Assembly (NCBI RefSeq): GCF_035084215.1
Contig: NC_090340.1
Location: 4,836,001 to 4,900,000 of the forward strand
DNA from: Heptranchias perlo
Lineage: Eukaryota
DNA: 64,000 nucleotides
Direction of reading: 5' to 3'
Positions 1-64,000 of the stretch are shown here, piece after piece. Both the position numbers and the translations under genes were made by a program. Numbering within the stretch: the first letter of the stretch is position 1; each line of letters opens with the position of its first letter. Under the pieces are notes generated by a model. That model saw nothing but the letters and a program-made list of their open reading frames with translations, ran no database searches and had not been told where the DNA came from.

Positions 1-44
1 GCTGGTAATTCTTGTCAAGCGATGCAATTTAGTCAGAATTGACG
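1..44 (+). CDS. Gene A (inhibitory-type SIRP-like Ig receptor): 3' end of transmembrane exon, LVILVKRCNLVRID(G); continues upstream of the window
   Basis: Hydrophobic run followed by basic stop-transfer residues, phase-1 donor G|GTAAGA at 44/45. Aligns residue-for-residue with the end of the gene D TM exon (ILVKRCNLVRIDG vs ITVKLSKLHRFKG). Confidence 0.65.
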
Positions 45-641
45 GTAAGAACTGACACGATCCTCATTAAGAATTAGGTTTGTTAGTTACATTTCAGCTC
101 GGCGGCAGCGAGGAGGACGGGACGGCGTATACGGCCTGGACTGGGATCTAGATTTTGGGAGCGGTGTCCGTTACACTAAGTGAGTTTATGTTCCTGGGGC
201 CGAATGTTGTGACGAGGGCCAGACCTTAAACCCAAGAGATCCCTCAGAATAATTTCAGCAGGTCTGACATTAAAGCGACCCGTAGTTTCGGTTTGAACTT
301 AGTGCTTCACAACAACTGAAGGCGGTGATGTGAATATTTTACAGTAAATGTAGGGTTGTGTCGGGAGGGGCGACAAATCTGGGGTCGAGGGCGGTGGAAC
401 TGGTGGTGGGAATGTGACACGTGGTGTTCGGTTGAAAAAAGGGTCCGTTTCTCGCCCAGCAATCGTACCGGATGTAACGGCTCAAGTTCTAATAAGGAGA
501 ATTGAGTGACCGTTCAGACCATTTTCTATTGATCGGTGATTCTGGTCAATTTTGCGGGAATGTTGGGTATATTTTGGGGGGAAAATCACGTATCTGGTTC
601 ATGTGAAATTGATCATTGTTCTAAATTTATTTCTCTACCAG

Positions 642-685
642 ACACGGAGATTAGTGAGGAGAGACCCGGCCACTTCGAGGAGCAG
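642..685 (+). CDS. Gene A cytoplasmic linker exon (D)TEISEERPGHFEEQ, phase 1 to 0
   Basis: Acceptor tttctctaccAG at 640-641, donor CAG|GTCAGT. Phases join the TM exon to the tyrosine-motif exons without stops. Confidence 0.7.
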
Positions 686-1447
686 GTCAGTGTCATACTA
701 GTGTAACAAGAAATAGACTGCTGTTGCTCAAGTAATGCAAATTTATACCACATTTATACCGGTATCACGAGGACATCAGGACGGCTCTCAGTAACTGCGG
801 AGCACACCGTCACCACTTGCGGGTTTATTGTTCCCCAGAGACCATCCCTCCACTGAAAGTGTAGTCTCTGACCTGTCAGTGCCGCGATTATATCTGTATT
901 AATGTAGCCCTCCATTTCTCGCAGGCGCTGTTGTCGATATTTATGCCTTGTCAGTGAGGTCGATTGGCTGTTCATCTATGGGGAGCGTCATAGTTTTGCT
1001 CGATCCTGTTCTCAGCTGACATCTCCACCCATGACCTTTCCAGCAGGGTCTCTGGGTGTTGACCGGGACTGACTGCTGGCCGAGATTGCCCCCCTCCTGA
1101 CCCAAAGGCACCGAAACCAATTGTCCATCCTGAGATGAGCAAGCTCAGAACTCGGAAGTGCTTTAATTACTCAATAGCACACGGGCCAGTCCTTGACCCA
1201 CAGGCCAGGCTGAGCTCTGATAAAATGGTCTGTAAATGTATATTGAAGAGAATTTCTCCGGCTGGGAATTATTTTCCTCCCTTGTCCTTATCCGGCCTTT
1301 TATTACACCGCCAGCTCCATTAGAGCAATCACCTGCACTGATCAGACTTACCCAATCCTTAACCGATGCCATTGGGTTTTAGTGGCCCTGTACGGTGCTG
1401 TTTGTGATTTGATGTCGAGTTAATCTTTCTCCAAAAACTCTCTTCTG

Positions 1448-1558
1448 GCTGTGGGAGGAAGAGCGGACGGGAGTCCGTCTTACGCTGCTATCAACCTCAG
1501 CGGTCACGGGAGCATTGGAAAACCCAGACGTGAGGAAAATAGAAACGTCTATGCCCAG
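1448..1558 (+). CDS. Gene A cytoplasmic exon with two tyrosine motifs (PSYAAI, NVYAQ); acceptor non-canonical
   Basis: Open 37 codons AVGGRADGSPSYAAINLSGHGSIGKPRREENRNVYAQ, donor CAG|GTACAG. The pyrimidine tract ends in TG rather than AG at 1446-1447. Confidence 0.6.
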
Positions 1559-1698
1559 GTACAGTCGAGAAACGGAGCAGCCCATTCCAATCAGGACTGG
1601 TCCAGTCCTTCCGTCTGACCTCAGTAATGCACATTGAAGTACTGGAACGCTTAGTGTGAGTAACATATCCTATTGATATTTCAGTGTTGCTTCCACAG

Positions 1699-1848
1699 AC
1701 CAAGCAAGAGACGGATTTTGCACTGACTTCCGCGTCTCTGGATCTGACCGGCTCCCAGGAACTGGCAAGAAGGAAACAGAAAGAAAACGTAGCGGAGTAT
1801 GCGGCGATCAGGATCAACAAGCCAAGGGAAGAATACGGGATTGTATAA
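1699..1848 (+). CDS. Gene A terminal coding exon TKQETDFALTSASLDLTGSQELARRKQKENVAEYAAIRINKPREEYGIV*
   Basis: Acceptor ttgcttccacAG, phase 0, TAA at 1846-1848. LT(S)ASL and AEYAAI resemble the SIRP-alpha LTYADL and EYASI/V motifs. Confidence 0.75.
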   Translation, partial: TKQETDFALTSASLDLTGSQELARRKQKENVAEYAAIRINKPREEYGIV

Positions 1849-2240
1849 ACACCAGCAAATGTCCAGTGATGTTAAAGTCACACGGGGGATGGCCATCTTG
1901 GTGCCTGAAGAACACACCTACTTGTATTTTTCGGGGTGTTTGGAAACCGGATTGTCATTTATTGGAATGGGAGGAGTAGCAGCTTTTACTGGCAGAGAGA
2001 AACAGCGATCTGGAGGCTGCGTTTATTCTTGAAATCTGCACTTCCAGTGAATGGAGGAGTCAATGCTTAACTCTTTTATAGGTTTCAAATGGGACCAAAG
2101 GAAATTGGAGCGTCTTGTCTCGTTGGGGGAAATCGATGAGGCCAGTTATTGTGGGTCAGTTCTGTTAATTTAGAAGGATTGAGCAATGGAGTTTATTTTG
2201 GGCATGTGTCGCGAATATACCGGAATTCGAGGAGGGTTCT

Positions 2241-3313
2241 GAATCATAGAATCATAGAATCATAGAAGTTACAACATGGAAACAGGCCCTTCGGCCCAAC
2301 ATGTCCATGTCGCCCAGTTTATACCACTAAGCTAGTCCCAATTGCCTGCACTTGACCCATATCCCTCTATACCCATCTTACCCATGTAACTGTCCAAATG
2401 CTTTTTAAAAGACAAAATTGTACCCGCCTCTACTACTGCCTCTGGCAGCTCGTTCCAGACACTCACCACCCTTTGAGTGAAAAAATTGCCCCTCTGGACC
2501 TTTTTGTATCTCTCCCCTCTCACCTTAAATCTATGCCCCCTCGTTATAGACTCCCCTACCTTTGGGAAAATATTTTGACTATCGACCTTATCTATGCCCC
2601 TCATTATTTTATAGACTTCTATAAGATCACCCCTTAACCTCCTACTCTCCAGGGAAAAAAGTCCCAGTCTGTCTAACCTCTCCCTGTAAGTCAAACCATC
2701 AAGTCCCGGTAGCATCATAGTAAATCTTTTCTGCACTCTTTCTAGTTTAATAATATCCTTTCTATAATAGGGTGACCAGAACTCTACACAGTACTCCAAG
2801 TGTGGCCTCACCAATGCCCTGTACAACTTCAACAAGACATCCCAACTCCTGTATTCAATGTTCTGACCAATGAAACCAAGCATGCCGAATGCCTTCTTCA
2901 CCACCCTATCCACCTGTGACTCCACTTTCAAGGAGCTATGAATCTGTACTCCTAGATCTCTTTGTTCTATAACTCTCCCCAACGCCCTACCATTAACGGA
3001 GTAGGTCCTGGCCCGATTCGATCTACCAAAATGCATCACCTCACATTTATCTAAATTAAACTCCATCTGCCATTCATCGGCCCACTGGCCCAATTTATCA
3101 AGATCCCGTTGCAATCCCAGATAACCTTCTTCACTGTCCACAATGCCACCAATCTTGGTGTCATCTGCAAACTTACTAACCATGCCTCCTAAATTCTCAT
3201 CCAGATCATTAATATAAATAACAAATAACAGCGGACCCAGCACCGATCCCTGAGGCACACCGCTGGACACAGGCATCCAGTTTGAAAAACAACCCTCTAC
3301 AACCACCCTCTGT
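2241..3313 (-). mobile_element. 5'-truncated CR1 LINE, intact 324-aa RT C-terminal ORF (2332-3306)
   Basis: [15 protein letters not shown] and RPHLEYC motifs; 3' octamer tail seen as (GAATCATA)n at 2241-2266. Confidence 0.95.
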
Positions 3314-3679
3314 ATTACATCTAAATATTAAATCATTATCAGGCTCCTAACGGGCCAACTGAATGGTGTTTGGTGACTGGACATAAATTACCGCGGCCCT
3401 TTCTGTGCAGAAACAACTATTCCTTCAGTTTCCTTTAATGAAATTCACACTTTCAACGTTGAGAATTCCTTTCTGTCCCGATTTTGCTCTTTCTGGATGT
3501 ATTTGACACTTTAAATCAAATCTGTCCGTGTGCCGAACATTTCCATCTCTGGGTATTTTAATTACTCAGTTTGCCTCTTGTCACAGGAATGAACCAGAAG
3601 TTTTCGAATGTGCAGTGGGACAGGTCTGGGACCTACTCCGGCTCCCTGCCTCACTGTGAAATTCAGAATTACAAAGATT

Positions 3680-5420
3680 AAATAGAATTTACAGCATCGA
3701 AACAGGCCATTCGACCCCATTAATCTGTCCTGGTGTTTATGCTTCACACGAGCCTCTTGCCATCCTACTTCATCTAACGCTATGAGCAGATCGTTCTATT
3801 CCTTTCTCCCTTGTGTACTTATCTTGCTTCCCTGAAATGCATCTACGCTATTCGCCTCAACTGCTCCACGTGGTATCAAGTTCACATTCTAATCACTCTG
3901 GGTAAAGAAGTTTCTCCTGAATTCTTTCTTGGATTTATTAGTGACTATCTTATATTTATGGCCCTTAGTATTGGACTGCCCCGCAAGTGGAAACATTTTC
4001 TCTAAGCCTACACTTTCTTACCACTTCACAATTTTAAATTCTTCTATTAACAGCAAAGTGGGAGAACCTTCACCCACGGACTGCAGCGGTTTAAGAAGGC
4101 GGATTACCATCACCGGATCAAGGGCAATTAGGGATTGGCAATAAATGCTGGCCTTGCCTGCGACACCCACATCCCATGAATGAACAAAAAAAAAAGGTCA
4201 CACCTCATCCTTCTCATTTCTAGAGAAAAGAGCCCCAGCCATTCATTCTTTCCTGATACTTAGAACCTCTCAGTCCTAGTATCATCCTTGTCAATCTTTT
4301 TTGCAACTTTTCCAATGCCTCTATATCCTTTTTGTAGTATAGTGGCCAAAACACAGTATGGTCTAACCAACGTTCTATAAAAGTTTAACATAACTTCCCT
4401 GCTATTCAATTCTATCCTTCTAGAAATGAACCCCAGTGCATAGTTTGCATTGTTATGGCCTTGTAAACTAACGTTGCTATTTTTAGTGATTTGTGAATGT
4501 GTTACCCCAGACCTCTTTTCTCCTGCATCACATTTGGACTCTTATTTCCCAAGGAGTATGCGGCCTCCTTATTCTAACTACTTTAGCACCTCACACTTAG
4601 CTATCCTAAAATTCTTTCGCTATTTACACGCTCATTCTGCAAGATTTTTAGCGTCTTCCTGGATTTTGTTGCAGTCTTGTTTAGTATTAACGAAACCCCA
4701 CAATTTTAAAATTGTATTTCCGATTCCTGAGTTCCAATCATTCATAAAAATAGTGAACAACAGTGGTCCCAGCACCGATCCCTTTGGAACACCACTTCCC
4801 AGCTTCCGTCAGTCTGACTAACTCTCTTTATCCCCTACTCTCTGTGTTCTGTTTTGTAGCCAGCTTGCTATCCATTTTAATTCTTGTCCCGACTCCACAT
4901 GCTCTGTCCTTAGTCATGACTTTACCATGTGGTAACTCATCGAAGTCCGTTTGAAAATCCAAGTATACTACATCTACTACATTACCCTTGTCTACTCTTT
5001 CTGTTACTTCTTCAATGAATTCAATAAGGTTGGACAACCATGACCTTCCCTTTTGAAATCCGTATTGACTATTCTTCATTATATTTTCGGTTTCTAGATA
5101 TATTTCTATTGCATCTTTGAGTAAAGATTATCTATCCTACTACCGATGAAAAGCCAACTGGTCGGTAGTTCCCCGGATTTGCTCTTTCGCTTTTTTAAAT
5201 GTAGGAATAAAATTAACTGTCATCCAGTCCTCTGGCGCTATACCGTTTTCTAACGAATATTTATAAATATATAATAGTGCCTCTCTGATCTGTTCCCTGG
5301 CTTCTTTTAGTTCGCACGGATATCATGCATCCAGACCAAGGGTTTTAGACTCTCTAAGTTTAATTGGTTTATCAATCATCTCCCCCTTTCCTACCTTAAA
5401 TGTCTTGATATCTTTTTGAT
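3680..5420 (-). mobile_element. Degenerate CR1 ORF2 fragment, interrupted at about 4050-4195 by a short (+) 3' tail of LINE family B
   Basis: ORF 4828-5079 QYGFQKGRS..VYLDFQ. The insert matches the 3' end of the 36961-39357 element and ends in poly(A). Confidence 0.8.
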
Positions 5421-5999
5421 CACGTACATTACATGTGTTTGAAGAGCTGTATTTGTACTTCGATTACTTACACATTTACATTAGATAGGATTTTCCTCAC
5501 AATCCCAAACGGTGACACTGCTCCCTGACGCTGGATTACACGGGCTGCTGGGCTAGCCAGGGCTAAGGTCGGCTAACTCGATGAAGAGAGTTATCAACAT
5601 GTTACCGATCTGCGTAACGTCTGGGAGGCGGATCGTTACCAGATCGAGAATGTTCTGGACCTCTGCTTCTGTGCGTGAACTGGATCGTGAATCGTGTACT
5701 TCAGCCCTGGAGTGTACGGGTAGCCTGGAATGTCTGCCTTCTGTTATCGGTACCGGTAAAGATCAGAAATCAGAGTGGAGAGGATAAGAGGAATTTAATT
5801 GCAAGACATTACTGCCGGAGTTTAGTGTAGGAACCCGCACCGCAGTGTGATTTAGTCGCACTAACTTGGTAGGGGGGAATAAGACGTGGAAGCAGTAAGC
5901 AAAGTAAAAGGGACACGGGTTTTAGGGGAGATAAAGAAAGCATGAAAGTCATAAAGTAAACCAGAAAGAGGAGAATTAGAACGTGTAAGGATACCAAAC

Positions 6000-7020
6000 A
6001 GAGAAGCAGGTTTGAGATGTATGTTGCTTAATGCACGATGTATTGTGAATCAAACTGGTGAGCGAGGGACACAAAATCCTGTGGTAGATGTTCGATGTCA
6101 CAGACTTAATAAAGTCTCAGTTTAGGCTAAGGCAGGACTGGGAGCTGAACTTTCCTGGTTCCAAAATACTCCAGTAGGATAAAGTAGGAAAAAGGGAGTC
6201 AGGGTGATAGTATTAATGAAAGATTCCATTACAGTTGGAGGATAGAGCAATGGTATAGGGATGGATCAAAAGCCAAATTTGTTTGCTTATAATTAAGAAA
6301 CAGGAATTTGTCTATTGGGAAAATACTATCGACCATCAGCGAGTGGAAAGGAGATAAAGTAGCGAAATGTAGACAGATAGGAGAAGTGTGCAGATGCTAT
6401 AGAACCTTCATGAAAGATGACTTCAATTATCCAAAGAAGGAATGGAATAAAAGTATTGGAGAAAGGGATGGGATTCTACATTGTGGCGCAGACTGTTTTA
6501 TAGTTCAATTTGCGTTCAATCCAATAAGGAAGGGTATAGTACTGGTTATAGTTCTAGCGAATTAAATGGGATAGATAGATAATAGAAGTTTCGGTGAACA
6601 TCTGGAAGACATAAAATGATATAAAAATTGAAAAGGAAAGGGAACCAATAAAAAAATGATTGGATTTAAGACAACTTCGACGGTATAGTAATGGAATTAA
6701 CAGATACATTAGCAAAACATATTCGTTGGTAAGATAGTACACAAAAGTTCAAAGACAAGATGGTTGGAGTACAAACTAGATACTTTCCCGCATGAAGTAA
6801 GGGGTACAGCAAAAACTGGAGTGTGGCGAATGGACAGAGTAATTCTAATAAAACTGAGTCTTAGGGGTGCACAGCAAGCCGAGAGCTAATAACACAAAAT
6901 AAAATCATTCAGAGCATGAAAAATATAAAGGAGAAGCAAAATAAAGTGTACAAAGGTTAGGAGAGGTTAATAGAGAGCCATATAACCAGGTTCACGGATG
7001 ACACAAAGAGATGTGGCAAA
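6000..7020 (+). mobile_element. Old degenerate CR1 ORF2 (endonuclease region)
   Basis: DFNYP-like motif in ORF 6308-6565; A-rich CR1-like composition. Confidence 0.55.
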
Positions 7021-7865
7021 GAATCATAGCATCATAGACTGGTTACAGCACAGAAGTAGGCCATGCGTCCCATCGAGCCGGAGCCAGATCCGGTCGTTTT
7101 ATGTGCAATCCAGTTAGTCCCATTCGCCTGCTCTTTCCCGGTAGACCTACAATATTTTTCCCTTCAAGTATTTATCCAATTCCTTTAAAGTCATGATTAA
7201 ATCTGCTTCCACCACCTTTCAAGCAGTGCATCCAGACCATAAATACTCGTTGCATAAAAAAGATTTTGCTCATTTAACCTTTGGTTCCTTTGCTAATCAC
7301 CTTAAATCTGTATCCTCTGGTTCTCGACCCTTCCGTCAATGTGAATAGTTTCCCTTTATTTACTTTATCAGAACCCTTCATGTCTTTGAACACTTCTATC
7401 ATTTCTCCTATAAACCTTCTCCCCAAAGGAGAAAAATCCCAGCTTCTACAGTCTATCCACGTGATAGAAATCCCTCATCCCTGGAACAATTCCAGTAAAT
7501 CTCCTCTGCACTCTTTCCAAAGCCTTCACATCCTTCCAAAAGTGTAGTGCCCAGAATTGGACGCAATACTCTAGCTGTGGCCGAACCGGTGTTTTCTAAA
7601 GCTTCAACATAACATCCTTGCATTTGAACCCTATGCCTCTCTTTTCAAGCCCAGGATCACGTATGATGTTTTAACTGCTTTCTTAGCCTGTCATGCACTT
7701 CAAAAGATCTATGCACATATACCCCCAGGTCTCTCTGTTTCTACACCCCCTTTAGAATTGTACCATTCAGCTTATTTTGCCTCTCCTAATTCATTCTATC
7801 AAAATTTATCACTTCGTACTTCGCTGTAAAATATCATCCACCACCTGTCCGCCAATTCCACCAGC
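7021..7865 (-). mobile_element. Degenerate CR1 3' fragment
   Basis: gaatcatag tail and a CR1 3' UTR stem; antisense RT C-terminal similarity. Confidence 0.75.
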
Positions 7866-7987
7866 ATGGGATCATAGAATTGTTGACATTTACGGCACAG
7901 AAGGAGGTCATTCGGCCCATCGTGTCTGTGCCGGCCGGAAAAAAAGATATCCAGCCTAATCCAACTTTCCAAATCTTGGTCCACAGG

Positions 7988-10900
7988 GGTTTTTTTTTAT
8001 TCGTTCATGGGATGTGGGCGTCGCTGGTGAAGCCGGCATTTATTGCCCATCCCTAATTGCTCTTGAGAAGGTGGTGGTGAGCCGCCTTCTTGAACCGCTG
8101 CAGTCCGTATGGTGACGGTTCTCCCACAGTGCTGTTAGGAAGGGAGTTCCAGGATTTTGACCCAGCGACAATGAAGGCACGGCGAAATATTTCCAAGTCA
8201 GGATGGTGTGTGACTTGGAGGGGAACGTTCAGGTGGAGTTTTTCCCATGTGCCTGTTGCTCTTGTCCTTCCAGGTGGTAGAAGTCGCGGGTTTGGGAGGT
8301 GCTGACGAAGAAGCCTTGGCGAGTTGCTGCAGTGCATCCTGTGGATGGTACACACTGCAGCCACTGTGCGCCGATGGTGAAGAGAGTGAATGTTTAGGGT
8401 GGTGGATGGTGTGCCAATCAAGCGGGCTGCTTTATCTTGGATGGTGTCGAGCTTCTTGAGTGTTGTTGGAGCTGCACTCATCCAAGCAAGTGGAGAGTAT
8501 TCCATCACACTCCTGACTTGTGCATTGCAGATGGTGAAAATGCTATGGGGAGTCTGGAGGTGTGACACTCGCCGCAGAGTACCCAGCCTCTGACCTGCTC
8601 TCGTAGCCACAGTATTTATATGGCTGGTCCAGTTAAGTTTCTGGTCAATGGTGACCCCCAGGATGTTGAAGGTGGGGGATTCGGCGATGGTAATGCCATT
8701 GAATGTCAAGGGGAGGTGGTTAGACTCCCTCTTGTTGGAGATGGTCATTGCCTGGCACTTATCTGGCGCGAATGTTACTTGCCACTTATGAGCCCAAACC
8801 TGGATGCTGTCCAGGTCTTGCTGCATGCGGGCTCGGACTGCTTCATTATTTTAGGTGTTGCGAATGGAACTGAGCACTGTGCAATCATCAGCAAACATCC
8901 CCATTTCTGACCTTATGATGGAGGGAAGGTCATTGATGAAGCAGCTGAAGATGGTTGGGCCGAGGACACTGCCCTGAGAAAGTACTGCAACAATGCCCTG
9001 GGGCTGAGATGATTGGCCTCCAACAACCACTACCATCTTCCTTTGTGCTAGGTATGACTCCAGCCACTGGAGTGTTTTCCCCCTGACTCCCATTGACTTC
9101 AATTTTACTAGGGCTCCTTGGTGCCACACTCGGTCAAATGCTGCCTTGATGTCAAGGGCAGTCACTCTCACCTTTGGAATTCAGCTCTTTTGTCTATGTT
9201 TGGACCAAGGCTGTAATGAGTTCTTGAGCCGAGTGGTCATGGCGGAACCCAAACTGAGCATCGGTGAGCAGGTTATTGGTGAGTAAGTGCCGCTTGATAG
9301 CACTGTCGACGACACCTTCCATCACTTTGCTGATGATTGAGAGTAGACTGATGGGGCGGTAATTAGTCGGATTGGATTTGTCCTGCTTTTTGTGGACAAG
9401 ACTTACCTGGGCAATTTTCCACATTGTCGGGTAGATGCCAGTGTTGTAGCTGTACTGGAACAGTTTGGCTGGAGGCGCAGCCAATTCTGGAGCACAAGCC
9501 TTCAGCACTACAGCTGGGATGTTGTCGGGGCCCATAGCCTTTGCTGTATCCAGTGCACTCAGCCGTTTCTTGATATCACGTGGAGTGAATCGAATTGGCT
9601 TAAGACTGGCTTCCGTGATGGTGCGGATATCGGGAACATAAGAACATAAGAAATAGGAGCAGGATTAGGCCAATCGGCCCCTCGAGCCTGCTCCGCCATT
9701 CAATAAGATCATGGCTGATCTGATCCGAACCTCAAATCTAAATTCATGTCCAATTTCCTGCCCGCTCCCCGTAACCCCTAATTCACTTTACTTCGAGGAA
9801 ACTGTCTATTTCTGTTTTAAATTTATTTAGTGATGTAGCTTCCACAGCTTCCTGGGGCAGCAAATTCCACAGACCTACTACCCTCTGAGTGAAGAAGTTT
9901 CTCCTCATCTCAGTTTTGAAAGAGCAGCCCCTTATTCTAAGATTATGCCCCCTAGTTCTAGTTTCACCCATCCGTGGGAACATCCTTACCGCATCCACCC
10001 GATCAAGCCCCTTCACAATCTTATATGTTTCAATAAGATCGCCTCTCATTCTTCTGAACTCCAATGAGTAGAGTCCCAATTTACTCAACCTCTCCTCATC
10101 TGTCCACCCCCTCATCCCCGGGATTAACCGAGTGAACCTTCTTTGTACTGCCTCGAGAGCAAGTATGTATTTTCTTAAGTATGGAGACCAAAACTGTATG
10201 CAGTATTCCAGGTGCGGTCTCACCAATACCCTATATAACTGCAGCAATATCTCCCTGTTTTTATATTCTATCCCCCTAGCAATAAAAGCCAACATTCCGT
10301 TGGCCATCTTGATCACCTGCTGCACCTGCAAACTAACTTTTTGATTTTCTTGCACTGGGACCCCCAGATCCCTTCATACTGCAGTACTTTCCAGTTCCTC
10401 GCCATTAAGATATTAACTTGCTCTGTGATTTTTCCTGCCCTAGTGCATAACCTCACATTTTCCAATATTGTATTGCATCTGCCAAATCTCCGCCCACTCA
10501 CCCAGCCTGTCTATATCCCCTTGTAGGTTTTTTATGTCCTCCTCACTCTCTACTTTCCCTCCCATCTTTGTATCATCTGCAAACTTTGATATCTTACACT
10601 CGGTCCCCTCCTCCAAATCGTTAATATAGATTGTAAAGAGTTGGGGACCCAGCACCGACCCCTGCAGAACACCACTGGCTACAGGTTGCCAGTCCGAGAA
10701 TGTACCATTTATCCCAACTCTCTGCTTCCTGTTAGATAACCAATCCTCCACCCGGTGGGACAGGACATACCCAGGGATGGTGATGGAAGAGTCTGGGACA
10801 TTGGCTGAAAGGTATGATTCTGTGAGTATGGCTATGTCATGCTGTTGCTTGACTAGTCTGTGGGACAGCTCTCCCAATTTTGAAACAAGTCCCCAGATGT

Positions 10901-11334
10901 TAGTGAGGAGAAATTTGCAGGATCGACTGGGCTTGGTTTCCCTTCGTCGTATCCGGTGCCTAGTGGTCCGATGCCGGGTGGTCTGTCCGGTTTTTTTTCT
11001 TATTATGACTTTTCGTAGCTTGATTTTACAACTGAGTGGCTTGCTAGGTCATTTCAGAGGGCATTTAAGAATCAACCACATTGCTGTGGGTCTGGAGTCA
11101 CATATAGGCCAGACCGGGTAAGGACGGCAGATTTCCTTCCCTAAAGGACATTAGTGAACCAGATGGGTCTTTACGACAATCCGGTAGTTTCATGGCTACC
11201 ATTACTGATACTAGTATTTTAATTCCAGATTTTTTATTTAATTAATTGAGTTTAATTAATTAATTGAATTTAAATTCGCCAGCTGCCGTGGCGGGATTTG
11301 AACTCATGACTCTGGATTTTTCGTCCAGGCCTCT
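7988..11334 (-). mobile_element. LINE family B (CR1-group) copy reaching a tRNA-like 5' head; middle replaced by a nested CR1
   Basis: ORFs 8053-8826, 8851-9171 and 9194-9535 are near-identical to the 765-aa ORF at 37024-39321. APE N-terminus (TNIWGL..DIAILTES) at about 10750-10910, B-box GTTCAAATCC at 11294-11303, poly(A) tail at about 7990. Confidence 0.85.
9633..10750 (-). mobile_element. CR1 LINE 3' part nested in the family B element
   Basis: ORFs 9783-10355 and 10440-10750 carry RT motifs (GVLQGSVLGP, KFADD); tail (GAACATAA)n at 9634-9650. Confidence 0.92.
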
Positions 11335-11459
11335 TGAGGTTGCCGGTTACTGCATTTCAACTTCATAACCACATAATTTTCGAATGTGATGAGGGTTTCT
11401 GCCTTTCGGGCAGTGGGTTCCAGACCCCCACCACCCTTTGGATATAAAATAATCTCCTC

Positions 11460-12150
11460 AGCTCGATGTTCTCAATCACCCACACATCTCCGTCTATGAC
11501 GCCTTTGTCCCCATTAAAACCCTTACTCTTCTACATCCTGTTAGTTCCCCCTGGTACGGCCCCTATCTTCGCTACCTCAAGCCAAAAGGGTTTGACTTCA
11601 ACGTTTCTGGTGAACAATTAGTTTAGCCATTCATCGTCAGATCTGGCTGGAATACGTCAAGCACTCCTGGGCACTGCTCTCCTGTGCCAAAGCTGCTCAC
11701 TACTTCTAAGTCATCCTGGAATGGAAATATAACACCCGCTTCTCTTCTCCACTACTGGCCATCTCCTTGAAATAATCTCCCCTGCTCCTCAAACACCTTC
11801 GTTTCTAACAAGTGTCAGGAACTCAAGGATTTTTTTTGTCAGTGAGATTTAGACTGTCCATTTAGCTGCCTCTGCTGTATCCCTCCCTTCCCAGAACTCA
11901 CCAATTCAACGTTGCAAAAGTTTCCCCCTACCCTAGCCCTGAACCCACGTCTTTATCCAGTTTATATCCTATCTCCCCTCATGATATCTCCAAGCTCATC
12001 TTATCTATGAGACCCACCTTCTGCTCTCTCGACCCTATTCCCATTAAACAGCTGACCATCCAACTTCCTTTCCTGAGCTTCATGCGAGATGACATTGTAT
12101 ATTGTTCACTTTTCTGTGGTACTGTGCGCCCTCGCTTTCAAAACTGCATT
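11460..12150 (+). mobile_element. Degenerate L2 LINE fragment
   Basis: C/T-rich; RPTFCSLDPIP matches the L2 ORF2 'TCxLDPIP' segment. Confidence 0.6.
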
Positions 12151-12734
12151 CAGTCTGAATTGTTCCAATTTACCGAGGTATCTATGATTTTATGGTGTCC
12201 TGAGTGTCCTGACTATCTTCTCACCTCCTGACAAACTCTGAATCCAGTCATTAGCGCCAAGAAGTCGAACCTTCGGAAAAGTTAGCAAATGGGGACTAAA
12301 TCTTGAGAACCATTGTTTATCATTACTGTTTAGACTCAATTTCATAACTTCTATGAACGTGGCTGGTGTCCAGAGAGCCCATCAATTTCAACAACCAAGT
12401 TCTGTTGAATGTCATGAGTATTTTCTCCAGTCGGTGTGTACCTGCCTCGGTACAAAGGGACCCGTGTAATCAAAAATGCAATTTTCTGCCGATTTTTCCC
12501 CTCCAGAAAGCCGGGATTTTGGATCAATTGTACCGAACGATCCAAGCTCAGGTCAGCCAACTCAGAACAGAGTCGGGTTCGAACGATGCGAACTTCAGCT
12601 CTGTGTGGTTCAGTACTTCACCACGCAATAAATGGGGACAGAGCGAAAGAGTCAGATACAGACCGCATTCACGACACCTGCACATGCGTATCTGCAACAG
12701 GTTTGCCAGCGATGCGATAAGTGAAGCGCTGTTG

Positions 12735-12860
12735 CAATTAGAAACTTTTCACGTAATTCAAAATAGTTCCATTTTCCCGCGGTCACCAATGAGATCTGGG
12801 TCATTGTAACTTTCAGCGTGTTGTCACATCTCCGTCCGCATACCTGCCATAAAAGTGAAC
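12735..12860 (+). promoter_or_regulatory. Putative promoter of gene B (TATA-like CATAAAA at 12848-12854 overlapping IRF-like AAAAGTGAAC)
   Basis: Motifs about 160 bp upstream of the leader ATG in unique sequence; motif match only. Confidence 0.3.
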
Positions 12861-25672: not shown

Positions 25673-25989
25673 CAATAGAGCAGTTTTATTAAGGGACTTG
25701 GAACTTCACAGCCGGTCCTGCGTGGTACCTTAAACCGTTTGATCAATTGAAGCTAATCATTTGTATACAGTTATATAGCTCCAGGGTCTTATTTCTTTGT
25801 TTCCATTTAAAGTTTATTTACTTCCCAATTTTCCGCTGATATTTCCTTTAACGAAGACGACTGCCCTCCCTTTTCTTCGCTCGTAGTCACCGCCCGTTCC
25901 CTATCTGGTCTCCCGTGACCGATTGCCATGTCCAATTCAGCTATAAAGGATCTCCATCCCACAATTCCCAATTTTATATCAGGAAATAA

Positions 25990-28790
25990 ACCAGCAACAG
26001 CAACTTGCATTTATATAGCGCCTTTAACGTAGTAAAACGTCCCAAAGAGCTTCACGGAAACGTTATCAGGCAAAACTGATACCGGACCACATCAAGAGAT
26101 ATTAGCTTATATGGACACAAGCTTGGTCAAAGAGCGACTTAAAGGAGGAGAGAGAGGTCGAGAGGCGGAGCGTTTCAGGGGGATATTCCAAAGCTGAGGG
26201 CCCAGGCAGCTGAAGGCACGGCTACCGAAAGGACTTCAATAAATGCAAAAAGCTGCTTGGTAACATGCCCATTAATAAACGAGTGTGCGTTCTGGTTCGT
26301 TTCTCTTTGATGTATAATTTTCTTTTTTTGCGATCAATGTGTGTTTGTACAGGTATTTTTCACCGCGCACTACTGTGTGATGTAATTCCGGGTCTTCAGT
26401 GAGCCATTCCCTCTTCCAATGATCTCCACACACTCTCATGCTTCCTACAATAGTAATCTGCACCCTTGTGTTTGTCTGACTCCCTCGAGACCCAGTACCC
26501 CTGGGACTAACACAATCCTCGGTCGTTTTTACCAAGGAAGGGAAATGGAGTTCAGATACAATCAGTCATGATCTAATTGAATGGTGCAAGATGCTTGAGG
26601 AGCTGAATGGCCTCCTCCTCTTCCCATGTTCCGATGCCTCCTACATTTTTTGTCTCCAAAACATTTAAGGTGGGCTCAGAGTTTGAATTAAATACTGGAT
26701 TGATTTACAAACAGTTAGTCAGCAGGAAACATGCAGAAAATCTTAAGTTTGTGTATAACGACATAAGTCTGGCCTTTTAAAGCTGCGTTCTGCTTTTGAC
26801 AGCAGTGGGTGTGGGAAGTCTTTTGACCACAGTTCATAACAAGCCCCCGCACTCACTTTCAGTTCATTTCAACAAAGACCACTTTGGTCTCCATACTTTT
26901 GCGCTTCAGTGCTTCCCTCTCTCTAGTCTCTGTGGTTAAATGCATAAATGTTTAATGTAGTCTTTGAATTGCCTGGAAGGCATTGCAGATTGAGGTTGAC
27001 ATGAAATAATCCATATTGATGTTGCAAGCATGAGTGTATGTGGCCAGCTCCGACCACTTCCTTGTATTCAACACCATCCACATCCCCCTATACCCGTCAA
27101 ACTCAAATTACCCCCAACGATCTGCTCTTGCACGCTTCTCTTCCATATCTACAAGATGTCCGTTAGCAACATCATTCACTGACATGAGGACAGCTTCCAC
27201 ATGGACGCTGAAGACAACAACAACAACTTGCATTTATATGGCGCCTTTAACACGGTAAAACGTCCCAAGGCGCTTCAAATGAGCGGTATCAAACAAAATT
27301 TGACTCTGAACCACATAAAAAGTTATTAGATCAGGAGACCAAAGCTTGTTCAAACAGGTAGGATTTAAGGACCGTCTTAAAGGAGGAGGGAGAGGTCGAG
27401 CGGGGAGAGCTTTGGGAAGGAATTCCAGATTTTTGTGCCTAGGCAGTTGAATTGCTGCCAATTGTGGAGCGATGAAAAACGGAGATGTCCAAGTGGCCAG
27501 AATTGGAGGAGTGCGGAGATCTCGGATGGCTAGACGAGGTTACAGAGATAGAGAGGGGCAAGGCCATGAAGGGATTGGAAATGAGAATTTAAAATCGAGG
27601 TGTTCCCAGACGGGGAGCCAATGTAGGTCAGCGAGCTAAGGCTGATGGGCGAACGGGCCTTGGGGTCCGTTAGGATATGGACAGCAGGGTTTTGGATCAG
27701 CTCAAGTCTATGGAGGGTGCAAGCTAGGAAGCCAGCCAGGAAATCATTGGAACAGTCGAGTCTAGAGGTAACAAACAAGAACAACAATAACTTGCATTTA
27801 TATAGCGACCTTAAAGTAGTAAAACGTCTAAAGGCTCTTCAGAGGAGGCTTATCAAACAAATATTGACACTGAGCCACGTAAGGATATATTAGGACAGGT
27901 GACCAAAAGCTTGGTCAAAGATGTAGGTTTTAAGGAGCGTCTTAAAGGAGGGAGAGAGACAGTGAGTTGGAGAAGTTTAGGCAGGGAATTCCAGAGCTTA
28001 GGCATGGATGAGCGTTTCAGCAGCAGATGAAACGAGGCAGGGGCAGAGACCGGTCACATTATGGAGGTGGAAGTAGGTGGTCTTGGTGGTGGAGAGGGTA
28101 TGGGGTCAGAAGCTTAGTTGAGGATCAAATAGGACGCCAAGTTGTGAACAGTCCGGTTCAGCCTCAAGTAGTGGACAGGGAAAGGGATCGAGTTGGTGGC
28201 TAAGGAATGGAGTTTGTAGCAGGGACGTCTTAACAATATTTAATTGGTGGAAATTTTTGCTCATCCAGTACTGGATGTCGGTCAAGCAGTGTGACAAATC
28301 AGAGGCAGTGGAGGGGTCAAGAGAGGTGGTGGTGAGGTAGAGCTGGGTGTCCTCAACGTACATGTGGAACCTGACGTTGTGTTTTCGGATGATGTCGCCG
28401 AGGGCCAGCATGTAAATGGTTGGGAGACACCAGAGGTAACGATGCGGGAACGGGAAGAGAAGCCATTGCAGGTGATTCTCTGGCTACGACTGGATAGATA
28501 AGAATGGAACCGAGTGAGTGCAGTCCCACCCAGCTGGACAATGGAAGAGAGGCCTTCGATGAAGATGGTGCAGTCAACTGTGTTAAAGGCCGCAAACATT
28601 TCGAGAGGGATGAGGAGGGATAGTTTACGATGGCCACAGCCACACAGTACGTCATTTGACTTTGATGAGGGCCGTTTCACTTTTGTGGCAGGGCATAAAC
28701 CTGATTGGAGAGATTCAAAAATAATTTTGTGGGAAAGATGGGCATGGATTTGGGAGGTGATAATACGTTTAAGGACTTTCGAGAGGAAAT
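25990..28790 (-). mobile_element. Several L2 LINE fragments (25990-26230, 27215-27780, 27780-28790)
   Basis: L2 RT pieces (FESLQSG, AAFNTVD, HMYVEDTQLY, VTSRLDCSN) and L2 tails (CAA)n-CTTGCATTTATATAGCGCC. Confidence 0.85.
26265..26542 (+). pseudogene. Relic C: leader exon (MYNFLFLRSMCVCT, 26310-26352; in-frame upstream ATG at 26265) plus start of a V exon (VPLGLTQSSVVFTKEG, from 26496), truncated by a CR1 tail
   Basis: Same C-T-G|GT leader end as gene B; intron motifs similar to gene B intron 1 (gatctccac..taatctg..ttgtgtttgtctgac); V-like A-strand Q...EG. Confidence 0.45.
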
Positions 28791-29734
28791 GGACGATTCC
28801 CAACTCTGCTTGTCCACCCAGCCTCTCCCGCCCTCCACTGCCAGTATGATGTCATATTGCTTGTTCCCAACATCTCGTCTCGGATGAGCCGTAATTTCCT
28901 TGAACTAAAAAACCAATGCACATTTTGCGCTACTGGCACAGATTAATTTGACCTCAGTCTCCTATGACATGAGATTATCACAGTACGATCACTTAGTGAT
29001 ATTGGTCTTGGGTCCTATCAGAAAACGGTGATAGGAAATTGGCAGACCATTTTACATGCCGCCAGATTTTGCTTCCCATTTGGCTGGATTTTGCTCTAAA
29101 TTTAACGGCAAGGCTAAGATCGTTCACCATTATTTTAGCGCAAATCAGACAGCAGCTTAAGGCGACCGCACGTGATCAATGAAACACTGAACTCCGGAAG
29201 TTACTGTACCAGATGCCTGCTCATCTATCAGCTTCGCGGGAAGGAGATCTCAGTGCAAGGCTCATTATTGAAATGATTGCAACAGAGTGAGGTTTCTCGA
29301 CTGCCCTGATAGAAATGAACTAATCCCTCCAGAAAAAGGTATGTCAAGTTTTTTTAAGACTAAGCAAGCTTTTAATGGCGTGGTAAGTCTGAATGACTAT
29401 CAAACAACCACTCTGGCACTGAAAATTTACTTTTACACGTGTGGAGTCTCATTCCATCACATTTTAATTGTTTTTGGACTTTTAAAATACATATTTTTAT
29501 TTATATTACTTTATCTTTCTGTCCCTTTTATCTCTGCCTTTTATTTTGGTTTCTGTAACTGATTTTACTTTACATTTACGATTCTAACTTACATTTCCTG
29601 CTCCTGTGTCTGCAGTGCTTATTAACATGCTTCAAACTGATTGGTAAGGGGATACACAGCAACTTGCCGGTTCACACAGGTTCCAGATGTCGGGGAGAGG
29701 ACACCACGCTGGATTCAGGAACAAATAAGAAAAT

Positions 29735-30066
29735 AAGAACATAAGAACTAGGAGCAGGAGTAGGCCAATCGGCCCCTCGAGCCTGCTCCGCCATTCAATA
29801 AGATCATGGCTGATCTGATCCTAACCTCAAATCTAAATTCATGTCCAATTTCCTGCCCGCTCCCCGAAACCCCTAATTCCCTTTACTTCGAGGAAACTGT
29901 CTATTTCTGTTTAAAATTTATTTAATGATGTAGCTTCCACAGCTTCCTGGGGCAGCAAATTCCACAGACCTACTACCCTCCGAGTGAAGAAGTTTCTCCT
30001 CATCTCAGTTTTGAAAGAGAAGCCCCTTATTCTAAGATTATGCCCCCTCGTTCTAGTTTCACCCAG
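29735..30066 (-). mobile_element. CR1 3' fragment almost identical to 9633-9970
   Basis: Direct sequence match including the 3' UTR. Confidence 0.9.
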
Positions 30067-31269
30067 TGTGAGGAACTTGCAGTGCAGAAGCCCATGAAAA
30101 GTCTAATAGCACGTCCAAGACTAACCAGCGGCTGGTTCGCTGCTCAGAGCAAAATCCAAGTAGTAGACCACATGGGGGTAGATTTTCTTCTTCACTGCCT
30201 TGACGGCAATGTGGTAAAAGGCCAATCATATGAACTTTATAGAACTGGCCTAATGTTTATTCCAATGATTTCAGTCGAATGAATATCAGACTGGTTCTAC
30301 AATGATTGAAATCCTGCAGATTTTGCTCTGCGCTGGTCCTCCCAGCGACACTTAACATCCGATTGGTAAAGGCCAAAACAAGCCCCATTTACTTTTCCTG
30401 TTGCTAAGGAAAAGTGAATATATGGTGGGCGCTCCCACCATAAGGATATGGACATGTTGATGAACTCAGGTAAAGAAAACTGGCCGAATGTCTCTGCAGC
30501 GCTGTGATTGAACGATGTATGAATATCAACAATGATCAAATATATAGGGAAGTGCGATTCCAACAATCGTTAAGAAATGATAATATCTGAGAACAAGTCT
30601 TCATAACGGAAGTTGTAATTTTGGATTGGTGTTCTGGAGAATTTGCTTCATTTTCTGCGGGTGTCCAGGAGAAAGTTCAGATTTCGTTCTTCTTAAATGT
30701 TTTACGTGTGGTTACGCCCCATCTTTCCACGCCTCCCCCGCGGGATATTAACTAAAGGGAGAAAGTTTGCAGTGTGGCATATTGCACACTGAGGTAATCG
30801 AACAAGTGAACTTGACGAATCAAATAGACTTTGACTGTTCTCATTTTCCTCTGTTTGTGAGTGCAGGAATATTAATCAATTATTGTGGAAACCACAGACT
30901 TTGATGTGTACAATACAATTTTAATAAACAGTAAAGTGGACATTTCCTGTAATATAATCACGGTAGTAATTTCCTTAATTTACATTGGAGAAAGTTGAGT
31001 GAAAAACCGAATCTGATGCAATGAAATGCTTAAATTTGACGGTAGAGACCAATTGAACAGGTGGGTTAACCACAAACCTGATCCCAGCTAGTCAGCAAGC
31101 TACTCTTCTTGTTAACTAACTGCAGCTGGAGTGTGTAATAAAACGGGTTTGCTGAGAACACCAATATCTGGATAATTTACATCAGCTTTCATTTCCAATT
31201 GAAAACATCTTAGTTTCAATAAGCCTTTGAATTTCTTGATTTTTATTGGTGTAATTCAGTAACAAGATT

Positions 31270-33776
31270 GAAATACAGGCAAAAGACAGAAAGATGCAAT
31301 AACTATAGAGTAGTGATAATGGGGTCTTTAATTACCCCAATATAGACAGAGACAATGAAAATGTAAAGTGCAAAGAGGGGGAGGAATTCCTAAAATGTGT
31401 TCGTCAGAACTTCCTGGAACAGAGTGTTTCCAGTGCAACCAGGAAGGAAGCGGTGCTGGATCTAGTTCTGGAGAATGATGTGGGGCAGGTGGAGCATGCT
31501 TCAGTGGGGGAGCTTTTGGGAAACAGTGATCATTATCATTAGGTTTAGAATATTTATGGAAAGGGACAAGGAACAATCAATTGTGAAAATGCTTAACTCA
31601 AGGAGGGCAAATTTCAGTGAATTAAAAAGGAATTTTATCCAGGTAGATTGGAATCAGAAATTGGTCGGCAAAACAGTAAATTAACAATGTGAGGCCTTCA
31701 AGGAGGAGTTGGTTCAGATACGGGGGGTTGAGAAAGGAAGGGCAAGCAAAGCTAGAGCTCCCTGGATGACTAAAGATATAGAGATTAATATGAAACAGAA
31801 AAAGGAGGCTTAAGTCGAATGTAAGATTCATAAAGCAGTAGAGAACCAAGCTGACTACAGAAAGTACAGAGGAGACCTAAAAACGGAATAAGGGGGAGCA
31901 AAGAGAGAGTATGAGAACACATTAGCGGCTAACATAAAAGGGAACCCTTTTATGAACATATAACTAGTAAAAGGGTAGAAGAAAGCCTGGGACCGATTAG
32001 GGACAAAAAACAGATCTTCTTATGGAGTCAGAGGGTATGGCTGAGGTATTAAATGAGTACTTCACATCCGTCTTCACTGGAGAAGAGGATGCTGCTATTG
32101 TAGCTGTAAAGGAGGAGGTAGTAGCGATATTGGATAGGATAAAAATATATAAAGAGGGGGCATTAAAAGATTGGCGGTACCCAAAGTAGAAAAGTCATCC
32201 GGTCCAGATGGGATGCACCCTAGGTTACTGAGGGAAGTAAGGGTGGAAATTGCAAAGGCTCTGGCCACAATTTTGCAATCCTCATTAGATATGGAGATGT
32301 TGCAGGAGGACTGGAGGATTGCAAATATTACACTCGTGTTCAAAAAATGGGAGATGAATAAACCCGGCAATTACAGGCCAATCAGCCTAACGTCAGTGGT
32401 GGGGAAACTTTCAGAGGCAATAATCCGGGATAAAATTAATTGGCACTTGAAAAATTACGGGCCAATAAATGCAAGTCAGCATAAATGTGTTAAAGGAAAA
32501 TCGTGTTTGACTAACTTGATTGAGTTATTTGATGAAGTAACGGAGATGGTTGATGAGGATAGTGCGGTTGATGTTGTGTATATGGACTTTCAAAAGACAT
32601 TTGATGAAGTACCCTATAATAGACTTGTTAGGAAAATTAAAGCCCATGGGATTAAAGGCACTGTGGCAACGTGGATACAAAATTGGCTAGGGGATAGAAA
32701 GCAGAGAGTAGTGATGAACACTTGTCTTTCAGACTAGAGGGAAGTATACAGTGGTGTACCCGAGGGGTCAGTATTAGGACCACCACTCTTTTTGATATAT
32801 ATTAATGGCCTGGACTTGGGTATAGAGGGTATAATTTCCAAGTTTTCAGATGACATGAAACTTGGCAATGTAGTAAACAATGTGGAGGATAGTAACAGAC
32901 TTTATGAGGACAAAGACATACTGGTGAAATGGGCAGACACATGGCAGATGACATTTAATGCAGAGAAGTGTGAAGTGATGAATTTTGGTGGGAAGAATGA
33001 GGAGAGGCAATATAAACTAAATGGTACAATTTTCAAGGGGGTGCATGAACAGAGAGACCTGGGGGTCACATACACAAATCTTTGAAAGTAGCAGGACAAA
33101 TTGAGGAGGCTGTAAAAAAAGCATATGGGATCCTGGGTTTATTAATAGAGACATAGATTACAAAAGCAAGGACATTTTGCTAAACCTTTATAAAACACTG
33201 GTTAGGCCTCAACTGGAGTATTGTGGTCAATTCTGGGCACCAGACTTTAGGAAGGATGTCAAGGCCTTAGAGGTGGTGCAGAAGAGATTTACTAGAATGG
33301 TGCCAGAGACGAGGGATTTCAGTTATATGGATAGATTGGAGAAACTGGGTTGTTCTCCTTGGAACAGAGATGGTTAAGGGCAGATTTGATAGAGGTGTTA
33401 AAAATCATGACGGTTTTGACAGAATAAATCAGGAGAAACTGTTTCCAGTGGCAGAAGTGTCGGTAACCAGAGGGCACAGTTTTATAGTGATCAGCAAAAG
33501 AGCTAGAGGTGACATGAGGAAATATTTCCTTATGCAGCGAGTTGTGATGATCTGGAATGCACTGTTTGAAAGGATGGTGGAAGCAGATTCCATCGTAACT
33601 TTCACAAGGCTATTGGATAAATACTCAAGGGGGAAAAAGTACAGGGCTATGGGGAAAGAGCAGAGGAATTAGACTAATTGGATAGCTCTTTCCAAGTGCC
33701 GGCACAGGCACGATGGGCCGAATGGTCTCATCCTGTGCTGTACCTACTCTGATACTATGATACTATGATACTATGA
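31270..33776 (+). mobile_element. Long degenerate CR1 ORF2 plus 3' UTR
   Basis: LDLVL/SDH endonuclease end; RT ORFs 32171-32737, 32792-33085, 33177-33672; (TACTATGA)n tail. Confidence 0.92.
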
Positions 33777-34198
33777 AGACATGGAAGAATACTTTTCGCA
33801 CAAATGTAGTCAAAACGCCAATGCTGGACAACATTTAGAAAGATTGTGAATGTATTCCCGGAAAATATTTAACGTGTTAGCCTTTTCCTTATCTTTATTC
33901 CGAAGACCTTGCTACAAATTCAAATACAAGAATAACTTGTGGTAATATTCCGGAATGGAACTTGTGAAGTTTTGAATGACTCTCTTCGTTCCAGTGTCCG
34001 CAGCCGGGGAGCGGATGTGGAGATGTTGCATCAACAGGTACAAATTGTGTGGCGCCTTTCAGCTACATTCTACACGGAGTGTCATTTTTAAAAACACTGA
34101 TAAAGGAAAATGCAAAAAGTATTAAAAATTCTCCATTTCCCGAGATGGAAACTCTCAGTGATCAGCGACTTGAACAGAAGTAAATTCTATTGGCTTTT

Positions 34199-34648
34199 TT
34201 ATTTTGTGAAATGGGTTCCCAACACACTGGCCGGGTCCTTGAACTCAATCTGCCCGTACACTGTGGTCTCCTCCTGCCCGTACACTATGGTCTCCTCCTG
34301 CCCATACACTATGGTCTCCTCCTGCCCGTACACTATGGTCTCCTCCTGCCCGTACACTATGGTCTCCCCCTGCCCATGCACTATGGTCTCCCCCTGCCCG
34401 TACACTATGGTCTCCTCCTACGCATACACTATGGTCTCCTCCTGCCCGTACACTATGGTCTCCTCCTGCCCGTACACTATGGTCTCCTCCTGCCCGTACA
34501 CTATGGTCTCCTCCTGCCCATACACTATGGTCTCCTCCTGCCCGCACACTATGGTCTCCTCCTGCCCTTTAAGTTCTGGATATTCTTTCTGACCGACGAA
34601 CTCTAGATCACAGTAGATCATTCTTTCTTCAGCTACCATTTGCGGAAT
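34199..34648 (-). CDS. Gene D terminal cytoplasmic exon IPQMVAEERMIYCDLEFVGQKEYPELKGQ(EETIVYGQ)x13-IEFKDPASVLGTHFTK*, with in-frame TAG at 34418-34420
   Basis: Minus-strand acceptor ttctgaacactattacAG, phase 0. Colinear with the gene A tyrosine exons. AATAAA on the minus strand at 33894-33899. Confidence 0.7.
34250..34567. repeat. 24-bp tandem repeat, 13 units plus 6 bp (CTGCCCGTACACTATGGTCTCCTC)
   Basis: Units start at 34250 and every 24 bp thereafter, with few substitutions. Confidence 0.98.
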
Positions 34649-35162
34649 CTGTAATAGTGTTCAGAAATAATGTTAATATTCTGTCTTCACCAGTAAGCAG
34701 ATTGCTACATCACACAACCTTGAATAGATCGGCATAGGAAGAGGCACTTGCGAACTGTGAGTACCGACCAGACCTTCTTTCACCCGCCTGAAGCAGTTCC
34801 TGCATACACTCGGTACACCTCAATTCTGAGCCATGCTGCCGCTTTCATCATGGTGTTCTGCCAATTTTCCAACGAAATTAAAATGAGAGACTGGAAGATT
34901 CCCATGAAATTTCACAGCCCATCTGTCCATGGTGAGTTTCAGTAAAATATTGTGGGGCTTTTTTCCCCAGAAACCTAATTGGCCCGCTGCACAGATTTTC
35001 TGATTTACAGAAGAGTCGACAATTGTTCGTAGGTCTGATCGAATCTGTTTATCTCGATTGGTAAAATTATTATATTTTTCTTTTTTACAGTAATATTTTA
35101 GAGTAATATTTTGAAACTTGAAAACAATCACGAATCAACTAGAGAAAAAGGGGGATACGTAC

Positions 35163-35276
35163 CTTTGAATCTATGCAATTTCGATAGTTTCACTGTGATG
35201 CTCACCAGTACCAGAATTAACAGTCCAAACCCGAAACAGAGATACATCAACACGAGTGGAAAACCGCGATCGGTAT
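35163..35276 (-). CDS. Gene D transmembrane exon (D)TDRGFPLVLMYLCFGFGLLILVLVSITVKLSKLHRFK(G)
   Basis: Acceptor tgtattttgcAG, donor G|GTACGT, 114 bp, phase 1-1; uncharged helix; TDR-FP start shared with the gene B TM exon. Confidence 0.85.
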
Positions 35277-36254
35277 CTGCAAAATACATAGAACTGATAC
35301 TTAAAATTCCAATTGATCAGTAACAGGGATTCTGTTAGAAGTCTGAGACAGTGAATAATCTCGTTCTGATAGGGAAGGAAATGTAAGATTATAACGGAAT
35401 AAAAGATACAAATTTTTGAAATTCTGCAGTTGCTGTTCCGGGGTTTCGCCACAACTTCGGCAGGAGATCAGCGGAACCCCCAGTGAAATGACATAGGCAC
35501 TAAAATTGTAGAGCACCATTAATGGTCTCCCTATATAACTTCGGCAAGACATCGACAGCAGCCCCAAAGAAATAATTTAGATGGCCATGTTTAGTTTTTC
35601 CTTCTCTGGTGTTTCCGCTAGTCTCCCGTCCGAATTCTGCCGCTGGTACAGTGGCACCTCATGCAATTTCAGGCCTATGGAACCTCCCTCACCTGTGATA
35701 TTAAAGATTCTCTCTCCGTCTCCCCTCTTCTACTTCTGTCTCCTTCTCTTTCCCCTTTTGCTCTCTGTCCCTAAGTTCTGTTGGCTTCTCTCTCAACCAT
35801 CTTCTGCTTTCTTCTCGGCATATATATTCTATCCTTGGAGATCGGAGGTAGTGAGTGGCACACAGTGTTGAGAAAGATGAAAGAGTAACTAATGGCTCTA
35901 AGCTGTCGTATGGGAGGGGATACGGGGAAACTCTGGCCCTCAGTAGATTCATTATCTTCCTCTTCCCAATTATTCATGATCACCCACCCACTCATTGCTC
36001 TAATGTTCCTATCTCTTCACCTTTCTACTGTCACCTTCCCTTCATATCACTCTTTACCCCGATCAATGTCCTACCTCTTCCTTATTGAACTCTCCTCTCA
36101 TGCTCTACATACTCCTGTCCACTTGCTCCCCTGTCAACCCCCTTAACTGTAATCCGCTATCCTCTTCGCCAGTTCTGCTCTCCCAATTATACATCTATTG
36201 TCTGTGTTCAGGATCTAAGGCATCCTTGCCCTTTGCCGGTTTCTCACTCTCTAG

Positions 36255-39200
36255 TATTGGACTTCAATGCAGGCAAATGTGACGTCATCTACTTTGGATC
36301 AAAAAAGGATAGGACAGGGTACTTTCGAAATGGTAAAAAAGTTAAAAACAGTGGATGTCCAAAGGGACATAGGGATTCAGGTACATAGATCATTGAAGTG
36401 TCATGAACAGGTGCAGAACATAATCAAGAAGACTAGACTACAAGGGGACAGAAGTTATGCTGCAGCTATACAAAACCCTGGTCACACCGCACCTGGAGTA
36501 CTGTGAGCAGTTCTGGGCACCGCATCTTCGGAAGGACATATTTGCTTTGGAGGGAGTGCAGCGTAGGTTTACTAGGATGATAACCGGACTTCAAGGGTTA
36601 CATTACGAGGAGAGATTACACAAATTGGGGTTGTATTCTCTGGAGTTTCGAAGATTAAGGGGTGATCTGATCGAAGTTTATAAGATATTAAGGGGAACGG
36701 GTAGGGTGGATAGAGAGAAACTAATTCGGCTGGTTGGGGATTCTAGGAGTAGGTAGCACAGTCTAAAAATTAGAGCCAGACCTTTCAGGAACGAGATTAG
36801 AAAACATTTCTACACAAAGGGTGGTAGAAGTTTAGAACTCTCTTCCGCAAACGGCAATTGATAATAGCTCAATTGCTAAATTTAAATCTGCGATAGATAG
36901 CTTTTTGGAAATCAAAGGTATTAACGGATATGGGCCAAAGGCAGGTATATGGAGTTGGATTTTTTTTTTATTCGTTCACGGGATGTGGGCGTCGCTGGCA
37001 AGGCCGGCATTTATTGCCCATCCCTAATTGCCCTTGAGAAGGTGGTGGTGAGCCGCCTTCTTGAACCGCTGCAGTCCGTGTGGTGACGGTTCTCCCACAG
37101 TGCTGTTAGGAAGGGAGTTCCAGGATTTTGACCCAGCGACAATGAAGGAACGGCGATATATTTCCAAGTCGGGATGGTGTGTGACTTGGAGGGGAACGTG
37201 CAGGTGGTGTTGTTCCCATGCGCCTGCTGCCCTTGTCCTTCTAGGTGGTAGAGGTCGCGGGTTTGGGAGGTGCTGTCGAAGAAGCCTTGGCGAGTTGCTG
37301 CACTGCATCCTGTGGATGATGCACACTGCAGCCACAGTGCGCCCGTGGTGAAGGGAGTGAATGTTTAGGGTGGTGGATGGGGTGCCAATCAAGCGGGCTG
37401 CTTTATCTTGGATGGTGTCGAGCTTCTTGAGTGTTGTTGGAGCTGCACTCATCCAGGCAAGTGGAGAATATTCCATCACACTCCTGACTTGTGCCTTGTA
37501 GATGGTGGAAAGGCTTTGGGGAGTCAGGAGGTGAGTCACTCGCCGCAGAATACCCAGCCTCTGACCTGCTCTCGTAGCCACAGTATTTATATGGCTGGTC
37601 CAGTTAAGTTTCTGGTCAATGGTGACCCCCAGGATGTTGATGGTGGGGGATTCGGCGATGGTAATGCCGTTGAATGTCAAGGGGAGGTGTTTAGACTCTC
37701 TCTTGTTGGAGATGGTCATTGCCTGGCACTTATCTGGTGCGAATGTTACTTGCCACTTATGAGACCAAGCCTGGATGTTGTCCAGGTCTTGCTGCATGCA
37801 GGCTCGGACTGCTTCATTATCTGAGGGGTTGCGAATGGAACTGAACACTGTGCAGTCATCAGCGAACATCCCCATTTCTGACCTTATGATGGAGGGAAGG
37901 TCATTGATGAAGCAGCTGAAGATGGTTGGGCCTAGGACACTGCCCTGAGGAACTCCTGCAGCAATGCCCTGGGGCTGAGATGCTTGGCCTCCAAAAACCA
38001 CTACCATCTTCCTTTGTGCTAGGTATGACTCCAGCCACTGGAGAGTTTTCCCCCTGATTCCCATTGACTTCAATTTTACTTGGACTCCTTGGTGCCACAC
38101 TCGGTCAAATGCTGCCTTGATGTCAAGGGCAGTCACTCTCACCTCACCTCTGGAATTCAGCTCTTTTGTCCATGTTTGGACCAAGGCTGTAATGAGGTCT
38201 GGAGCCGAGTGGTCCTGGCGGAACCCAAACTGAGCATCGGTGAGCAGGTTATTGGTGAGTAAGTGCCGCTTGATATCACTGTCGACGACACCTTCCATCA
38301 CTTTGCTGATGATTGAGAGTAGACTGATGGGGCGGTAGTTGGCCGGATTGGATTTGTCCTGCTTTTTGTGGACAGGATATACCTGGGCAATTTTCCACAT
38401 TGTCGGGTGGATGCCAGTGTTGTAGCTGTACTGGAACAGCTTGGCTAGAGGCGCAGCTAGTTCTGGAGCACAAGTCTTCAGCACTACAGCTGGGATGTTG
38501 TCGGGGCCCATAGCCTTTGCTGTATCCAGCGCACTCAGCCGTTTCTTGATATCACGTGGAATGAATCGAATTGGCCGAAGACTGGCTTCCGTGATGGTGG
38601 GGATATCGGGAGGAGGCTGAGATGGATTATCCACTCGGCACTTCTGGCTGAAGATGGTTGCAAACGCTTCAGCCTTGTTTTTTGCACTCACGTGCTGGAC
38701 TCCGCCATCATTGAGAATGGGGATGTTTGCAGAGCCTCCTCCTCCCGTTAGTTGTTTAATTGTCCACCACCATTCACGACTGGATGTGGCAGGACTGCAG
38801 AGCTTTGATCTGATCCGTTGGTTGTGGAATCGCTTAGCTCTGTCTATAGCATGTTGCTTCCGCTGTTTAGCATGCATGTTGTCCTGAGTTGTAGCTTCAC
38901 CAGGTTGGCACCTCATTTTTAGGTACACCTGGTGCTGCTCCTGGCATGCTCTTCTACACTCCTCATTGAACCAGGGTTGATCCCCTGGCTTGTTGGTAAT
39001 GGTAGAGTGAGGAATATGCCGGGCCATGAGGTTACAGATTGTGCTGGAATACAATTCTGCTGCTGCTGATGGCCCACAGCGCCTCATGGATGCCCAGTTT
39101 TGAGCTGCTCGATCTGTTCTGAATCTATCCCATTTAGCACGGTGGTAGTGCCACACAACACGTTGGATGGTGTCCTCAGTGCGAAGACGGGATTTCATCT

Positions 39201-39470
39201 CCACGAGGACTGTGCGGTGGTCACTCCTACCAATACTGTCATGGACAGATGCATTTGCGACAGGTAGATTGGTGAGGACGAGGTCAAGTAAGTTTTTCCC
39301 TCGTGTTGGTTCGCTCACCACCTGCCGCAGGCCCAGTCTAGCAGCTATGTCCTTCAGAAATAAAAGTAAAAATTATTGCCATCACAGATCAGCCATGATC
39401 TTAACAAATGGTGGAGCAGGCACGAGGGTTTGAATGGCCTACTCCTGTTCCTATGTTCCTATATTCCTAT
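36255..39470 (+). mobile_element. CR1 3' part (same subfamily as 24160-25672), split by a family B insertion at 36961-39380
   Basis: ORF 36457-36756; host 3' UTR ggagttggat...cacagatcagccatg resumes after the insert. Confidence 0.9.
36961..39357 (-). mobile_element. LINE family B (CR1-group), 5'-truncated, uninterrupted 765-aa ORF (endonuclease C-terminus plus RT)
   Basis: [45 protein letters not shown] and MFADD motifs; poly(A) tail. Confidence 0.97.
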
Positions 39471-41741
39471 GCAGTCCCTTCCTCTTACTTTCCTTGGTAG
39501 AATATGCGTTTGGTTTGAAAAGTGAACTTTTGATTTTGAAAGAAATCAAATTAGAATGAGAAAAGTCATTGGTTGTCTGCATCTCTCTCTCTCTCTCTGT
39601 CTCTGGCAATAATTTTAACTTTTATTTCTTGGCAAAAAATGAATGGTCGTGAATCGGCAGCCCGTTTTTCACCTCGTCCGATTTTCTGCCACTTTGCTCT
39701 TTTTTGCAGGTGATGAAGGTTATTCTGCGCACCTGGGACTCACTTGTGTTAGCAAGTAGAATTTCTGTCTTGCCTCTGTGAGAAATTAGCACTTACTTTA
39801 ATGCCTGTCAAGAAAACATGAGCCACAGATAAGACAATTAGATGACTCAAAATTGAATTCGGTAATTTTTTGAAAAAGATTGAATTAATATTAACATGAA
39901 GACTGAATTTAACCCTGTCTTTTGTCCTTCCCCTACCTCTCGCTGTCTCGTTTGCCTTTTCTCTCTCAATCTCACTATCTGTTCCTCAGCTTAATATACT
40001 TTCTAAACTTCATGGAAGACGAAACAAAAACTATTACCGGTGTGCAATCATACTACTTGTGTAATATTCTCTCTCACACAGTCACAAACAAACAAAACAG
40101 GTCAGTTTTTTCTTCAGCGCTGAATATAACCTTTTTCAGAGAAAATATTGTAACATTTAGCCTTTTTTGAGGATTAATCAACAGTTGACTAAATGATACT
40201 GACACACTGCATGTGCTCAGACTGCATAACCCAAGTTCAGCTCAGAAAGTGACAGCGTTGGGAAAATTATCAGGTCCATATTTAGACTTTTGAGGGAGGC
40301 TGAAGCATTTAAGTAATATCTTAATGAAAGAAATCAAAGTTAGAAAGGACAATTCAATGGATGAATTTATCATGCTATTAAATATATAATCATTTGAATG
40401 TTCGATCTTCTATACTCTCTTATTTTGCACATTAGCTATTACAACTGCTGCACAAAAAATTGCAGATCAAAAGTCTTCCGCTGAAACATGTTGACAAATA
40501 CATTTGAGTGGATGCTGTGCAAAATTATTTGGTGATCAGCCTGCTATTACGGGGTCATGTTTACATCGGGAAAACCCCAGTTTCCGCGGCCCATCCCCAG
40601 AAATTATGGCGGACGTTCGGGCGAAGTCCGTGTAAATTAATCTCATTGCAATTCTAGATATAGGAACAGGTAGTGCTGAAGAGTTGACAAAAAATGTGAC
40701 AAAATATGGCAACAGCAAGTAAGGCTTTTATTTGACAGGAAGTACACAAGACATGAAAGTCGTGAATTTCTTTTGGTGCTGCCCCCATCTACTGCTGTAA
40801 CTTCGGCGGGAAATCAGCAGAACCGGGGAGACGGTCAAAAACAGCCCTTGTCAGCCCTTTTCATCCACTTTTCTCCAAATGTTCCACCAATCTCCCATCG
40901 ATGTTTGAGCACCAGACCGGGCCAAATCCCTCAGAAATCCATGGCCAACATTTTAATCAAGAAACTGAATAAAAGGCTGAAGTCACTGAATAGTTAAACG
41001 ATTAACAATTGATTACAATAACTGTTATTCATACCTTCTCATTAAGTGAAGTGTTTCATTTGTGTTGTTTCGATTTTTACCAGTGATGGTGAAAGATTTC
41101 ACTCTTTCTGGCGGTGTATTGCCGGGGTGTATTCCTGCAACTTTAATTAAATTTATAACAGAAGTGCCTATCAACAGGCAAATTTAAGACTGCGTTTATC
41201 AATAATGTTGGTAAAACTTCTAGTGCGAATAATTCAGCCATGCTACAAAAATTCGGCGCGAATAATATACACACCGCCAAAATCATTTTGTTATATATGC
41301 TGTAATTCTGGAACATGGTTAAATTACAGTTAAGGAAATGTTTCTATGCAACTGAAACGTTTCCCTCATTTGCACAGTAATGAAAATAAAATAAATAAAT
41401 ACATCTGTTACCAGCCTTCACGAACGATGCCAGCGTCCTGAAGGGTTTAAACAATAATCCCAGTTTCCTGGATGGCCTGGTCGTTAAACGCATCGTCCCG
41501 CAAAGCGCTGAATACAAAAGGGCAGCATTGTCGTGCTAGGTTGTCCCGCTCATCCGCTTGAACTTTGGCGAACAATTCCGGAATCCTCGAACAAACGGCC
41601 TAAACTGCCGCGGAAGTTGTAGGCCATAGGACCTAAATTAGCGGGGAAGAGGAAGGGGGGACTCCGTCCAGAGATTCGTAAAATCGCCGCGCAATTTAAG
41701 AACCAAACAGGTCAAAAAGTCAAAGGTTAGTGGATTTCCCG

Positions 41742-42160
41742 TATGTAGGATATGGACGTCAATGGCAAAGCCCGGCATTTACTGCCCATTCCTCGTTGCC
41801 CTTGCGAATGTGGTTGTAGGCCGCCTTTGTAACAGTTTGATAAAACAGAATGGCTTTCGAAGCCGCTTCAGCGGCAGTTAAGAGTCAATTACGTTTGTGT
41901 GGGACTGGAGTCGCATATAGGCCAGACTGGGGAAGGACAATTGGTTTCCTTCCATACAGGACAGTAGTTACCAGTTCAGTTTTCAGGACAACCAGACAGC
42001 TTCATGTTCGCTTTTACTGATACCAGTTTTTTATTTAATATTTTTTAAAGTAAACTCAATTCGCAAACTACCGCGGTGGTATCTGAACTCTCGTTCTCTG
42101 CATTATTAGTCCAGGTCTCTGGATTACTGGACCAGTATCATAGTCACTGCACTGCAATCG
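41742..42160 (-). mobile_element. tRNA-headed SINE sharing the 5' region and 3' tail of LINE family B
   Basis: 41840-42120 aligns with 11025-11334; 41745-41830 aligns with the family B 3' tail. Confidence 0.75.
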
Positions 42161-42509
42161 CTGGTGTATTTGATTTTATTCCTCCTCCTAAAAGGCATTA
42201 CCCCATATAACTCCTAATTATAATGAGGTCCTGCGGTTAAATCCTGCAGGACCCCCGTGTCCTCGGCCTTACTGGGTTTCCCCGCACTAATGTGATCCCC
42301 CACAACCTCTTCACCTCCCCATAAATACCGGGGCCGAGAACTGTACGGTGGACATTCCATTTCTATATCCTGGAATCTGCTCGCAGTAGAACGGTACATT
42401 GCCAGCCCAAGCTTAAGCTCGTAAGAGCGGTGCATCTGCTTAAGTGAGGACAAGCAAACACTGTTGGGAAAAGCGTGAACTATAACCTTTATTGATCTGT
42501 TTTTTGATC

Positions 42510-45470
42510 ATAGACTCATAGATTCCTAGAATCATAAAATGATACCTCACGGAAGGAGGCCATTCGGCCCGTTGTGCCTCTGCTGGCTCTTTGAAAGAGC
42601 TGTCATATTTTTCCCCATAACCCTGCAAATTAATCCTCTTCAACCACATGTCCAATTGCCGTTTGAAAGTTCTTATAGAATTTGCTTCCACCACCCTTTC
42701 AGGTAGTGCCTTCCAGGTCTTAACAACCTTATGTGTGAAAAAAAAATTGTGCTCATTTCCCCTCTAGTTCTTTTGCCAGTTATTTTAAATCTATGACCTT
42801 TGGTTGCTGACCCACTTGCCAGAGGAAACAGTTTCTCCCTATTTGCTCCATCGAAACCCCTCATTGTTTTCAATACCACTGTTAGGTCTCCCCTTAACCT
42901 TCTCTGCTCTAAGCCAAAAAATCGCAGCTTCTCCAGTCACTCCAGATAACTGAAGTCCCTCATCCCTGGTATCATCCTGGTCAGTTAGCCTGACATCAGT
43001 GATATGGAAAATGCTAGAATCTATTATTAAGGCTGTAGTAACAGGGCACTTATAAAATCATAATATGATTAAGCAGGTTTTATGAAACAAAAATTATGTT
43101 TGACAAAACTATTAGAGTTTTTTGAAGGTGTAACTAGCAGGGTAGATAAGGGGGAAACAGTGGATGTAGTATATTTGGATTTTCAAAAGGCATTCGATAA
43201 GGTGCCACACAAGAGATTGTTACACAAGATTAGGACTCATGGGCTTGGGGGTAATATATTAGCATGTATTGAGGATTGATTAATGGACAAAAAACAGAGA
43301 GTAGGAATAAATGGGTAATTTTCGGGTTGGCAGGTTATAACTAGTGGGGTGCCACAAGGATCAGTGCTTGGGCCTCAGCTGTTTACAATATATATCAATG
43401 AATTAGATGAGGGGACCGAGAGTAATGTATCAAGTTTGCTGATGATACAAAGCGAGGTGGGAAAGTAAGCTATGAGGAGGACACAAAGAGGCTGCAAAGG
43501 GATATAGACAGGTTAAGTGATTGGGCGTGCGAGTGGCAGATGGAATATAATGTGGGGAAATGTGAAATTATCCAATTTGGTAGGAAGAATAGAAAAGCAG
43601 AATATTTTTTAAAGATGAGAGACTAAGAAATGTTGGTGTTCAGAGGGATTTGGGAGTCTTTGTGCACGGAACACGGAAAGTTAACATGAAGGTGCAGCAA
43701 GCAGTTAGGAAGGCAAATGTTATGCTAGCCTTTATTGCAAGGGGGTTGAAGTATAAGACTGAGGAGGTCTTGCTGCAATTATATAGGGCTCTGATGAGAC
43801 CACACCTGGAGTACTGTGTACAGTTTTGGTCTCATTATTTAAGGAAGGATATAATTGCCTTAGAGGGATGCAACGAAGATTCACTAGATAATTCCTGGAA
43901 TGAGCGGATTGTACTATGAAGAGAGGTTGAGTAGAATAGGCCTATATTCTCTGGAGTTCAGAAAAATGACAAGTGATCTCATTGAAACATATATAATTTT
44001 GAGAGGGCTTGACAGGGTAGATGCCGAGAGGCTGTTTCCCCTGGCAGGAGGGCCTAGAACTATGGGGCATAGTCTAAGGATAAAGGTTTGGCCATTTAGG
44101 ATTGAAATGAGTCCTAAATGGCCTACCCCTTATACTTAGACTATGTCCCCTAATTCTAGACCCTCCTGCAAGGGGAAACAGCCTCTCGGCATCTACCTCA
44201 GCATCTACCCTGTCAATGGTCGTGTCTAACCAACCTAGTTGAAATTTTTGAGGAGGTAACTAGCGTGGTAGATAAGTGAGTGTCTATGGATGTTATTTAT
44301 ATGTAGTTCCAGAAGGCAATTGATAAGGTTCCACCTAAGAGACGGTTAACAAAAAGGAGAATGCTTACAATTAGTGACAACTTATTGGCTTGGATAGCGA
44401 ATTGGTTAGGAGTTAGGAGACAGAGAGTAGGGGTAATAGGTATGTACTCAGAGTGACAGGATGTGACTTGTGGTGTCCCTCAGGGATCTGTACTGGGGCC
44501 CCAGCTTTTCGCTATATTTATCAATGACTTGGAAGAAGGAATAGAAAGCCGTAGATCTAAGTTTGCTGATGATGCTAAGTTAGGTGGCACAGCAACTAAT
44601 GCAGATGGGAGCAGATAGTTGCAAAGGGACATTGATAGATTAGGTGAGTGGGAAAAACTGTGGCAGATGGAGTTCAATGTGGGAAACTGTAAGTTCATCC
44701 ACTTTGGACCTAAGAAAGATGGATCAGTGTATTTTCTAAATAGAGAAAACCCAGGAACTGTAGATAAGCAGAGAGATTTATGGGTCCATGTACAGAAATC
44801 ACTAAAATCAAGTGGAAAATACAAAAAAAAATAAAAAGGCAAATTGAATGTTAGCCTTGATTGCAAGAGGGCTGGAATACAAAGGGGTTGAAGTTATATT
44901 ACAGCTGCACAGAGCTCTGGTTAGATCCCATTTGGAGAACTACCTTCAGTTCAGGGCACCGCACCTCAGGAATGATATGTTGGCCTTGCAGGGGGTGCAG
45001 CGCAGATTCAGCAGAATGATACTGGGTCTAAAGGGGTTCAATTATGAGAACAGGTTACATCGACTCGGCTTGTATTCCCTTCAAAATAGAAAATTAAAGG
45101 GTGATCTAATTGAGGTGTTTGTGTTAACTAAATAATTTGATAGGGCAGAGAGAAATTATTTCCTCTGGTGGAGGAATCCAGAACAAGGGGGCTTAATCTT
45201 AAAGTTTGAGCTAGGCTGTTCAGTGGTGATGTCAGGAAGCAGTTCTTCACACAAAGGGCAGTGGAAATCTGGAACTCTCTGCTCCAAAAAGCTACTGTGG
45301 CTGCATCAATAAAAAATGCAAACATGAGATTGATAGAGTTTTGTTAGGCCAGGGCATTGAGGGTCACAGAACCAAGGCAGGTGGTGAATTTAAGGTACAG
45401 ATCAGCCATGATCTAATTGAATGGTTGAACAGGCTCGAGGGGTTGGATGGTCTACTCCTGTTCCTATGTT
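42510..45470. mobile_element. Patchwork of CR1 fragments: (-) 42510-42985, (+) 42983-44111, (-) 44112-44216, (+) 44217-45470
   Basis: RT ORFs 43082-43279, 43650-44139, 44619-45135; CR1 3' UTR tails. Confidence 0.88.
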
Positions 45471-48234
45471 CAAGACGCTCCTTAAAACCTACCTCTTTGA
45501 CCAAGCTAGTGGTCACCTGTCTGAATATCTGCTTATGTGGCTCGGTGTCAAATTGTGTCCGGTAATCGCTTCTGTGAAGTGCCTTGGGACCTTTTATTAC
45601 GTTAAAGGCGCTATGTTAATGCAAGTTGTTGTATCACTGTATTGTCCATCAATCCGTTAGTGAATTTAATTTGCTGTCAATTAGCTCTCCACATCAGCAA
45701 GTCAAGGTATTCCCAAATGAAGTTCCTTGCCAAGTATCATAACCTTTTGTGTTACTTGTGATGTCAGATGGTTAGGTAAAGGGCGTTGCCTGAGTCCTAT
45801 GGACAATATGGAAAGAAGTCTTACAATATCTCAACAGCTTTGATGACTAGGAAATAAGAAACTTTGCAGATATCTTGGAGGAATATGAGCAGTCCGAATT
45901 TACCTTCTTATCAGGCACTTTTTGCACCTTTAACAACTCAATATTAACCCCTGGTGAAGTCAAATAATTCTACCAAAACTGAGCCACCGTGAGCAAGCTT
46001 TCAAAAATCAGTCTTAACTGTTTCAGAGTGATGTCCCTTCAAGAGAGATTCTCCACTTCCCAAGATTCCCAGCGGGTGTTCGGAACATAGGAATATAAGA
46101 ACAGGAGTAGGCCATTCAGCCCCTCGTGCCTGCTCCGCCATTTGATAAGACCATGGATGATCTGTGATATAACTCCAGATACCTGTCTTTGGTCCCTTAA
46201 TACCTTTGGTTGTCAAAAAGCTATCTATTTCAATTTAAATTTAGGTGTTAGCAATGGAGAACCGTACTATGCAGTTTTTTTTGTATTTTTTTACTACACA
46301 TCCTGCCCAATAGGTTTCAAGTGAGGCTTTGAGAATATTTCACATCAATGAGCCTGCACTGCTTGCCGTCACCCTTTCTCACTGGAGCCTAATGACAACT
46401 GCAACTAAAAAGTAAAAGCAATTATTTGTTTGAAGAGAGTCAAAGTTCAACTGGAACATATTCACCAGTCAGCCAGTTATTTTTTTTAAGTAGAAACAGA
46501 ACAGGCAGCAAATGAAGAATTCTGGGGTGAGCCAATGGAGACACATCTTGGGAGGGTTGTCCCAATTGTTTGCCATAGCTTCGGCAGAAGATCTGTGAAA
46601 TTCCAGGTGAAATGACATAAATGACACCACCCATCCGGCTTTACTGCATATCGTCCACAAAACATTCAATGGACAATGTGAGCACCTCCATGGAAATTCA
46701 ACCCATAATATCGAACTCCCAAATATCTTGCAATTGCCAGGGATACACTGTTTAACTTCACCTGTCCCCACTGTGTACAGAACAAGTTCAAGTGGCTGAG
46801 TGGGCAGTTCACCTCTTGGGCTATTGTTTTGATGTTGAACTTAGACTGGCAGACTGGGAGACTCTGAGGCCATGGGGTTCTGCATGTGACTCAGGTTGGC
46901 TGTGTTTAATCACTACTGGTTTAGCTAACCTGAACTCTCCATTTTCATAACCCACAATCCAACATATCTCCATGCGGGGGCGGGGGAGGGTTGATTTTCC
47001 TCAAGGGTTGGATTGCCACCAGGAGTGTGTCAAGACCTCAAACAGACTGGTATGACCCTGCTGCAAATCGGTACAATTTTCCTGGGTCATGGTCAATTAA
47101 GCATGCAGGGCGAACTGCCAGTGGTATTTCTGCTCTTGGGTAAATTCACCACTGAGGATAAGAGAAATATATTTTTGCTGCAGTGGGGCGCTCACTACAG
47201 CAGCTGAAATGCATGGGCGTCAATGTTAAAGGAGGCAGAAATGTGCTGGCAGAACATTTCTAATCGACTCTAAATAAGCACAGCCACAAAATAACCAGCA
47301 GTTTGAGGGGTCAGGGGAAGGATCAGCGGGAAGAACCATTGCCAACTCTCTCCACAGGCCTCCCACTGCCTCCTTACTACTGGCCTTCTTCTCCATCAAT
47401 TTTAGGAAAGTGAGAAATGAGGGAATATTCCCACCGAGTACAAAGCCCTGTCCCTTCCCCATTATTCGTTTACAGTAGGATGGGCAATGAGCGCTTTCAA
47501 CAGTAGCAGTGAGATGCTGCAGGAAAATCTCAGTCCCCAATTTTAGGGAAGGGATTAAATGTGAATCCTCCCTACCCCATTTTCCTCAATGATCTGCCCA
47601 AGGACAACCAACTATTGGGCGTAAATACAGATGAATTTCCTCACCCTTCAGATTTCCTTCTCTCCACCTCTCAGTGATGGTCAGTACACGTGTAGAGAAC
47701 TATTTTACCTCCTTCAGTCTTTCCTTCTTCCTAAGATCTTTAAATTTGTAAAACCCAACTTGGTGTCAACTAATGACTATTGCCTGATTAGCCCCATCTT
47801 CCTTTCTGCTTTTTCGTAAACTTCACTATTGGCCTTGACCGTTCATTTACATTTCTCATTTGTTTAAAAATAAATTGAGCTTTTTTTTGTACTGATGATG
47901 TAAACTGTAGCCAGGGCAATCGTGCTGATATCATTGTTTCCTTTCATTATGTTAATGAGCGATATTGGTGTCCCTCACACATGAGTGACAATGCGGTCAA
48001 GTTTTAACTTGCCACACAGATGTAGAACTGGCATTGAAGATCGGCCACCCGATACATCCAATGAATGGAAATTAAAATCAGGCAGTTCCTATCATGGGCT
48101 GCCAATCTGCAATGCCAGCTTTTTTTGCCAGGGCAGCAAATTGAAAATCTACTCCAACTGCTTTCGTTATACTCCGCACTTCTGTGGTGTAATTAGATGA
48201 TATCACACACCATAGTAACCAGCCCTGTTCAGTA

Positions 48235-51200
48235 ATCATAAAATGATACAGCACAGAAGGAAGCCATTCGGCCCATCGTGCCTGTGCCAGCTCTTTGAAA
48301 GAGCCAGCCAATTATTATTTTCTCCATCAAGTGTTTATTCAATTCTCTTTTGAAATTTATTATTGAATTTGCTTCCAGCACCTTTTAACACAGTTCATTC
48401 CAGATCATAATAACTCGCTGCCTAAGAAAAAATCTTTCCTCATCTCGCCTCTGGTTATTTTGCTAATGTTCTTCAATCTGTATACTTCTGTTACTGACCC
48501 TTCTGCAAGCAGAAACAATTTCTCCCTAACTTAAATCTGTGTCCTCTGGTTACTGACCCTCCTGGTAGTGGAAACAATTGTTCCCTCTCCACTCTATCAA
48601 TAGCTCTCATAATTTTGAGCATTTCTATTAAACCTCCCCCTAACATTCTCTGCTCTAAGGAGAACAACCCCTGCTTATCTAGACGCTCCAACCCTACTCA
48701 CTGTTTACTGTTTTATAGCCAGCTTGCTATCCATTCTGCCACCTGTCCCCTGACTCCACATGCTCTGACCTTAGTCATGAATCTACTGTGCGGTACCTTA
48801 TCAAAGGCCTTTGCAAAATCCAAATATATTACATCTACTGCATTACCCTTATCTACTCTGTTACTTCTTCAATGAATTCAACAAAATAGGTCAAGCATGA
48901 CCTTCGCTTTTGAAATCCGTGCTGACTGCACTTTATTGTATATTAGGTTTCTAGATATTTTTCTGTTAAATCTTTGAGTAAAAATTTCATTGGGTGGGAT
49001 TTTGCTGAGAGTGGCAAACGAACGGTGCCCACCGTTTGCTGGACTTGCACTTGCCCGTAGATTTTATATGAGCTGTTGCATGACAACTTCCTCTAAATTA
49101 GAGAACCAAGAAGCGTGGCGCCCTCTACAGGTCATCTGGAACCTGTGTGAACATGGCCAGCAGCGGTGTGTCTCCGAACGATTCAGATTCAAACATCGTT
49201 AATAAGCTGCACAGAGACTGAACCAGGAAGTGTAAGTTAGAATAGTGAATTCTATGTCAAATCAGGTACAGAGCGCGAAATAAAGACAGGGTAATGAAGA
49301 ATTAATTATTAGGCAGAGATAAAAGAGACAAAAGAAAGTAAAAAAATAAAAATGTCTTCAACTTTTTTTAAAATGTCCATCAACAATTAAAATCTGAAGG
49401 AATAAGACTCCACACTTGTAAAAAAAATCATTTTCATTGTCAGAGAGTTTATTTGACAGTAATTAAGACTTATCACGCCGTTAAAACTGTATTTATATCA
49501 AATTGGACGAGCCCTAACTTTTTTCTGGCGAGATTAGTTCATATCTACGATGCCAGTGCAGGAACTTCACGCTGTTCCACTCATTTGAATGGGGAGCCAG
49601 ACAGCGAGATGCCATTTTCGTGGAGCTCAGAGGGGAGGATTGCATCTTGGACATCAACTTCCGGATTTCCATGTTTACCTGCGCATGTGTGCTCGCCGGA
49701 AGTTGCTGTATGATTTGCACTGAAATAATGGTGAGCGCTGTAAGCCTCACCGTTACTTTTACAGCAAAATATGGCCCAATATCTTTCCTATCACCAACAT
49801 TAAGATAAATGGTCTATAGTTCCCTGGAATTCTTCTTTCTCTCTTTTTAAATATAGGAATAACATTAGCTGTCCGCCAGTCCTCTGGAACTATTCCCTTT
49901 TCTAATGAACTTTTAGATAGATGTAATAGTGCCTTTGTGATCTCTTCCCTAACTTCTTTTAATATGCACGGATGCAATCCATCCGGACCAGGGGTTTTAT
50001 CCTCTCTAAGTTTGATTAGTTTCTCAATTATCTCCCCCTTTCTGCCTTAAATTTCTTTATACATGTTTGATCTCTTCTTCTAATTTCATGTACAACTTAT
50101 TAGTCTCCCTGGTAAATACTGAGGCAAAGTAACGATTCAATATTTCTGCCATTTCGCTGTCATTACCTGTGAGTTCATCTTGTGCATCCCCTAGTGGCCC
50201 TATCCCTATCCTGATATTTATTTTGTTATTTATGTATCTCTCGAACACTTTATTTCTTTGTATAATCCTTGGTAATTTAACTTCACAGTTCCTCTTTGCT
50301 TTCCTAATTGCTTTATTGATTTCTTTCCTAAACTTTTCGTATTCCCTTTTGTCATCCTCTCCTTTATTGTCTGTGTATTTAATGTATGAGTTTTTCTTTA
50401 GTTTCAATTTTACCCTCATCTCTTTATTCATCCTTGGTGTTTCCTTATTGGCTAGTTTGTTCTTGTTTGTTTAGCGGAATATGTTTTCCTACACTCTATT
50501 GATCAGCTTTTTAAATAAATCCTACTCCTGTTCTATCTCTTAATCATAAAAATTCCCAGTTTACTTTCCCTAGTTCCATTCTCATCCCCTCAAAATTAGC
50601 TTTTTTTCCCCAATCTGTTACTGTGGTCTTTGCTTAGTTATGTCTTTTTCAATCTTTTTCTTAAACATTATGTTGTGATCACTGTTGCCTCGACTTTTCC
50701 CTACACTTCACTTATCTGCTCTGGTTCACTTCCAATTACTCGATCCAACAGTGATTCTTCTCTTGTTGGGCCTCTTATATACTGGGTAAGAAAGGAGTCC
50801 TGAACATACTGTAAAGACTCCATTCCATTTTCCCCTTATGGTACTTTTTACCAATTTATTTGGGAGTAGTTGAAATCTCCCATGATTATTATTCTATGCC
50901 TGTTTCCGAATTTCATAGATTTACCAAGAAATACAAAGCAAGATGTAAAATTTGGGGTGCTCTTATTGAAAAAGAGAAGATTAAAGAATGATTTGAAAAT
51001 GATGAACTCAATGAAGGGATTGAACAGACTATGTAGATACAAAGGGGGTGAAATTGGTCTTGGGCCTTAGTGCAGAATGGGTGATAGTGACTTAGCAGCC
51101 CATTTAAACGCTGTTCCATTGGCTTTTCTGTTGACTTCAAACGTTTTGCGCTACTGTGCAAGAATAATTTCACCCACAACTCATTCTAGTGATTGAGGGG

Positions 51201-51470
51201 GTCTAAAACAAAGGGACGTGGAAATTATATTAGATGCAAGAGATTTAGGACACAGTGCAGGAGAAACCTTTATACACAAGAAGGTTGCGAGGCAGTGGAA
51301 TGCACTGCTGGAGATTGTGATTTAAGCAGAGGCTAGCTATGTGGTTGAAGGGTGGGGGAGTAAAGGAATATGGGAATAGGACAGGCATTTGCTAATGCTC
51401 GTTTGGAACATAAACGCCAACATGGACTGGATGGGCCGATTGGCCTGTGTCTGCGTTGTAATTTCTATGT
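48235..51470. mobile_element. Degenerate CR1 fragments: (-) 48235-48990, (-) 49785-50890, (+) 50890-51470; an unrelated DNA-element-like insert at about 48990-49785
   Basis: ORFs 48491-48691, 49759-49977 and 50057-50431 carry CR1 ORF2 motifs. Confidence 0.75.
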
Positions 51471-54400
51471 AACTCTAGTTTGTAGGGCCTTTTCACAGTA
51501 AAGATTTTCTTTTGAACAGTTTAATATACCAAACAGACTAAGATTTGGTTTGCAAGGTTTTTTCTAAAATGGAATAAAAGAAAAGGCACTTCTCAAGACT
51601 GATTTGCAATGTTGGATGCTGTACATTGATGTGATAATCATTGTGTTGCTGTGTTTTTTAAACTAGGAACCCACCCACAATTCGCTCTTTGTCTTTGCTT
51701 CCCTCAGACAGGGTCCTTGCTAGGCCAAGGCATCAGGTAATGGTTCTGTTTTGTAGAAAATCAACCAGTGGTTCACGACGTTTCCAGTCATCGGCCTGTC
51801 TTGAAATGACTCGTCCTTTCGACCTCCAGTAGGAGGCGTCAATGTTTTTGGTTTGAAAGTAAAAGTTGGATTGCACCTCCCTTCGGTTTTTGCAACAGAT
51901 TCTCATATTGATTTATTCAATCTCTGATCCTCAGGCATCACGTACATTGGCAGCAGCTCATTTGATCTCACTGCTGTACATAGATCTTCTGTTACAGCTG
52001 CAGGTCCAAATCAGGAATACCTCTCTTGAATTTCAGTTGATGAGCGGATGTGGAATGGTGCAATTATAGCTCTTAGGAAAGGGCTTTCCATGGTCAGTAT
52101 GGAATATTTATTGGGGGGAGATTTTCAATTTGGTGCCCGGGCGTAAAACTGGTATTGCGGATTGGGTGTCTGTTACTTAAACTGACTATTTTCCATTGAG
52201 CTCAATGGAACTGAGAATTGGGCAGTTTCTACAATTGGCAGTTCCATAACACCAAATTTACTCAGGTGGCAAGCTGAAAATTTACCCCATGGGCTCTGGG
52301 AGTCAATGACATCAAATGGGAGCAATTTGTCGTCTCGCGTCAGCATCAACTCGTTGGACTTATATCATCGTCTTTATTGAGTATCTTTCATCGATGGACA
52401 AGCGCCATCGTGCAAGGAACCTCATAGGTTAAAGGTCGCAGCAGAGAAGACCAAATAACTTCGGATGAAATGTTTGATAACAACAGGTTGTCCGTCTGTT
52501 GGGAAAGGGGCCTGAGGTAAGGAATTCAACAGGAAATATATTTCATTGTCCATTGAAAATTGGGCAGTGTATAATAGCAACTGTTGATTCGCCATCGCCC
52601 GTTTTGCACTGTGACCAAGCCGAATTTCACCCCCAACGTGTAGGACAAGACATTTGAAGCTTAGGGACAAGGCTGGAAAGTTCAGAGAAACATTAGCCAC
52701 GTTAGTATTAGACACAAAGCAAGAGTGATTGGAAAAGAGTGAGTAAACTCAAGATAGAAGTAATCAGCCAACAAACCGATTGTGTTCTGTACAAGGGTGT
52801 GGGAGAGGTGTTCGAGCTTCCGATTGGAGCAGCATTCGAGTCTTGAACAGGCTTAGGCTATTTAGTAAGATCACAGTTGTTAAGTGGAACGGTGGGGGTT
52901 CTGACACTCCTTGGTGCACTCTCTGCTTGAGCTTGTCTCTTTTTCAACTCCTGCCCAATTAGGTCACAAACTATTTCAGCTGCTCAATCAACCTAATTAC
53001 AGAGCCAGTGAGTGCTGCTCACCTTCTAAGTATTAAGGGCAATTCACTACAATTGTACAAATTTAAATTTAAAGTTCAGTTAAAGAAATTAACTGAACAA
53101 AACACAAGAAATTCTGAGCTGCTTGCCCAATACTCACCTCTGCTCACCACTGAATTCCCACTCTAACACTTCTTAAAAGTTCTGTTTTTCACTCTGTTCC
53201 TACCGCACTTCATTACCAGCTCATGCCAAAGAATCATAGAACCTTACAGCACAGAAGGAGGCCATTTGGCCCATCGTGCATGCGGCGGCTCTTTGAAAGA
53301 GCTATCCAATTAGTCCCACTGCCCTAATCTTCCCCCGTAGCCTCCTGGACACAATTCACAAACAGAGCATTGGCAGAACTGTCAATTTACTTTTATCGAG
53401 CAGTAAGAGGGATCACCTGACCACTCTAGGGGAGGAGGGGCCAGAGGAATCACGACGTTCCGTGGGGGAGGAGCTAATGTGCAGGAAATCAGTGACGGCC
53501 CGAGGATGGATTGTCTGAGTGTCATGACATCACCCGTGGACCAAGTATGACAGGCAGTGGGAATCCTGTGCTTTATCTTCAGTGTAATGTGCAGCTGAAT
53601 TTTCATTAACAGCGTTATTAGGCATTTTCAGTTAATACCTCATTTCACTGATTCAGGCAAGAGAGGTGTTCATCCATTAAAAAAACATTCAGCAGTACTT
53701 CGTGGAGTGGATGTTCAACTTGCGCCTGGACGTAAATTGTGTTTAATGATTTTAAAAAGCCACGAACATTGATGATTTGAAAAAGACAAAAATCCGCTTT
53801 CTAAACCTGAATTTCTCTGTTCAGTGGGTCAGTGTGGGTCAGTCCCTTCAATATAGAGCAGAGGGTCCCATCCTTCAGCCCCCAGTCTGTGCTTAGGTAG
53901 TTGATTTCACCCAGGTTATTTGTTAAAGGTGTTAGAATGTTTCGGGAAACAGGGAACAGAGTGAATAGATCAATGTGAGTGTACGAGCGAATAAGGGTAA
54001 AACATACAGTTCCTGAAATACAAAAGTATGGGTGGCGTGGTGGAATAAGATGAATATAAAAATCAGCTAAGGGGGTTAAAGAAGTGTTTGGAGAGTTAAA
54101 ATAGGAAATTAAGTTCGGATAGCAGGGAGATTAAAACAAGGTCAGCAATTTCTAGAAATGTATCCGCAGCAAACAAAAACTAAACGGCGGGAGTATCTGA
54201 AAATCCCAAAGATGGCAGGATAATTAACTGAAAATAGAAGAAAGAAAAGATGCAAATACCAGAAATCCGAAACACAATGAGAAAATGCTGGCAGGGCAGG
54301 TGAGTCAAAATCTGTAAAAAGAAAAACACAAGTGAAAGTTTTCAGTTGTAGATCCTTTGTCAGAAATGGAAACTGAAAGTGGAGCGAGTATTTTAGTAGG

Positions 54401-55649
54401 GCTGGAAATAAAGACAAGGGAGGAAGAAATTCTCCGTGGCTTAAAAAGTGGTCTTTTAAAGCCCGCTGATGAATTTTGGGTAAACCAAAATGGTTAATAC
54501 AGATCAACACAAACGCTTGAAGGGTGTTCTAGGCCAAAGAAGTGTTTCGAGTGAAATTTGGAAGGTGAAGGGGGCCAATTTCCCCAGGGATTCTGTCGAT
54601 CAGCCGCCTTAACATCAGCAGAAGATCAGCGGAAGTGCCGATCACCTTTGTGCGATGGTGAATCGAGCGACCACTATGAAATCCCCGGATTAATTGTTTA
54701 ACATGACAGCAGTAAACTTGTAAAGTACATCACACTGTTATGAAATGGTGCACATGTCTGACAGCACAGCGAGAAAGGCGACTGTTTATACAGAGAGATA
54801 ATGTACATACAACGTTAGCTGAGCTCTGACGAGAAGAAGGCGACCAAAGAAAGAAGACCATGATCCGAGGTGAAGATTCTCTGCAGGAGTTTCTTGAGGT
54901 GAAGATCAGCAACCTTGAAATAGTTAAATATCTGATGCTATAACAGCCAATCACCCAGATGTAAACTACTGTCCATCCTAACCCATTAGGGGAGTAGCAT
55001 GGATGATCTGGCATTAAATACACAGGTAATTTGATAAACGCATGGTAATCCTTGGCACTGGACATCGAGTACCCCTCCGCTCATATTGTTTACATATTCT
55101 ACAGATTTACTTTCCCAGCCTTATTACAATACTCACGTCTTCAGGTATCTCAACTAATGTGCAGCCCATGAACGACTGTTGACACAGGTTGCTGTCCATT
55201 CTGTCCCATTCTATCAGAGCTGCAGTCTCTGCTTCCATGGAGGAAAAGGCACAGACTGGTCCCTGGCCGCTTCTGAGGATTGGGGGTTTGCTGCTGTTTC
55301 CAGTGAGCCGTCCACATGCTCCATTGATGCCTGCAATGAAGAGAAAGCTTCTCAGATGTTGGGGCAAATTTAACCTGTAGACTCAATGCCTGCCAGTTGC
55401 CGCATATGCTCCAAGACTGACCTCAGAGCCTGCACATAGTTATGATGTTCCTCAAACATCCTTTTCAGGTGAGCACCCATGTGTGGGACCCCAACTCTAA
55501 ATTCATGGGCAGCCTTCTTATTTCACTGCGCTGGAAGCTGGCACCTCCTCATCCTTTCCCCACTCCTCCAGTTCCTTGGTGATCCATCAATTAGCTAATG
55601 CCACATCTTCACTAACACAAATTCTCCCGAGATGAAAGTACCTAAACTT

Positions 55650-56092
55650 ACCATGGCTCAGTTGGTAGCGCTCTCAGCTCTGTGTCACAGCTCTCTGTCC
55701 CACTCCTGAGGCTAGAACACAAAATCTAGGCTGACACTCCAGTGCAGTACTGAGGGAGTGCTGCACTGTCGGAGGTCCCGACTTTCAGCTGAGACTGTAA
55801 ACCGAGACCTCGTCTGCCATCTCAGGTGGAGGTAAAATATCCTATGGCACTATTTCAAAGAACAGGGGAGTTCTTCCCGTGTACTGACCAATATTTATGC
55901 CTCAATCAATACCTAAAACGGATTATCAAGTCATTATCACATTGCTGTTTATGGGATCTTGCTGTGTGCAAATTAGCTCCCGTATTTTCTACATTGCAAC
56001 AGTGAGTACACCTCAAAAGTACCTCATTGGCTTTCAAGCGCTTTTGGACGTGCTGAAGTTGTGAAAGGGGCTATATGAATGGAAGTCTTTCA
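55650..56092 (+). mobile_element. DeuSINE (SacSINE1-like): tRNA-like head, Deu central domain, L2-type tail
   Basis: TGGCTCAGTTGGTAG A-box; Deu-like core (cagtactgagggagtgctgcactgtcggagg...aaaccgag...tcctatggcactattt...ccaatatttat); tail gtgaaaggggctatatgaatggaagtcttt. Confidence 0.8.
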
Positions 56093-56289
56093 TCCGTGTG
56101 AGTGAAAAAGCAAGTGATGCAGTGAGTGAGATGAAGAGGGATTGTGGTAGATGAGCACAAGGTACAACCTTCGTCCACAAACCCATGGGTGAGCTTGACC
56201 TTTACCTCACCCACTTCATCATCATCCTCTTCGCCTCTCTCATGCTTATCATCAAGGATGCCACTGTGACTCTATGTCTATGTTACTAT

Positions 56290-59200
56290 GCAACAACAAC
56301 AACTTGCATTTGTATAGCGCCTTTAATGTTGTAAAACGTTCCAATATGCTTCACATGAGCATTATCAGACAGAATTTGACAACAAGCTATATAAAATCCT
56401 ACAATCATAGAATGGTTACAGCACAGAAGGAGGCCATTCGGCCCATTGAACCTGTGACGGCTCTTTGAAAGAACAATCCAGAGAGTCCCATTCCCTCGCT
56501 CTTTCACTGTAGCCCTGCAATTCTTTTCCCTTCAAATATTTAACCAATTCCTTCTTGAAAGCCATGGTTGAATCTGCTTCCTCTTTTGTTATTCATTCAT
56601 GGGTTGTGGGCGTTGCTGGCAAGGTCAGCATTTATTGCCCATCCCTAGTTGCCCTTGAGAAGGTGGTGGTGAGCCGCCTTCTTGAACCGCTGCAGTCCAT
56701 GTGATGAAGGTTCTCCCACAGTGCTGTTAGATAGGAAGTTCCAGGATTTTGACCCAGCAACGATGATGGATCGGCGATATATTTCCAAGTCGGGATTGTG
56801 TGTGACTTGTAGGGGAACGTGCAGGTGGTGTTGTTCCTGTGTGCCTGCTGCCTTTGTCCTTCTAGGTGGTAGAGGTTGTGGGTTTGGGAGGTGCTGTCGA
56901 AGAAGCCTTGGTGAGTTGCTGCAGTGCATCCTGTAGGTGGTACACACTGCAACTACAGTGCGCCGGTGGTGAAGGAAATGAAAGTTTGGGGTGGTGCATG
57001 GGGTGCCAATGAAGCGGGCTGCTTTATCCTGGATGGTGTCGAGTTTCTTGAGTGTTGTTGGAGCTGCACTCATCCAGGCAAGTGGAGAGTATTCCATCAC
57101 ACTCCTGACTTGCCTTGTAGATGTTGGAAAGGCTTTGGTCGGGGGTGGGGGGGGGGAGTGCAGGAGGTGAGCCTTTTACCTGCTCTTGTAGCCACAGTAT
57201 TTATATGGCTGGTCCAGTTACGTTTCTGGTCAATGGTGACCCCCAGGATGTTGATGGTGGGGGATTCAGCGATGGTAATGCCGTTGAATGTACCACCACT
57301 CTTTCTGGCAGTGTATTCCAGATCGTAACAACCCGCTACGTAAAAAAAGATTTTCCACAAACCGCCTTTGGTTCTTTTGCCAGTCATTTTAAATCTGTGT
57401 CCTCTGGTTCTCAACCCTTCCACCATTAGGAACTCTTTCTCTCTATCTACTCCATCTAAATCCTTCATGATTTTGAACAGTTGTATCAAATCTACTCTTT
57501 ACCTTCTCTGCTCTATGGAGAACAACCCCAGCTTCTCCAGTCTCTCCACGTAACTGAAGTCCCTCATCCCTGGAACCATTCTAGTAAATCGTTTCTGCAC
57601 CCTCTCAAAGGCGTTTACATCCTTCCTAAACTGCCGTGCCCAGAATTGGATGTAATACTCCATTTGTGGCCAAACCAGTGTTTTATAAATAGAGGCATGG
57701 AGTACCTCTACCTCCAACTCCTCCTTTGAGATGCTCCTTTAAACCTATCTCTTTGAGCAATCTTTTGGTCACCTGTCCTAACATCTCCTTGTAACATAAA
57801 AGGGAATCCAAAAGGCTTCTATAGGCATATAAATAGTAAACGGGTAGTAAGAGGAGGGGTGGGGCAAATTAGGGACCAAAAAGGTGATCTACACCAGGAG
57901 ATGGAGGGCATAGCTGTGGTACTAAATGAGCACTTTGCATCTGTCTTTACCAAGGAAGAAGATCCTGCCAAAGCCACAGGAGAAGAGGGGGTAGGTGAGA
58001 TACTGTCCTGCCACTTCCAAAGATTTGTGTACACATACCCCCAGGTCACTCTGTTCCTGCACCCCCTTTAAAATTGTACCATTCCTCATTCTCCTCATTC
58101 TTCCTGACAAAATGTATCACTTTGCACTTCTCTGCATTAAATTTCATCTGCCACGTGTCCGTCCATTCACCAGCCTGTCTGCCCTCTTGAAGTCTATCAC
58201 TATCCTCCTCACTGTTTACTACAATTCCAAGTTTTGTGTCATCTGCAAATTTTGAAATTGTGACCCGGACACCCAATGGTCCTATTACCGACCCCTGGGG
58301 AACACCACTGTATAACTTCCTCCAGTCCGATAAACAGCCGTTCACCACTACTCTCTGTTTCCTGTCACTTAGCCAATTTCATATCCATGCTGCCACTGCC
58401 CTTTTATTCCATGGGCTTCAATTTTGCTGACAAGCCTATTATGTAGTACTTTATCAAATGCCTTTGAGAGTCCATATACACAATATCAACCGTATTGCCC
58501 TCATCAATCCTCCCTGTTAACTTATCAAAAAACTCAATCAAGTTAGTTAAACACGATTTGCCCTTAACAAATCCATGCTGGCTTTCCTTTATTAATCCAC
58601 ACTTGTCCAAGTGACTATTAATTTTGTCCCGGATTATCATTTTTAAAAGCTTCCCCATCACCGAGGTTAAACTGACTGGCCTGTTGCTGGGTTTATCCTT
58701 ACACCCTTTTTTGAACAAGGGTGTAACATTTGCAATTCTCCAGTCCTCTGGCACCACCCCAATATCTAAGGAGTATTGGAAGACTATGACCAGCATCTCT
58801 GTAATTTCAACCTTTACATCCCTCAGCAACATAAGATGCATCCCATCCGGACCGAGTGACTTATCTACTTTAAGCATAACCAGCCTTTCTAGTACCTCTT
58901 CTTTATCAATTTTCACCCCATCCAGTATCTCAACTATCTCCTCTTTTACTGAGACTCTGGCAGCATCTTCTTCCTTGGCAAAGACAGATGCAAAGTACTA
59001 ATTTAGTATCTCAGCCATGCCCTCTGCTTCTTTTGTAGATCTCCTTCATGGTCCCTAATCAGCCCCACCCCTCCTCTTACTACCCGTTTACTGTTTATAT
59101 GCCTATAGAAGACTTTTGGATTCCCTTTTATGTTATAAGGAGATGTTAGGACAGGTGACCAAAAGATTGGTCAAAGAGGTAGGTTTTAAGGAGCATCTCA

Positions 59201-59520
59201 AAGGAGGAGTTAGAGGTAGAGAGGAGGAGAGGTTTAGGGAGGGAATTCCAGAGTTTAGAGTCTAGGCTGTTGAAAGCACAGCTGCCAATGGTGGGACGAT
59301 GAAAATCAGGGACACGCAAGAGGCCAGAATTGGAGGAGCACAGAGATCTCGGAGGGTTGTAGGATTGGAAGAGGTTACAAAGATAGGGAGGGGCGAGACC
59401 ATAGAGTGATTTGAACATGAGGATAAGAATTTTAAAATTCACAGCAGCCAGTGTAGATCAGTGAGCACAGGGTTAATCGCTGAACGGGACTTGGTACGAG
59501 TTAGGGTACAGGCAGAAGAG
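56290..59520. mobile_element. Nested LINE cluster: L2 tail, CR1 (-), family B fragment (-) 56585-57290, CR1 RT (-) 58010-59135, L2 (-) 59140-59520
   Basis: ORFs 56645-57100, 57499-57717, 58046-58348, 58404-58916, 59146-59442. Confidence 0.88.
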
Positions 59521-60447
59521 TTAAATCAGCTGTTCGATGCCACTTGTCACACACTCCTCAGGTGCTTTCCTTCACCCAATCCACTCAACCTTTTTGCAGG
59601 AGATACTTGTGCACAATCTCCGTGAGAGGTAGGGGGACAGCGGAGCATCCCTGAAATGACCCTGAATGAGGAGCAGACCATGACGCTGATGGGGAGGCAC
59701 TCGGATGGCGAGGTTGGTGGCCGACCACTGGTTTAGCCATTCATCACCAGATCTCGCTGGAATGTAAAGATAACCCCCAGCTTCTCTTCTCCACTACAAA
59801 CCGTCTTCTTAAACCCCTCTCCCCTGCCTTGTTGTTGTTGTGGTATCATCCTATTACAGTAGAGGAAGGGAATTAGAGTTATTCGTGTAATTAGGGGGAG
59901 TCAGGGACACCTACTGCACAATCTTAGTTAGTAGCACCCCTTAGGGAGAGTGCAGTGTGAACGGTTAGTTGTGCAGTTGTTAATTTTAGAGGATGAAGAT
60001 TGCACAGGTGCCCAAGGAAGGAATTGGTGAATGTCCGGTTTATTACCTTGCCTGACCTGCTCTGGTCATTGAACTTCTTGCGGCGTTGGTATTTGGTTCT
60101 GGGGGTGAGAGTTGGCATTGATTGGCAGTGCCAGCTCCCTACACATGGCATGAGAGACATTTCATGGACGTATCCTCCAATGGACACATGTCAGGTCATT
60201 TTGACTTTTGTTGATAGAGTAAAACGTATGATATCAATTCAACCACCTGTTATATAGCTCTTCCAATTTTCATTTCCATTGAAGTCAAAATTCTGCAGGG
60301 GTTTTCCCAGTATCCCAGATACTACAAGATCAGTGGAATCCCCAATGCAATGGGTAAACAACCATTTTCAGGCATTTCCAGTGAATTCTGCCAGTGTAAC
60401 AACAGGAGACAAAGAGAATCCCAGTGAAATTTAAGCTTCTAACACCA

Positions 60448-61076
60448 GGGGGATAATTTTAACCTCCAAGAACTGGTGGGTTGGGGGTGGTTGGGAGGTT
60501 AAAATAACAGCTTTTTGTACTGGGACCACATCCGGGCTCCAAATCGCCAACTTCCGGGTTTGAGCCAGGCCAGTTTGGATACGTGCACACAACAGACACC
60601 AACAAGTCCCACCCCCACTTAAAGCCGGCAGGCCAATAATTGATATTATTACTGCGATGAGGTGATCTACCTCATTGTTACAGTTGAGACATTTAAGTGT
60701 TTGTGTATCACAAAAGTGAAATGAATTTAACCTTATCTGCTCAGGTTTCCCATCACTCCCAATTCACATCAGTGAAAGTAGGCGGGAAGGGCCGGATCCA
60801 TAAGGCGAGTGCCTTTATTGCACTTCTTGTGGGCCCGGAGGAGCAGGAGTGCTTCAACCAGGCCCAACAAGTTCAGCTGGCGTGACATGACCCTGTGATC
60901 GGCCGATTGCGCCACCCACCCCGCCCCCCCCCTCCCGCCGATGCTGGGCCTCCCCCCAATCCTGATGCTGGACCTCCCCCTACTCTGATTTGTTCTCCCT
61001 CCCCCCACCATTTGCCGCATTCTTTCCCTTCTGACAGTCAGCCAGCCTCTCTGCTCCAAGTTAAAATCTTGCCCCA
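60448..61076. mobile_element. Non-autonomous DNA element with terminal inverted repeats (GGGGGATAATTTTAAC ... GTTAAAATCTTGCCCC), possibly Harbinger-type
   Basis: Imperfect TIRs beginning GGG; no transposase ORF. Confidence 0.5.
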
Positions 61077-62649
61077 GAGCTGTACAATCCTCTTCCTGAT
61101 GTGACTCAAATGTCAAGAAAATAGCATTTGTTTAACAACACTGGTCTCTATTGGCAATGAAACAAATTTCAGGCAAGATTCACAAATGAAACTTAATTTT
61201 TCTCACTGAGCTTCATTTGATTGACTCTCAATCACTGGGGGGCGAAATTGGACCGCCTCGATGCCCATTTTTGGGCACAAAACTGGAGCAAAAAGGTCCA
61301 ATTTCACGGGTTATGTCCCGCGTCCCATGCCTGAAAGATGCCCAATGCCATTCTGGGTCGGATGATATTCAGGCATCCCTGGTGGCCGCCTAAAATCGGT
61401 TCTCGGACCCCTGTATATACTATTGAGGGGCCTAGCGCCTGTTTAAGGAACCCTCCCTGAAATTGGTCAGCCCTCTTCTCCATTCCACTTGAAACATCCT
61501 GTGGTTCTGGTGAGGGGGTTAGAAAGGGGGGAATGGAGGGAAAAGCAGAGGGCTGAGAACTGTGGGAAGGAGGAGGGAAATGAGGGGGAAGACAAGTGAA
61601 GGGAGGAGGGAGGAAAGGAGGTGGGCAGGAGTAGGGTGGGATGAAATGGGAGCAGTGCGGGATGGGGAAGGAAGAGGGCGAAAGGAAAGAGGGCTAGATG
61701 GAGCAAGGAAGGCCGAAGGACAAAGAGGAAGGTGGGGAGTGCTGGGTACCTTGCATTTTTTGTGTATGTTGTCTCATATTTTGGGTTCTTACTCTTAGTT
61801 TGTATGGAGGCTCAGATTAGTGCGAAATCACACACAGTCTCCTGGTTTTGACACGTGTATCCGCCCCTTCCCAGTTCCAATGGGTGGGATGTCCCAGCTG
61901 TAACGTGTCGGTGAGACACTAAAACCACAAAGAGTCGCAGTAACGTGTTGCCTAAAACCGAACTATTCCCAAAGACTCAGATCAGATGATCCAACAGAGT
62001 GAGGGTCAGGATCCTGCAGTGCACACAGTGACCAGGAGGTGGCCTCACCTCGCTAACATTCTGCTAAAGAACTTTTTAACTATTCAGATCTCAGCGACTG
62101 CAGACGAATTTCTGCTCCCCCTGGGCCAGTGGGTTGTTTGTTCCAGATTATCACAAATGTAGGAGCTGCTGCAGAATTCTCTCTGATTCGATTTACCTCT
62201 TGGCCCCGAACAAAAAGGGCGGTGGTCCATCCCAATGACTCAGAGACAGAAGGGGTGATTTTAACCCTGCCCGCCTGCAGATTTACCCTCCGACATCCCG
62301 CATCCTGCCCGGCACCTTCCATTTGAATCTGCTCTTCTAAGCAGGCGGCATGGACGCCCGTCTATAGTCAGTGGGGTCTTTCTCTAAATATACAGATCCG
62401 GGTCCGATGACATCATCGGTCCCCACTGCAATTTTAACTCTGGCCTGAGCGGGGAGATTGTGTTTCAAAATCGCCCAGACCTCAAGCTGCAGAGGTCACA
62501 GGGCGGAAGAGAGGAGGGGGGAGGGTGGTGGGTGATTGGTCCTCGCCCTTGGCCCCCGGCCGCCCGATTCCCGCTCCGAGTTTTGCGGGTACAGAATAGA
62601 AAGCCCCAGATTCAACCCAGGTCTTTGCTGATTTAGTTAGCATGAGGAG

Positions 62650-62847
62650 CATTGGTACAGACAAAAAACTGACCCCTGAGACACTGGTACAGAGAAACAA
62701 CTGGCCTCCAAGTCACGGGTACAGAGAAACAGCTGGCCTCAAACTGACTTGTGCAGACAAACAACTGGCCTCTGAGTCACTGGTACAGAGGAACAACTGG
62801 AATCAGGGACATTGATGCAGAGCAACAACTGGAATCAGGGACATTGG
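62650..62847. repeat. About 32-bp minisatellite, about 6 degenerate copies (CACTGGTACAGAGAAACAACTGGCCTC...)
   Basis: Visible tandem array. Confidence 0.8.
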
Positions 62848-63224
62848 GTTCGGCAGTGAAAATCTCAGCTAAAATCTCTCTCCAGTGATCCTCGAGTAGA
62901 ATACGCTTATATGTGGATATTGGACAGTGTCATTTCAATTAGTCAAGTTCTGCAGCAGAGAGGAGACAGTAATGAGTGGGGAGATCCTGCTTCTACAACG
63001 AGCCTGTGCAATTCTGACCTGCATTCAGTATCTCTGCCCGGCTGGTGCAAGGGCATCAGGAGCCACGGTTGAGAGGGCAGCCTTGGTCTGTGAGGAACCC
63101 TGTCGATCTTAAAATGAAACCATTGTGCCTGCTCTCTGAGAATCAGGCATTGACCTGCATCATGCAGTGTTCCTGGTCGCTGGCCTGCTCCACATAGTTT
63201 AAGAGAAAGCCCTTTCTATTTACA

Positions 63225-63790
63225 CGAACCTTTATAAATCACTGGTTATGCTCAGCTGGTGTATTGTGTCCAATTCAAGGCACCACACTTTAGGGAGGAT
63301 GTCAAAGCCCTGGACAGGGTGCAGAGGAGATTTACTAGAATGGTACAAGGGATGGGGGAGTTCAGTTATGTGGAGAAACTGGAGAAACTGGGGTCGCTCT
63401 CCTTAGAACAGAGAATGTTAAGGAGAGAATTAACAGAGGCGTTCAAAATTATCAGGGTTTTGATAGAGTAAATAAGGAGAAACTGTTTCCAGTGGCAGGA
63501 GGGTCAGTAACCAGAGGACACAAATTTAAGGTAATTGCCAAAAGTACCATAGGCGAGATGCGGGGAATATTTAGATGCAGCGAGTTGTTATGATCTGGAA
63601 TGCACTGCCTGAAAGGGCGGTGGAAACAGATTCAATAATAACTTTCAAAAGGAAATTGGATAAATACTTTAAAAGGAGAAATTTCCAGGTCTATGGGGAA
63701 AGAGCAGTGGAGTGGGACTGTTTCAAAGAGCAAGCACAGACACAATGGACCGAATGGCTCCTTTCTATGCTGTAAGATTCGATGATTCTA
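63225..63790 (+). mobile_element. CR1 3' fragment
   Basis: ORFs 63259-63471 and 63575-63775; gattc tail. Confidence 0.85.
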
Positions 63791-64000
63791 CTGTGGCGTT
63801 GTTCCATTAGAGTTGGAAGGGTACACGGGCACCGTTAACGGCCCCTATACACGGGGGAATGTGTTGGGATTGCACTACACTGTTACTCTGCTGTGGCTTG
63901 TCCCTGGGGATAGTGATGGAGGATTAGCACTGCTGAATAATGCATCAGTCACGTGTGTAAGGAAAGGGTTAATCAGACGATCCTGGAGGCCATCAATGTT

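What the first reader, a model, noticed from the sequence alone, without database searches (positions are those of the whole stretch)
1..35276. Paired inhibitory/activating SIRP-like receptor cluster in a probable shark genome
Seen: three related TM exons. Genes A and D have tyrosine-motif tails (D's complete TM is uncharged; only the end of A's is in the window). Gene B has Arg in the TM and a short tail without an ITIM. B and D TM exons are 115 and 114 bp and begin TDR(G)FP; A and D end VK-xx-L-x-R-xx-G. A relic lies between B and D. Known: mammalian SIRP, LILR/PIR and teleost NITR form birth-and-death clusters of paired receptors. Inference: a cartilaginous-fish paired-receptor family with V-C1 ectodomains. 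Most of these exons are too short for the ORF track.
Basis: partly seen in the sequence, partly recalled or inferred. Interest (0 to 1): 0.85.

Follow-up and report, generated by a model that had tools for sequence, protein, structure and literature searches.

The report
Paired VJ-C1 immune receptors, sevengill shark
This stretch of sevengill-shark DNA holds one intact 'on-switch' immune receptor gene, the tail of an apparently damaged 'off-switch' relative and an orphan piece of a third. They belong to a shark-wide family whose on and off versions carry almost the same outer domain; the family is real, but public records give it wrong names.

Summary
The sequence features are real. The window is Heptranchias perlo. 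Gene B (13018-22805, +) is an intact five-exon gene: leader, VJ-type V, C1, Arg-transmembrane exon and a short tail with no tyrosine. Each exon matches RefSeq XP_067853493.1 at 100%; RefSeq calls that protein 'RLA class II DP alpha-like'.

RNA-type contigs of a roughly 96% identical copy show the C1>TM and TM>last-exon splices. The '22.7-kb relic' is therefore B's last coding exon, a fossil of the ITIM exon.

Gene A (1-1848) is the 3' end of an inhibitory paralogue, 80-86% identical to XP_067853508.1. Its first ITIM exon follows TG instead of AG, and the second ITIM has Tyr>Ser.

Gene D (35276-34418, -) has an inhibitory-type TM exon and tyrosine-rich exons enlarged by a 24-bp repeat. No V or C1 exon for it lies within 28.7 kb upstream.

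Across cartilaginous fishes the family has activating and inhibitory forms. In H. perlo, partners share 96-99% of V but about 90% of C1.

'Paired receptor cluster' is supported. 'SIRP-like' holds only as an analogy, because there is one C1. Kinship with NKp30/NCR3 is unresolved.

Other first-reader notes flag similar VJ-C1 receptors elsewhere in this genome. Interest is moderate.

The parts
1..44 (+). Gene A, 3' end of the uncharged (inhibitory-type) TM exon: ..LVILVKRCNLVRID + g, donor GT at 45-46, phase 1
   Evidence: hmmsearch against the family's TM-plus-tail profile gives E 2.3e-3. 11/14 identical to P0011, LVILVKRCNFVRTE.
642..685 (+). Gene A exon 5, 44 nt, phase 1 to 0: (D)TEISEERPGHFEEQ; AG acceptor, CAG|GTCAGT donor
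   Evidence: tblastn to P0011 gives E 1.7e-5 at 80% identity.
1448..1558 (+). Gene A exon 6, 111 nt: AVGGRADGSPSYAAINLSGHGSIGKPRREENRNVYAQ (ITIM SPSYAAI; NVYAQ in place of TVYAQ). It is preceded by TG (1446-1447) where an AG acceptor is expected, and no in-frame AG lies upstream.
   Evidence: tblastn to P0011 gives E 1.3e-14 at 79% identity. hmmsearch gives E 4.3e-11.
1699..1848 (+). Gene A exon 7 with stop TAA at 1846-1848: TKQETDFALTSASLDLTGSQELARRKQKENVAEYAAIRINKPREEYGIV*. The ITIM tyrosine is replaced (LTSASL for LTYASL; TCC for TAC).
   Evidence: tblastn to P0011 gives E 2.2e-20 at 86% identity. hmmsearch gives E 9.2e-16.
12765..12851 (+). Decayed C1-like relic (SSIFPRSPMRSGSL*LSACCHISVRIPAI), about 170 bp upstream of B's leader exon. 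It resembles the C1 F-G strands of a divergent subfamily.
   Evidence: tblastn with P0024 gives E 0.009 against the whole window and 1.8e-4 against a 2-kb subregion. It contains a stop.
13018..13072 (+). Gene B leader exon: MSTRDVLRYLSALAIICT + g, donor GT, phase 1
   Evidence: These residues are the first 18 of P0178 as printed, read by eye. The script's own check of this exon missed because its start coordinate was off by one.
13273..13593 (+). Gene B V exon, 321 nt, phase 1/1, VJ type with a germline-joined J motif (NGNGTELIVY)
   Evidence: Pfam V-set 2.4e-8. 100% identical to P0178 residues 20-125. AlphaFold model pLDDT 89.7.
17534..17815 (+). Gene B C1 exon, 282 nt, phase 1/1
   Evidence: Pfam C1-set 1.9e-12. 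100% identical to P0178 residues 127-219. Donor joint 17815|20548 seen in an RNA-type contig.
20548..20662 (+). Gene B TM exon, 115 nt, phase 1 to 2: (A)STDRFPTFNFCRFLLGLMVILLGTTIIVDHLKSVPFL. Arg sits in the outer third of the span and Asp-His at the inner end.
   Evidence: 100% identical to P0178 residues 221-257. Matches Arg-TM exons of Carcharodon, Chiloscyllium, Scyliorhinus, Heterodontus and Callorhinchus. Both splice joints appear in RNA-type contigs.
22736..22805 (+). Gene B last coding exon: (S)NTTDDKLAAAAPDFTDSRKAAN*, stop TAA at 22803-22805, with 3' UTR running to at least 23399. It is homologous to the start of inhibitory exon 7 (KLTYASLDFTxSQK) but has lost the tyrosine.
   Evidence: Joint 20662|22736 in RNA-type contigs of runs X5 and X7. 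100% identical to P0178 residues 259-280. hmmsearch E 4.6e-3. blastp-short E 0.007.
35163..35276 (-). Gene D TM exon, 114 nt, phase 1/1, uncharged: (x)TDRGFPLVLMYLCFGFGLLILVLVSITVKLSKLHRFK + g
   Evidence: hmmsearch against the inhibitory TM-plus-tail profile gives E 9.5e-5.
35009..35052 (-). Candidate D exon 5, 44 nt, phase 1 to 0: (D)KQIRSDLRTIVDSS, donor GTAAAT. It is the only 44-nt open AG..GT interval that would put the downstream tyrosine exons in frame. It has no homology support.
   Evidence: Enumeration of AG..GT intervals. It has the same length and phase as family exon 5. This part is inference only.
34719..34787 (-). D exon-6-like segment a: AGERRSGRYSQFASASSYADLFK (canonical ITIM SSYADL); CAG acceptor, AAG|GT donor, phase 0/0
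   Evidence: The motif resembles family exon 6 (xxGSPSYADLxF in Mobula and Scyliorhinus). No significant E-value.
34418..34648 (-). D exon-6-like segment b. IPQMVAEERMIYCDLEFVGQKEYPELKGQEETIVCGQ is 37 aa, the length of family exon 6, with Tyr at the same position 12. EETIVYGQ repeats follow, ending at TAG 34420-34418.
   Evidence: hmmsearch aligns it to family exon 6, E 0.21, which is weak.
34250..34567 (-). 24-bp tandem repeat, 13.2 copies, 93% matches. It amplifies the end of D's exon-6-like segment (unit GQEETIVY, which corresponds to EDRTVYAQ).
   Evidence: Tandem Repeats Finder, score 559. Alignment.

Best explanation
The region is part of a tandem cluster, on a 66.5-Mb Heptranchias perlo chromosome, of germline-joined (non-rearranging) VJ-C1 immunoglobulin-superfamily receptors. 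The family comes in two signalling forms with near-identical ligand-binding domains.

Gene B is an intact activating form. After the leader, V and C1 exons, its membrane span carries an arginine near the outer leaflet and ends in a conserved Asp-His. Its tail of about 30 residues has no tyrosine. By analogy with NKp30, NKp46 and SIRP-beta, the arginine is expected to dock an ITAM adaptor of the FcR-gamma, CD3-zeta or DAP12 kind (inferred).

Inhibitory members (P0011, P0179 and P0010 in the same species) have an uncharged span. Their three-exon tail carries SPSYAAI and LTYASL ITIMs plus TVYAQT and AEYAAI motifs, which are expected to recruit SHP-type phosphatases (inferred).

B's last exon is a still-spliced fossil of the ITIM exon with the tyrosine gone. 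That points to an activating gene derived from an inhibitory-type gene body.

Gene A is the 3' end of an inhibitory-type paralogue that looks disabled. Gene D is an inverted 3' half of a more divergent inhibitory-type gene; its tyrosine exon has been enlarged by a minisatellite, and its ectodomain exons are not within 28.7 kb.

Shown here: the exon structures, the identity to RefSeq, the splicing of the short exons in a near-identical copy, the family's distribution, and the V identity between partners. Inferred: adaptor and phosphatase coupling, expression in leukocytes, and pseudogene status of A and D.
For: - B's V, C1, TM and last exons each equal RefSeq P0178 (XP_067853493.1, 280 aa) at 100%, and the junction codons fit. 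The leader's 18 residues match the P0178 sequence printed.
- Pfam finds V-set and C1-set.
- GT..AG joints 17815|20548 and 20662|22736 appear in RNA-type contigs X5 and X7 and not in DNA run X1.
- The family reaches sharks, rays and chimaera: 181 cluster representatives at E<=1e-3, and nearly all those looked up are chondrichthyan.
- Between H. perlo partners, V identity is 96% (P0178/P0011) and 99% (P0001/P0179), against 89-90% for C1.
- Activating and inhibitory forms intermix on the V tree, and the hexanchiform clade has support 98/99.
- The Arg-TM type is conserved as far as Callorhinchus.
- A's tail exons match P0011 at E 1e-14 to 2e-20.
- D's TM matches the inhibitory profile at E 9.5e-5.
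- B's last exon matches the ITIM exon at E 4.6e-3 and E 0.007.
Against: - The RNA-type contigs differ from the window by about 4% (5/66, 4/114 and 23-29/666 letters), and the DNA run does not carry those letters. They come from a paralogue (the differences fit P0001) or a divergent allele, so gene B's own transcription is not shown. The runs' RNA label is itself a guess.
- A's and D's ectodomains are outside the window, so their relation to B's is not tested directly.
- A's pseudogene status rests on a lost acceptor, a Tyr>Ser change and its absence from the proteins my searches returned. No expression data bear on it.
- D's tail similarity is weak (E 0.21).
- No binding, adaptor or phosphatase data exist for any member.
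Confidence: 0.8

Rival explanations
1. One reading: A and D are working inhibitory receptors and B is their activating partner, so the window holds a complete functional paired set.
For: - A's exons 5 and 7 and all of D's exons have canonical splice sites, and all are open.
- A keeps SPSYAAI, AEYAAI and EEYGIV.
- D can be read in frame through a 44-nt candidate exon, giving SSYADL, MIYCDL, KEYPEL and five TIVYGQ motifs.
Against: - A's exon 6 is preceded by TG, with no in-frame AG upstream and a TAA in frame at 1421-1423.
- A's second ITIM reads LTSASL.
- None of the H. perlo proteins my searches returned matches A's tail.
- No V or C1 exon lies on either strand between 35277 and 64000.
- D's candidate exon 5 has no homology support.
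- B's V is closest to P0011, which is not gene A.
Confidence: 0.15
2. The family is simply the shark NCR3 (NKp30) family already described in nurse shark (eight divergent subtypes; Kinlein et al. 2021, Immunogenetics 73:333). On this view nothing here is new beyond a species record.
For: [quoted passage not shown]
- The best Foldseek match of the V model is human NKp30, 3NOI (E 1.5e-8, TM 0.69), with 3PV6 and 6YJP at ranks 10 and 15.
- V-only relatives with the same LTYxSxxF tail motif exist in coelacanth and Narcine.
- NKp30 also has a VJ exon and an Arg in its TM (my own knowledge).
Against: - The Foldseek E-values are tied with VNAR, PD-L1 and VL domains. By VIA-align every Z lies at 13.6-14.8 and NKp30 is not in the top 50.
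- phmmer and profile searches of solved structures do not list NKp30 in the top 60.
- Tetrapod NKp30 has no C1 domain.
- The published shark NCR3 genes are MHC-linked (white shark chromosome 19, between AIF1 and DDAH2). An unchecked scan note puts this genome's MHC class III block on another sequence piece.
- The paper and the MT914154-61 sequences could not be read here.
Confidence: 0.4
3. D is a complete gene whose V and C1 exons lie more than 28.7 kb upstream, beyond the window, separated by recent LINE insertions.
For: - D's TM exon has intact splice sites and phase, and the tail can be read open.
- The interval 36-64 kb is dominated by LINE debris, including a 765-aa open ORF2 at 37024-39321.
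- Other scan notes describe such receptor genes spread over 16-22 kb of transposons (unchecked).
Against: - B's introns are 0.2-4 kb.
- D's tail holds an in-frame TAG inside an expanding minisatellite.
- None of the roughly 180 family proteins stored here contains D's TM.
Confidence: 0.3
4. Activating and inhibitory forms are alternative splice products of one gene rather than separate paired genes.
For: - Callorhinchus P0173 (Arg-TM) and P0174 (ITIM tail) have identical V domains.
- Isoforms that skip the TM exon exist in Heterodontus and Chiloscyllium (P0013 and P0019).
Against: - No inhibitory-type TM or tail exon lies between or after B's exons on the plus strand.
- H. perlo partners differ at 1-4% in V and about 10% in C1, so they are separate genes.
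Confidence: 0.05

Closest known systems
NKp30 / NCR3 family (mammalian NKp30; multigene NCR3 families of Xenopus and nurse shark)
   Same: A germline-joined VJ-type V domain in one exon. An arginine in the TM of the activating form. Multigene families with highly divergent members in cold-blooded vertebrates. Human NKp30 is the top Foldseek hit of the V model. NCBI names the V-only models NCR3-like.
   Different: A C1-set domain sits between V and the membrane. Inhibitory members have ITIM tails. MHC linkage is not shown for this cluster. Sequence searches do not single NKp30 out.
SIRP family (SIRP-alpha, -beta, -gamma)
   Same: Paired-receptor logic: near-identical V domains on an ITIM-tailed member and on a basic-TM member with a short tail. 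The V has a J-like motif and is followed by a C1-set domain. NCBI auto-names several members 'SIRP-like'.
   Different: One C1 domain, not two. Arg near the outer leaflet rather than the SIRP-beta lysine. No sequence affinity to SIRP in searches of solved structures. Orthology and CD47-type ligands are untested.
Teleost NITRs and skate MDIRs (paired innate IgSF receptors of fishes)
   Same: Rapidly duplicating clusters with activating (charged TM) and inhibitory (ITIM) members. NITR V domains are also VJ-like.
   Different: NITRs are V or V-I and MDIRs are built from CD300/pIgR-type domains (my own knowledge; MDIR is mentioned in PMC3031540). Neither has a C1-set domain.
UrIg / UrIg2 (non-rearranging shark antigen-receptor-like genes)
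   Same: Non-rearranging VJ exon followed by C1-set domain(s), restricted to cartilaginous fish (PMC12227049). UrIg2 C domains are among the best C1 matches (9dmx, E 2e-15).
   Different: UrIg has three C domains and is secreted by liver. UrIg2 has 9-11 C domains. Neither is reported in the text read here as an activating/inhibitory pair with a TM Arg or an ITIM tail. The V domain here does not hit UrIg2 in the top 60.
KIR, LILR/PIR and CEACAM paired receptors of tetrapods
   Same: Birth-and-death clusters. Activating genes derive from inhibitory ones and keep fossil tail exons. Ligand-binding domains are homogenised between partners.
   Different: Those use C2/I-set or CEACAM-type N domains, not a VJ-C1 antigen-receptor-like ectodomain. 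There is no orthology.

Membership tests
Paired activating/inhibitory IgSF receptors (functional class) | Members with near-identical ectodomains | tested here: met
   H. perlo P0178 (gene B) against P0011: V 96%, C1 89%. P0001 against P0179: V 99%, C1 90%. Activating and inhibitory forms intermix on the V tree.
Paired activating/inhibitory IgSF receptors (functional class) | Opposite signalling modules: a basic TM residue with a short tail, against an uncharged TM with ITIMs | tested here: met
   B has Arg in the TM and a tail with no tyrosine. P0011, P0179 and P0010 have an uncharged TM with SPSYAAI and LTYASL. These are motifs only; no signalling was measured.
Paired activating/inhibitory IgSF receptors (functional class) | Genes clustered in one locus | tested here: inconclusive
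   A and B lie in tandem 11 kb apart and D is convergent 11 kb beyond B (this window).
SIRP family | V-C1-C1 ectodomain (three Ig domains) | tested here: not met
   One V and one C1 exon lie between the leader and TM exons. P0178 is 280 aa.
SIRP family | Specific sequence affinity to SIRP V or C1 domains | tested here: not met
   No SIRP chain appears among the 60 best solved-structure matches for V, for C1 or for the V profile. The 'SIRP-like' names are NCBI auto-names that alternate with tapasin-, CD276-, B7H6- and MHC-like names.
SIRP family | Lys-TM/DAP12 coupling (beta form) and CD47 binding (alpha form) | not testable with these tools
   These need biochemistry.
NKp30 / NCR3 family | Single-exon VJ-type V domain | tested here: met
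   The V exon 13273-13593 ends ..GKISNGNGTELIVY with the G-x-G bulge motif. Its best sequence matches are TCR V-alpha with J aligned.
NKp30 / NCR3 family | V domain clusters specifically with NKp30 | tested here: inconclusive
   Foldseek ranks 1, 9, 10 and 15 are NKp30 (3NOI, 3PV6, 6YJP), but their E-values are tied with VNAR, PD-L1 and VL. VIA-align Z is tied at 13.6-14.8 and NKp30 is not in the top 50. NKp30 is not in the phmmer top 60.
NKp30 / NCR3 family | Basic residue in the TM of the activating receptor | tested here: met
   FNFCRFLLGL.. in B, conserved in activating members of five other species.
NKp30 / NCR3 family | Linkage to the MHC class III region | not testable with these tools
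   White shark NCR3 genes lie between AIF1 and DDAH2 on chromosome 19 (supplement of PMC10751288). The only indication for this genome is an unchecked scan note that places its class III block on another piece.
UrIg / UrIg2 | VJ followed by three or more C domains; secreted, or a very long stalk | tested here: not met
   Gene B has a single C1, a TM exon and a short tail. UrIg architecture is taken from PMC12227049.

The most novel reading that the evidence does not exclude
A chondrichthyan-wide family of VJ-C1 receptors with antigen-receptor architecture, not yet formally described and perhaps not MHC-linked, works as an NK-like paired system.
- Gene conversion aimed at the V exon keeps each activating gene matched to an inhibitory partner (V 96-99% against C1 about 90%).
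- The activating genes still splice a fossil ITIM exon, which records their descent from inhibitory genes.
- The Arg-TM module itself is older than the shark-chimaera split.

This would be a non-rearranging V-C1 receptor family already used for self/pathogen discrimination in the oldest jawed vertebrates.
Probability: 0.35. Interest if true: 0.7.

Novelty: new member of a known kind. Interest (0 to 1): 0.5.

Why it matters
Few NK-type or other innate paired receptors are known in cartilaginous fishes, the oldest lineage with immunoglobulin-, TCR- and MHC-based immunity. This family has the same domain plan as one antigen-receptor chain (a germline-joined VJ exon plus one C1). It also has activating and inhibitory versions, and it is present from chimaeras to sharks and rays.

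That bears on two questions. One is how early the paired-receptor strategy arose. The other is what non-rearranging VJ-C1 genes did before, or beside, RAG-based receptors.

On the practical side, public annotation scatters the family under at least eight unrelated names (MHC class I, MHC class II, tapasin-related, CD276, B7H6-like, SIRP-like, Ig lambda-like, NCR3-like). A correct family definition would improve shark immunogenome annotation.

The locus also offers clean natural examples of receptor decay and remodelling: a lost acceptor, a lost ITIM tyrosine, a fossil ITIM exon and a minisatellite-expanded tyrosine motif.

Tried and rejected
- A second V or C1 domain in the window, for A's or D's ectodomain. 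tblastn with B's own domains, with 25 and then about 180 family proteins, and Ig-signature regular expressions on six frames found none. A hint at 63.7 kb (VPLHCSFPI) is not an Ig domain.
- DNA similarity among the TM and tail exons of A, B and D. None was found with blastn at word size 7. Local alignments of A's exons against D's region score no better than shuffled sequence. D is therefore not a recent copy of A.
- An exon-5-like 39-nt interval in D (34857-34819). Rejected because it carries an in-frame TGA.
- Linking the family to tetrapod NKp30 or SIRP by sequence. The profile search returned only chondrichthyan and coelacanth proteins. Solved-structure profile hits were swamped by multi-Ig proteins. 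The ESM Atlas gave only generic V-set clusters.
- The structural second look by VIA-align did not discriminate among V domains.
- Literature: Flajnik 2012, Ohta & Flajnik 2015 and Kinlein 2021 are not held. LOC ids of family members were not found in the stored part of the MBE 2023 supplement.
- Rfam on the very high-depth repeat in B's last intron found nothing.
- Exons were searched and compared one by one, and full-length comparisons used database proteins only.

Full report
**What is in the sequence.** The window has no N runs. It is largely LINE and reverse-transcriptase debris. Six-frame scans find exactly one V-type and one C1-type Ig domain in all 64 kb.

Reading the DNA gives a plus-strand gene, B, with canonical phase-1 Ig exon structure:
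- leader 13018-13072
- V 13273-13593
- C1 17534-17815
- TM 20548-20662

Pfam confirms V-set (2.4e-8) and C1-set (1.9e-12). The V exon ends in a germline-joined J motif (NGNGTELIVY), and its best solved-structure matches are TCR V-alpha chains aligned through J.

The TM exon reads STDRFPTFNFCRFLLGLMVILLGTTIIVDHLKSVPFL, with an arginine in the span.

**Species, and gene B's annotation.** The V exon retrieved shark proteins, the closest from Heptranchias perlo. A look-up of their 90% clusters produced P0178 (XP_067853493.1 = XP_067853497.1, 280 aa).

Comparing exon by exon, B's V, C1, TM and last exons are each 100% identical to P0178 (residues 20-125, 127-219, 221-257 and 259-280). The junction codons give V, V, A and S as required. 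The leader's 18 residues are the first 18 of P0178 as printed; the script's check of that exon missed because my start coordinate was off by one.

So the window is H. perlo, and gene B is already in RefSeq under the misleading automatic name 'RLA class II histocompatibility antigen, DP alpha-1 chain-like'. I did not search a joined spliced model. Only single exons and database proteins were used.

**Are the short exons spliced?** Runs from the sample that also gave the DNA runs were found. They were laid on 17400-23399.

Two RNA-type contig sets (X5 and X7) carry two GT..AG joints: 17815|20548 (C1 to TM) and 20662|22736 (TM to a further exon). The DNA run X1 has neither joint.

The exon starting at 22736 reads (S)NTTDDKLAAAAPDFTDSRKAAN, then stop, and it is the C-terminus of P0178. 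It matches the start of the family's ITIM-bearing last exon (KLTYASLDFTxSQK) with the tyrosine lost (hmmsearch E 4.6e-3; blastp-short E 0.007). The 'relic' downstream of B is therefore B's real last coding exon, a fossil ITIM exon.

One caveat applies. The contigs differ from the window by about 4%, and the DNA run lacks those letters. The differences fit the paralogue P0001, which has four amino-acid changes in the last 22 C1 residues against five nucleotide differences in the contig. The splicing is thus shown for a near-identical copy, not strictly for B, and the runs' RNA label is itself a guess.

**Gene A.** With H. perlo inhibitory proteins as guides, A's tail resolves into three exons:
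- exon 5, 642-685: (D)TEISEERPGHFEEQ
- exon 6, 1448-1558: ..SPSYAAI..NVYAQ
- exon 7, 1699-1848: ..LTSASL..AEYAAI..EEYGIV*

They are 80-86% identical to P0011, with tblastn E down to 2e-20 and hmmsearch E 9e-16 and 4e-11.

Two lesions stand out. Exon 6 is preceded by TG rather than AG, with no in-frame AG upstream. The second ITIM tyrosine is serine (TCC for TAC). None of the H. perlo proteins my searches returned carries A's tail. A is therefore an inhibitory-type paralogue that looks disabled; skipping exon 6 would keep the frame but remove the first ITIM. Its V and C1 exons lie before the window and could not be read.

**Gene D.** D's TM exon matches the inhibitory TM profile (E 9.5e-5) but shows no DNA similarity to A. 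Downstream on the minus strand lie two exon-6-like open segments.
- The first, 34787-34719, reads AGERRSGRYSQFASASSYADLFK.
- The second, 34648-34418, begins with 37 residues (IPQMVAEERMIYCDLEFVGQKEYPELKGQEETIVCGQ). That is the length of family exon 6, with Tyr at the same position 12.

The end of the second segment (EETIVYGQ, corresponding to EDRTVYAQ) has been amplified by a 24-bp tandem repeat of 13.2 copies. A TAG stop falls in the seventh unit.

These segments need phase 0, but the TM exon ends in phase 1. Only a candidate 44-nt exon (35052-35009), which has no homology support, would join them in frame.

No V or C1 exon occurs on either strand from 35277 to 64000. D is an orphan 3' half. 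It is either a relic or a gene split by more than 28.7 kb of LINE insertions.

**The family.** Searches with P0007 and with the V exon show a large family. It occurs in sharks (Heptranchias, Heterodontus, Scyliorhinus, Chiloscyllium, Carcharodon, Cetorhinus, Mustelus), rays (Mobula, Hypanus, Hemitrygon, Narcine, Leucoraja) and the chimaera Callorhinchus. V-only relatives exist in coelacanth.

NCBI's automatic names are inconsistent: tapasin-related, SIRP-like, B7H6-like, CD276, MHC class I or II, Ig lambda and NCR3-like.

Both signalling forms recur. The Arg-TM type (R..IIVDH) is conserved from H. perlo to Callorhinchus. Inhibitory tails share SPSYAxL/I, TVYAQ, LTYASLDF and EYAxI.

In H. perlo the activating and inhibitory partners are near-identical in V (P0178/P0011 96%; P0001/P0179 99%) but only 89-90% identical in C1. 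On a V tree the two forms intermix within lineages. That is the signature of paired receptors whose ligand-binding exon is homogenised.

**Classification.** SIRP membership fails on architecture, because there is one C1, and on sequence affinity.

NKp30/NCR3 kinship is plausible but unresolved. Human NKp30 is the top Foldseek hit of a confident V model (pLDDT 89.7; 3NOI, E 1.5e-8, TM 0.69). However, the hits are tied with other V domains, and VIA-align does not separate them.

The papers that describe shark NCR3 genes could not be read. Their existence, the MHC linkage in white shark and the nurse-shark accessions are documented.

Other first-reader notes flag many similar VJ-C1 receptors elsewhere in this genome, and an MHC class III block on another piece. 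I did not check these notes.

**Verdict.** The paired-receptor reading is right for the family and the cluster. In this window only the activating gene B is demonstrably intact, and it is already annotated under a wrong name. A looks disabled, and D is an orphan fragment. Mechanistic steps (ITAM-adaptor docking through the Arg; SHP recruitment by the ITIMs) are inferences from motifs.

Noticed in passing
window 12765-12851 (+): A decayed C1-like fragment (..SGSL*LSACCHISVRIPAI) lies just upstream of gene B's leader exon. It resembles the F-G strands of a divergent subfamily (Callorhinchus P0024/P0097). It may be a remnant of an older gene at the edge of the duplication unit.
   Followed up: partly
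window 34111-34203 (-): A weak V-domain F-G-like stretch (ANRIYFCSSR*SLRVSISGNGEFLILF) follows D's tandem repeat directly. tblastn gives E 0.06-0.9, so it may be chance.
   Followed up: partly
window 34560-34620 (-): D's exon-6-like segment reads YCDL-x7-YPEL. That is ITAM-like spacing (YxxL x7 YxxL) on an uncharged-TM receptor, where relatives have an ITIM followed 19 residues later by TVYAQ.
   Followed up: no
window 21000-21600 (+), inside B's last intron: An interspersed repeat has word depth 10^4-10^6 in every run laid, DNA and RNA-type alike. There is no Rfam match. It is flanked by 29-30-bp CA-rich tandem arrays at 20893-22154.
   Followed up: partly
window 14233-14644 (+), B's V-C1 intron: A 40-bp tandem repeat array of about 5 copies, with nested 79-, 106- and 146-bp periods.
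   Followed up: no
window 37024-39321 (-): An open 765-aa LINE ORF2 (endonuclease plus reverse transcriptase) lies here, and related fragments occur at 8053-9535, 56645-57489 and elsewhere. That suggests recent retrotransposition into the interval where D's ectodomain exons would be expected.
   Followed up: no
proteins P0013, P0019 (Heterodontus, Chiloscyllium) and P0173/P0174 (Callorhinchus): Annotated isoforms skip the TM exon and join C1 straight to the ITIM tail. In Callorhinchus an Arg-TM protein and an ITIM-tail protein have identical V domains, so alternative splicing or very recent conversion may add to the pairing.
   Followed up: partly
H. perlo proteins P0178, P0011, P0001, P0179: Between activating and inhibitory partners the V exon is 96-99% identical while C1 is only 89-90% identical. 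That suggests exon-limited gene conversion of the ligand-binding domain.
   Followed up: partly
P0001 against window 20655-20662: The paralogue P0001 ends at ..SVPF, inside the TM exon. Gene B reads on (..SVPFL-S-NTTDD..) into the fossil ITIM exon. The two activating genes therefore differ in whether that exon is coding or 3' UTR.
   Followed up: no
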